A DNA stretch of 40,259 nucleotides from Candidatus Micrarchaeota archaeon (lineage in GTDB: Archaea > Micrarchaeota > Micrarchaeia > Micrarchaeales > CABMGC01), in NCBI GenBank assembly GCA_023256515.1, contig JAGDYD010000031.1:1-40259 (forward strand), in the 5' to 3' direction. The notes beneath the pieces were generated by a model, which did not search any database, was not told where the DNA came from, and was given only the letters and a program-made list of their open reading frames with translations. Below, one piece after another: positions 1 through 40,259 of this stretch. The number at the start of each line of letters is the position of its first letter. Position 1 is the first letter of the stretch. Made by a program: the position numbers and the translations under genes.

Positions 1-1930
1 CGAGAGGCATTTTCTTTGTATGCACTTTGAATATCTCAAGCCTTGTTTCAGCATCAGGCATTGGTATCTCTATTATTCTATCAAACCTTCCAGGTCTGAG
101 CAAAGCAGGATCTATTGCTTCAGGCCTGTTTGTAGCTGCCAAAACAACCACGTTCTTAAGCCCAGCCAAGCCATCCATCTCTGTGAGCAAAGTATCTACA
201 ACACGCCTTGAAACGCCAGAATCAAGCTCATCATCGCCCCCTCTGGCGCTTGCTATTGAGTCTATTTCATCTATGAATATTATACAAGGAGCTGCAAGCC
301 TAGCTTTTCTGAATATTTCTCTCACTGTTTTTTCGCTTTCTCCAACATATTTGCTTAGAACTTCAGGACCTTTTATTGAAATGAAGTTCGACTCCCTTTC
401 AGTTGCTACCGCTTTTGCTAGAAGCGTTTTTCCAACACCAGGCGGCCCAACAAGAAGAACGCCTTTTACAGGCCTAATGCCCATTTTTTCAAATGCTTCT
501 GGCTTCTTTAAAGGCAATTCAACAGCTTCTTTGAGCTCTTCTTTTACCTTTTGCAAGCCGCCAATATCATTCCAATGAACATTTGGCCTCTCTACAAAAA
601 CCTCTCTTAGAGCGCTAGGCTGTATATTCCTCAAAGCTTCCATAAAGTGCTCTTTCTTTACTTGTAATTCATTCAATATCTCGCTTGGTATATGCTGCTT
701 GTCTATTATCTTTGGAAGTATAGACCTTAGAGTTGCCATTGCCGCTTCTCTAACCAATGCGCTTAGATCAGCACCAGTATAGCCATGGGTTATATTAGCT
801 AATTCATCAAGATCAACATCCTTTGCCAAAGGCATGTTCCTTGTGTGTATTTGCAGTATCTCTTTTCTTGCATTCCTATCTGGAACGCCTATTTCTATTT
901 CTCTATCAAACCTTCCAGGCCTTCTAAGCGCTGGATCTATTGCTTCAGGCCTGTTTGTAGCTGCCAATACTATAACTTGGCCCCTCTTTGAAATGCCATC
1001 CATAAGTGTCAATAGCTGCGAGACCATCCTTCTCTCAACTTCATTTGTTGCTTCCTCCCTTTTAGGGGCTATTGCGTCAATTTCATCCATGAATATTATA
1101 CTTGGCGCTTTTTCATTAGCCTCTTTGAATATCATCCTGAGCCTTTCTTCACTCTCTCCAACAAACTTGCTTACAAGCTCAGGCCCAGATATTGATATAA
1201 AGTTAGCATCACTTTCATTAGCAACTGCTTTTGCTAGAAGCGTTTTTCCTGTACCTGGCGGCCCATATAAAAGTACCCCTTTTGGAGGTTCAATGCCCAA
1301 TCTTTCAAAAAGCTCTGGATACCTTATTGGCAATTCTACCATCTCCCTTATCTTCTGTATCTCATTCTTCAAGCCGCCTATGTCTTCATAATGCACCTCC
1401 CCTATCTTTACAAGGGATTCTGACACAGGCTCTTCTTTTACTATGAAATCAGTATCCTTTGTTATCCTTACTATGCCATGCGGTATTACCTGCACAACCA
1501 AGAAATTAAATACAATACCAAACATAGGTATTGGTACAACATCGCCTTTTGACATTGGCTTGCCCTCCCACTTCCTTTTTGCATATTCTGCAAAGTCAGG
1601 CGACAAAGGCATCTTTTGGCCTGGAGGCGGAGCTATAACTACACGCTCTGCATCCTTCACCTCTGCCTTCGATACAAAAACCTTGTCTCCAATTCCAACC
1701 CCGACATTTTGCCTAAGATAACCATCTATCCTTATGAAACCCAAGCCTTCATCGCTAGGATGTGCTTGCCAAACGACTGCTGCTGTAGACTTTATCTTGC
1801 CTTTTATCTCTATAATGTCCCCAGATACAACATCTAAGAGCTTCCTTGACTTAGAATCTATTCTAGCAATACCTCTACCTGAATCTGTTACAAGCGCATC
1901 TGCAACTGTAAGCTCTATACTATTCGGCAT
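1..1930 (-). CDS. cdc48: Cdc48/VAT-type double AAA+ ATPase (C-terminal end runs off the left edge of the window)
   Basis: It is absent from the ORF track because it has no stop codon inside the window. Reverse-strand translation from the ATG at 1930 gives [44 protein letters not shown]..., a Cdc48/VAT N-domain. Two Walker A boxes are readable as reverse complements: [11 protein letters not shown] near 1250-1280 and [11 protein letters not shown] near 435-470. The + strand ORFs 27-578 and 834-1391 are antisense shadows of this gene. Confidence 0.9.
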
Positions 1931-1990
1931 TTAAGCACCACAGTACAACTACTCTAGATTTATATTTGGAAACAAATTTATATATACCTT

Positions 1991-2734
1991 TCAAAAAAGG
2001 CCTCTATAAAATGCGGAGAAAATATACGCTACAACAAGCATGAAGACAAGGCCAATTAGCAATGAGATTAATGGCACAACCAGAGAGAACAAAACAAATA
2101 TCAAAAGCTCTGTAGAGAAGTAAATGTACTTGTTCCATCTAAGCACTTTGCTGCCATCGAGAGGGTATATTGGAAGCATATTGAAAAAGGCTAGAAGTAT
2201 GCTTATAAAAAGCACCATATTTACCATATTATGGAAGAAAGAAAGCTTGAACACCTCATTAGAAAATGTGAGTATAACGCTTGGCAAGAAATTGTGGAAC
2301 GAGAGAAGCCCTATAACTAAGAACACTATAAATATTGCAAAATTTGTAAGAGGGCCGGCTATTGATACTATACCTTCTTCTTTTCTCGAGAAATAGTTTG
2401 TATATATTATTGTTGCACCAGGTATTCCTATAAGGAAGCCAAACAAGCTTGTTATCAATGTTATTGCAAGCCCATAAGTAGAGGTCCTGAAGCCTGCAAT
2501 AGCCCCATATTTCTCTGCAATAAACTTGTGCATGAGCTCATGAAGAATAAAAGATAAGGAAACAGCTATGAATGAGATTGGCAAGAAATAAATGAATAAA
2601 GGCAATAAAGTATAAAGGTTTTGTATGCCGCCAATCATAACTAATGAAAATGCGAAAGTCAATACGACATCAGCTAACAGAATCTCCTTTATTTCCCTGC
2701 TGCGTGGCACTTCTATGCGCATGTAATATTGCAT
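1991..2734 (-). CDS. Peptidase M50 (site-2 protease family) membrane metalloprotease
   Basis: It has the HExxH motif (HELMHKFIAEKYG) and the second S2P metal-ligand motif (NMLPIYPLDGSKVL). The protein is polytopic and hydrophobic, 247 aa. Confidence 0.85.
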   Translation of the reverse strand: MQYYMRIEVPRSREIKEILLADVVLTFAFSLVMIGGIQNLYTLLPLFIYFLPISFIAVSLSFILHELMHKFIAEKYGAIAGFRTSTYGLAITLITSLFGFLIGIPGATIIYTNYFSRKEEGIVSIAGPLTNFAIFIVFLVIGLLSFHNFLPSVILTFSNEVFKLSFFHNMVNMVLFISILLAFFNMLPIYPLDGSKVLRWNKYIYFSTELLIFVLFSLVVPLISLLIGLVFMLVVAYIFSAFYRGLF

Positions 2735-2789
2735 AAAGGTTATTTTAATTGAAAAGTTAATAAAGGTTTAAGTCAGATAATTAATTAAT

Positions 2790-2862
2790 AGCTCCATCGT
2801 CTAGCGGTCAAGGATAACGGGCTCTGGACCCGTTGACGCCAGTTCGAATCTGGCTGGAGCTA
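2790..2862 (+). tRNA. tRNA-Gln (anticodon CUG)
   Basis: Cloverleaf folded by hand. The acceptor stem is AGCTCCA/TGGAGCT (7 bp, with A1-U72 as in archaeal tRNA-Gln). The anticodon stem is ACGGG/CCCGT with loop CTCTGGA. The T arm is GCCAG-TTCGAAT-CTGGC, the discriminator is A, and no CCA is encoded. Confidence 0.85.
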
Positions 2863-2877
2863 TAAAAATGTGGTTTA

Positions 2878-3303
2878 ATGGAAGGAGAAGCCCATAAGGA
2901 TCATATAATAGTCTGCGGCTATGGAATTGTCGGAGAGAAAATAGTTGATATACTCCTAGAGCATAAGATAGATGTTGTTGTAATAGAATCAGATCATAAA
3001 AAGGTAGAAGCTTTGAGAGAGAGGGGCATAGCTACTATTGAAGGCGACGCAACGAGCTCAAAAGCCCTTAAAGAAGCCGGCATAGCAAATGCAAAAGCCA
3101 TTGCAATAGCCATGGACGACGATGCTAAAAACCTTTTTGCTACAATAACAGCAAAAAGCTTAAACGAGGAAATAATAATAGCGACTAGGGCTAACGACGA
3201 GCTCTTTGAAACGAAGCTTATAGATGCAGGTGCAAAATTTGTTGCTACCCCAAACAAATCTGCAAGCGATGAGCTTTTCAATGAAATAGTAAAAGGGCTT
3301 TGA
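2878..3303 (+). CDS. Soluble TrkA-N/RCK domain protein (NAD-binding Rossmann fold)
   Basis: It contains HIIVCGYGIVGEKIVDILLEHKIDVVVIESD, an intact GxGxxG motif followed by an acidic residue at the end of beta-2. At 141 aa it is the size of a single RCK N-lobe. Confidence 0.8.
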   Translation: MEGEAHKDHIIVCGYGIVGEKIVDILLEHKIDVVVIESDHKKVEALRERGIATIEGDATSSKALKEAGIANAKAIAIAMDDDAKNLFATITAKSLNEEIIIATRANDELFETKLIDAGAKFVATPNKSASDELFNEIVKGL

Positions 3304-4083
3304 ATGCAAAAAATATATGAAAGGTCAGAAAATGTAATATACGCTGCAGCAATAATGTCTGCAATAATAATTTTGATTTCTGTAATAGCTTTATTGATAA
3401 TAACAAAAAACCCTTACCTCGATGCCTATTATATAATAGACACTTTTTTCAATGCACCCAATAGCGCAGCTACATGGGATCTTGCACAACTTGCAATAAC
3501 ATACCCTTTGGGCAAATTTGCTGTTGTCCTGTTTATAGTCATTTTAGATAATATAGGCAAGCTTTTGATAATTAGCTTTGTCTTCGCCGCTGTTATAGAC
3601 ATAATATCATATGCAAACCTCGAGAAATATATAAGCATGGCTAATGCAAAAAGAATGAAGGGCCATATAATAATATGCGGCTACAACAAGCTTTCAGAAA
3701 GGCTGATAGGTGAAATAGAGAAGCTGAAAAATAAGCCAAGGATTGTGGTAATAGAAAGCGATGAGGAAAATATAATAGAATTGCACCATAGGCATATACC
3801 TGCAGTAGAAGGAAGTTGCTCAAGCATAAAGGCATTAAAGGCTGCTTCTGTTGAAAAGGCAAAGGTGATAGTTTTTGCAAAGCAGAACGATACTGAGAAT
3901 ATAGTTGGTGCAATCGAAGTAAAAAAACTGAATAAAAAGATAAAGATACTCATTAGGACTGCAAAAGAAGACACTATGACAAAGATGTATAGAGTAGGCG
4001 TAGACATGTGCGTTCTACCAGAGTATCTTGCAGGCATAAGCATAGGAGAATTCCTCTTGAAATATGCGAAGGTGCAGAAATGA
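3304..4083 (+). CDS. MthK-like 2TM pore plus RCK domain protein with a non-canonical selectivity-filter region
   Basis: Two hydrophobic helices flank YLDAYYIIDTFFNAPNSAATWD...PLGKFAVVLFIVILDNIG. By eye this aligns with the pore-helix, filter and inner-helix region of 2TM K+ channels. An RCK domain follows (GHIIICGYNKLSERLIGEIE...IVVIESDE). The ATG directly abuts the upstream TGA. Confidence 0.65.
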   Translation: MQKIYERSENVIYAAAIMSAIIILISVIALLIITKNPYLDAYYIIDTFFNAPNSAATWDLAQLAITYPLGKFAVVLFIVILDNIGKLLIISFVFAAVIDIISYANLEKYISMANAKRMKGHIIICGYNKLSERLIGEIEKLKNKPRIVVIESDEENIIELHHRHIPAVEGSCSSIKALKAASVEKAKVIVFAKQNDTENIVGAIEVKKLNKKIKILIRTAKEDTMTKMYRVGVDMCVLPEYLAGISIGEFLLKYAKVQK

Positions 4084-4823
4084 GGATAAGGACTGTAAAC
4101 AAAATATTGATAATAAGCTTTTTGCTTCTTTATGCAATATCAGTGCTTCTTATTTATAGTCTTGGCTATAATATATGGGTTTCATTAACTTGGAACCTGC
4201 TTAGCTTTATAGGGGCAGACTTTCCTGTAGATTTTTCAATTCCAGACAAAGCAAATGCAATAGCCTTCTTAAGCAACGTGCTTGGAGTTATTGGCAGCCT
4301 TATACTTACCATTTTGCTTACCTCTTTCTTTTACCAGATTCTGAGTAGAGTAAATATAAAGAAATCAATAGCAGAGGCAAAAATAAGAGGCTTGAAGCAC
4401 CACACAATATTATATCCTTCGAACAAGATCGCAGAATATTTGGCCAAAGATCTTGCCAGAAATAAAATAGAGTTTTTGATCTTAGACCCTTCAAAGAAAT
4501 ATGTTGAAGAGTATATCGATGAAGGCATGCTTGCCTTAGAAGGGGATGCATTCGACCCTGTTGCTCTAGAAAAAGCAAAAATAAAAGAAGCATCTAAAAT
4601 TATATTGCTAAATGAAGATATAACAAAAAATGCTCTTGCTGCAATAAGTGCCAAAAAAATGAACAACAAGATAAGAATAGCTTCTAGGATAAAAAAAGTA
4701 GATGATATAGCAAAGATGAAAAGAATAGGTGTAGACTACTTAGTTATGCCGGAAATTGCTATAGGGGATGAAATAGGTAAGTTCTTGGTAAAAGAAGCTA
4801 TTCTGAAAAAAAAGCTAGTATAG
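4080..4823 (+). CDS. Second MthK-like 2TM pore plus degenerate RCK domain protein
   Basis: I chose the ATG at 4080 because it overlaps the upstream stop (ATGA). The track ORF start at 4008 lies inside the preceding gene. NIWVSLTWNLLSFIGADFPVD resembles the pore helix and filter position (MthK has VSLYW...TVGYGD). The RCK-like part (HHTILYPSNKIAEYLAKDLARNKIEFLILDPS) lacks GxGxxG. Confidence 0.6.
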   Translation: MRIRTVNKILIISFLLLYAISVLLIYSLGYNIWVSLTWNLLSFIGADFPVDFSIPDKANAIAFLSNVLGVIGSLILTILLTSFFYQILSRVNIKKSIAEAKIRGLKHHTILYPSNKIAEYLAKDLARNKIEFLILDPSKKYVEEYIDEGMLALEGDAFDPVALEKAKIKEASKIILLNEDITKNALAAISAKKMNNKIRIASRIKKVDDIAKMKRIGVDYLVMPEIAIGDEIGKFLVKEAILKKKLV

Positions 4824-4840
4824 GAAAGGTCAATATAGGC

Positions 4841-4866
4841 AAATTTATAATATTTTTATAATTAAA
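4841..4866 (+). promoter_or_regulatory. TATA-like A/T-rich box upstream of the filament ATPase operon
   Basis: The sequence aaatttataatatttttataatt lies 16-41 nt upstream of the ATG at 4882. The TATA-like core tttttataatt (4854-4864) lies 18-28 nt upstream of the ATG. This fits an archaeal TATA box driving a transcript with little or no leader. It rests on sequence resemblance only. Confidence 0.3.
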
Positions 4867-4881
4867 TAAAATAGTGTTTGT

Positions 4882-6081
4882 ATGGCTGAAGATGTAACAA
4901 AGACCAGTATAGATACATTAGTAGAATATCTAAAGGAGCATGGAGAAACTGATTCTTCGACTCTTGCGAAAACCTTAGGAGTCAGCGAGACGCTAATAGA
5001 AGAATGGTCGAATATACTAGAGAGGTCAAATATAGTTAAAATAAACTATAAAGCTGGAAAGATGTATGTAGCCCCCTTGGCTGTTACAAAAGGAGGAGCT
5101 GAAGAAGCGCAGCATAGCATAGAGATAGAGAAGGAGAATATAATAAATGAAGCGACAGCCCAGCTCGATGAGATAAATAGGCTAAACGAGAAGATAGAAA
5201 ACCTTAGCAAAGTGATATCAAGCGGAAATGAGATTCTAAAGAAAAAGATGGGCCCTTTGAAAGAGGAATTGGACGAACTTTATAAAATATCTAATATAGT
5301 TGAAAAGAAATATAATGAGGTTAAAGAAAGGAAAAAAGAAGTAGACACAATAGCAGAAAGACTTAACAAAGAGGTAGAGGGGCTAAAGGAGAGGGCCTCT
5401 AACATAGAAAGATTTAGCATAGACACTGCCAATGCCAAAAAGCTTCTACAAGATATACAGAATAAAATAGAGCTTATGCAGAAGACGTTAGAAGAAGAAA
5501 TAGAAAACAGAAAAAAGGCATTCGAAATGCTTGAAAAAAATGAAAAAGCCATTGTTGAAAGCATAAAAAACGAGATAAATGCAATAAGAGAGATGATAAT
5601 AGCGAGCGAAAGGCAGATAAATGAGGCACAAAAGTTAGAGACGCAGTACAAAAAAGATGCAATTATGCTCAGAAGAAAGCTAGATGAGACAGGGAAAAAA
5701 GCGATAGCAGACATCTCGAAGGATAAAGAGGAAATAGAAAAATACTACAATCTCTTAGACAAAAAATATGCTGAGCTAAAGTTAAAGATAGAAGATGTTA
5801 AGAAAAGCATAGGGGACATAACAACTATCAATGAAACGCTTAAAAAAGCTCAAAACTCAATAGAAAACATAAACAAGAGCAAAGAGCCATTGCAAAAGGA
5901 GCTAAATGAAATAATACAAGAGGCAAAGAGCATAGATACATTAGCAAAGGAAGATATAATTACAGGCACAAAGAAAGTAAAAGAGCTTAAAGACAAGATT
6001 TCAAAATCACGTTCTAAATTAGGAGAAATAAATAAGATGGTTTCTGATACAGATGAGAATATAGAAGACTTAATGAAGTGA
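4882..6081 (+). CDS. Winged-helix (N-terminal) plus long coiled-coil protein; first gene of the filament ATPase operon
   Basis: The N-terminus (TSIDTLVEYLKEHGETDSSTLAKTLGVSETLIEEWSNILERSNIVKINYKAGKMYVAP) has a helix-turn-helix plus wing pattern. The remaining roughly 320 aa are K/E/I/L-rich heptad-like coiled coil. The gene stops 4 nt before the ATPase start. Confidence 0.5.
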   Translation: MAEDVTKTSIDTLVEYLKEHGETDSSTLAKTLGVSETLIEEWSNILERSNIVKINYKAGKMYVAPLAVTKGGAEEAQHSIEIEKENIINEATAQLDEINRLNEKIENLSKVISSGNEILKKKMGPLKEELDELYKISNIVEKKYNEVKERKKEVDTIAERLNKEVEGLKERASNIERFSIDTANAKKLLQDIQNKIELMQKTLEEEIENRKKAFEMLEKNEKAIVESIKNEINAIREMIIASERQINEAQKLETQYKKDAIMLRRKLDETGKKAIADISKDKEEIEKYYNLLDKKYAELKLKIEDVKKSIGDITTINETLKKAQNSIENINKSKEPLQKELNEIIQEAKSIDTLAKEDIITGTKKVKELKDKISKSRSKLGEINKMVSDTDENIEDLMK

Positions 6082-6085
6082 ATGC

Positions 6086-7588
6086 ATGGCCGAGAATGAA
6101 AAGGTATATGATTCTTATGAGCTTGACGCTCATGGCTTGAAAGTAAATGTAAGAATAGTAGACAAAGGGGATTTTGTACCTATTTACGAAGTAACTATGC
6201 CTGGTATAGGAGAGGCTACAAAGATACTTCTCCTTTCAGAAAGGCAGGAGCTTCTTTCCCTTGTACCAATAGACCCAACAAGGATAGAAGACAAAGAATA
6301 TGTTGCTGAGCTCACAAACAAGTATATAGAGGCTTCAAATATAATAATCGACAAGTATCTGCCAGGTACAAATAAAGAAATAAAAAAGATGCTTACTGCT
6401 TATATAATAAATATAATGCTCGGCCTAGGAGACCTAGAAGCACCTCTTGCTGATGAAAACCTTGAAGAAATTGCAGTAAATACTTCAAAAGAGCCTGTTT
6501 GGGTATTTCATAAAAAATATGGCTGGTGCAAAACAAATCTAGTAATACCTAGCGAGGAGATAATATACGATGACGCAGAGCAGATAGGAAGAAGAGTGGG
6601 CAGGCAGATAACAAATTTATCTCCTTTAATGGATGCAGAATTGCCAGACGGCTCAAGAGTAAACGCTACATTATACCCAATATCACAAAAAGGAAATACT
6701 ATAACAATAAGAAAATTCGGCAAAAACCCGTGGACTATGCCTGCTCTTGTTGCAAATGGCACAGTTTCTAGCTATCTCGCTTCTTTAATATGGATGAGCA
6801 TACAAAATGAAGTAAGTATACTAATCTCTGGAGGTACTGCAAGCGGTAAAACAAGTTTCTTGAATGCTATGAGCATATTCATACCACCAAACAGGAGAAT
6901 TATATCTGTAGAAGAAACAAGAGAGCTTACGTTGCCTGAATTCTTGCATTGGGTGCCTATGGTAACAAGGCAGCCGAATCCTGAAGGCAAAGGAGAGATT
7001 AAGCTATATGACCTCATGATAAATGCCCTCAGGCAAAGGCCAGATATAATGCTTGTAGGAGAAATTAGAACCAAGAGCGATGCGGAAACATTATTTGAAG
7101 CAATACACACAGGGCACTCTGTCTATGGAACAGTCCATGCCGATGACACGCAAGATACCATAGTAAGAATGACAAACCCACCTATAGACATACCTAAGCT
7201 GATGATAAATGCTATAGGCAGCATAGTTACCCTTTTCAGGCATAGAAGGTTGGGAATAAGAAGACTCTTAGAATTTGGAGAAGTCACAAGAACCGGAGAT
7301 GCTACGGTGCTTTGGAGGTGGAACCCAAGGCAAGACACATTTGTCCAAATAGGAGAAATGGCTAGGCTTGCAGATACAATAATGCTTTATGGAGGCTATA
7401 CAAGAAATGAGATGCTTGATGAGATAGAAGAAAAGAAGAAGATAATAGAGTGGATGGTCAAAAATAAAGTATTTGATGTAGACGCCACAGGTTATATAAT
7501 AGCAAACTATTACAAAGATAAAAACAGCGTACTAGATATAGTAAACAAAGATACGCCATACTCTAGTGAATTGTTCAAAAAGGTGTAA
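6086..7588 (+). CDS. Type IV filament assembly ATPase, FlaI/PilB/VirB11 (T2SSE) family
   Basis: It carries a Walker A motif (ILISGGTASGKTSFLNA), a Walker B/Asp box (RPDIMLVGEIRT) and a His box (GHSVYGTVHAD). The 500 aa length includes the N-terminal domain typical of archaeal FlaI-like ATPases. Confidence 0.9.
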   Translation: MAENEKVYDSYELDAHGLKVNVRIVDKGDFVPIYEVTMPGIGEATKILLLSERQELLSLVPIDPTRIEDKEYVAELTNKYIEASNIIIDKYLPGTNKEIKKMLTAYIINIMLGLGDLEAPLADENLEEIAVNTSKEPVWVFHKKYGWCKTNLVIPSEEIIYDDAEQIGRRVGRQITNLSPLMDAELPDGSRVNATLYPISQKGNTITIRKFGKNPWTMPALVANGTVSSYLASLIWMSIQNEVSILISGGTASGKTSFLNAMSIFIPPNRRIISVEETRELTLPEFLHWVPMVTRQPNPEGKGEIKLYDLMINALRQRPDIMLVGEIRTKSDAETLFEAIHTGHSVYGTVHADDTQDTIVRMTNPPIDIPKLMINAIGSIVTLFRHRRLGIRRLLEFGEVTRTGDATVLWRWNPRQDTFVQIGEMARLADTIMLYGGYTRNEMLDEIEEKKKIIEWMVKNKVFDVDATGYIIANYYKDKNSVLDIVNKDTPYSSELFKKV

Positions 7589-7590
7589 GT

Positions 7591-8160
7591 TTGAGTTTGG
7601 TAGAACTTAATGACCCAAAAATTTTTGAAGAGATTGAAAATTTGGAGAGACCTGAAAATATAATAGAGCTTGATATAGACAAAGCTCTCCAAAATAAGAT
7701 TGATTTTAAAGAATATGATTACAATGAAGCTTTGCTTTTGCTTAGGGGCTCAGAAGAAAAAGTTGAGCAGAAAGAGCAGGAGATAGTTCAAAAAGCACCG
7801 CAAAAAGAAGAGAATGAGCAAATCCTAAAAGCCACAAAAGAGATAAAAGAGATTGTAGGATCAGTTGGCAAAGAGTTTGAAAAAAGCATAAAGAGAGAAA
7901 CGCAGAGGATAAAAGGGGAGAAGCTTATACTTCCTACTTTGTCTTTGCAAGACCAGGTATCAGAATTAGAGAAGATAAGCGAAGGCATTGATGAAAACGT
8001 TTTCAATGAAGAGCAGAGGAAGATAATAAAGATTGAAGTCAGAGGCCTTAAAGACAAGATAAAAAATGAAAAAATAATGCCTTCTGATGAATTGCAAAGA
8101 TCTCTGGTTGCTCTTAGGAATCAGAAAGTTGAAGAAGTAATAAAAAAGATTACATGGTAA
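7591..8160 (+). CDS. Acidic coiled-coil protein of unknown function (TTG start)
   Basis: The open frame sits between the ATPase and the platform genes. There is no ATG until near its end. The TTG at 7591 is preceded by AGGTG (7581-7585), which lies inside the end of the ATPase gene. The product is E/K-rich. Confidence 0.5.
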   Translation: MSLVELNDPKIFEEIENLERPENIIELDIDKALQNKIDFKEYDYNEALLLLRGSEEKVEQKEQEIVQKAPQKEENEQILKATKEIKEIVGSVGKEFEKSIKRETQRIKGEKLILPTLSLQDQVSELEKISEGIDENVFNEEQRKIIKIEVRGLKDKIKNEKIMPSDELQRSLVALRNQKVEEVIKKITW

Positions 8161-8178
8161 ATATCTATAGGTTGTGAG

Positions 8179-9177
8179 ATGTTTGGTAAAAAGAAGTATG
8201 TTCAAAACAATACACAGCCCATAGGGTTTACTAAACAGAAGAGGTTTCTTTTCTTTAAAATAAGATCAAAGCCCATATACCCAGAACAAAATCGAGTGTC
8301 GGAAATACTCCAGCAGCAAGAGGGCAAAGAGGGCAAAAAAATCTCTAAATTCCAGCTTTATATAGCAAGCATAGCGGCAAAGCATAAAGGCTTGGAGCTT
8401 GCACTAAGGGACCAAGGAATAAAAGAGAGTGTCTACGATTTTATAAAGAAGATGCTAATAAATTCAATAATAATAAGCTCAATACTTTCTGTGGCTATTT
8501 TTGTAATGCTCATGCATTATTATTTCAGCATAGCGGAGAGTTTGATATTTGCTCTTGTGCTTGGAATTGCTTCTTTCCAAGTCTTCTTCAACAAATTTGT
8601 GCAATATCCAATAGACAGAAGTAAAAACGTAGGGAAAGAGATAGAAAGAGACATACTCTTTGCTGCAAGAGACCTTGTCATAAGCATGAGGTCAGGAATG
8701 CCCCTCTTCAATGCGCTCACCACAGTGAGCACGGGATATGGAGCAGCTAGCAAGGAGTTTGCAAAAATAGTAGAGCTTGTTCAGCTTGGAATGCCAATAG
8801 AGCAGGCAATAGATGAAGTGAGCAGCAAAAGTCAGTCAAAGACATTCAAAAGTTTAATGCTACAAGCATCAGTCAGCATAAAGGCTGGCGCAGACATAGT
8901 TGGCGCATTGCAAGGAGTTGTAGATGAAGTTATGCAAGAAAGAGTTATAGAGCTTAGGAGATATGGGCAAAGGCTGAATGCACTTGCTATGTTTTACATG
9001 CTTTTTGGAGTAATATTTCCAAGTATGGGTATAGCAGTAGCTGCAATACTTACTACATTCATAAGCATATTTACGGTTGATGAATCAACTCTTATATTCG
9101 CATTAGTAGGCATTTTATTCTTGCAGCTCATATTCCTTAACATTATGAGGTCCTCAAGGCCAACATTTGCAATGTGA
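8179..9177 (+). CDS. Type IV filament platform protein, single T2SSF domain (TadB/EpdJ-like half of FlaJ/PilC)
   Basis: The cytoplasmic T2SSF-type helical domain (ERDILFAARDLVISMRSGMPLFNALTTVSTGYG...MPIEQAIDEV) is bracketed by hydrophobic helices. The protein is 332 aa. Confidence 0.8.
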   Translation: MFGKKKYVQNNTQPIGFTKQKRFLFFKIRSKPIYPEQNRVSEILQQQEGKEGKKISKFQLYIASIAAKHKGLELALRDQGIKESVYDFIKKMLINSIIISSILSVAIFVMLMHYYFSIAESLIFALVLGIASFQVFFNKFVQYPIDRSKNVGKEIERDILFAARDLVISMRSGMPLFNALTTVSTGYGAASKEFAKIVELVQLGMPIEQAIDEVSSKSQSKTFKSLMLQASVSIKAGADIVGALQGVVDEVMQERVIELRRYGQRLNALAMFYMLFGVIFPSMGIAVAAILTTFISIFTVDESTLIFALVGILFLQLIFLNIMRSSRPTFAM

Positions 9178-9181
9178 TTGT

Positions 9182-10168
9182 ATGATATCATTTGAAAAAT
9201 TAGTTGCAAGGAATGTTGTAGTTTTTGTTTCCAGAGAACTTGACCTTGCAGGATCAAAAATGACAGTCAATAGATTCCTTGGAATAGCCATAGTTGGGGG
9301 CATATTAATTCTTACTATTGTCTCATATTCTCTCTTCTTCCTTAAATTCAATGCAGGTATAGCTGCTCTGGCAGGCATAGGCTCTGCTATAATGTATGAA
9401 ATAATTTTATACATGCTTCTAGAATTCAATATAGAAAAGAGAAAGAGCTTTGTGGAAAGTATACTGCCAGACTATCTTGAGATAGTGGCTGCAAATGTAA
9501 GGAGTGGAATCTCATTAGACAAAGCAATGGTTTTAGCAGCTAGGCCGGAATTCAAATATTTCAGCGAAGATGTAAAGCTAGTAAACAAGCAGCTATATGC
9601 TGGTTCTACATTGCAAAGCATGCTAAACAGCCTGGCAGATAAATATAGATCACTGCAGCTGAAGCACACTGTAAGAATGCTCATAGAAGCTATACAGTAT
9701 GGAGGAGGCATGACAGATTTGCTAAACCAAGTTGCAAAAGATATAAGGAACCAACAAATGATACAAAAAGAAATATCAGGCCAATTGTTCATGTACACAA
9801 TTTTCATAGCTTTTGCTGCTATAATGGGAGCACCTACACTTTATGCACTTACCACCAAAATGATGACAATAACAGATACGGTTTGGGCGGGAATACTGGC
9901 ACAAAACCCAGGAGGGCTTCCAACAACAGGCGTCTCTTTCTTAAGGCCAAGCCCACCAAAGATTACTATAGGCATGTATCAAGATTTTGCCCTCACTGCA
10001 GTAATATTGATATCTGGATTTGGAGCATTTATAGTATCTGCAATTTCAACTGGCTCTGTGATAAAAGGATTGAGATATTTGCCTATATTCATAGTGGTTG
10101 GCTTAGGAGTATTCTATGTCGTAGGTGCAGTTATAGGATCTATGTTTGCTAGTATAAGCGGAATATAG
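9182..10168 (+). CDS. Type IV filament platform protein, single T2SSF domain (TadC/EpdK-like second half)
   Basis: It has a T2SSF-type domain (LPDYLEIVAANVRSGISLDKAMVLAARPEF...) plus membrane helices. The ATG at 9182 lies 5 nt after the upstream stop. The track start at 9167 is a TTG inside the previous gene. Confidence 0.8.
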   Translation: MISFEKLVARNVVVFVSRELDLAGSKMTVNRFLGIAIVGGILILTIVSYSLFFLKFNAGIAALAGIGSAIMYEIILYMLLEFNIEKRKSFVESILPDYLEIVAANVRSGISLDKAMVLAARPEFKYFSEDVKLVNKQLYAGSTLQSMLNSLADKYRSLQLKHTVRMLIEAIQYGGGMTDLLNQVAKDIRNQQMIQKEISGQLFMYTIFIAFAAIMGAPTLYALTTKMMTITDTVWAGILAQNPGGLPTTGVSFLRPSPPKITIGMYQDFALTAVILISGFGAFIVSAISTGSVIKGLRYLPIFIVVGLGVFYVVGAVIGSMFASISGI

Positions 10169-10169
10169 A

Positions 10170-12830
10170 TCAACCATTTAGCCCAAATCCACTTTTTTCA
10201 TTTATTATTCCAATTATACCCATACCTGCATTAGGATAAGATCCTGAAATAGGAGAGTAATGAACATTGTATGCCGTAGCATTATTACCAATGCCACTAT
10301 AATCATTTGAATTCCCAAGCAGAGGATACCACAATACAAGATTCTGCAGATCTATAGGAGCACCTGCAATGCCATTTTTATAAATTGAATAAATTTGCTG
10401 CTTTGACAATGTCGTGTTGTAGAATTGATAATTAGCCATTTCTCCTTGGAAATAAGCCGCGCCATCCCCACAATTCGTATAATCAGAGGGGCCAAGAGGA
10501 TAATACATTTGAGATGTACCACCAGGTATGCTTCTGCTTCCTGTTCCTGAGTTCTTATAAACACCATTTATATAGCCTGAATAATTAAGAGAAACACCAT
10601 TGTATGATAAAGACATTACTATATTGGACCAAGAGTTTAATGGTATAGGACCAAGATTCACGCAACCCAAATTCCAGACACGAATATAAACATTACCATT
10701 TACCAGATCTATCCATGTATCATGCCAATTCGTATTTATAGAACTCTGCCCCAATTCATCAACTATATCACCATTTGGCGAAGAAGGATTTACCCATATT
10801 GAGATAGTTGCAGGCTGTATTGCATTATTCATGAATCCAAAGCCATTATTTTGTATTATATAACCAGTCCCGCTGAACCCAGCAACATCGAAGTTCTGCG
10901 AGACTTCAAGAGGCAATTTGCCAATATACAATGCAGATTTGCAGTTTGTACCACTTATGCAAGAAAGCGTTCCTGGCACAGGATAAGTTGCTGGTGTAGG
11001 TACAATATATATTGAATCTCTAGTATAGTTGAGCGGCGATGAATATGAAATTGAAACAGGTGTACCGTTGTCTCCAAATCCACTATAATCGTTCGCATTG
11101 CCATTTAGAGGCCACCAGCCGACTAAGCCAGCATTGCTTATAGGCAAACCGGCTATTCCTTCTTGATATAGATGCTGTATTTGTTGCCCAGAAAGTGATG
11201 TATTATAAATCTGAACATTTGCTATAGAGCCATTGAAGAAATTATTTGAATTATCGTTTCTACTTCCTATGTTTGTTGGACCAGAAGGCTGATTTATTGA
11301 ACCCGTAACTGTAGATTGATTTACTTTGTTTCCATTTACATAAATTGAGATATAGTTCCCATTATAAGTGCCTGTTATAAAATACCATTTATTTGTTTGA
11401 GAAAATGCGTGAGGTGCAGTTACAGGGCCATACCATGAACCACCGATATTAACCCAAAAGTCTCCCTCCATGTTATTATTGTTGTTTATTGCCAATACAA
11501 ATCCCCCGTTTTGATTTTCCTTTGAACTGACTATTGTCTCTCTAGGCCCATTTACATTTTTTGAAGAAGCAGGCATTATCCATGCAGATACTGTTACTGA
11601 ATACTGGCCAACATTTATATTGTTTGAGATTGTTATGTGGCTGTTTTGCCCATTGAAGTTTGCTGCTTGCCTATTCATGTTTTCAAATGTAAATATACCA
11701 TTTGGAGATATATCTCCAAAATTGCCAGACACCCTTTCACTATAAGAAGGTAAGAAAGGAGAAGCAAAATAGAAACCGTTTTGTATTGCACTTCTCAATC
11801 TGCTTATATCTAAAATATCCATGCCAGGACCATATAATAATACTTTTGCGCCGTTTGGAATTTGGTTTAATATGTTTGTCGAGCTTGAATAAACAAGCCA
11901 CGGTATATTTGGAGGAGAGCTTATACTATTTATTGAATATGTTACAAGACCGCCAAACCTATTTGCAGCATTGCATGTTCCATTTGTTATGTAAACCGCA
12001 TTTGGAGTTGCAAGTATCACAGACTTGTTCAAAGGTGCTGTTTGAGCCCATTTTGGAATATTGCTCGATAAGCTCGTGCAAGTTACCCCGCTAGGGACAT
12101 GCAACACTATACCATATATAAAAGCATTTTGGCTTGAGTTACCATATGCTGCATATGCATTGCCTACCACACTTGAAAGATTGCTTATAGAAGAAAAGCG
12201 TATTTCCCTTTGTATTCCTTGCTGCGCGTAGAACAAATCAAGCGTGCCATTTAAAGGAATTGAAGCATAAACAGGTATGGAATAATTATATATTCCAGAT
12301 TCTGTAGAAACTGAAACATTTTCTAAAAAGTAAATCGAGAGATTATAAGGCCCGTTTTGATATATGATCGGATTTGACTCAGTAATTTCCACACTTATTG
12401 GAGAAGGCTTTAGATTTTTTATTATGGAAAGATTGTAAGACAAAAATGTTGAATTACCCATGTATGATGCAATGATATTTGCTGCTATTGAATTTCTAGG
12501 AACGTTTGGAAGTGTACCATTTACTATAAGATCGCCAAGGTACAGGCTTAGGTTAGATACTAAGTTGTCTTTCCTAAGGCTCGCATTATATTCATATTTA
12601 GTCAAAGTTGACAAAGCCCTTGAAAGAGACTCTTGGGCAAAAGAGCTTGCCATGGATTTTAAAGCAGATGCATAATTTATTGATTGAGATACAGATGAGG
12701 CGCTTTGCTGTATTTTGTTGTAGCTTATATTTAGCATTATAAATACGAAAAGCTCAGCTATCATCAGCGTGAATAGCACAACTACCAATATCGTCATTAG
12801 GAATCCTCTTTTTCTTTTTATCAATGCCAT
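10170..12830 (-). CDS. Giant pilin-like surface protein: class III signal-like N-terminus, about 380-aa N-domain, two Laminin_G_3 (ConA-like lectin) modules
   Basis: The N-terminus is MALIKRKRGFLMTILVVVLFTLMIAELFVF. Two LamG module ends are present: FFNGSIANVQIYNTSLSGQQIQHLYQEGIAGLPISNAGLVGWWPLNGNANDYSG and FQGEMANYQFYNTTLSKQQIYSIYKNGIAGAPIDLQNLVLWYPLLGNSNDYSG. There are ten N-x-S/T sequons in the first roughly 200 aa. It is the last gene of the - strand operon. Confidence 0.75.
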   Translation of the reverse strand: MALIKRKRGFLMTILVVVLFTLMIAELFVFIMLNISYNKIQQSASSVSQSINYASALKSMASSFAQESLSRALSTLTKYEYNASLRKDNLVSNLSLYLGDLIVNGTLPNVPRNSIAANIIASYMGNSTFLSYNLSIIKNLKPSPISVEITESNPIIYQNGPYNLSIYFLENVSVSTESGIYNYSIPVYASIPLNGTLDLFYAQQGIQREIRFSSISNLSSVVGNAYAAYGNSSQNAFIYGIVLHVPSGVTCTSLSSNIPKWAQTAPLNKSVILATPNAVYITNGTCNAANRFGGLVTYSINSISSPPNIPWLVYSSSTNILNQIPNGAKVLLYGPGMDILDISRLRSAIQNGFYFASPFLPSYSERVSGNFGDISPNGIFTFENMNRQAANFNGQNSHITISNNINVGQYSVTVSAWIMPASSKNVNGPRETIVSSKENQNGGFVLAINNNNNMEGDFWVNIGGSWYGPVTAPHAFSQTNKWYFITGTYNGNYISIYVNGNKVNQSTVTGSINQPSGPTNIGSRNDNSNNFFNGSIANVQIYNTSLSGQQIQHLYQEGIAGLPISNAGLVGWWPLNGNANDYSGFGDNGTPVSISYSSPLNYTRDSIYIVPTPATYPVPGTLSCISGTNCKSALYIGKLPLEVSQNFDVAGFSGTGYIIQNNGFGFMNNAIQPATISIWVNPSSPNGDIVDELGQSSINTNWHDTWIDLVNGNVYIRVWNLGCVNLGPIPLNSWSNIVMSLSYNGVSLNYSGYINGVYKNSGTGSRSIPGGTSQMYYPLGPSDYTNCGDGAAYFQGEMANYQFYNTTLSKQQIYSIYKNGIAGAPIDLQNLVLWYPLLGNSNDYSGIGNNATAYNVHYSPISGSYPNAGMGIIGIINEKSGFGLNG
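11114..11165. repeat. 52-nt exact direct repeat, copy 1 (LamG module junction)
   Basis: accagccgactaagccagcattgcttataggcaaaccggctattccttcttg is identical base for base to 16820-16871. On the - strand it encodes QEGIAGLPISNAGLVGW. Confidence 0.9.
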
Positions 12831-14980
12831 GCTACAACACTCACATTGTATATATAAGTTGAATTAAACTGAGAATTATAAATAGGAAGCACTGTGCTTG
12901 CTTTGCTAACAATATGTGAATTGTAAAGGCCTGGAGAGAGAGGGGCATTTCTAAGTATTGATTGACAAGGATTTGAAGAATAGCCAGAGTTGTTAAGGTT
13001 ATATACATCAGATATGCAACCATCTGGATACCATGCGACTAGTCCCGTATTTATTGGAGAACCGCCAGGACCCTCTAGATACAATTGTCCAACCTGCTGA
13101 GGGCTTAAAGCTGTGCTATATATTTGTATGTTTGATATAAGACCATTAAATGTATAACTGCCCATTGGCAAGTAACCAATATAAAATGGGCTTACCCCAT
13201 GTGCTATTGGGGCTTTCTGCTTTAGCGAAGAAACTAAATTACCATTAACAAAGAGGTTTAGCTGGTCGGTTACTTGATTATATTCTGCTACTATATGATA
13301 CCATTGATCTAAGCTTAATTTTGCCCCCACTCTTGAATTTGGGGCACTCATATTGTTTGTAAATATCAGCACATAGTTTGAAGAAAGGTTTGATGATTGA
13401 TAAACATATGGATAGCCAGAACTAAGATTCTGCTGGCCAATTATGCCGTTATTTGGATACCATGAATATGGATATATCCAAAAAGACCATGAATAGCTTG
13501 GAGTATCAAGATCTTGATTAGAGATATAACCATACGTATTGACATAATATGTCGAGCCTTTAATAGATGTGCTATTTACTCCTTTTCCTGAAACAATTAT
13601 TGTATAATTATACATAGGATATATAGAGCTAGCCAGTGATTCTGCGCAGGATGTTTGATTATTTACGTATAAGTACGCTACTGCATATATAATTGAGGTA
13701 TCTCCATTTATGCCAGGCATATTACAGCCGCCAAATGCTATCACCTTATTGCCAGATATTGCAAACAACTTACCATATGCTATAGCCAAGTAAGGCGAAA
13801 ATATAGTTTTTGGTGGCAAGCCAAAAACCCAAAGCAAATTGCCATTTTGCAGATTTTGAGCAGTTAAGTTACCAGACCAAACAGAATATACAATATTGCC
13901 GCCAACAACGGGCTTGGTATTTGATGGAGCTGTACCAAAAGGCATAGGCATGCTCCATAGCGTAGAGCCTGAAGGGCTAAGTGCAAGAATAGAGCTTGAG
14001 CCTTGGTATAAGACTATTCCTTTATAAGCATTTACACCTTGTATTGTAGAGCCAGCACTTATGCCACCAAATAGCAATGTACCGTTTATGTAGCTTGCAT
14101 TTGCATTGCTCCCAGATCCATAATAAAATACACTTCCAAGAGAAGCAAGATTGCTTAGGCTTGCTTGGGCTTTTATAGGATAGAGGAGCTCTGCATTATC
14201 CTGAGAAATAACTATTGTTCCCAGATAGTTTGATGATGTTTTGAAAGCTAGTGAGCCTTCTGCTGCTGCAAATGATGTAGGCTCTTGCCCTATGTTTAAA
14301 GACCATGCTATATTGCCATTATTAGGGTATAATGCGTATGCATAATAATTGCTTGCGCCAAATATGAGTTTGCCATCATATACATATATAGGCGTTCCAA
14401 GCTGCACCTGAGATCCAGCAATTGTAACTATATTTGAGCTCCAAGCCAAATTGCCGTTCAAAGCATTAAGCGCCGTTATGTTTGTAGAATTAGCATAAAT
14501 TACCAAATTATTGTATATCGCAGGCGTAGACTGTATAGGGGTTTGTGCATTTTTTATCCATGATTTAGTCCCAGTAGTGGCATTAACTGCATACAAATAC
14601 TGGCCAGATCCAAAATATATATTGCCATAATCTGCAACTATGCCAGTCTGTATATTGCTCTGAGCAGAGAATTCAAAAGAAACAAATGGATAAATCGGCC
14701 CATAAGAAGAGCCAGCATCGCCTTCGCTATTTTTCCATTGCTGTGGCCAATATGAAGAATAGCCATTGCTTAAGCTTGCTATTTGGTATGCCAGCTTATT
14801 GCTTTGACTTATACTCGATATATTTGCATTCTCAAGCTGACTGAGTATAGAAGAGGCTTCGCTATACCTAAAAGAGTATGAAACTTGTGGGACATAGAAG
14901 AAATATAGCATTATAGATATGCTTGCAACTGCTATTATCAAAGCAAACAGAGCATCTAATGTGAAAACAACACCTTTCAT
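12821..14980 (-). CDS. Pilin-like surface protein: class III signal-like N-terminus, PQQ-type beta-propeller, one Laminin_G_3 module
   Basis: The N-terminus is MKGVVFTLDALFALIIAVASISIMLYFF. Repeated propeller-blade motifs are present (YLYAVNATTGTKSWIK, ITALNALNGNLAWSS, YAYALYPNNGNIAWSL, ILALSPSGSTLWSM, LTAQNLQNGNLLWVF). The C-terminal LamG module ends in FNGLISNIQIYSTALSPQQVGQLYLEGPGGSPINTGLVAWYPDG. Confidence 0.75.
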   Translation of the reverse strand: MKGVVFTLDALFALIIAVASISIMLYFFYVPQVSYSFRYSEASSILSQLENANISSISQSNKLAYQIASLSNGYSSYWPQQWKNSEGDAGSSYGPIYPFVSFEFSAQSNIQTGIVADYGNIYFGSGQYLYAVNATTGTKSWIKNAQTPIQSTPAIYNNLVIYANSTNITALNALNGNLAWSSNIVTIAGSQVQLGTPIYVYDGKLIFGASNYYAYALYPNNGNIAWSLNIGQEPTSFAAAEGSLAFKTSSNYLGTIVISQDNAELLYPIKAQASLSNLASLGSVFYYGSGSNANASYINGTLLFGGISAGSTIQGVNAYKGIVLYQGSSSILALSPSGSTLWSMPMPFGTAPSNTKPVVGGNIVYSVWSGNLTAQNLQNGNLLWVFGLPPKTIFSPYLAIAYGKLFAISGNKVIAFGGCNMPGINGDTSIIYAVAYLYVNNQTSCAESLASSIYPMYNYTIIVSGKGVNSTSIKGSTYYVNTYGYISNQDLDTPSYSWSFWIYPYSWYPNNGIIGQQNLSSGYPYVYQSSNLSSNYVLIFTNNMSAPNSRVGAKLSLDQWYHIVAEYNQVTDQLNLFVNGNLVSSLKQKAPIAHGVSPFYIGYLPMGSYTFNGLISNIQIYSTALSPQQVGQLYLEGPGGSPINTGLVAWYPDGCISDVYNLNNSGYSSNPCQSILRNAPLSPGLYNSHIVSKASTVLPIYNSQFNSTYIYNVSVVAWH

Positions 14981-15507
14981 TATTCAACACCAAATGATGT
15001 ATTAGTCCAAACCATTACCTGCATTGTAGAAGGAACATTGTTTATTATTATTGGCTTATTTACAACATAAATGCTAAGCGCCCTATTGGTATATGGATTG
15101 GCGCCTATTCCAAATTTTATACCTTGATAATTTACAACTATATAATAATCATAGCTTACGCCCATCGCTTGCTTAGTAGCTTGGTAATTCGCATTTGCCA
15201 TGCTCTCCAATGTTGAAAGCTTCTGCATAGATAATTGACCATTTGAGCCAAGCAAGCCTATTGATATGTTGGACCAGGATAGTGGATTGTTTATGCTTAC
15301 TAAAGAGCTCCAAGAAGCAGGATTCCCTGGAGTAAGCAACCTATTTGCCAAAGCCTGGGCTTCAAGCTGCATAGAACCTGCACTATAGCCATAAGAAAGA
15401 GAGAATTGATTGTTTATACTATACCATACAAAAGCGAGTATGGTAATGGCAAATCCAAATATAACCATGGCAAATATTACATCAAATGACCAAAATTGAA
15501 GCTTCAT
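14980..15507 (-). CDS. Small pilin-like protein (minor pilin candidate)
   Basis: The N-terminus MKLQFWSFDVIFAMVIFGFAITILAFVWYS is followed by a roughly 140-aa Ser/Asn/Gly-rich, beta-rich region. It overlaps both neighbours (ATGA upstream, TAATG downstream). Confidence 0.55.
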   Translation of the reverse strand: MKLQFWSFDVIFAMVIFGFAITILAFVWYSINNQFSLSYGYSAGSMQLEAQALANRLLTPGNPASWSSLVSINNPLSWSNISIGLLGSNGQLSMQKLSTLESMANANYQATKQAMGVSYDYYIVVNYQGIKFGIGANPYTNRALSIYVVNKPIIINNVPSTMQVMVWTNTSFGVE

Positions 15508-18500
15508 GGCAAAACACCCATATCAACTTCAGCGCTCGCATAGGCAGGATACTTATTATTATAAAGCTCCATCATTTGCTTAGGTGATAATGCTTTGTTG
15601 TATATCTGAAGGTTTGAAATAGAGCCATTTAAACCTTGGAATGATTGGCCGCCAAGATAGCCTATGTTAAAGCCAATTCCCATATAGTGCGTAGCTGCAT
15701 TATTTTCTGTTTGTGAAATGCCAGTTTGATTCATAGAGTTAACATACAATGTTGCTGCACTTCCTTTTGAAAGAACTGCGCCAACAAATACCCATGTATG
15801 GAGAGGAACTTGAATATTAGAAGAAAAAATTATGCCATTAGATGAAAGAGCCAAATGTGTATTGTTTATGAAAAGCATAAGTGTATTAGATGGGCTACCT
15901 TCGCTATATATAACAGGCGAATTTGAATATGAATTTAGGTAAATCATAGACGTAATAGTAAAATTACTCTTGCCGTTTAGAGGGGCATAGGATGAATTGT
16001 ATATATAGCTATTCTGCCCATTAAACTCTGCTCCTGAGCCACCGAAAGAATAATATGATGGCGAAAATGATGTCTGCTGCTGAGTATATGTAACATTATA
16101 AGGAATACCGTTGTTGCCATTCCCACTATAGTCTCTTGTATTGCCAAGCAATGGATACCAAGCAACAAGGCTAGAAGTCAAAGGAAGCCCATAAGGGCCC
16201 TCTTGGTATATTTGACTTACTTGTGAGTTTGTAAGATTTGTTGAGTAGAATTGAACATTTGCTATATTGCCAAAGAATTGATTTCCTGAAGGAGAATAAG
16301 CGCTTGTCAAGCCTATTTGAAAAGTACCAGGGGCAGCGTTGCCCAGTAGCTTGCCAACCTTCTTTGTCCATACCTGCTTGCCATTAAGATAAACAGTATA
16401 ATTTGCCCCGTTGTATGTTGCACCAACAAGGTTCCATGTATAGAGAGGAAAATATGAATTAACCCCTAGCCAGCCGCTCGTATTATAGCCATTTATCATT
16501 ATTTGAGTTGTGCCGCCAGTAGCAACCTCTATTGCTCCATTATCGCCAGCGCTTGTAGCTAAAACTCTGCTATATGATTCACTTGCGGTTGGAAATATCC
16601 ATGCAAAATAAGAAAACCTCGAATAATTTACCGGAACTATAGAAGGCACATTTATGAAAGAATCTGGTGTTGGATTGCCGCCAGGATTAAATGTTGCCAC
16701 ATATATGTTTGAATAGTTTCCAGAAGATGTTCCACTTGCTTTAACCATTTTCAAATTTCCGTATATTGCGCCATTATTTCCGCTACCGCTATAATCATTT
16801 GCATCCCCATCTAATGGGTACCAGCCGACTAAGCCAGCATTGCTTATAGGCAAACCGGCTATTCCTTCTTGGTAGAGCTGCCTAACTTGGCTAAAGCTTA
16901 GGGAAGAAGAATAAAATTGCACATTTGCTATTGAGCCATTGAAAAATGAGATTTGACTATTTAAAGTACCGGCGCCTATGCTCCAATTATCTGGAGTGCA
17001 TGTTTGTGGAGTTATTGAAATTGATCCCACCTCTACACCATCCAAAAACAATGTCTCTTGGTTGGATGTCTGGCTTAAAGCAACAAAATGCCATTTGTCA
17101 TCTGCAACAAAATAATTTGTATTAAATGCAAAAGTGCCTGTAGATGAAGAATCGCCGCCCGCCAAGTAGCCTTGTGGGGTAACATATATTACAGGAGAGT
17201 AGCAGCTTGCTATTGAAAGAGGCTGCGCATTTCCATTCCAGATTACCATACCACCTTTTGAAGTCTTGAACCATGTAGAAACAGTAAGTATTGAATTTGC
17301 TTGCGGTAATCCTTGTGGTAAGTTAATATATGAAGATGCGCCATCGAAATAGGCAGAGAAGCTTGGCGCATTCCAAAATGTGTTTTCCATAAACCCATTA
17401 ATCGATGAATTTGAGCTATATGCTATAGCACCATAGCCAAGATTTAAAGGATACCACGAAACAAGATTGCTTGATGTTGTGTAATTGCCGTTAAGTGCTG
17501 TTGCTTTAACTATGGCTGCGCCTGGTGCATTTACAAAATTAAGAAATGATGTCGCAACCCCATTTTGATTGGTCAGATTAGACTGCGGATCCATTGGCCC
17601 ATATGAAGAAGCAAAATTTACTAATGTGTTTGGCATAGGCTTGCCATTTGCATTTAGCACCTTTGCAAAGAATTGATATACAGTAGAGTATTCAACTGGA
17701 CCATAAGAAACACCATTATTGCCCCTACCACTATAATCATTTGCATTGCCATTTAGAGGCCACCATGCGATTAGATTATTTGTGCTTATAGGTGCACCAT
17801 CTATGCCTTCTTGGTAGATCTCTTTTAGCTGAAGAGGAGACAAAGAAGTATTATAAAATTGGACATTTGCTATAGAGCCATTGAATGCGTTGCTATCGCA
17901 TTGTGCAAATTGTGTCCCTATGGTTGCCTGTGACGATCCTGAATAGCTATTTGAATTTGTGGTTGTCGAGTTAACCCCATTTATTTCCCAATAATAATTT
18001 GGATAATTTACAGATACAGCAACAAAATACCATTTATTGTTAAATATAGAATATGGAAGCAAAGCACCACTTCCTGTATCTGCAGAAGAACATCTATGCA
18101 ATACTAAGCATGTATTGGGCAAGCAACTATTTTGCAAGCCAAATGCTTGGTAGCCAGAAAGCGAAAAGAGTGCAGTAGTCCAAGAATGCGAGAAGTTTTG
18201 AACGCTGCTCGGCCTAACCCACATTGTTATTGTGAAAGGATAATTTGTTCCAGATATAGGAACATTAGCCAATATAAATGTCTTTGAATTGTAGTTGCTG
18301 CTAGACCAAGGGCCACTAAATTCAGCAGCATAGATTTTTTCGCTTGAAAGAAATATTGATTTTGCTTCATTGCTTTGAGTGGCACATTGATAATCTAAAC
18401 ATATATTGCCGAATGAGTTTTGTATATACAAAGTCCCATTAGAATTTGGCAGTATATAGATATTTGAAGATCCTGGAGCAAGATAGGAAGGGCTTGAGAC

Positions 18501-18833
18501 AACATTTTTTGCCATGCTATATGCAACTGCCTTTATTACTTGCTTACCAACTTTTGCTTGCAATATAACTATGCCGTTTTTTGTTATTGTAATGTTATAT
18601 GGTATTATCCCTATAAAATTAGCTATAGAGACTGTTCCTGAATAGCCATTTCCTGCTTGCAGCGCTGCATCTATGCCACTCGCTATGCTTTGGGCTTGCA
18701 ATTGTAGCTGCGAAAATGTTTGGTCGCTTAAACCAAGGGATCTTTCGCTTGATATCAAAGCAAACATAAAGATGAATACAAGTAGCACAAATGAGAACAC
18801 TATCAGGAACTCAAGTGAAAGCTGAAGCTTCAT
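15504..18833 (-). CDS. Giant pilin-like surface protein: class III signal-like N-terminus, pilin-like head, four Laminin_G_3 modules and an Ig-like insert
   Basis: The ATG at 18833 gives MKLQLSLEFLIVFSFVLLVFIFMF; the track start at 18842 is an upstream GTG. Four module ends are present: FNGSIANVQFYNTSLSPLQLKEIYQEGI, FFNGSIANVQFYSSSLSFSQVRQLYQEGI, FFGNIANVQFYSTNLTNSQVSQIYQEGP and LNGSISNLQIYNKALSPKQMMELYNN. The openers are WWPLNGNANDYSGRGNNG, WYPLDGDANDYSGSGNNG and WYPLLGNTRDYSGNGNNG. An Ig-like stretch is KVLNANGKPMPNTLVNFASSYGP...AAIVKATALNG. Confidence 0.8.
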   Translation of the reverse strand: MKLQLSLEFLIVFSFVLLVFIFMFALISSERSLGLSDQTFSQLQLQAQSIASGIDAALQAGNGYSGTVSIANFIGIIPYNITITKNGIVILQAKVGKQVIKAVAYSMAKNVVSSPSYLAPGSSNIYILPNSNGTLYIQNSFGNICLDYQCATQSNEAKSIFLSSEKIYAAEFSGPWSSSNYNSKTFILANVPISGTNYPFTITMWVRPSSVQNFSHSWTTALFSLSGYQAFGLQNSCLPNTCLVLHRCSSADTGSGALLPYSIFNNKWYFVAVSVNYPNYYWEINGVNSTTTNSNSYSGSSQATIGTQFAQCDSNAFNGSIANVQFYNTSLSPLQLKEIYQEGIDGAPISTNNLIAWWPLNGNANDYSGRGNNGVSYGPVEYSTVYQFFAKVLNANGKPMPNTLVNFASSYGPMDPQSNLTNQNGVATSFLNFVNAPGAAIVKATALNGNYTTSSNLVSWYPLNLGYGAIAYSSNSSINGFMENTFWNAPSFSAYFDGASSYINLPQGLPQANSILTVSTWFKTSKGGMVIWNGNAQPLSIASCYSPVIYVTPQGYLAGGDSSSTGTFAFNTNYFVADDKWHFVALSQTSNQETLFLDGVEVGSISITPQTCTPDNWSIGAGTLNSQISFFNGSIANVQFYSSSLSFSQVRQLYQEGIAGLPISNAGLVGWYPLDGDANDYSGSGNNGAIYGNLKMVKASGTSSGNYSNIYVATFNPGGNPTPDSFINVPSIVPVNYSRFSYFAWIFPTASESYSRVLATSAGDNGAIEVATGGTTQIMINGYNTSGWLGVNSYFPLYTWNLVGATYNGANYTVYLNGKQVWTKKVGKLLGNAAPGTFQIGLTSAYSPSGNQFFGNIANVQFYSTNLTNSQVSQIYQEGPYGLPLTSSLVAWYPLLGNTRDYSGNGNNGIPYNVTYTQQQTSFSPSYYSFGGSGAEFNGQNSYIYNSSYAPLNGKSNFTITSMIYLNSYSNSPVIYSEGSPSNTLMLFINNTHLALSSNGIIFSSNIQVPLHTWVFVGAVLSKGSAATLYVNSMNQTGISQTENNAATHYMGIGFNIGYLGGQSFQGLNGSISNLQIYNKALSPKQMMELYNNKYPAYASAEVDMGVLP
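16820..16871. repeat. 52-nt exact direct repeat, copy 2 (LamG module junction)
   Basis: It is identical to 11114-11165. The flanking bases differ on both sides. A further 23-nt identical block, gcattgccatttagaggccacca, links 11095-11117 and 17743-17765 and encodes WWPLNGNA. Confidence 0.9.
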
Positions 18834-18843
18834 CAAAAACACA

Positions 18844-19299
18844 TCATGTCAACGGAGTAATATAAACACAAGGCACATTTGGCGCAGTAGGGCATGAACT
18901 AGTTGCTGTCAAGTTTACTAGATATGTGCCTGGCGAACTTATACTGCCTAAATTGCCACTCACATTTACAGGGGTGTATGCAGTAACAGAGCTTAGCCCA
19001 GAAAATGACCTTACCATAAATATTATTAGATGCCCTACAGAGCCTGTCTGAGAGCCAACATATATGTATTGGACGCCTGGTGGCACTTCTATCTGTATAA
19101 CCTGCTTTGCTGGCGGACCTTCACTACCAACAAAAGAGGCTATGCTTGCTATTTTTGATGCTGCTTGCTGAGACTCAATTGCAGCTAAAGAAGAGCTAGA
19201 GCTCGCTATTTGCATAAAAGCGATTACAACTATTGGAAGCAGTATAGCTAAGCCAAAAGCCAAGGTTATTAAGAGCTCAAAGCTAGACTGCCCTTTCAT
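18844..19299 (-). CDS. Type IV pilin-like protein (best major-subunit candidate), Epd-type class III signal peptide
   Basis: The N-terminus is MKGQSSFELLITLAFGLAILLPIVVIAF. It has a KG/Q junction with Q at +1 and E at +5, then a hydrophobic helix. The 151 aa length is pilin-sized. Its ATG overlaps the stop of the CBS gene (ATGA). Confidence 0.75.
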   Translation of the reverse strand: MKGQSSFELLITLAFGLAILLPIVVIAFMQIASSSSSLAAIESQQAASKIASIASFVGSEGPPAKQVIQIEVPPGVQYIYVGSQTGSVGHLIIFMVRSFSGLSSVTAYTPVNVSGNLGSISSPGTYLVNLTATSSCPTAPNVPCVYITPLT

Positions 19300-20429
19300 A
19301 CCATCACAACATTGTTGCCCTTGAACTGGGCAACAATTAGTTCTTTCCTATCCTTCACCTCATTATAAAGCTTTTCAACTATGTCTTTTAATACACTGCT
19401 AATGCTATAGCCTGTTGAGGCTGCTGCTACAGAGCCGCCTTGCTTAAGAACAACCTTGCCATGCATTTCATAATTTCTTACTTTTGACCTTTTCACATTT
19501 AAAGTTACGTAATCAACTTTTATTTTGCTGAATCTATTGATCTTGTTTACCATATCGTTGAGCTCTGCCCTTATATCTTCTTCATATTCTTTAGTATAGT
19601 TATCCAAGCCAGATATTATTATTTTATTTTCTTGCTCGCTACTAAATGATGCGATCAAGGCAAAAATATCCCTAACTGTTATTATACCAACAGGCTTGTC
19701 GTTTTTTGTAACTACAAGAGATGATATACCTCTCTCTACAAACACTCTTATTGCTTCTTCAAGCGGAGCATCTTGCTCTATAGAGAGAACACTTCTTTGG
19801 CATACGCTGCCAACTGGGGTATTGCTTATCGTATAGTAATAATTGCGCCTTTGTGGTGATCTTTCAGTAGCCTTAGCAAACATCTCTATTATATCCCTCA
19901 GCGTTATAATGCCATATAGAGAGCCATTTTTCATCACTATAAGCCTATTTATTTTGTTTTTCTCCATGGCACTTTTTGCCTGGGCTATATTTGCATTTGC
20001 ATCTATACCTATGGCTGGAGAAGTCATTGCATTCTCTACTGTATATTTAGAAACCAAATGCAAAGACAATATTGCTTTCAATAGCTCGCTTCTTTTTACT
20101 ATACCTTTTATCTCACCACTGTCAAAATAAGGCAAAGCTTTTACTCCTTCGAAATAGAAGTACAATATTGCTTTTTCTATTGTAGTGGACATGTCTAATA
20201 CTGGCACTTTTTTTGCAAACTTCCCTATAGACTGCCTCTTGTTCAGCTTTAAAACCCCTTTTCTTGCTAAAGTTCTATCATCGACAATACCATAGTATTC
20301 ACCATTCTTTCTTACTACTACTGCAGTGTATTCTTTTACTTTGCTCATTGCCTCTGTAACAGGATCTTTATATTCATAAAAAAGGGTCTCTGAAACAAAT
20401 TCGCTTGGAATAGGTTCTATAGCTCTCAT
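19296..20429 (-). CDS. Four-CBS (two Bateman modules) protein with a C-terminal HPF/RaiA-like (Ribosomal_S30AE-like) domain
   Basis: Four CBS-type repeats are present (..YGIVDDRTLAR.., ..IKGIVKRSELLKA.., ..LYGIITLRDIIEM.., ..PVGIITVRDIFAL..). The C-terminal roughly 100 aa are IIISGLDNYTKEYEEDIRAELNDMVNKINRFSKIKVDYVTLNVKRSKVRNYEMHGKVVLKQGGSVAAASTGYSISSVLKDIVEKLYNEVKDRKE. This matches the beta-alpha-beta-beta-beta-alpha pattern of bacterial HPF by eye. I used the ATG at 20429; the track start at 20441 is a TTG. Confidence 0.65.
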   Translation of the reverse strand: MRAIEPIPSEFVSETLFYEYKDPVTEAMSKVKEYTAVVVRKNGEYYGIVDDRTLARKGVLKLNKRQSIGKFAKKVPVLDMSTTIEKAILYFYFEGVKALPYFDSGEIKGIVKRSELLKAILSLHLVSKYTVENAMTSPAIGIDANANIAQAKSAMEKNKINRLIVMKNGSLYGIITLRDIIEMFAKATERSPQRRNYYYTISNTPVGSVCQRSVLSIEQDAPLEEAIRVFVERGISSLVVTKNDKPVGIITVRDIFALIASFSSEQENKIIISGLDNYTKEYEEDIRAELNDMVNKINRFSKIKVDYVTLNVKRSKVRNYEMHGKVVLKQGGSVAAASTGYSISSVLKDIVEKLYNEVKDRKELIVAQFKGNNVVMV

Positions 20430-20523
20430 CCTTATCCCCAAATCAAATTTAGATTAAAAAATTAAATACCTTCCTTACCTAAAATATAAAGAGTTAAATT
20501 ATTTAAAAATGCAAATTTTTGAT

Positions 20524-20594
20524 GCCAGGATGGCAGATCGGCTATGCGGCCGCCTGCAGAGCGGCATAGGGGGGTTCGACTCCCTCTCCTGGCT
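20524..20594 (+). tRNA. tRNA-Cys (anticodon GCA)
   Basis: The acceptor stem is GCCAGGA/TCCTGGC. The anticodon stem is GCCGC/GCGGC with loop CTGCAGA. The T arm is GGGGG-TTCGACT-CCCTC and the discriminator is T. Confidence 0.85.
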
Positions 20595-20598
20595 TTTT
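20594..20598 (+). terminator. T-run immediately after tRNA-Cys (possible archaeal oligo-T terminator)
   Basis: TTTTT starts at the discriminator position of the tRNA. The call rests on sequence resemblance only. Confidence 0.3.
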
Positions 20599-20704
20599 GT
20601 AGTTTTAATAATTAACTCATTTACAAAATGCTTGCAAAAAGCCCACTATTTCAATCGTGCGATCCAAAATGAACCATACAAATTTATTCTTAGTATGATG
20701 CCAA

Positions 20705-21139
20705 TTATACATCAACAAGTACAAATATTTTCCAAAACTTTCCTTTTTCTACTTTCAAATCATGTGGTGTTACTGCTTTTATCTCTAAAAGATGGTAATC
20801 CTTTTCAGCTTCTTTGAAGAAAAGAGTCCCTCTAAGCTTTATTTTTTTGCCTTCCTCCAAACTTTCTACTTTGAAATAATATGCATTAAGGGCTTTTTCG
20901 TCTATTTTTGAAAGAAGATCTTGAAGCGTGAACCAAACAATCTCTTCTTTAGTATCTGCAGACTCTCTTATCTTGATCGTTTTAGGCTTTGCTTTAAGCT
21001 TTTCTAGCTTCTTTACATCAAGCATGATTCCGAGCATTGCCTTTGCTGCGTTTTCTAATGCCTCTTTAAAGCTGTTTCCATAGGCTACAAATCTAACATC
21101 TGCTGTGTGTGGCAAATATCTAAACCTTACCCTTGGCAT
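20705..21139 (-). CDS. Archease
   Basis: MPRVRFRYLPHTADVRFVAYGNSFKEALENAAKAMLGIM... matches the archease N-terminal signature (F.yL.HTADi.f.ayG.t.eEafenaA.Am). The C-terminal ..IKAVTPHDLKV.. strand is also present. The protein is 144 aa. Confidence 0.9.
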   Translation of the reverse strand: MPRVRFRYLPHTADVRFVAYGNSFKEALENAAKAMLGIMLDVKKLEKLKAKPKTIKIRESADTKEEIVWFTLQDLLSKIDEKALNAYYFKVESLEEGKKIKLRGTLFFKEAEKDYHLLEIKAVTPHDLKVEKGKFWKIFVLVDV

Positions 21140-21197
21140 GCAATCATATCATCTATTCAATAATTAGATTTATATATGTAAAATAACAAGTAAGAGT

Positions 21198-21255
21198 GTC
21201 CTGTGAAGAATAGAGTAACTGCTGAGGTGTGATGAAGCCTATATCGACTGAGGAC
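21198..21255 (+). ncRNA. C/D box sRNA candidate (2'-O-methylation guide)
   Basis: The full architecture can be read directly. The terminal stem is GUCC (21198-21201) paired with GGAC (21252-21255). The C box is GUGAAGA (21203-21209), followed by a 12-nt guide AUAGAGUAACUG and the D' box CUGA (21222-21225). A 3-nt spacer GGU leads to the C' box GUGAUGA (21229-21235), a 12-nt guide AGCCUAUAUCGA and the D box CUGA (21248-21251). The 3-nt bulge (UGU) followed by tandem G.A pairs fits k-turn geometry. The location is intergenic, between archease and the exosortase-like gene. Confidence 0.65.
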
Positions 21256-21262
21256 GATAAAT

Positions 21263-22762
21263 ATGGAGAATAAGAATATCCTTGCTGCTGTTTTTTTCAC
21301 TTCAGTTATAATAATGCTAATAAATCCATTCCTTTCTGCGCCTAGTAGCATAAGCGATACTGATCCTTCTACCTATATAATAGTTCCAACCATAATGCTT
21401 CCTTTGTTTTCTGCTTTTATTTTCAAAAATAAGATAAATGTTGAAAGAAAGGCAAAAGATATTTACTTTGGTTTTCTTTTGTTTGCCCTTTTCATCATTT
21501 TTACCGCTTATCTTCATTACTTTTTCTCTTTCTTTTTCATGAGCTTTAGGCTATATATGCTAATATTTCCTCTTGCCATCGCTAGCTTAGTAATAACCAT
21601 ATTTGGATTTAGAAGCATAAATTCGTTCAAAGCAATAATAATATATTCGATTTTCGCTTCTCCGATACTCCTTGCCCCAATATTTTCCTTAAATCAAGCA
21701 TTTGCAGAAATAAATGCAAAGATTGTATATTATTTGCTGCATTTTATTAACAGCAGCATTTCTTTCCAAGCTCCAATAAGCATCTATTATAAAAATTATA
21801 TAATAGGCATAGGAGAAAGCTGCGTAGGCATCGGTGCGCTTATAGGCTTAATAATGTTTCTAATCCCTGTTGCTTACCTTTTCAATGGAAAAGCAAGCAG
21901 AAAAGTTATTTGGGTAATATCTGGATTTGCATTAATGCTTTTGCTCAATATATTGAGGATGTTTGCTATTGCTTTTGCTTGGTTCTATTATGGGCCAAAC
22001 TCTACAATATCTATATTACATAGCTTTGCCGGCATGACAATATTCTACTTGACCATAATAATAATGATATTAATTTCAGGCTTATTTGAACTTAAGATTC
22101 CAAAATTTGATTTAAGGAAAAATGAAAAGAATAGAGGCAAAAGGCCAAAAACAGTCTATATGCTGATACCTATAATATATGCATTGATCTACTTTTCTGC
22201 TTCTATCAGCTTCCAGAACTATCTTTCAATTTCACCTTATTTGCAATATAGCAAAGTGCCACTTAGTGGCCAGCCATTTGCTAATTTTGTCTCCACGAAT
22301 GTAAATACGAGCGGTTTTCATTCTATTGCCTATACCTTTTCAAACTCTTCTGAAATAATATTGCTAACAAATAGCACATTCAACTCTAGCAATCCTATTG
22401 CAATATTTATAACTGAACCAAACAAACAGGAAGAGAAGGCCCTCTTCTCTAATATGAGCATATATGCCTATTCAAAATTCTCTGGTTTGAATGGTGTGAA
22501 TATAGAAATTTATAAAGTTGGCTACAATGGAAGCACATATTTCCTTGCCATAGAGCAGTTGCCATATGTGCAAGGCAGCAGTTACAATATAATGGGAGAA
22601 TACGGCATATTTCCTGAAAAAGCTGGAGAAATTAACATGAGCTGCAGCTATGACTCTTTTTACAGTACGTTCTATACCTTATTTGACCTTGGATTTTATA
22701 ATAGCACTATTTCAAAGCAGCTAGAAAATGTGTATTGTTTAAACCAGAAGATATTCAGGTAA
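21263..22762 (+). CDS. Exosortase/archaeosortase-family membrane protein with an extra C-terminal (EpsI-like?) extracytoplasmic domain
   Basis: The polytopic N-terminal roughly 290 aa carry candidate Cys/Arg/His catalytic motifs in the expected order: IGIGESCVGIGALIGL, LLLNILRMFAIAF and ILHSFAGMTIFYL. One further TM helix and a roughly 190-aa Asn/Ser-rich domain follow. Confidence 0.6.
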   Translation: MENKNILAAVFFTSVIIMLINPFLSAPSSISDTDPSTYIIVPTIMLPLFSAFIFKNKINVERKAKDIYFGFLLFALFIIFTAYLHYFFSFFFMSFRLYMLIFPLAIASLVITIFGFRSINSFKAIIIYSIFASPILLAPIFSLNQAFAEINAKIVYYLLHFINSSISFQAPISIYYKNYIIGIGESCVGIGALIGLIMFLIPVAYLFNGKASRKVIWVISGFALMLLLNILRMFAIAFAWFYYGPNSTISILHSFAGMTIFYLTIIIMILISGLFELKIPKFDLRKNEKNRGKRPKTVYMLIPIIYALIYFSASISFQNYLSISPYLQYSKVPLSGQPFANFVSTNVNTSGFHSIAYTFSNSSEIILLTNSTFNSSNPIAIFITEPNKQEEKALFSNMSIYAYSKFSGLNGVNIEIYKVGYNGSTYFLAIEQLPYVQGSSYNIMGEYGIFPEKAGEINMSCSYDSFYSTFYTLFDLGFYNSTISKQLENVYCLNQKIFR

Positions 22763-22766
22763 TTTG

Positions 22767-23711
22767 ATGGGGTCAAATTTTTCTGAAGGAGCTATAATAT
22801 ACAAGAAAAACAGTGATTTTGAATTTTTATTTTTTATTTCAGAAAAAGGAGAACTTGATATATTTAGATGGGATATAGAAAAAGAGGGAAAAGGACATAA
22901 AGCTGCAGAGCAAGCCATAGGCAAAGAAATAGGATTGAAAGTAGAAGCTTTGCCTTATTTTTCATACGAAAAACCTGGAAATAATAAAAGTATACCTAAT
23001 TTAAAAGTCTTTATCTTAAGAGCAGGCAACTATGAAAAAATAAGGATACCAAAAAGATATTCTTCATGCGAATGGTTGCCATATAAAGAAGCAATCAAAA
23101 AAGCAGATCAACATATGAAGGCACTTCTTTCATATGCATATGAATACATTAGAAGATATGAAGAGATCCAAAAAGTAAATAAAGAATATATGAGGCTTAG
23201 CAATTCAAAAGGCTGGAAATTGAGCCGAAGATTTGTGAAAGGCGAAGGACCTGTTAATGCTAAGGTTATGGTTATAGGCCAAGCACCAGGGGAAAATGAA
23301 GATAAGATGCTTAGACCATTTGTTGGAAGAAGCGGAAAACTGTTAGACCAAATGCTTAGGGAAGCAGGCCTTAAGAGAGGGAAAATGTATATAACTAGTG
23401 CAGTACAGTTTTTTCCACCAAAAAATAGGTTGCCAACAAGGGAAGAGATTGAGATGTGCAAACCTTTTCTGACCAAGCAAGTAAGCATAATAAAGCCAAA
23501 ATATATAATAACTTTAGGCAACGTTGCTGCAAAAACTATAGCAGGCGTTGAAAACGTAGATAGAAACCATGGAATTGTAATAAAAAAAGACGGAATAACT
23601 TATCTTATAACATACCACCCTGCTGCTGCATTAAGATTTAAGCGTATAAAAGAGCTTATGCAGAAAGACCTTCTAAAATTTTCAAATATAATAAATTCAA
23701 AAAAAGAATGA
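22767..23711 (+). CDS. Fusion protein: degenerate Nudix-like N-domain plus family 4-like uracil-DNA glycosylase
   Basis: The UDG motifs are VMVIGQAPGENEDKMLRPFVGRSGKLLDQML and ITYHPAAALR. The N-terminal roughly 140 aa look like a Nudix fold (GAIIYKK..FLFFISEKG...WDIEKEGKGHKAAEQAIGKEIGLKVE) with the REUxEE glutamates lost. I used the ATG at 22767; the track start is a TTG at 22764. Confidence 0.7.
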   Translation: MGSNFSEGAIIYKKNSDFEFLFFISEKGELDIFRWDIEKEGKGHKAAEQAIGKEIGLKVEALPYFSYEKPGNNKSIPNLKVFILRAGNYEKIRIPKRYSSCEWLPYKEAIKKADQHMKALLSYAYEYIRRYEEIQKVNKEYMRLSNSKGWKLSRRFVKGEGPVNAKVMVIGQAPGENEDKMLRPFVGRSGKLLDQMLREAGLKRGKMYITSAVQFFPPKNRLPTREEIEMCKPFLTKQVSIIKPKYIITLGNVAAKTIAGVENVDRNHGIVIKKDGITYLITYHPAAALRFKRIKELMQKDLLKFSNIINSKKE

Positions 23712-23718
23712 CAAAAAG

Positions 23719-24675
23719 CTAAGTATTATTTGGCTTAAGTTGTTTTGCTTCCCTAACTGCCAGCTTATATGAAGGTATAGAGATTATACCAACCACTATT
23801 ACAACTAAGAAGAACCCAACGCCCAGGCTATGCAGATTGTGAACTTTCAAAGGTGTTATTATATTGTAGTTGTATAGGTTCGGAAAGAAAAATAATATTA
23901 TTCCTGCAACGAGGAATACTAGGCCACCATATGCAAGCATTCTGCCAGAGGTTTTTCTTGCTATATAAGATATTTGGTTTTCAGAGTATTTTCTTTTCCT
24001 AAGCCATGAGCCTATTGCAGCGCCGAATATTATTTGCATAGCCATTGTACCTATGCCAAAAAGGAATCCAGGAAGCCAGGCAACCCATATATTAGGCATA
24101 GCAGGGACTATTGCTGTATACAATATTAAAGCAAATGCACCAAATCCGAAGCCAGCAATCAAGCCGTGTACAAAAGTAAGCCTTAAAGGAACTGACCTAG
24201 GCTCAAGAACTTTATGCTCTTCGAATATTTCATGGCTTTCAAGGCCTTCCTTTTTGTATATATCTTTTTGATGAATTCCTATGCATATGTGAAAAAATCT
24301 GCATACCAGATTTGCAAGACCATGCCAATGCAGATATATGCCTTTCCTTAGAATGTAAAATCCAGATATAGCCATGACTATACCAACAATCATATATACA
24401 GTTGCATCAAACCTATTAGACATAAAAAATGGAGCAAGAGCTATATATGCAATTTCAGATAGTAAGGCTCTTTGCAATGTAAAACCAAGTGAAAAGAGCA
24501 TCCCTGCTTTTGCGCCTCCTTTAGTGCTATAAGAACCTATTGCATAACTAAAGGTTATTGGCCAAGTATGCTCATCATGAGTTATTCCGTGAACTATGCC
24601 AAGAAGAAAAGCAATCAGTAGAGCAGAATAGAATCCAGCTATGGTCGGGTTATAAAGGTCTATAAAGAATAGCAT
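23719..24675 (-). CDS. Polytopic membrane protein, possibly a metal-cation transporter (His-rich motifs); function uncertain
   Basis: I set the start at the ATG at 24675 (MLFFIDLYNPTIAGF...) because the longer track ORF runs through tRNA-Ile. It contains LLGIVHGITHDEHTW and an HWHGLANLVCRFFHICIGIH loop. Assignment to a NicO/RcnA-like family is only a resemblance. Confidence 0.4.
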   Translation of the reverse strand: MLFFIDLYNPTIAGFYSALLIAFLLGIVHGITHDEHTWPITFSYAIGSYSTKGGAKAGMLFSLGFTLQRALLSEIAYIALAPFFMSNRFDATVYMIVGIVMAISGFYILRKGIYLHWHGLANLVCRFFHICIGIHQKDIYKKEGLESHEIFEEHKVLEPRSVPLRLTFVHGLIAGFGFGAFALILYTAIVPAMPNIWVAWLPGFLFGIGTMAMQIIFGAAIGSWLRKRKYSENQISYIARKTSGRMLAYGGLVFLVAGIILFFFPNLYNYNIITPLKVHNLHSLGVGFFLVVIVVGIISIPSYKLAVREAKQLKPNNT

Positions 24676-24753
24676 AAATATAGTATTATTGGGAAAAATA
24701 TAAAAAATAAAAACAATAAAAAAATGCAAACAATATAAAACTAATAAAAACAA

Positions 24754-24839
24754 GGGCTCGTAGCTTAGCCTGGTTGGAGCGCCCGACTGATAAAAGATTG
24801 GCAATCGGGAGGTCCGGAGTTCAAATCTCCGCGGGCCCA
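24754..24839 (+). tRNA. tRNA-Ile (anticodon GAU) with an 11-nt intron in the anticodon loop
   Basis: The acceptor stem is GGGCTCG/CGGGCCC. The D arm is GCTT..GAGC. The anticodon stem is CCCGA/TCGGG and encloses 18 nt (CTGATAAAAGATTGGCAA) instead of 7. The T arm is CGGAG-TTCAAAT-CTCCG and the discriminator is A. Removing 11 nt at the canonical 37/38 position leaves the loop CTGATAA. Confidence 0.8.
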
Positions 24840-24844
24840 TTTAG

Positions 24845-25932
24845 ATGAAAAATATGATAAAAATAGGAATGATAGGATTCAGCTATGAATTTGGCTCAGA
24901 AGGGGGAGACGCTAGCCAAAAAGCGAGAAGTACATCAAAAATAATTAGGAATCTTTACGCTTCGCTAGAGAAATTGAGCAATAAAGGCATAAAAGTAGAA
25001 AAGATAGAGATCAAAGATGGCTTTGCTAGAAAGTATTTTGGAGAGAACATCGCTATGTATATAGCCACTCTTTTCATGGATTTCAGCAAATATAATATTG
25101 TTTTAATACCATTGCCCCGGCTTATGTTTCCTTTATTCAGGAATGACACAAAATTTGTAAGTATAATTCATGGTTTCAACGAAATAGACACCATGGATTA
25201 CCCTTTTCTTAAAAGGATTGGAAAAAGGGTTTTAGACAACTTAATTATAAAGGCAGCAAAGAAAAACGGCTACGCATTAGTAATCTCATCACTTGTAGAA
25301 AAAGACATAATAGAGAGAGGATTTGACAAAAATAAGATATTCTATATAGGAAATGCAATAGAAGACAAATACTTTACAGAGCCAAAAAACAATAAAAAGG
25401 GCAGAAAGTTTATTGTTGGCTATGTGGGCACAATGAGAAAAAGGAAGAACATAAAGTTTGCAATCGAGGGATTCCAAAAACTAGAAGGGGATGATTATGA
25501 ATTTCATATATATGGCAATCCAATAATAAGAGATGGGGAAATAGCTAAACTTGTTTCTAAAGATAGCAGGATCAAATTGATGGGCTTTGCTCCAGAAGAG
25601 AAATTAGTAAGCATATATGACTCTTTTGACGCAATGGTATTCCCGACACTATATGAAGTTTTTGAGTTGCCAATACTAGAAGCACAGTCAAGAGGGATAC
25701 CTGTAATAGTATATAAAATGGAAAAATTGCAGATGAAACAAAGAAATACTGCCTTAAGGCTGAAACGCCAGAAGATATGGCAAAAATAATAAAAGAACTT
25801 AAAGAAAATGGATATGATCCGCGCTTAAAAGAAGAAGCAAAGAAGCATGCAAGAGAATTTACATTTGACAATCTAGCAAAAAGAGTTTTGGAAGCATGCA
25901 AAAAGATAAGTGAAGAAAGGATTAAGCACTAG
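24845..25932 (+). pseudogene. GT-B fold glycosyltransferase (GT4-like) interrupted by a 1-nt frameshift in an A-run
   Basis: Frame 1 (24845-25789) ends in ..ILEAQSRGIPVIVYK, then gives nonsense sequence (MEKLQMKQRNTALRLKRQKIWQK) and a stop. The frame starting at 25717 reads NGKIADETKKYCLKAETPEDMAKIIKELKENGYDPRLKEEAKKHAREFTFDNLAKRVLEACKKISEERIKH, with a stop at 25930-25932, which is a typical GT4 C-terminus. Adding one A to the A4 run at 25715-25718 joins the two frames. Confidence 0.7.
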
Positions 25933-26482
25933 ACCCTTTTGCAAGGCCATGCTTGTAAGCAGCGTGTGTTATGAAAAATGCAATGAGCAGAGCTACAATC
26001 ACTAAAACCAATATATTACCTTCTTCATTCTCTCCTCTTTTTACCATCTGCACCGATTCTTGGAACCCAGAAATGTAGCTTTCTATATCAAACGCCTCGG
26101 CAAATATATTATACAATGAAATCAATATGCTCCATATGCTCCTGCTTTTGTAAGCAATTATTATAGATTGTATAGTTATTATGAAACCAAAGCCAATTAT
26201 CAATATTCCGAAAACAATAAAGTTAAGGCCTAGCACTGCGACCAATGCGTTGTATGAGATATACCCTATATAGTAAGCTAGAATGGAGAGAATGGAAAGA
26301 ACCACATAAGCCATACCTGCAAACGCAAGTCCTAGGCCAGCGTATGAGGCCACCTTTGGGAACCCGCCCCTCTTGTTTTTTCTGAGCAAAGCAATATTGT
26401 ATCCACTAGAATATGCATTCCATACAGAGATTACGAAATCGAATATTATGAAGAGAAGCATTATTATTAAGCCTATCATCAC
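25922..26482 (-). CDS. Small polytopic membrane protein, unknown function
   Basis: The 186-aa protein has 4-5 hydrophobic helices. Its ATG overlaps the upstream stop (ATGA), so it is probably co-translated with the beta-CA-like gene. Confidence 0.5.
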   Translation of the reverse strand: MMIGLIIMLLFIIFDFVISVWNAYSSGYNIALLRKNKRGGFPKVASYAGLGLAFAGMAYVVLSILSILAYYIGYISYNALVAVLGLNFIVFGILIIGFGFIITIQSIIIAYKSRSIWSILISLYNIFAEAFDIESYISGFQESVQMVKRGENEEGNILVLVIVALLIAFFITHAAYKHGLAKGSSA

Positions 26483-27168
26483 AATCGCCTCGCGTTTATT
26501 TCAATCCCATTTAGCAAAGGGTTTAGCTTTAGTTTCTTAAGGTCTGCTTCTACACCCCTATATTCGCTTGCGTATAAAGCAATTATTTCTCCTTTCTTTA
26601 TGCCCAATACCTTAGTCGCTATCTCTATATCTACCATCTTTTCTTCTAAGCTTTTGCTTTGGATTACATATGTATTAAACATTTCCTCTTTATTTAATAT
26701 CTGGCCATATTTTAAACTGCTTGGGTTCATTAGAGCCATTTTGTGCTCGCCTTGCTCTTTAGGCATATCTATCTTTGAAATATCCAAAAGCTCCACTGAG
26801 CCTTTTATACCTCTCTCTTTTGAGATTTTTTCTAGCTCTGATTTTTGTATTTGGGTATTTATATTCTCTAATTCTCTTGGGTCTTTTGTTCCTGCATCAG
26901 TAAACTTCTTAACCAATGTATTAGTTGCTATTTCGCTTAATTTGAGTTCACCTTTCAAGACCTTAGAAACAGTCTTCATTGCACCGCAATCAGTATGTGT
27001 AACTACTTTTATACTCTTTATATTTTCGTCTCTAAGCAACTCGCTCAAAGTATATGATAATCCACTTACATTTGCCCCTGCATTTCTCAAAAGTATTGTG
27101 TTGCCACTATTTAGCGAATCGAGATACGCGTTAAGGCGCCTATCCATGCAAGATATTAATATTTCCAC
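26479..27168 (-). CDS. Beta-class carbonic anhydrase-like protein with a divergent C-terminal extension
   Basis: ILISCMDRRL...ILLRNAGANV...IKVVTHTDCGAMK reproduces the beta-CA pattern (C-x-D-x-R ... RNAGN ... H-x-x-C-G). The last roughly 130 aa match nothing I recognise. Confidence 0.55.
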   Translation of the reverse strand: MEILISCMDRRLNAYLDSLNSGNTILLRNAGANVSGLSYTLSELLRDENIKSIKVVTHTDCGAMKTVSKVLKGELKLSEIATNTLVKKFTDAGTKDPRELENINTQIQKSELEKISKERGIKGSVELLDISKIDMPKEQGEHKMALMNPSSLKYGQILNKEEMFNTYVIQSKSLEEKMVDIEIATKVLGIKKGEIIALYASEYRGVEADLKKLKLNPLLNGIEINARRL

Positions 27169-27225
27169 ACAAACACCAGGAATACATAGAATAATAGAAT
27201 TTTCTATATAATTTTATAAATAGAT

Positions 27226-27813
27226 ATGGAAGAAAAAGAACTTGAGGTTTTAAAGAGATACAACCAAATTTATCTAGAGATAATAATGCGATATAAGGAT
27301 TACATAGAAGAAAATGAGAATCTTTATGTTGCTGAATTGCCTAAGCTCATAACACCATATGAAGAAAGTGTAGTAGGAGTTGCAAACAAGATAAAGAACT
27401 CTTTTCCTCTTTACAAATATGAAGAAAATTTTAGCGATGCATTTAGGCTTGCTTATAGCTACGTAAAAGATGAAATTTTGCTTGTCAATCTGCCAATACA
27501 GTTCTGGCTTAAGCCTGAAGAGGTAATAAGATGTGGTGCTGGAGATATATTTGACAAGGCAACGCTTCTTTGCAGCATACTTATAGCTTTAGGCAACGTA
27601 TCCACAAAATTGGTAATAAAAGCAGGAGAATCGGAAAGAAGCTTTGTAGTCTATTCTGAATTTAACAACCATATAATAGCCGCAGACCTTGAAAAAGGAG
27701 TTAAAGAATATAGCAGCAGAGAAGAGCTCTTCAAAGAAATGGGTTTAGATAAATTAAGCGACGATATAACAGCATATGAATTCAATGATAAAATGTACAA
27801 TTCTATAGCTTAA
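27226..27813 (+). CDS. Hypothetical protein, possibly transglutaminase-like cysteine protease fold
   Basis: RCGAGDIFDKATLLCSILIALGNVSTKLVI, followed by ..FNNHIIAADLE.., loosely resembles the Cys and His regions of transglutaminase-like domains. The evidence is weak. Confidence 0.35.
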   Translation: MEEKELEVLKRYNQIYLEIIMRYKDYIEENENLYVAELPKLITPYEESVVGVANKIKNSFPLYKYEENFSDAFRLAYSYVKDEILLVNLPIQFWLKPEEVIRCGAGDIFDKATLLCSILIALGNVSTKLVIKAGESERSFVVYSEFNNHIIAADLEKGVKEYSSREELFKEMGLDKLSDDITAYEFNDKMYNSIA

Positions 27814-28826
27814 TCAAAAGTTTCTATCCTTGGCCAGTTTATTGCTTCCCCCGCTTTTGCTATCTCTTCTGTGCTCCTTGATAGCCTGCTATAAGAAAGA
27901 GTACCTATTGTAATTAATGAGAGCACGCTTATGGCCAACAAATAAGAAGAATTAAGCGTGAGGTATTCATAGCTTGATATTATTAATACAAAAGAATCAA
28001 TTACCCAGCTTAAGTAGAACCACCTATCACTTTTTGCAAAAAGAATCAAGCCAGCCAATGCTGAAAATAAAACAACAAGCAGATTTATGAAAGAAAGGCC
28101 GTAGCTATAAGTGAGATTATCCAAAAATCCAGAGAACCCAACGCTGCTTATATAATTTACGAGAAACTTGGCTTGAGGATATACAAAATAACCCATTATT
28201 AATGCATTTGCAATTAGGAAGAAGCTCGACAATGCGATGAAAGAATTAAACTTTATTTGTGTTAAGCTCTGTGCTGAGCCAGAAACTTTATCTATATCCT
28301 CTAAGCAGTAGAATGCACCCTGATACTCAACAAGATCGGCGTAGCAGAAAGGCCTTTTGCAATAGTTGCATATTGCATATGCAGGCCTCCATGGATGATT
28401 AACACAGAACATGTTTTTTGCTGCCTCCATGCTTTCTTTTTCTAGCTTGTTGTATTTCTTACCTCCTTCCCGCGGCTTAACCTCCTGCGTTTGGCTTATA
28501 TAGTTTGGAGTAAAAAGAGGCGTATTTTCCTCTTCGCTCTCCGGAGTAGAAGGTATATTTTCTATGTTTATTATATTCTCTTTGTTAAATAGGCTTTGCT
28601 TGCTTTCTGCACTTTGTTTAGCTTTATTTTGGACTAAGCTAGGCTTAACTTGCGGCGCTTGTTGCTTAGCTACCATTTCTTGCTTGGGCTGAGCTAGATT
28701 TGTATTTTGCACACTTTGCACATTTGTGGGCTGCTTTTGGATCTGCTGCTTTGCAATATTTTGAGGAGCAGTTGTCATACCCCTAAGCTTGAAAATTAGC
28801 AGCTCATTGGGGTCAACAACCACCAA
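27810..28826 (-). CDS. Membrane protein with a Q/K-rich N-terminal region and a B-box-like zinc finger
   Basis: The cysteine and histidine cluster is CVNHPWRPAYAICNYCKRPFCYADLVEYQGAFYCLEDI. Four to five hydrophobic helices follow. The start is uncertain (TTG at 28826 or ATG at 28778). It lies 6 nt downstream of eS26 on the same strand. Confidence 0.5.
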   Translation of the reverse strand: MVVVDPNELLIFKLRGMTTAPQNIAKQQIQKQPTNVQSVQNTNLAQPKQEMVAKQQAPQVKPSLVQNKAKQSAESKQSLFNKENIINIENIPSTPESEEENTPLFTPNYISQTQEVKPREGGKKYNKLEKESMEAAKNMFCVNHPWRPAYAICNYCKRPFCYADLVEYQGAFYCLEDIDKVSGSAQSLTQIKFNSFIALSSFFLIANALIMGYFVYPQAKFLVNYISSVGFSGFLDNLTYSYGLSFINLLVVLFSALAGLILFAKSDRWFYLSWVIDSFVLIISSYEYLTLNSSYLLAISVLSLITIGTLSYSRLSRSTEEIAKAGEAINWPRIETFD

Positions 28827-28832
28827 AACACC

Positions 28833-29057
28833 TCAGAAAGGCTTCCTTTTTGCCATCTCTTTCTTCTTTTCGAATATTTTTGAATGCTTAGCGCAGCTTA
28901 TACAATAATAAACCTTTCTTTTTTCAAAGAATTTTACATCGCTGCCTGTATGTGTTTCTGTGTCGAATCGTATAACCTTTTCAAAAACCACTGCTTTGCT
29001 CCTTGGAACTTTTCTTCCACAGTTGTCGCATGTCACTAGCGGCTCTTTTCCTCTCAA
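28833..29057 (-). CDS. rps26e: Ribosomal protein eS26
   Basis: TCDNCGRKVPRSKAV and YYCISCAKHSKIF match the two conserved CxxC regions of eS26 (compare eukaryotic RCTNCARCVPKDKAI and HYCVSCAIHSKVV). The TTG start is preceded by AAGGGTG. Confidence 0.75.
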   Translation of the reverse strand: MRGKEPLVTCDNCGRKVPRSKAVVFEKVIRFDTETHTGSDVKFFEKRKVYYCISCAKHSKIFEKKKEMAKRKPF

Positions 29058-29208
29058 TAAAACACCCTTTTTTTCATATTTATTCGTTTGTTTAGGTTTA
29101 TATACCTTTAGAGTATTAAAGCTATACTACTAAAACCCATACTATATATGGAAAAGATTATTAACTTGTATTTGCTAATTTTTGATTAGTAATAAAATTG
29201 GTGGTTAA

Positions 29209-29778
29209 TTGAAGGTATACCTAATAGGAGACCAAAAAGATGCTATAGAAGATGCTGCAGAAGCACTATCAGAAAAGGGATTTGGAGTTATAGCAAAGGA
29301 AGTAAGAGACGAAGAGCAGCTATCTAAAGAAGTAGAGGATTCTATAAAAAATGGATATGTATTTGTAATAGCAAAAGACCCCATAAAAGCAAATATAAGC
29401 TTGAATAAAATAGATGAAATAAGCGCTGCACAGTGCAATGGAAAATACGATGTTGAGCTTGCAAAATACAATAATGTAAATGTGATAATAATAAATGATG
29501 CTTCAAAAAAAGAAGAGATAATTGATTCTTTCTTTGAATCTTTTGATATTAAAAAGCAAGAAAAGGCAAAAAGCGAGGAGCAGAAATTAAATAAAAAGAA
29601 GGTAAAGGGCTATAAGGAGATAATAGAAAAGGTAGATGAAATAAGCAAAGAAGATGCAAAAATAGAAGATGAAAAAGAGGAGGCTGAAGAAGATAGAGGT
29701 CAAGATGAAAGCAAAGGCACAAGCCAAAGTAAGAAAGGCTTCCTAAGCTCAATAAAAGATGCGCTTGGCATAGAATAA
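29209..29778 (+). CDS. RpiB/LacAB-like fold protein (catalytic motif not evident) with a K/E-rich tail
   Basis: MKVYLIGDQ..., then VFVIAKDPIKANISLNKIDEISAAQCNGKYDVELAKYNNVNVIIIN, resembles the RpiB region ..[37 protein letters not shown]. The CGTGIG-type active-site segment is not conserved. The TTG start follows GGTGG (29200-29204). Confidence 0.35.
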   Translation: MKVYLIGDQKDAIEDAAEALSEKGFGVIAKEVRDEEQLSKEVEDSIKNGYVFVIAKDPIKANISLNKIDEISAAQCNGKYDVELAKYNNVNVIIINDASKKEEIIDSFFESFDIKKQEKAKSEEQKLNKKKVKGYKEIIEKVDEISKEDAKIEDEKEEAEEDRGQDESKGTSQSKKGFLSSIKDALGIE

Positions 29779-29787
29779 GGTATTGAT

Positions 29788-30108
29788 ATGGATGCTGACT
29801 TAAGCTGCAAAAAAATACAAAAATTAGTATTGCCGGCAATAAGAGTAGCTATAGCAGAGGAGCTTAGCAAAAAGTATGATTATACGCAGGAAGAAATAGC
29901 AAAGAAGCTTGGAGTAGTACAAGTAGCTGTGAGCAAATATCTAAATGGTAGATATTCAAAAGAGATAGAGAAGATAGCAGATTATATAAAATCAAAAGGT
30001 CTTGCAAATAATATTGTATTAAACATAGTAAATAAAGAAAGTAAAGAAAAAATTGAAAATGAGATAATGGCTCTTTGCGAAAACAAAGAGCTTCTTTCTA
30101 TTGCTTAA
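29788..30108 (+). CDS. Small helix-turn-helix transcriptional regulator
   Basis: [24 protein letters not shown] is a classic HTH recognition segment. The protein is 106 aa. Confidence 0.55.
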
Positions 30109-30118
30109 AGGCGATAAA

Positions 30119-31384
30119 ATGAGCGAAGAATTAGATCCTTTTGTAATAGCCCAAAAGCAGCTCGACTTGGCTGCCGAAGTAATGGGTCTTGACCCACAGG
30201 CTCATGCAATATTGAGAGAGCCTATGCAAACAGTAATAGTAAACATACCTGTAAAGATGAGGGATGGTTCGACAAAGACATTCACAGGATTCAGGGTTCT
30301 TTACAACAATGCAAGAGGCCCTGGAAAAGGAGGGATAAGATATCATCCAGAAGAAAATCTGAGTACAGTAAAGGCCCTCGCTGCATGGATGACTTGGAAG
30401 ACATCATTAGCAAACATACCTTATGGAGGTGCAAAAGGAGGTATAATATGTGATCCAAAGAGCATGAATGAGCAGGAGCTTGAAAACCTTTCTCGCGGCT
30501 ATATAAGGGCTTTGGCAAATTTCATAGGCAAAGACATTGATATACCTGCTCCAGATGTATATACCACGCCACAGATAATGGCCTGGATGATGGATGAATA
30601 CAGCAAAATAAAGGGCTACAATGAGTTCGGAGTAATAACAGGAAAGCCTCTTGAGGTTTGGGGAAGCGAAGGAAGAGGCGATTCCACAGCCATGGGTGGC
30701 ATGTTTGTAATGAGGGAAGCTGCAAAGATGCTAGGCATTGACTTGAAGAAGGCGAAGATTGCTGTGCAAGGATTCGGAAATGCTGGCATGTATGCATACA
30801 CACTTTCAAAAAAGCTTTTTGGCTCAAATGTAGTTGCAATAAGTGATTCAAAAGGAGGCGTATATGATCCAAATGGATTGGATTTGGATAAATTGCTAAA
30901 GGCAAAGCAGGAGACAGGAAGCGTAATGAACTATGAAGGTGGAGAAAAAATATCAAATGAAGAACTGCTTGAGCTTGATGTAGATATATTGATACCTGCG
31001 GCAATAGAGAACCAGATAAGGGCAGACAATGCAGACAAGATAAAGGCAAAAATGGTACTTGAGCTTGCAAATGGCCCAGTAACACCAGAGGCAGACCAAA
31101 TACTTTTCGAAAAAGGAATATTAGACTTGCCAGACTTCTTGGTAAACAGCGGCGGCGTCATAGGCTCATACTTTGAATGGGTGCAGAACATAGGAGGCTA
31201 TTACTGGACTGCAGAGGAAGTATACAATAAACTAGACAAAATAATAACAAAGTCATTCTATGACACTATAGCGACTCAGAAAAGCTACAAAGAGAAAGGC
31301 AAGAAGATAAGCCCAAGGACGGCAGCTTACATAATAGCAGTAGACAGAGTTGCGAAGGCTATGAAAGCGAGAGGCTGGTATTGA
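30119..31384 (+). CDS. gdhA: Glutamate dehydrogenase
   Basis: The family motifs are present: [20 protein letters not shown] and the dinucleotide fold [11 protein letters not shown] chose the ATG at 30119 (MSEELDPF...); the track start at 30101 is a TTG inside the previous gene. Confidence 0.95.
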
Positions 31385-31385
31385 T

Positions 31386-33119
31386 TTATTTCTTTCTTTT
31401 TTCAAGGAATTTTTTCAACTGGTCGTAGCTCATTGTGTTTATTACCTCTTCCTTTTTTGTCCATCCACGCCTAGCCATTCCTACTCCTAGCCTCATATAA
31501 TCAAAATGTGATAGTCTATGAGCATCCAAACCTATTGAAAACATAAGCCCGTATTCCCTTGCTTTAAATATACCCTCATCATTTAAATCTAGCCTATTTG
31601 GGAATGCGTTTATTTCTACAACTACCCCGTTTTCTTTAGCTGCTTCAAAAACCTTGTCAAAATCGAACTGTATAGGCTCCCTTTCGCCAATAAGCCTATC
31701 AGTAGGATGCGCCAATATATCAACATATCCAGACTCTATGGCTTTTATTATCCTTTTTGTCATGCTTTCCTTGTCCATATTTATATTTGTATGAACAGCC
31801 CCTATAACATAGTCCATCATCTTGAGCGTTTTTGGCTCTAGATCTAGAGAGCCATCTTTCAATATATCAACCTCGCCGCTTTTCAGTATCTTTATATTCT
31901 CATATTTTTCTGCAATCTTGTCTATATATGAAAGATATTCCTGGAATTCTTTGTCATTCATGCCATTTGCAACATGCTCGCTCTTAGAATGATCAGAGAA
32001 TCCAATGTATGAATAACCTCTTTTTATAGCCTCTTCAATAACATCCTCCATCTCATTTGCGCCATCGCTAAATTTTGTATGCGTATGCAAATTGCCTTTG
32101 ATATCTCTTAGCTCTATTAGCTTTGGCAATTTGTGCTCCAATGCCAATTCTACTTCTCCTCTTGCCTCCCTCATCTCCGGCTCAATATAATCCATACCTA
32201 GCTTATTGTATACCTCTTCCTCTGTAGCACCTGCTATCATCTTTCCTTTAGAGTCAAAAAGACCGTATTCATTAAGCTTATAGCCTTTCTTTACTGCTAT
32301 TTTTCTTACCTCTATGCCATGCTCTTTGCTGCCTGTAAAGTATTGAAGTGCTGCTCCAAAGCTTTTTTCTTCTACAACCCTTATGTCGCAGCTAAGCCCT
32401 ATCTTAAGCCAGACTGTTGTTTTTGTGCTACCTTTAGCAATTGTGCTCTCCACCTCTGGCAGATTTGTTACAAAATCCATAACTTCTGTTGGCTTATCTG
32501 ATGTTACCAATATATCAAGATCGCCGACTGTTTCCTTCATTCTTCTTGTTGAGCCGGCTATTACTGCTTTTATTGCAAGCTTAGAGCCTAGAAGCTTATT
32601 CACTATTCTTTCAGCCTCAGGAAGTGCAACGCCAAGGAGCATGCGCTTGCTCGTCTCTTCAAGCATAGCAATTCCTTTTGCTATTTCATTCTCGCTTTTT
32701 TCGCCAAAACCTTCCAAATCTCTTATTTTGTGCTCGCTTACTGCTTTTTTGAGATCTTCTATATTCTTTATACCAAGCTCTTTATACAATTTGAAAATCT
32801 TCTTTGGGCCCAATCCCTGTATACTTGAAAGAGTCTTGAAGTCTATAGGGTATTTTTTCTTGAGCTCCTCGTATTTTTGAATTTTTCCTGTTTCTATGAA
32901 TTCTCTTATCCTATCAGCAAGCCCTTTCCCTATTCCAGGCAGTTTTTGAAGCCCTTCTATGCCTTCTTTTTTTAATATATCCCCAACATCTTCTTGCAAT
33001 GTAGAAATAGTTATTGCTGCCTTCCTATAAGCCCTTACCTCGAAAGAATGCTCTGTGCCTTCTAGCTCCATCATGTCTGCTATCTCATTAAATATCTCTG
33101 CTATTTGCTTGTTGTACAC
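31386..33119 (-). CDS. polX: Family X DNA polymerase with C-terminal PHP domain (PolX)
   Basis: It has the N-terminal MYNKQIAEIFNEIADMMELEG, HhH motifs (LPGIGKGLADRI, IQGLGPKKIFKL), the palm motif GSTRRMKETVGDLDILV and the PHP motif GNLHTHTKFSDGA. Confidence 0.9.
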   Translation of the reverse strand: MYNKQIAEIFNEIADMMELEGTEHSFEVRAYRKAAITISTLQEDVGDILKKEGIEGLQKLPGIGKGLADRIREFIETGKIQKYEELKKKYPIDFKTLSSIQGLGPKKIFKLYKELGIKNIEDLKKAVSEHKIRDLEGFGEKSENEIAKGIAMLEETSKRMLLGVALPEAERIVNKLLGSKLAIKAVIAGSTRRMKETVGDLDILVTSDKPTEVMDFVTNLPEVESTIAKGSTKTTVWLKIGLSCDIRVVEEKSFGAALQYFTGSKEHGIEVRKIAVKKGYKLNEYGLFDSKGKMIAGATEEEVYNKLGMDYIEPEMREARGEVELALEHKLPKLIELRDIKGNLHTHTKFSDGANEMEDVIEEAIKRGYSYIGFSDHSKSEHVANGMNDKEFQEYLSYIDKIAEKYENIKILKSGEVDILKDGSLDLEPKTLKMMDYVIGAVHTNINMDKESMTKRIIKAIESGYVDILAHPTDRLIGEREPIQFDFDKVFEAAKENGVVVEINAFPNRLDLNDEGIFKAREYGLMFSIGLDAHRLSHFDYMRLGVGMARRGWTKKEEVINTMSYDQLKKFLEKRKK

Positions 33120-33223
33120 GAATTATTTTATCTACAAAAAATTAGATAAAGCTAAGCTTGTTGCAAAAATAGAAAAGTATTTTATTTTATTCAGAGATAT
33201 AATATTACCCTAGGGTGTTTAAA

Positions 33224-34258
33224 ATGGAAGACCTTCTCAATGCCGCTATGAGTGGCATAGATGAAAGCGAGCTTTTTAAGCCAAGGATAGCGGTTGCAGG
33301 AGTTGGCGGTGGCGGAAATAATACAGTAAACAGGCTTAGCACTCTCGATATTAAAGGTGCAAGCCTATATGCATTCAATACTGATTCTAAACATTTGAAT
33401 ATGCTAAATCCTTCAATTAAGAAATTGGCTATAGGCTATTCTTTGACACACGGCCTTGGTGCTGGAGGCTTTCCTGAGATAGGAGAGAAGGCTGCAGAGC
33501 TTAGCAGAAGCGAAATAGAATTGCTAATAAAAGATGTTAACATGCTTTTCCTGTGCGCTGGCATGGGAGGCGGCACAGGAACAGGAGCAGCTCCTGTAGT
33601 TGCCAGAATAGCCAAAGAAAATGGAGCTATAGTTGTTGGCATAGTGACTTTGCCTTTTGCACTAGAAAAGGTTAGATTTGAGGTAGCAAAGAAAGGAATA
33701 GAAAAATTAAGGCAGAATGTTGATACTTTGATAATTATAGATAACCAAAGGCTTGTATCACTTTATCCAAACTTGGCAATAGAGCAGGCATTCATGCTTG
33801 CTGATGAAATAACTGCAAGGGCTGTTAGGGGCATTACAGAAGCAATAACTCAGCCTAGCTTGATAAATCTTGACTTTGCAGACGTGAGAAGCATTATGAG
33901 TGGTGGAGGCATATCAATGATAAGCGTAGGCAGCGCACAAGGGCCAGATAGGGTAAATGAAGTGGTAAGAGACACGCTTAAGAATAAATTGCTTGATGTC
34001 AATTATGAAGGTGCTACTGGAGTATTGCTTCACATAACAGGAGGGCCAGATATGACTCTTGGAGAAGCAAATGAGATAGGCTCTAAATTGACTGAATTCG
34101 TGTCGCCTAATGCAAATGTAACATGGGGAGCAAGGTTAGACAATGACTACCAGGGCAGAGTTGAAGTAATAGCTATATTTACTGGCGTTACAAGCCCATC
34201 AATACTTGGCAAGAAGAAAGAGGACGAAGGAGAAGACCTTGGCCTAGGCTACATATAA
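33224..34258 (+). CDS. ftsZ: Cell division GTPase FtsZ
   Basis: It has the tubulin signature GMGGGTGTGAAPVVA, plus GVGGGGNN and DFADV motifs. I used the ATG at 33224; an upstream GTG at 33215 is also possible. Confidence 0.95.
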   Translation: MEDLLNAAMSGIDESELFKPRIAVAGVGGGGNNTVNRLSTLDIKGASLYAFNTDSKHLNMLNPSIKKLAIGYSLTHGLGAGGFPEIGEKAAELSRSEIELLIKDVNMLFLCAGMGGGTGTGAAPVVARIAKENGAIVVGIVTLPFALEKVRFEVAKKGIEKLRQNVDTLIIIDNQRLVSLYPNLAIEQAFMLADEITARAVRGITEAITQPSLINLDFADVRSIMSGGGISMISVGSAQGPDRVNEVVRDTLKNKLLDVNYEGATGVLLHITGGPDMTLGEANEIGSKLTEFVSPNANVTWGARLDNDYQGRVEVIAIFTGVTSPSILGKKKEDEGEDLGLGYI

Positions 34259-34368
34259 CAAAATCTATCCAAGAAGCTTGATAATATTACTGGATTTTAG
34301 AAAGCTTTATATACCTGCTCAAACTAAAATTAATTTACTACATTCACTGCTACTTTTAAGGTGATATT

Positions 34369-35025
34369 GTGGGTTTCCTAAATGAAAAAGATGTAAAATA
34401 CATAAAAGAATTGTTCGAAAAGAACCTAGATGGAGAAGTAAATTTGATGCTTTTTGTCGATTCTCCTGAAAAGTGCCAATACTGCAAAGATACAATAGAG
34501 TTGCTTACAGAATTAGCCAATACTAGCCCAAAGATAAAGCTTACAGTATATGACATAAACAAAAATCAGAAAGAGGCAAAATTCCTTGGAGTAGACAAAG
34601 TGCCAGGGTTGGTAATAGGCGGTAAAAAGATATACAATGCTTATTACTTTGGCATTCCAGCAGGCCATGAGTTTGCAGCTTTGCTTGAAGACATAATAGA
34701 TGCTTCAAAAGGTGCAACAAGGCTTTCAGCTTCTACAAGGGAGAAGATAAAGAATATAAAAGAGCCTGTAGAGATAAAGGTGTTTGTAACACCAACATGC
34801 CCTTATTGCCCTAGAGCAGTAAGAACTGCACACCAGTTTGCAATGGAGAATGATAAGATAAAAGGTGCAATGATAGAGTCTATGGAATTTTATGATTTGG
34901 CAAACCAGTATGGAGTCATGGCAGTTCCAAAAATAGTAATAAATGACTCTGTCTCGTTTGAGGGGGCATTGCCTGAAGAGGAATTCTTGGAATATGTGCT
35001 CTCAGCATTAGATGGAAAGAAGTGA
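34369..35025 (+). CDS. Protein disulfide oxidoreductase (two thioredoxin-fold units, glutaredoxin-like)
   Basis: Two CxxC sites (CQYC and CPYC) are spaced as in archaeal PDO. The GTG start at 34369 follows AAGGTGA (34358-34364). Confidence 0.85.
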   Translation: MGFLNEKDVKYIKELFEKNLDGEVNLMLFVDSPEKCQYCKDTIELLTELANTSPKIKLTVYDINKNQKEAKFLGVDKVPGLVIGGKKIYNAYYFGIPAGHEFAALLEDIIDASKGATRLSASTREKIKNIKEPVEIKVFVTPTCPYCPRAVRTAHQFAMENDKIKGAMIESMEFYDLANQYGVMAVPKIVINDSVSFEGALPEEEFLEYVLSALDGKK

Positions 35026-35029
35026 AGAG

Positions 35030-37339
35030 CTACAGCTCTTCAACAATAGTGCTCCCATGCGAGGCCTTGTCTCTGCTTAGCATATATGTTTTTGAGCTTG
35101 AAGCCTGCTTTAAGGCTTCATCATGTGTTATTAAGAATACTTGTTCGACTATCCTAGGCAGAGTCTCATTGAATACCTTAATGAATTTGGCTATTCCCTG
35201 CTCGTCTATATTGTGCGTAGGCTCATCCAATATCAGCCACTTTAGATTTGGAACCAAAACAAGTGCAAAAGCAACACGCATAGCCAAGCATGCTATGCTC
35301 CTCTCTCCTCCGCTTGCTATGCTCTCTACTGGGCGCCATTCTTCTATTCCATTTCTTATAAGCTTTACCTCTAGTATATAGTCATCTTTGTTTGCTTGAA
35401 GCCTTATATCAACATAATCTCCATAAGGATAAAGCTCTGGCCATATCTCACTCATTATATGATTTATTGAATTTATCAGCTTAGCCCTCAATATTCCTTG
35501 AGTTTCAGACAAAGCATTCTTGAATTTTATGAGCTCCTCGGCCGTTTTTTTCTTCTCTTTTGCATCTTGTATTAAAGCATTGACTTTTTGGAGCACCTCT
35601 TCTTTCTCTTTTATTTCATTTTCTTTTTGCGACAAAGCCTTTTCTATTGATATTAGGTTTGCCTGGTTAGAGCTAAGCAGAGAATTTAGCCTTGTATACT
35701 CTTTTTGCTCTTTCTCTATAAGCTCCTCGCTCACCTCTTTTTCAAGCAATGATAGGTCCAAGCCCATTTTGCTCTGCTTTTCTTTGAGCTCTTGGGCTTC
35801 TTTCATATAAGAATTTAGCTTCTCCGCCTCCTTTTTTTCTTCTTTTAGCTTAACAAGCTCTTCATATACTTTAGACTCTTTTTCCGATAGCTTTTCTCTA
35901 GCATTTTTTGCCTCTTTGCTTGCAGCTTCTTTTTCTACAAGCTCCTTCTTTGCGTTAGATAATTTTTCGTCTATCTCTGCATATGCTTTGAGCTTTTCGT
36001 CTGCAACTAAGATATTGTTTATTTCTTCCCTAAGCTGCTTTAGCTGAGCCCTAGATTCTTCAACAAGCTTAGATGCATTTTTTATAGCCTCTTCCGCCTT
36101 GCTTAGCATCTCTTTTTTGCTTTCAAGCAGCCTAAGCCTAAGCTCATCCGTTAGCTCTCTCTCGCAGACAGGGCATACGCTTATATGCTTAGACAAATCC
36201 TCAATATATTTTTCCAGCTCCTCTTTCTTTGCTTTGCTTGATGCTAGATCCTTTTCAAGTTTCTCTAGCTCCTCTTCTTTCTCTCCTTTTTTCTTTTCGT
36301 AGTCTTCAAGCCTCTTGTTGCCTAGCTTCTTTATTATAAGATCCCTTTCTTGCATCTGTTCCTCTAGCTTTTTGGTCTCGCTTTCTAGCCTTGCTACCCC
36401 TTTGTTGAGCTCAAGCTCTGAGTTTTGGGCACTTTTAAGCTCCTGCCTCACCTTTTCAAGCTCAGAAGAAAGAGAATTTATCTTAGATTCAATCTCTTCC
36501 GGCTTAATCTGCATATCTTGTATCTTTTTTGCTTCCCTGTTTATCAGCTCAAGCCTGCCTTCTATGCTTTTTAGTTCCTTTTCCAGCTCTCTTTTTTTGG
36601 CGTCTTTGGCTTGAAGCTCCTTTAGCTTTTTTGCCTGCTCTTCAACATTTTTGATAAGAGTACTTTGCTTCTCTGAGAGCTCAGCCTTCTCTTCATTGAG
36701 TTTTTTAAGTTCTTCTTTTGCCTTGCTTAGCTGCTCCTCAAGCTTCTGCAGATCAAAATTGCCAGCAGATTTTTCAGCCTGCTCAGCCATATCCTTTATT
36801 CTATTTACAAGGCTGGTTGCATTGTCTTCTGCTATTGCAAATTTATCCAAGCCCAGGAGCTTGTCTATAACATCCTTCCTCTCGCTACTTCTGAGCTCTA
36901 GGAAATAATCTAGATTGTTCTGCTCTGAATATATGGCCCTTGAGAAAAGGTCATAATCCATTTTCAGCAAGCCTTCTATATATTCTGTTACGCGCTGGGG
37001 CTGTGCTTGCACTATTGAGCCATTCTTGAAAAGTCTTGCAGAGGAAGAGCCGGAAAGCTCTATGTGCCTTTCAACAACATATTCATTACCTTCAAGCTCT
37101 ATGCCAAGCTTAACCTCTGCATAATTCTCTTGCGAAGGAACATTCTTTATAAGATCTTCTGTGCTTATTCTCCTATGCTGCAATGCAGGGAATGTGCCGA
37201 AAAGAGCATATGAGATTGCATCCATCACAGAGCTCTTGCCTGAGCCCATTTGGCCTATAAGCACATTAGTGCCCTTCGCAAAGCTAAGCTTGGTATTCTT
37301 GTGAGTTTTCCAGTTTGTGAGCTCTATAAATTTGATCAT
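35030..37339 (-). CDS. rad50: Rad50-type SMC-like ATPase with zinc hook
   Basis: The motifs are Walker A (GQMGSGKSSVMDAISYALFG), a CxxC hook in mid coiled coil (CPVCERELT), the signature SGGERSIACLAMRVAFA, Walker B (LILDEPTHNID) and a His switch (ITHDE). Confidence 0.85.
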   Translation of the reverse strand: MIKFIELTNWKTHKNTKLSFAKGTNVLIGQMGSGKSSVMDAISYALFGTFPALQHRRISTEDLIKNVPSQENYAEVKLGIELEGNEYVVERHIELSGSSSARLFKNGSIVQAQPQRVTEYIEGLLKMDYDLFSRAIYSEQNNLDYFLELRSSERKDVIDKLLGLDKFAIAEDNATSLVNRIKDMAEQAEKSAGNFDLQKLEEQLSKAKEELKKLNEEKAELSEKQSTLIKNVEEQAKKLKELQAKDAKKRELEKELKSIEGRLELINREAKKIQDMQIKPEEIESKINSLSSELEKVRQELKSAQNSELELNKGVARLESETKKLEEQMQERDLIIKKLGNKRLEDYEKKKGEKEEELEKLEKDLASSKAKKEELEKYIEDLSKHISVCPVCERELTDELRLRLLESKKEMLSKAEEAIKNASKLVEESRAQLKQLREEINNILVADEKLKAYAEIDEKLSNAKKELVEKEAASKEAKNAREKLSEKESKVYEELVKLKEEKKEAEKLNSYMKEAQELKEKQSKMGLDLSLLEKEVSEELIEKEQKEYTRLNSLLSSNQANLISIEKALSQKENEIKEKEEVLQKVNALIQDAKEKKKTAEELIKFKNALSETQGILRAKLINSINHIMSEIWPELYPYGDYVDIRLQANKDDYILEVKLIRNGIEEWRPVESIASGGERSIACLAMRVAFALVLVPNLKWLILDEPTHNIDEQGIAKFIKVFNETLPRIVEQVFLITHDEALKQASSSKTYMLSRDKASHGSTIVEEL

Positions 37340-37476
37340 TGAATAGCTTTACTCATTTTATATTTATAGCATTATCTTTTTGAAGACTTGAATTAAAAAA
37401 GCATATTTGCAATTCATATATTAGATAAGTATTTAAAAATTCAACTTCAATATAATAATGCAAATTCTGTGATTTT

Positions 37477-37872
37477 ATGAGCCAATTTGGAGTACAATAT
37501 CATGGACCTTCAAAAAGGAAGCTTGCAGGAAACGGCAAGTTGAAGATAAAGAGTAGAGACAAGAAGAGGCATGAGATAGGTGGCTATTTTGCAGCAACAA
37601 GATTGGGAGAGAACAATGTTGTAAAGAAGGTAAGGACTAGAGGAGGCAAGGAAAAGGATAAGCTAAAGAATGCCGGCTATGCTAATCTGCTTGTTGATGG
37701 AAAATACCAAAAGGTAAAGATAAAGGGGGTTATTGAGTCAAAAGACAACAGGAACTTTGCAAGGCTTAACATATTAACAAAAGGCACAATAATAGAGACA
37801 GAGCTTGGAAAGGCCATAGTTATAAATAGGCCTGGCAAAGAAGGATTTGTAAATGCAAAGCTGGTGAAGTAA
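37477..37872 (+). CDS. rps8e: Ribosomal protein eS8
   Basis: MSQFGVQYHGPSKRKLAGNGK...KKRHEIGG...VRTRGG.. is the eS8 pattern. The protein is 131 aa. Confidence 0.9.
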   Translation: MSQFGVQYHGPSKRKLAGNGKLKIKSRDKKRHEIGGYFAATRLGENNVVKKVRTRGGKEKDKLKNAGYANLLVDGKYQKVKIKGVIESKDNRNFARLNILTKGTIIETELGKAIVINRPGKEGFVNAKLVK

Positions 37873-38244
37873 ATGAGTATAAGGGTATATGTCTGCCCAA
37901 TAGAAAAAGAGGCAGAGCTCAAAAAGATGCTAGAATATGATCCTTATATAGACCCTAAGATAAAGGAAGAAGATCTCAAAAAGATAAGAGAAGACGAGAT
38001 GGCAAACATAATATTCGCAAGGCAAGACTGCGTGCTTAAGGATGGAGCCTCTATAAACTTGGACCCATCAAAGTGCTACCTTTTCATAAATGCCCAAGAT
38101 TCATTTCTAGACAAAGCAGAGAAGAAGCTTAAGAGCATAGAAGGGCTAGAAAGGGCAGACAAAAGCATTGAAGAAAAGGTTGCAATGTTTATAGATGACG
38201 AAAGGAAGAGGGCTGACGAAGGCTTTGGATCCATATTCGGCTGA
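37873..38244 (+). CDS. Hypothetical protein with a ribosomal-stalk-like C-terminal tail
   Basis: The ATG directly abuts the eS8 stop. I recognise no family. The C-terminus is ..ERKRADEGFGSIFG. Confidence 0.5.
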   Translation: MSIRVYVCPIEKEAELKKMLEYDPYIDPKIKEEDLKKIREDEMANIIFARQDCVLKDGASINLDPSKCYLFINAQDSFLDKAEKKLKSIEGLERADKSIEEKVAMFIDDERKRADEGFGSIFG

Positions 38245-38249
38245 ACTGT

Positions 38250-39149
38250 ATGAATTTTATAAGCATTGCTGATATTTCAAAAGAGGATATACAGAGAATA
38301 TTTGATATAGCAGATGATTTAAAGCAAGGGAGGTCAGAAATAGCATTGAAAGAAGATTCTGTTGCTGCGCTTATATTTGAAAAGCCCTCTACAAGGACTA
38401 GGGTCTCTTTTGAAGTTGCAATGGCCCAGCTAGGAGGGCATTCTATATATATAGATTCTAGAACCTCGCAGATGTCAAGAGGAGAAAGCATAGCAGACAC
38501 AGCCAAGGTTCTAAGCCAATATGTTGACTTTATAATAGCAAGGCTTTACAAGCACGATGATATTATAGAATTTGCAAAAAATGCTACAGTTCCTGTGATA
38601 AATGCACTCACAGATCTTGAGCATCCTTGCCAAGCTCTGAGCGATCTTTATACGATACAGGAAGTAAAGAAAAAGCTAAGAGGCCTAAAGCTTTCTTTTG
38701 TAGGAGATATTGCTGCGAATACTGCAAACTCCCTTATGCTTGCTGCTTCTAAGATGGGCATGGAAGTTGCTCTTGTCGGACCAAAAAATTATATGCCAAA
38801 TACATTTTACTTCACAAAAGCTAGAGAGTATAGCAAAGTTGGAGTATACGATAACATAAAAGAAGGGGTTGAAGACTCGGATATTATATATACAGACACA
38901 TTTGTAAGCATGGGGCAAGAAGCAGAAGCTGAAGAGAGGAAAAAGCTTTTTGCACCATATCAAGTCAATAAAACACTAGTTAGTTATGCAAAGAAGGATG
39001 CAATAGTTATGCACTGCTTGCCTGCACACCGTGGCGAAGAGATAACAAGCGATGTATTAGATGGCAAGCAGAGTGTTGTATGGCAGCAAGCCAAAAATAA
39101 ACTGCTCATAGAAAAAGCAATACTGCTCTATTTATCTGAAAAGGGTTAG
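38250..39149 (+). CDS. argF: Ornithine carbamoyltransferase
   Basis: The motifs are STRTRVSFE (carbamoyl phosphate binding), HPCQAL, DTFVSMGQE and MHCLPAHRGEE. The HCLP motif points to OTCase rather than ATCase. Confidence 0.88.
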   Translation: MNFISIADISKEDIQRIFDIADDLKQGRSEIALKEDSVAALIFEKPSTRTRVSFEVAMAQLGGHSIYIDSRTSQMSRGESIADTAKVLSQYVDFIIARLYKHDDIIEFAKNATVPVINALTDLEHPCQALSDLYTIQEVKKKLRGLKLSFVGDIAANTANSLMLAASKMGMEVALVGPKNYMPNTFYFTKAREYSKVGVYDNIKEGVEDSDIIYTDTFVSMGQEAEAEERKKLFAPYQVNKTLVSYAKKDAIVMHCLPAHRGEEITSDVLDGKQSVVWQQAKNKLLIEKAILLYLSEKG

Positions 39150-39859
39150 CCCCATACATCTGCCTTTACCTTTGCACTTTCAATTCCCAAATTGCTGAGC
39201 ACAGCTTTCATTGCATTTGTAAAGTTCAAAGGCCCACATACGTAGCAATCCCTCTCTGTCAAATCCGCAACATGCCTTTTTACCATCTCCTCATTTATGT
39301 GGCCTGTTTCTCCAGTCCAATTGTCACCTTGCTGCGGTCTTGTCACAGTCACGACAAGCTTAAGTCCAATGCTTTTGGCAAAATCCTCAAGCTCGCTTTT
39401 TCTTATTATCTCAGTTGGGTACCTTACGCTGTAGATAAGCACGGCATCTATATCAAATCCCTTCTCCTTTATGTGCCTGAGCATAGACATGAAAGGCGCT
39501 ATTCCAGTGCCTCCTGCTATAAATAGCACTTTCCTGTTCTTTTTCGGATCAAATCTAAACTGGCCATATGGGCCAGACACATAATAAATATCCCCTACTT
39601 TGGCAGTGTCAAGCTTCGAAGTAAACCTACCATGAACCATGCTTATGTAAAGCTCTAAGGTGTCGCTTCCAGGTCTTGATGCCAATGAGTAAGCCCTGCC
39701 TATTTCTTGTGAAGTTGAAGGGTCCTTATAATAAAGCATTATGAACATGCCAGGGTCAAAATCCAGTGTGGCATTATCTTGACTCTTTAGCCTAAATATA
39801 TTAACATCTGGAGTCTCCTTTATTATCTCAGTTATTGTATAAGGTTCTTTTGATATAAT
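39146..39859 (-). CDS. FNR-family FAD/NAD(P)-binding oxidoreductase (start codon unresolved)
   Basis: It has the RxYS motif (GRAYSLAS), the NAD motif (LFIAGGTGIAPF) and the C-terminal CYVCGP. The track ATG at 39748 falls inside the conserved PG-M-F strand. The open frame continues upstream as YVAQCEAGVCIISKEPYTITEIIKETPDVNIFRLKSQDNATLDFDPG with no ATG. I placed the 5' end provisionally at the ATT at 39859. Confidence 0.7.
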   Translation of the reverse strand: MISKEPYTITEIIKETPDVNIFRLKSQDNATLDFDPGMFIMLYYKDPSTSQEIGRAYSLASRPGSDTLELYISMVHGRFTSKLDTAKVGDIYYVSGPYGQFRFDPKKNRKVLFIAGGTGIAPFMSMLRHIKEKGFDIDAVLIYSVRYPTEIIRKSELEDFAKSIGLKLVVTVTRPQQGDNWTGETGHINEEMVKRHVADLTERDCYVCGPLNFTNAMKAVLSNLGIESAKVKADVWG

Positions 39860-39994
39860 ACAAACACCCGCTTCGCATTGTGCGACATATCACGGCATTT
39901 GAAACTTTTGCATAATGTCTTATGTTGTTCAAAGCCTAAAAAACATCGGCAGATTAAAATGATGAAGAAATACAAAGCCAAATTGCCCTAGAAC

Positions 39995-40259
39995 TTATTT
40001 CACGCTTGTGAGAGCTTCAACTACCTTTTCAAACTTGTCTATAGAGCGTATTATCTCCTTAAGCCTCGGATTTATATTATAACCTAAGCCATAGCCCCTC
40101 TCAGTCCTTATGTGCGTCGGCTGGAGTACATTTATATTCATAGAAAGGTCCCTAAGCGTTATAATAAGCGTCTTCCTGGTAAATTTCTTTCCCAAGATAG
40201 CATAAAGCTCGCGCGTAGTCCTGGGGGACTTCTCCATAAGCAGCTTTAATACAGCATAA
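39995..40259 (-). CDS. Winged-helix transcriptional regulator (N-terminus may lie beyond the right edge)
   Basis: ..LKLLMEKSPRTTRELYAILGKKFTRKTLIITLRDL.. is a wHTH-like segment. The frame stays open to the window end. Confidence 0.45.
   Translation of the reverse strand, partial: YAVLKLLMEKSPRTTRELYAILGKKFTRKTLIITLRDLSMNINVLQPTHIRTERGYGLGYNINPRLKEIIRSIDKFEKVVEALTSVK

Follow-up and report, generated by a model that had tools for sequence, protein, structure and literature searches.

Can very large lectin-type proteins, encoded beside an assembly motor on the chromosome of a tiny symbiotic archaeon of the Micrarchaeota (DPANN), be the building blocks of a type IV filament? A preliminary description of this locus had proposed exactly that. 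Here, we analyzed the whole available stretch of 40,259 nucleotides (hereafter, the window). The locus probably specifies a type IV filament machine of the Epd/Tad type along with a dedicated set of pilin-like subunits. Judging from sequence relationships, the giant proteins more likely serve as minor components or at the tip of the filament than as its repeating unit.

Organization of the locus

On recheck, the coordinates, overlaps, domains, N-termini and subunit sizes of the eleven ORFs agreed with the preliminary description. The genes form two convergent operons, a plus-strand motor operon and a minus-strand operon of pilin-like genes, with one base between the stops of TadC2 and p886 (10168/10170). 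The features are as follows (a slash marks the putative leader cleavage site).

4882..6081, + strand: cc399, cytoplasmic coiled-coil protein of 399 aa; weak coiled-coil-type matches only
6086..7588, + strand: VirB11/GspE2-family secretion/assembly ATPase (CpaF/TadA-like, Epd-type); T2SSE, 115 bits, E 5e-33
7591..8160, + strand: ac189, acidic, probably helical protein of 189 aa between the ATPase and platform genes
8179..9177, + strand: TadC1, TadC-like platform protein 1; single T2SSF in one stretch, E 4e-15
9167..10168, + strand: TadC2, TadC-like platform protein 2; single T2SSF in one stretch, E 1e-15
10170..12830, - strand: p886, 886 aa; KRG/FLMTIL; conserved core of ~377 aa; two Laminin_G_3
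12821..14980, - strand: p719, 719 aa; KG/VVFTLD; PQQ_2, 62 bits; one Laminin_G_3, 76 bits
14980..15507, - strand: p175, small pilin-like protein of 175 aa; KL/QFWSFD
15504..18833, - strand: p1109, 1109 aa; KL/QLSLEF; pilin-like module of ~147 aa; four Laminin_G_3, 178 bits
18844..19299, - strand: p151, pilin-sized protein of 151 aa; KG/QSSFELL (Q+1/E+5)
19296..20429, - strand: HibA/AHA-type ribosome hibernation factor; four CBS domains and a C-terminal HPF/RaiA-like domain
20524..20594, + strand: tRNA-Cys (ARAGORN), the upstream boundary of the minus-strand operon

An ATGA overlap couples the HibA-type gene to p151, which lies in the same orientation, and another one occurs at the p1109/p175 junction; p175/p719 and p719/p886 are joined by TAATG and 10-nt overlaps, respectively. 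A TATA-like TTTATAAT lies ~35 nt upstream of cc399. A 102-aa ORF at 20509-20817 was considered spurious because the tRNA-Cys gene overlaps it. The housekeeping flanks (three TrkA genes, M50 peptidase, archease and an archaeosortase-like gene) are syntenic as well. As previously stated for the first three, A24 prepilin peptidase, archaellin, FlaH and FleN/MinD are all missing among the ORFs of the 40-kb window.

The CBS gene had been listed as a pilus accessory. Its start was placed at ATG 20429 rather than at the TTG at 20441 given by the ORF lister, as this yields 377 aa, equal in length to several of its close orthologs (L006, L008 and L009). The product is matched by the CBS profile (132 bits) and, by phmmer over residues 22-358, to PDB 9sr9_H; Ribosomal_S30AE is sub-threshold on its C-terminus. 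Its domain architecture is that of HibA (PMC13324472), and around half of the lineages have no such gene at this locus. The protein probably does not belong to the pilus, and the accessory role was dropped.

Motor and platform proteins

The T2SSE and T2SSF profiles recovered the predicted ATPase and the two single-T2SSF membrane proteins. The ATPase falls below the cut-off of every named equivalog (FlaI, 258 against 550 bits; TadA, 174 against 373; BasE, 145 against 1000), and the nearest solved structures are AfGspE 2OAP (238 bits), FlaI (207) and CpaF (158). An identity as archaellum FlaI was therefore rejected. Across Micrarchaeota, the ATPase shows 62-92% identity; TadC1 and TadC2 share 49-82% and 50-88% identity with their orthologs. 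Split platforms of single-T2SSF proteins define the Epd-like/Tad clade (PMC6668835).

The first gene of the motor operon, cc399, encodes ~65 aa that may form a wHTH and, behind them, a long coiled coil; the coiled coil claimed earlier stands, whereas the wHTH is sub-threshold (HTH_65, E 0.004). Almost every related locus keeps the gene in front of the ATPase (identity 20-61%). Likewise, ac189, in which D and E make up 23% of residues, is kept at the same position in orthologous loci (identity 26-56%), and profile searches gave no family match for it.

Pilin-like N-termini and subunits

In each pilin-like protein, conservation is highest in the N-terminal [KR]-x/Q..E/D motif. Almost all orthologs have K or R at -2 (in p151, K 50%, R 38% and A 7%). 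Invariant residues are Q+1 in p151, p1109 and p175, E+5 in p151 and p1109, and D+6 in p175 and p719. For p719, the N-terminal motif is its most conserved stretch, picked by the locus-search tool itself, and in p886 an acidic residue at +5/+6 is absent. Hhalign comparisons found the five families related over the first ~50 residues only; pilins typically share only their N-terminal helix region.

Leader cleavage may be expected from these motifs. It is uncertain, because -1 is Leu in 25-57% of Micrarchaeota p151, p1109 and p175 orthologs and the leaders in the window have only 3 residues (MKL, MKG). The archaeal peptidases so far characterised favour Gly/Ala at -1. Q+1/E+5 leaders define EppA-dependent pilins (PMC3875500), and this pattern in p151 is as had been quoted; on the other hand, the Pfam Class III signal and archaeal pilin models gave no match on the five N-termini at E up to 10.

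Among the five proteins, p151 is the most conserved and a candidate for the core or the major subunit. A total of 276 homologs of ~151-166 aa share at least 58% identity with it, and it is present at 25 of 48 informative Micrarchaeota loci and missing at the other 23. The universal member of the set is p175, whose profile matched 887 clusters (E <1e-3) among 1.84 billion representatives, with canonical KG/Q[YF][FW]S.D leaders. AlphaFold models of both proteins are lollipop-shaped, with an N-terminal helix of 50-58 residues and a compact small head: p151 has pLDDT 87, helix 3-60 and a six-strand head, and p175 has pLDDT 83, helix 8-57 and an alpha/beta head. Foldseek searches against the PDB returned no significant match for either model.

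In the giant proteins, profiles agree with the reported Laminin_G_3 counts (four, one and two in p1109, p719 and p886) and with the PQQ propeller of p719, which also matches BamB and other propellers in the PDB. Laminin_G_3 is a broad fold family whose ligand is not readable from sequence. The Ig-like insert reported in p1109 is only sub-threshold (Big_1, 22.8 bits; cut-off 34.9). The dense sequons are real as a density: the three giants have 2.0-2.5 per 100 aa, and the cytoplasmic proteins that were compared have 0-0.8. Counts after shuffling are about equal, however, with real values exceeding the shuffled mean by no more than 1.3 SD; the density thus mirrors N-/S-rich composition and is no independent signal.

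Conservation and origin of the giant proteins

The arrangement recurs across 61 related genome loci and is thus not due to chance. The convergent layout was found again in Micrarchaeota MAGs, in the order p1109-p175-p719-p886 facing cc399-ATPase-ac189-TadC1-TadC2. The preliminary description had made its reading depend on the LamG genes being co-conserved with the motor genes, and this holds: in 40 of the 46 loci with enough sequence, the gene order is as given above and no more than 2.5 kb separates the last pilin-like gene from TadC/ATPase genes. At four loci, the pilin-like genes are rearranged, with no ATPase within 10 kb.

In other archaea, small proteins with canonical leaders (MKG/Q, MRA/F, KKG/F) are encoded by an operon of five genes, which is not adjacent to any ATPase. 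These LamG-free proteins are homologous to p151 (hhalign 98.9%, E 2e-17), to p175 (99.7%) and to parts of the giants: residues 1-147 of p1109 correspond to standalone proteins of 140-210 aa (98.5%, E 4e-15), encoded immediately upstream of the p175-type gene, and residues 1-377 of p886 to proteins of 490-600 aa within the same operon (97.9%, E 5e-13). Only the first 45 aa of p719 are shared with a small outgroup family. By homology, then, the five families are an ancient set that is encoded small in other archaea. Since the outgroup families are small and devoid of LamG, each giant is a small pilin-like core onto which 1-4 LamG cassettes have been grafted. Three families have turned modular in Micrarchaeota: p1109 (3-4 cassettes among orthologs), p886 (0-3, mostly 2) and p719, which also carries a beta-propeller.

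Proposed assembly and alternative explanations

The invariant N-terminal motifs, the synteny, the split platform and the outgroup homology support the reading as a filament machine, in which one assembly ATPase and two single-T2SSF platform proteins would serve five linked proteins with class III-like N-termini, accompanied by the conserved cytoplasmic proteins cc399 and ac189. The very short basic leader would be trimmed by a prepilin peptidase whose gene lies at another site of the genome. ATPase and platform would then extract the hydrophobic N-terminal helices from the membrane, and the helices would pack as a helical core. The large subunits probably form a priming/tip complex or a short pseudopilus. 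Among them, p886 may sit at the very top because, like bacterial GspK, it is without the +5/+6 acidic residue. Either p151 or a small trans-encoded pilin would make up the stem. The outcome would be an exposed surface head with up to seven lectin-type modules, which would adhere to glycosylated surfaces such as a host cell or biofilm matrix; putative carbohydrate binding by the LamG modules makes a role in host attachment plausible.

The claim that the giants themselves build the filament did not survive. They are orthologous to small minor-pilin-like proteins elsewhere, and Epd systems use major pilins of ~70 aa whose genes lie at other sites (PMC3875500, PMC4858521). A short major pilin was not found in the 40-kb window.

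That absence from the window would also suit a bindosome-like or type II secretion-like assembly, an unlikely but serious alternative, in which the LamG proteins are cargo or a stationary array rather than fibre parts. In this scenario, ATPase and platform would put class III-signal proteins into the cell envelope or display them there, for example by means of a very short pseudopilus that pushes them across the S-layer. The Sulfolobus Bas system handles large non-pilin class III-signal proteins with a dedicated ATPase and platform (cited in PMC4858521, PMC3875500), the five-member set recalls a GspG/H/I/J/K pseudopilus, and p151 identity (58-96%) is far above that of usual exposed major pilins. 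Yet FlaI-, AfGspE- and CpaF-type matches to the ATPase are better than BasE (145 bits, cut-off 1000), substrate-binding proteins and ABC transporters were not found nearby, and the split platform is a hallmark of Epd and Tad systems, which make real pili (PMC6668835). The two readings differ in filament length, not in machine.

It is improbable that the N-termini are uncleaved signal-anchors and the LamG/propeller proteins Sec-exported, membrane-tethered adhesins, kept next to motor genes only through co-regulation or genome streamlining. DPANN literature does treat LamG proteins as Sec-exported surface proteins (PMC9563170), and the frequent Leu at -1, the 3-residue leaders, the missing peptidase in the window and the lack of pilin HMM and Foldseek matches fit such anchors. 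Because the housekeeping flanks are also syntenic, conserved order alone is weak evidence in small genomes. Nevertheless, for a plain anchor an invariant Q+1 with E+5/D+6 directly after a basic residue would be unexpected across hundreds of homologs from five families, textbook KG/Q leaders occur in the outgroup orthologs, the gene overlaps point to stoichiometric co-production by translational coupling, and the five families travel together in distant archaea as well.

Epd-type pili have been implicated in natural transformation. Genes essential for this process were reportedly sought in M. maripaludis by a transposon screen (PMC10133366). A pilus that imports DNA or exchanges it with the host, with adhesion secondary, is nonetheless very improbable here, even if Golyshina et al. 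speculate on type IV pilus DNA exchange in Mia14 (PMC5498576): DNA-binding, ComEC-like and nuclease genes were not found at the locus, the seven lectin-type modules, together with the propeller, suggest ligand binding at a surface, and DNA transfer would in any case be compatible with adhesion.

Comparison with known systems

The preliminary description knew of no characterised archaeal pilus with LamG-built subunits above 100 kDa or with this accessory set, a claim of novelty that passes over earlier work. Golyshina et al. (2017) linked LamG genes to type IV pilus loci in Mia14, where MIA14_0170-0177 has a gene order identical to this locus and was assigned to Clade 1 (PMC5498576). Makarova et al. 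(2016) described Clade 1 loci with at least five minor pilins and large ConA-like (DUF2341) adhesins (PMC4858521). The link in Micrarchaeota has thus been known since 2017, and lectin-bearing modular pilins are known in bacteria: the minor pilin PilC of S. sanguinis reportedly carries a ConA-like lectin module and acts within a glycan-binding minor-pilin complex (PMC9934059).

The locus differs from the archaellum, with an ATPase far under the FlaI cut-off and neither archaellin nor FlaH in the window. With the GspG/H/I/J/K pseudopilus, it has in common a five-member set with one conserved small member and one large member that lacks the acidic residue, as does the tip subunit GspK. With Epd/Tad systems, it shares the split platform of two single-T2SSF proteins.

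Gene content and organization of the locus

Every ORF of the preliminary description was recovered at its position in the window, whose G+C content is low (33-41%). Family scans of the ORFs identified archease, PolX, Rad50, FtsZ, an archaeosortase-like protein, and ribosomal protein S8e, and the closest relatives of the pilus-type ATPase are all found in Micrarchaeota (DPANN) metagenome-assembled genomes, with identities of 66-99%. In the following, cc399 (a coiled-coil protein), ATPase, ac189 (an acidic coiled-coil protein), TadC1, and TadC2 are the products of the plus-strand motor operon, and p151, p1109, p175, p719, and p886 are the five pilin-like proteins of the minus-strand operon, named by their length in aa.

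Features of the window (coordinates, strand, description)
1991-2734, minus: M50 peptidase
2789-2863, plus: tRNA-Gln(CTG), upstream of three TrkA_N genes
2878-4823, plus: three TrkA_N (RCK) genes in a row, two of which encode membrane segments at the N-terminus
4882-10168, plus: motor operon, cc399-ATPase-ac189-TadC1-TadC2
8179-9177, plus: platform gene TadC1
9167-10168, plus: platform gene TadC2
19296-20429, minus: CBS protein, 377 aa from the ATG at 20429, HibA/AHA-type ribosome hibernation factor
20524-20594, plus: tRNA-Cys(GCA), immediately upstream of the minus-strand operon, in divergent orientation
20705-21139, minus: archease
21263-22762, plus: 499-aa exosortase/archaeosortase-like protein
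23719-24840, minus: 373-aa polytopic membrane protein

The tight gene packing described for the minus-strand operon is present, with ATGA overlaps at the CBS/p151 and p1109/p175 junctions, a TAATG overlap between p175 and p719, and 10 nt shared by p719 and p886. Convergence of the operons is tight, with a single base between the stop codons of TadC2 (plus) and p886 (minus) (10168/10170). There is thus no intergenic room for terminators, and the transcripts of the two operons should overlap or collide. A 102-aa ORF at 20509-20817, which overlaps tRNA-Cys, was discarded as spurious.

With regard to domain content, the T2SSE domain of the ATPase, the two single T2SSF domains, the Laminin_G_3 (LamG) cassettes (four in p1109, one in p719, and two in p886), and the PQQ-type propeller of p719 were all recovered. 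Three further features appeared only below threshold: a wHTH in cc399, an Ig-like insert in p1109, and, at the end of the CBS protein, an HPF-like segment. The density of sequons is indeed high (2.0-2.5 per 100 aa), but it is not an independent signal: shuffling each protein reproduces the counts, so that the density follows from a composition rich in Asn and Ser and poor in charged residues, as is typical of exposed proteins. There are 10 sequons in the flanking archaeosortase-like protein. A PGF-CTERM-like sorting signal is absent from the C-terminus of every LamG protein.

Conservation of the locus in Micrarchaeota

We scanned one genome per species using three orthologs of p719 as the query. 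A total of 61 loci were obtained, nearly all of them labelled Micrarchaeota and a few labelled 'Marsarchaeota', 'bacterium', or 'archaeon'. The most conserved stretch of p719, as chosen by the scan tool itself, was the N-terminal peptide MK[GA]xxFT[LM]D. When the proteins of the window were mapped onto these loci, the order p1109-p175-p719-p886, convergent with cc399-ATPase-ac189-TadC1-TadC2, was observed in 40 of the 46 loci that extend far enough. Four loci show a rearrangement, with no ATPase in the surrounding 10 kb. A lack of co-conservation in relatives had been named as one finding that would refute the filament-locus reading; these counts do not refute it, the LamG genes having been kept together with the ATPase and platform genes. 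Upstream of p1109, the CBS-p151 pair is present in 25 of 48 informative loci, and in lineages without this pair the p1109 ortholog opens the operon. The numbers of LamG cassettes in Micrarchaeota differ from species to species: three to four in p1109, mostly two in p886 (range 0-3), and mostly one in p719. The flanking TrkA_N, M50 peptidase, archease, and archaeosortase-like genes also border the locus in many related genomes.

The CBS gene encodes a HibA-type hibernation factor

The CBS/HPF-like gene had been listed among the accessories of the pilus. Its product shows three detected CBS stretches (132 bits) followed by a sub-threshold C-terminal S30AE (HPF/RaiA-like) domain, and matches HibA of P. 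abyssi (PDB 9sr9_H) over nearly the full length (E 1e-15). HibA/AHA, described only recently, is a ribosome hibernation factor of archaea with four tandem CBS domains and a C-terminal HPF/RaiA-like domain (PMC13324472). On the basis of this match and architecture, the gene is not a pilus accessory and is re-assigned as a HibA/AHA-type factor. In the subclade of the window, hibA is coupled to p151 by the ATGA overlap. One protein from a 4.4-kb metagenomic contig (P0135, 542 aa) is an in-frame HibA-p151 fusion, in which the linker runs directly into the basic leader '...RNKKTSKA↓QSSLELL' (the arrow marks the -1/+1 boundary here and below); it may be genuine or stem from a sequencing artefact.

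N-termini of the five pilin-like proteins

Nearly all orthologs of the five proteins have K or R at -2 ahead of the hydrophobic segment, and a class III-type motif is conserved in all five families, with canonical KG↓Q leaders in orthologs from other archaea (hereafter the outgroup) and frequent Leu at -1 in Micrarchaeota.

N-terminal patterns of the five families from position +1
p151: Q-S-S-F-E-L-L, conserved
p1109: Q-[IL]-[AS]-L-E-[FY], conserved
p175: Q-F-W-S-x-D, conserved
p719: x-x-F-T-[LM]-D, conserved
p886: [QIF]-L-[ML]-T, first acidic residue only at about +17

The EppA-dependent pilins of M. maripaludis are characterized by Gln at +1 together with Glu at +5 (PMC3875500). This QxSxE motif fits p151 (QSSFE), as noted earlier, and also p1109 (QLSLE), and is invariant among the orthologs of both; p175 and p719 have Asp at +6 in place of Glu at +5, and p886 has no acidic residue there. 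Searches of the five N-termini and the small proteins against Pfam and NCBIfam gave no match to a class III signal (formerly DUF361) or pilin model at E values up to 10. In profile-profile comparisons of the five families, similarity is confined to the first ~50 residues, as is usual for pilins. AlphaFold models based on deep alignments have the form that was expected; they consist of a helix (residues 3-60) and a six-stranded head for p151 (pLDDT 87), and of a helix (residues 8-57) and an alpha/beta head for p175 (pLDDT 83). A Foldseek search of both models against the PDB returned only noise (OB-fold and ribosomal protein S3-like hits, TM-scores ~0.2), and neither head domain could thus be assigned to a pilin of solved structure.

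In Micrarchaeota, position -1, next to the invariant Gln, is occupied by Leu in 25-57% of the p151, p1109, and p175 orthologs, and in a few cases by Gln or Ser (loci L004-L064); the window itself has only MKL or MKG leaders (18833-18842, 15507, and 19299), and outgroup orthologs have Gly or Ala. Leu at -1 is unusual for known archaeal prepilin peptidases. It may point either to a relaxed specificity of the prepilin peptidase of this lineage or to a different kind of processing. No A24 prepilin peptidase was found among the ORFs of the window, and the enzyme may be encoded elsewhere in the genome. Mia14, a Micrarchaeon with a published genome, has a single FlaK-like peptidase gene (MIA14_0570) distant from its pilus loci (PMC5498576). 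The 373-aa membrane protein was considered as a hidden prepilin peptidase and rejected: it has no Pfam match and no GxGD-type motif, and its 'GITHDEH' motif recalls metal (Ni/Co-type) transporters. The remaining statement of the preliminary description on missing components, that the window contains neither archaellin nor FlaH, also agrees with our scan of the ORFs.

A five-gene set in other archaea and the origin of the giant proteins

A profile of the p175 family retrieved 887 clusters among 1.84 billion representative proteins, most of them 155-190 aa long with canonical KG↓Q[YF][FW]S.D leaders. p151 was searched with its own query; a concatenated p151+p175 query returned almost only p175 relatives. 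Metagenome contigs around the p175-type genes contain a recurrent compact operon of five small class III-signal proteins (L065-L144; for example, L143 6912-10477), and one of these contigs (524 kb) is archaeal judging by its flanking genes. Families for the hhalign comparison were defined by operon position.

The five-gene operon of the outgroup (position, length, leader, relationship to the window proteins)
Gene 1: ~220 aa; RG↓FVFSLDAF; matches only the N-terminal helix of p719
Gene 2: 460-600 aa; KG↓FFF.., without acidic residue; LamG-free; matches p886 residues 1-377 (97.9%, E 5e-13; aligned proteins of 490-600 aa)
Gene 3: ~140-170 aa; KG↓Q.(S/T)TE; matches p151 (98.9%, E 2e-17)
Gene 4: ~140-210 aa; [KR][GA]↓Q..(V/I)E; matches p1109 residues 1-147 (98.5%, E 4e-15)
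Gene 5: p175-type protein

The adjacencies p151-p1109-p175 and p719-p886 are identical in Micrarchaeota and the outgroup. Residues 1-147 of p1109 and 1-377 of p886 correspond to standalone proteins of the outgroup, and the LamG cassettes come after these cores, which is the arrangement of a modular pilin; for p719, only the first 45 residues align with the outgroup family. These matches between the N-terminal parts of the giants and small outgroup proteins indicate that the giants belong to an old five-protein pilin-like set. An HMM built from only the seven LamG cassettes of the window had zero matches in the outgroup loci, which we take as a probable real absence of LamG there. In Micrarchaeota, three members of the set have acquired LamG cassettes, one to four in each, and p719 a propeller in addition. 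The outgroup proteins themselves have only sub-threshold Pfam matches (DUF7287, DUF7262, and DUF7266), and no ATPase or platform gene was found within 10 kb of their operons.

Extensions of other kinds were also encountered. In one metagenomic locus (L117 10559-13651, plus strand), the p175-type gene is followed by a gene for a 1030-aa protein that has MKA↓QTAIEF as a class III-like leader, along with Ig-like segments and long repeats of the beta-helix type. Here a Q-type pilin module carries another kind of adhesin-like graft. Two p151-family proteins, P0170 (511 aa) and P0178 (519 aa), have C-terminal extensions of ~360 aa, one of them with a precomputed match to Pfam PF18998; the otherwise invariant small p151-type subunit can thus be modular too.

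Assignment of the motor

The ATPase is a member of the T2SSE/VirB11-GspE family (PF00437, E 5e-33) that scores below every named equivalog cut-off (FlaI NF058587, 258 of 550 bits; TadA, 174 of 373; BasE NF053672, 145 of 1000). Its nearest solved relatives are the AfGspE, FlaI, and CpaF structures, and close homologs are named 'CpaF family' by NCBI. TadC1 and TadC2 are contiguous and have one PF00482 (T2SSF) stretch each, and two contiguous single-T2SSF platform genes are a hallmark of the Epd-like/Tad clade (Denise et al. 2019, PMC6668835). Clade 1 of Makarova et al. (2016) has two TadC genes, at least five minor pilins, and two large ConA-like (DUF2341) proteins that were suggested to be adhesins at the tip, with major pilins of ~70 aa encoded elsewhere (PMC4858521). 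The Mia14 locus MIA14_0170-0177, which has the same gene order (ATPase 0170, TadC 0172/0173, and secreted type IV pilus component 0176), was placed in Clade 1 by Golyshina et al., who also described expanded LamG genes as 'linked to' type IV pilus loci (PMC5498576). Taken together, the split platform, the equivalog cut-offs, the PDB neighbours, and the published Mia14 assignment point indirectly to the Epd-like/Tad clade. Neither a major pilin of 60-75 aa nor a second ATPase (FleN/TadZ/FlaH-like) was found among the ORFs of the window; Epd systems often encode both elsewhere, and a stretch of 40 kb that has neither of them does not decide the matter.

Three other systems fit less well. An archaellum would have archaellins, FlaH, and a two-domain FlaJ; the window has none of the first two, its platform is split, and the FlaI cut-off is missed. 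TafC, a minor subunit of the haloarchaeal Tat-fimbriae (Tafi), ends in a LamG-like adhesin domain, and the giants of the window also contain LamG. The NCBIfam TafC model matches them weakly and only in the LamG regions (30-62 bits versus a cut-off of 410), reflecting the shared LamG fold alone; Tafi are Tat-exported, assemble by donor-strand complementation, and have no type IV machinery, and the N-termini in the window have no RR motif, so this identity was rejected. The Sulfolobus bindosome (Bas), whose cargo consists of sugar-binding proteins of ABC transporters, was dismissed on the BasE score and the absence of solute-binding proteins from the window.

Proposed function and significance

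In the mechanism that we propose, the Epd-type motor would draw processed pilin-like subunits out of the membrane. p1109, p719, and p886 are too large for the repeating unit of a helical fibre and are orthologs of minor-pilin-type proteins; they would therefore most plausibly form a priming/tip complex or a short pseudopilus, exposing up to seven lectin-type modules and a propeller. p151, which is smaller than the other four and much better conserved, is the leading candidate for the stem or for an adaptor, and p886, with no acidic residue at +5/+6, might act as a cap, purely by analogy with bacterial GspK. A short major pilin may also be encoded in trans. In a DPANN episymbiont, the natural reading would be that the structure adheres to a glycan of the host or of a matrix. 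A far more specific scenario is also conceivable, and we consider it improbable: the five-subunit core would be a short motor-driven pseudopilus rather than a conventional pilus, a ~300-kDa multivalent lectin head (seven LamG cassettes and the propeller, from three subunits) would physically link the episymbionts to their Thermoplasmatales hosts, which have no cell wall, the number of cassettes would be matched to the host glycocalyx, and in one subclade translational coupling to HibA would tie attachment to dormancy and reactivation.

The type of machine, the large ConA-like adhesins in such loci, the expansion of LamG in DPANN, the loose linkage of LamG and pilus loci in Micrarchaeota, and the lectin-bearing modular pilins of bacteria are already known. 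The present analysis adds that the LamG proteins themselves are pilin-like subunits, that they arose through domain grafting onto members of a widespread five-gene set, and that this organization has been conserved throughout the phylum. Such a finding matters because genome papers on DPANN often report pilus gene clusters without annotated pilins (PMC9563170). It also bears on the question of how these archaea recognise and hold their hosts. Published genome papers list pilus genes and LamG surface proteins separately, and here the two are apparently one system, since the LamG proteins carry conserved pilin-type N-termini and are orthologs of the small pilin-like five-gene set. The locus is thus a concrete phylum-wide candidate for an attachment organelle, testable in existing Micrarchaeota co-cultures, and a clear example of a minor-pilin set elaborated through domain grafting. 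Current views of type IV filaments are not overturned.

Comparison with known systems

The closest system in terms of machinery is the Epd pilus of M. maripaludis and Clade 1 in general. Shared features are one VirB11-family ATPase, a platform encoded by two adjacent single-T2SSF genes, several pilin-like proteins with Gln at +1 and Glu at +5 (p151 and p1109 in the window), five or more genes of the minor-pilin type, large ConA-like jelly-roll proteins (there proposed as tip adhesins), and a major pilin and peptidase that need not share the locus. The differences are also clear. Here the modules are Laminin_G_3 rather than DUF2341 and reside on the pilin-like proteins themselves, with up to four in each. 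The ATPase and platform genes of M. maripaludis lie in loci separate from the pilins, whereas those of the window are adjacent to the pilin-like genes. Moreover, the window has no EppA, no FleN/FlaH-type second ATPase, and no ~70-aa pilin, position -1 is often Leu, cc399 and ac189 have no described counterpart, and the Pfam class III model does not match.

A second parallel is the tip of bacterial fibres, namely the priming and tip complex of PilY1 and minor pilins in type IVa pili and the GspHIJK tip of the pseudopilus of type II secretion, in which GspK is the capping subunit and has no acidic residue. Four or five pilin-like proteins of low abundance are encoded together in these systems, a large beta-propeller adhesin is present at the PilY1-type tip and a propeller in p719, and one large member without the conserved acidic residue (p886 here) would cap the fibre. 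Unlike the giants, PilY1 is not itself a pilin. No similarity of the window proteins to PilY1 or GspHIJK was detected by sequence or Foldseek, and the comparison follows the analogy drawn by Makarova et al.

Modular pilins have been described in the type IV pili of Streptococcus sanguinis, where PilB is a bimodular pilin and PilC carries a ConA-like lectin module within a glycan-binding minor-pilin complex (PMC9934059, PMC8179133). As in the window, a functional module is grafted at the C-terminus of a pilin module, and the grafted lectin/ConA-like fold serves there for glycan binding. S. sanguinis has a bacterial type IVa-like machine with one grafted module per pilin and proteins of ~50 kDa, whereas three of the five subunits in the window are modular, with one to four cassettes each and sizes up to ~120 kDa. 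This likeness is one of analogy and not of common ancestry of the grafts; as an analogy, the glycan-binding minor-pilin complex of S. sanguinis is the closest functional precedent for the LamG-bearing subunits of Micrarchaeota.

Follow-up and report, generated by a model that had tools for sequence, protein, structure and literature searches.

A probable HibA/AHA-type ribosome hibernation factor encoded first in a conserved pilin operon of a Micrarchaeota order

Introduction

Two archaeal proteins have been described in 2026 as translation-silencing factors that sense adenine nucleotides: HibA of Pyrococcus abyssi (PAB0961, 392 aa; PDB 9SR9-9SRF, 9T7H; Madru et al., Nat Commun 2026; PMC13324472) and AHA of Haloferax volcanii (HVO_2384; Souza et al., EMBO J 2026; PMC13728122). 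The evidence comes from cryo-EM, knock-outs and ITC, and both factors are reported to bind the mRNA/tRNA channel of the 30S subunit as well as the 50S subunit, to inhibit translation and to preserve 70S ribosomes (PMC13324472; PMC13728122). The HibA-CM construct binds AMP with a Kd of 12 µM, ADP with 65 µM and ATP with 113 µM, and for HibA GTP is reported not to bind (PMC13324472). In AHA, cryo-EM places two AMP molecules between CBS3 and CBS4 and a loop of the protein, loop 3, in the peptidyl-transferase centre (PTC) (PMC13728122); the PTC loop of P. abyssi HibA comprises residues 190-207 (PMC13324472). HibA is reported to be present in 47% of archaeal genomes and to be about as abundant as ribosomal proteins (PMC13324472), and AHA levels are reported to be largely unchanged between growth phases (PMC13728122).

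Here we compare with these factors the product of a gene in a window of 40,259 nt (the whole stretch of DNA analysed; contig JAGDYD010000031.1 of assembly GCA_023256515.1) from a Candidatus Micrarchaeota archaeon. The source organism is a tiny symbiotic archaeon. We consider it highly probable (roughly 85%) that this gene is the Micrarchaeota ortholog of HibA/AHA, an archaeal ribosome hibernation factor, and we report that throughout an order it is joined stop-to-start with an operon for pilus subunits. The features discussed are collected in Table 1.

Table 1. Positions in the window of the hibA-like gene, its parts and its neighbours.
Feature	Position	Strand	Description and basis
Convergent assembly genes	6086..10168	+	T2SSE-type ATPase 6086-7588, 189-aa ORF, T2SSF-type platform proteins 8179-9177 and 9167-10168
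Rest of subunit operon	10170..18842	-	Proteins of 1112, 175, 719 and 886 aa, each with a hydrophobic, pilin-like N-terminus; ORFs
Pilin-like gene (151 aa)	18844..19299	-	Product begins MKGQSSFELLITLAFGLAILLPIVV...; conserved downstream partner of the hibA-like gene; ORF
ATGA overlap	19296..19299	-	hibA-like stop / pilin-like start; read directly as ...GTG ATG GTA TGA AAG GGC...
Shine-Dalgarno-like pentamer GTGAT	19303..19307	-	3 nt before the pilin ATG, within the last hibA codons
hibA/AHA-like gene	19296..20429	-	ATG start, 377 aa and stop; 4xCBS tetrad, then HPF/RaiA-like domain; ORF and translation
HPF/RaiA-like domain	19299..19640	-	Residues 264-377 (114-aa tail), b-a-b-b-b-a; AF2 model and Foldseek
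CBS tetrad, two Bateman modules	19641..20429	-	Residues 1-263; Pfam CBS, 4 stretches
Extended loop after CBS3	19818..19877	-	Residues ~185-204, ...AKATERSPQRRNYYYTISN...; position of the HibA PTC loop / AHA loop 3
AT-rich spacer	20430..20523	.	Separates the start of the hibA-like gene from the divergent tRNA-Cys; presumed operon promoter region; sequence
tRNA-Cys	20524-20594		Divergent from the hibA-like gene

Results

Gene and CBS tetrad

A candidate TTG start lies 12 nt upstream of the ATG of the hibA-like gene and would add four residues; the methionine of MRA... is the first residue in all 12 aligned homologs. An earlier note, made from the sequence alone, had described two Bateman modules followed by a tail of about 100 residues. 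The residues that it quoted are present in the translation, and Pfam recovers CBS in four stretches (E 1.1e-38, 131.8 bits) with some 114 residues left over. The full-length AlphaFold model (pLDDT 90.1, pTM 0.86) is predicted to contain four b-a-b-b-a-like CBS units in a compact N-terminal tetrad, as in HibA and AHA, whose 4xCBS-HPF architecture and, for AHA, AMPK-gamma-like tetrad it resembles. Its best Foldseek matches are SriA/B (9znf_4, 7.7e-18), Sso3205 with AMP (3ddj), MJ1225, SriD, Dri and AMPK gamma, the tetrad reaching E 1e-16 to 1e-18 against Sri, Dri, MJ1225 and AMPK gamma. The structurally closest tetrads are those of SriA-D from Methanosarcina acetivorans and Dri from Pyrobaculum calidifontis (9znf_4, 9zng_7, 9e6q_3), which are CBS-tetrad hibernation factors known in the ribosome-bound state, and Sri/Dri factors and AMPK gamma are likewise the closest structures reported for the AHA tetrad (PMC13728122). 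Sri (4xCBS) and Dri (two tetrads), however, are both reported to be without an HPF domain (PMC13728122), whereas the micrarchaeal protein ends in an HPF-like one.

The segment that follows CBS3 has no secondary structure in the model and a lower pLDDT (blocks of 72 and 64). The family profile aligns it with residues ~188-207 of HibA, so that model and alignment together predict that the third CBS motif has an extended loop where the PTC loop or loop 3 would lie. Of 43 full-length relatives, 39 retain R190 and 33 retain P192; the micrarchaeal loop differs from that of HibA in being about two residues shorter and in having a conserved ER.P motif of its own. By eye, motifs of the GIIT.RD type, presumably ribose-binding, can be read in CBS3 (172-179) and CBS4 (248-254).

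A search against NCBIfam returned 16 matches, all driven by the CBS part and far under their own cutoffs, and assigned no family. One of the candidates considered, the HhpR-type CBS transcription regulator (NF053603), matched over residues 209-260 only, with 30 bits against a cutoff of 520 bits, and was rejected.

The C-terminal domain

The earlier note had aligned the tail by eye with bacterial HPF, and had named the lack of a significant S30AE/HPF match in profile or structure searches as one outcome that would refute that reading. The predicted model of the tail (pLDDT 87.2, pTM 0.77) has the b-a-b-b-b-a topology of the HPF/RaiA fold (E6-10, H17-35, E42-52, E56-65, E70-77, H80-107), and the search against the PDB found significant HPF/RaiA matches: all 31 at E<=0.001 are HPF, RaiA, YfiA, pY, RafH or MPY hibernation factors, each with probability 1.00. 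The top match is 6h4n_x (E 1.2e-5, TM 0.70/0.82), and the first unrelated one appears at E 0.01 with probability 0.35. In the best structural matches, which are E. coli HPF in 6h4n, spinach pY, P. urativorans RaiA and V. cholerae HPF, the 30S-binding domain has the same fold and topology as the tail. They differ from it in sequence (8-20% identity, under the Pfam threshold) and in context, the micrarchaeal domain being joined to a CBS tetrad and theirs standing alone or with a dimerisation domain. The C-terminal helix of the micrarchaeal domain (H80-107) is also longer than theirs, as has been reported for AHA (PMC13728122).

At the level of sequence the signal is fainter. PF02482 (Ribosomal_S30AE) is the sole Pfam family that the tail matches at E<=10 (E 0.021, profile positions 11-85 of 88), and its 16.0 bits, or 15.6 bits in the genome scan, fall below the gathering threshold of 23.7 bits. 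The same family is matched independently at E<=0.01 by 17 of 54 relatives (best 1.3e-10), one of which, from another family of the same class, scores 28.6 bits and exceeds the curated cutoff. Since the protein's own score is under threshold and those of some relatives are higher, its link to PF02482 is transitive and structural, not direct. A single-sequence phmmer search of the tail against the PDB retrieved no HPF, only chance-level matches to SPT16 and ACE (E 1.3-1.7), and a profile of the tail alone gave ten matches among PDB sequences at E<=1, namely four of HPF type (0.063-0.82), two eIF5B-like (0.055, 0.072), three SPT16 and one PRTFDC1; HibA's C-terminal domain itself was not recovered by this profile at E<=1, which marks the two C-terminal domains as very divergent. 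With a pI of 9.05, which is also the median value among 27 relatives, the domain is basic. Taking profiles and predicted structure together, the likeness of the tail to HPF exceeds chance, and the outcome of the structure search is unambiguous.

Relationship to HibA and occurrence

A profile built from 12 relatives matches HibA chain 9sr9_H (PDB 9SR9, P. abyssi HibA-ATP) at E 5.9e-23 in a single collinear stretch, residues 19-351 against 18-361, a score that arises mostly in the CBS part. Like HibA, the micrarchaeal protein has four N-terminal CBS motifs followed by a C-terminal HPF/RaiA-like b-a-b-b-b-a domain, is of similar length (377 against 392 aa), changes domain near residue 265-270 and has, following CBS3, a long loop at the equivalent alignment position. 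This analysis observed the architecture, the fold of the model, homology to HibA over the full length, the loop and the single copy per genome. Binding to ribosomes and to AMP, and the role in physiology, would follow by analogy with the relatives, for which they have been established experimentally; AMP at CBS3/CBS4 and a loop in the PTC have been seen for AHA, and the micrarchaeal protein, known here from its sequence and a predicted model, may share them.

The genome contains exactly one PF02482-like site, the hibA-like gene. Of the 201 genomes of the phylum, 113 have a single family match each, and the gene is single-copy in each genome across the order. Short matches of 131, 149 and 156 aa retain part of CBS4 at their N-termini and look like truncated gene calls, for which reason we claim no stand-alone HPF form. 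The source alignments and files of the AHA paper include Micrarchaeota/Micrarchaeia sequences, some of them labelled AHA (PMC13728122), which places Micrarchaeota inside the published family.

The pilin operon and its conservation

The stop codon of the hibA-like gene (TGA, 19298..19296) overlaps the ATG (19299..19297) of the 151-aa pilin-like gene, and direct reading of the minus strand bears out the ATGA junction described in the earlier note. The same 4-nt overlap is found in seven close relatives. The 16S rRNA of this genome ends in ...GATCACCTCA, from which a Shine-Dalgarno sequence would be expected to read GAGGTGATC, and the pentamer GTGAT just before the pilin ATG may work as one. Within the 3' end of the hibA-like gene, some 62 nt ahead of the pilin ATG, there is a candidate internal promoter element, TTTATAAT.

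The 151-aa product is probably the major pilin. Its N-terminus carries what we take to be a class III (prepilin) signal, and searches against Pfam and NCBIfam assigned the product to no family. Three of the four further subunit proteins contain LamG domains (Laminin_G_3, E 2.3e-52, 5.2e-21 and 1.2e-38), with PQQ_2 in the 719-aa protein, and the convergent assembly genes match T2SSE (5e-33) and T2SSF (3.8e-15 and 1e-15) in Pfam.

By motif count, a homologous pilin-like frame lies directly downstream of the hibA-like gene in 27 of 27 genomes of one family and 20 of 22 of a second family of the same order, spanning 13 and 11 genera respectively, and in each of these cases it starts within about 50 nt of the hibA-like stop, often overlapping it. 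The motif count was used because BLAST clustering of the longest downstream frame, which gave the pilin in 39 of 49 genomes, undercounts through spurious long frames in GC-richer genomes. The commonest upstream neighbour of the hibA-like gene is found in only 6 of the 49. A third family also has the pair, with pilin homologs at E 5e-9 and 2e-8; the pair was not seen in the remaining families of the class among the regions compared, and in one of them a ThiD/ThiN gene follows the hibA-like gene instead. This wider comparison drew on 20 regions from other families, of which seven were left out when tblastn with the tail missed the domain (no match, or E>0.3). The genomes counted are compact, at about 0.7-1 Mb, and are related, so that the counts are not independent. 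The operon context is real and strongly conserved.

The earlier note had held that either the fusion or its operon context would be unusual. The second half of that claim stands as an observation, the context being conserved; the first does not, given that HibA has been reported in 47% of archaeal genomes and that the CBS-HPF fusion is already known from the HibA/AHA family (Nat Commun 2026; EMBO J 2026). We found no report of the linkage to pilin genes in the literature. It is absent from the main text and one supplement of the HibA paper (PMC13324472), and the main text of the AHA paper nowhere uses the words pilin, operon or synteny (PMC13728122). What is unreported is therefore the hibA-like gene joined stop-to-start with the pilus subunit operon across the order.

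Discussion

We suggest that the hibA-like protein would act much as its described relatives do. By homology to the solved complexes, the C-terminal domain would occupy the mRNA/tRNA channel of the 30S subunit, while the N-terminal tetrad would sit on the 50S subunit and extend the long CBS3 loop into the PTC. The tetrad would bind adenine nucleotides, AMP best, and under low energy the protein would keep 70S ribosomes inactive and protected. The proposal of the earlier note, an adenine-nucleotide-sensing CBS part fused to a ribosome-binding HPF domain as a translation silencer in an archaeon, is supported: it describes what HibA and AHA were found to be (PMC13324472; PMC13728122), and the micrarchaeal protein has all the family features that can be judged from sequence and model. 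As regards the protein itself this is of little consequence, the family, its ribosome-bound structure and its wide distribution having been published in 2026. The gene order is the part for specialists: a predicted dormancy factor kept together, in a symbiont that is obligate and energy-dependent, with a probable host-contact pilus operon, while its upstream surroundings are shuffled.

In this Micrarchaeota order the hibA-like gene would serve as the first cistron of the pilin operon, overlapping the small pilin gene, a position that sets it apart from HibA. A pure hibernation role leaves this order-wide joining unexplained. Its sense may lie in a shared promoter, or in the co-regulation of dormancy with attachment. 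The most economical account would be that an abundant, constitutively made factor and a pilin are placed under one strong promoter, and the reported abundance of HibA and the steady levels of AHA fit a gene under a shared constitutive strong promoter.

It is also conceivable, if rather unlikely, that a hibernation factor is functionally linked to the pilus, dormancy and attachment forming one regulatory unit read from one transcript with possibly coupled translation. Host-detached, energy-starved cells would, in such a scenario, make pilus subunits and a ribosome-silencing factor together. The near-invariant downstream partner beside a variable upstream one is consistent with this, as are the pair in a third family, the ATGA overlap with its GTGAT, and overlaps that leave no intergenic space for a promoter; a weak lead comes from the AHA knock-out proteomics table, which has PilA5/PilA6 with changed abundance (PMC13728122). 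Gene order alone does not show co-regulation, however, in genomes that are compact and related; the pair is missing in other families of the class, with ThiD/ThiN in its place in one; and the element TTTATAAT could provide the pilin with an internal promoter. We therefore advance only tentatively the idea that a hibernation factor has long been locked in first place in a host-attachment pilus operon, in one order and also, at least in part, in a third family, with dormancy and pilus issuing from one transcript and perhaps from coupled translation. If true, energy starvation would be tied to host-seeking by the very layout of the genes in an obligate symbiont, no earlier case of a surface-filament operon that contains a hibernation factor would be known, and co-regulation would offer a handle on the DPANN switch between attached and detached states.

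It is improbable that the HPF fold has instead been reused in a regulator with a CBS sensor that serves only the synthesis of pilin or the assembly of the pilus and not general hibernation, an alternative the earlier note had raised and which finds no direct support beyond gene order. Conserved first place in the pilin operon and the divergent sequence of the domain would suit such a regulator, as would the JGI automatic name of relatives, "predicted transcriptional regulator", and a TFF preprint that mentions a CBS-domain protein beside subsystem 4F loci in Halobacteria (10.64898/2026.04.22.720090). The homology to HibA, however, is collinear over the full length and includes the position of the PTC loop, the HhpR-type model scores far below its cutoff, and the domain is basic, as expected of an rRNA binder. 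Moreover, the gene is the only HPF-like one in its genome, as in others of the order, and a change of job would leave the lineage without HibA/HPF.

That a generic CBS protein resembles HPF by chance, its tail being an unrelated alpha/beta domain such as ACT, is hardly credible: the Pfam score below threshold and the marginal PDB sequence matches leave room for it, but the Foldseek result, in which hibernation factors with TM up to 0.82 have nothing else comparable beside them, contradicts it, as do the PF02482 matches of relatives, one of them over the cutoff. With the HibA/AHA assignment preferred, there is a modest gain in annotation, from "CBS domain-containing protein" or "predicted transcriptional regulator" to HibA/AHA-type ribosome hibernation factor in these genomes, for what is here the sole HPF-like gene of a reduced genome.

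Identity of the hibA-like protein

The hibA-like protein belongs to an already published family, its architecture of four CBS domains followed by an HPF/RaiA-like domain having been described in 2025-2026 as HibA (PMC13324472) and AHA (PMC13728122); the earlier note, which read it as a CBS protein with an HPF/RaiA-like end, identified it correctly. HibA of P. abyssi has 392 aa, with four CBS domains in residues 1-269 and the HPF/RaiA-like domain in 270-392, and 47% of archaeal genomes are reported to carry HibA (PMC13324472). A profile of 12 close relatives aligns with PDB chain 9sr9_H in a single collinear stretch (19-351 versus 18-361, E 5.9e-23). According to the data-availability statement of PMC13324472, 9SR9 is HibA-ATP, and the sibling entries hold 70S-HibA complexes. 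Micrarchaeota/Micrarchaeia sequences also occur in the source files of the AHA study (PMC13728122), where the HPF alignment file mentions them 390 times and some carry the label AHA. The window's genome (86.65% complete) contains one PF02482-like site, the hibA-like gene itself, and a phylum survey gave one match each in 113 of 201 genomes (a tally that takes in two genomes flagged unpublished), with 34/35 in the window's family and 56/56 in its sister family.

The gene, its four CBS stretches (Pfam, E 1.1e-38) and the tail of about 100 residues were all borne out as originally read. No other family matched the full-length protein at E<=0.1, and residues 264-377 received no Pfam assignment in that scan. 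An in-frame TTG 12 nt upstream finds no support as the start, 12 of 12 aligned homologs beginning at the Met of MRA... The best structural matches of the CBS tetrad (Foldseek) are ribosome-bound SriA/B, SriD and Dri, Sso3205 with AMP, MJ1225 and AMPK gamma, a pattern equivalent to that reported for AHA (PMC13728122). The full-length AlphaFold model (pLDDT 90.1, pTM 0.86) runs from tetrad through loop to HPF-like domain. This loop (~185-204), modelled without structure and at lower confidence, aligns in the family profile with residues ~188-207 of 9sr9_H; R190 is found in 39/43 and P192 in 33/43 full-length relatives. The 'PTC loop' of HibA spans residues 190-207 (PMC13324472), and 'loop 3' of AHA reaches into the peptidyl-transferase centre (PMC13728122).

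Features of the window around the hibA-like gene
Feature	Position	Strand	Basis or remark
Three TrkA_N (RCK) domain ORFs in a row	2878-4823	+	second 3304-4083, third 4008-4823
Complete type-IV-filament locus	4882-20441		two convergent arms
T2SSE-type ATPase and two T2SSF-type platform genes (one arm)		+	Pfam
Pilin-like gene operon, headed by hibA-like gene (convergent arm)		-	ORFs, Pfam
Three giant pilin-like proteins with LamG modules (subunit operon)		-	1112, 719, 886 aa; Pfam
151-aa pilin-like ORF	18844..19299	-	ATG overlaps hibA-like stop
hibA-like gene	19296..20429	-	ATG start, 377 aa; ORF and translation
tRNA-Cys (GCA)	20524-20594	+	divergent from hibA-like gene
Archease gene	20705-21139	-	PF01951, E 4.7e-25
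Exosortase/archaeosortase-domain membrane protein, 499 aa	21263-22762	+	PF09721, E 8.7e-19; TIGR04178 above cutoff

The HPF-like tail

The resemblance to HPF, which the earlier note had drawn by eye, is upheld by the modelled structure and in part by sequence profile. Scanned alone, the 114-aa tail matches PF02482 (Ribosomal_S30AE) as the sole Pfam family at E<=10, although at 16 bits (E 0.021, profile positions 11-85 of 88) the match stays below the 23.7-bit cutoff. A model built from a 30-sequence domain alignment (AlphaFold; pLDDT 87.2, pTM 0.77) has the element order b-a-b-b-b-a, and all 31 of its Foldseek matches in the PDB at E<=0.001 are ribosome hibernation factors, among them E. coli HPF in the 100S ribosome (E 1.2e-5, TM 0.70/0.82), chloroplast pY, RaiA, YfiA, RafH and MPY; the first chain of another kind ranks at E 0.01 (probability 0.35). 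Searches of PDB sequences are weak and count against the assignment: the single tail sequence gave no relevant match, and the domain profile gave 10 matches at E<=1, of which four are HPF-type (E 0.063-0.82) and the rest include eIF5B-like and SPT16 chains.

With phmmer (E<=0.001, 1.84 billion representatives) the tail matched 52 proteins, of which 41 have lengths of 366-399 aa and carry the match at the C-terminal end. Among 54 aligned family members, CBS domains occur in 49 and a PF02482 match of their own in 17 (best E 1.3e-10), and L066, a relative that belongs to a different family of the class, exceeds the curated cutoff at 28.6 bits. The tail is basic (pI 9.05, equal to the median of 27 relatives). 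Three database proteins of 131-156 aa (P0036, P0037, P0050) look like stand-alone HPF domains; their N-termini carry the end of CBS4, and they are probably gene calls truncated at contig ends. The protein at locus L030 has a C-terminus identical to P0036.

By analogy with the solved relatives, in which the HPF-like domain sits in the 30S mRNA/tRNA channel and the CBS tetrad fills the 50S tRNA sites with its loop in the PTC (PMC13324472, PMC13728122), the window's protein would place its own domain in that channel, its tetrad in the tRNA sites and its loop in the PTC. Its tetrad would likewise prefer AMP over ADP and ATP, since that of HibA binds AMP (Kd 12 uM) more tightly than ADP (65 uM) or ATP (113 uM; PMC13324472) and AHA holds two AMP between CBS3 and CBS4 (PMC13728122). 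Knock-outs exit stationary phase more slowly and lose 70S ribosomes (PMC13324472, PMC13728122), effects that we infer would carry over.

Linkage to pilin genes

What we suggest is new, on a modest scale, is the conserved fusion of the hibA-like gene to a pilin operon. The fusion of CBS and HPF domains, which the earlier note thought might be unusual, was already known. The loci compared are a non-random set (the best 30 phylum-survey matches and 20 picked sister-family rows, an unpublished genome's locus being left out), searched for K/R-x-Q-S-S-[FL]-E-L-L followed by a hydrophobic run. This pilin-type signal begins 4-51 nt past the hibA-like stop in all 27 genomes from the family of the window (27/27; 13 genera, window counted) and 16-49 nt past it in 20/22 of the sister family (11 genera), counts that are not independent events because the genomes are related. 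Predicted pilin starts fall from -40 to +28 nt relative to the end of the stop codon. Two loci are exceptions: in L041 the place is taken by another pilin-like protein, one that has a LamG domain, and in L055 the pilin-like gene lies 1.6 kb downstream. The upstream side served as a control: the commonest neighbour there is archease, as in the window, in only 6/49 genomes, most neighbours being unique.

Of 20 regions from outside the order, 13 showed the HPF-like domain again. In two of the 13, both belonging to one family, a small ORF comes next (+23 and +34 nt), and beyond the signal peptide it is homologous to the pilin of the window (E 5e-9, 2e-8); in eight, no pilin-like ORF was seen directly downstream with this narrow motif, which may miss variants. 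In three regions of another family (L056, L063, L064) a large ORF comes next and the hibA-like gene overlaps its start by 4-13 nt, so tight downstream packing is not confined to the pilin pairing. In the two scanned, L056 (2922-4247) and L063 (1130-2485), this ORF is a ThiD (phosphomethylpyrimidine kinase)-ThiN fusion by Pfam.

Pilin, operon and synteny are absent from the main texts of PMC13324472 and PMC13728122, as are pili and genomic context from the former; pilin is absent from its text supplement, while its PDF supplements, outside our scope, could bear on this. Our literature search found no paper linking Micrarchaeota, pili and hibernation. A TFF preprint (10.64898/2026.04.22.720090) places a CBS-domain protein, unidentified there, beside subsystem 4F loci in Halobacteria.

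Possible coupling and shared expression

The overlap with the first pilin gene claimed earlier can be read directly: the hibA-like stop TGA and the start ATG of the 151-aa ORF run together as ATGA, a 4-nt overlap. GTGAT stands 3 nt upstream of that ATG, and the 16S rRNA of this genome ends in ...GATCACCTCA; motif and overlap fit coupled translation of the two genes. As the leading reading we propose that the hibernation factor is abundant, is produced constitutively and shares a strong promoter with pilin, because AHA levels are reported to be largely unchanged across growth phases (PMC13728122) and HibA to match ribosomal proteins in abundance (PMC13324472). A separate pilin promoter within the 3' end of the hibA-like gene is compatible with the data, TTTATAAT at ~62 nt upstream of the pilin ATG being a candidate. 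That dormancy and host attachment are functionally co-regulated we consider unlikely. In the proteomics of the Haloferax AHA knock-out (PMC13728122, Dataset EV1), PilA5 (log2 ratio -2.67) and PilA6 (-0.91) are listed as significantly changed, possibly an experimental hint tying the hibernation factor to pilin levels.

Other observations

The 719-aa LamG protein also carries a PQQ/BamB-like beta-propeller. The exosortase/archaeosortase-domain protein is encoded two genes upstream of the pilus subunit operon; L002 and L003 likewise have a homolog near the locus. The second and third TrkA_N ORFs share 76 nt, perhaps owing to a wrongly set start or to a frameshift. In L076 (G000:C6, 1167-3142) a 16S rRNA model of 1478 positions matches over 1976 nt (1346.5 bits, model 1-1478), so the gene holds ~500 nt extra, possibly an intron or else a large insertion.
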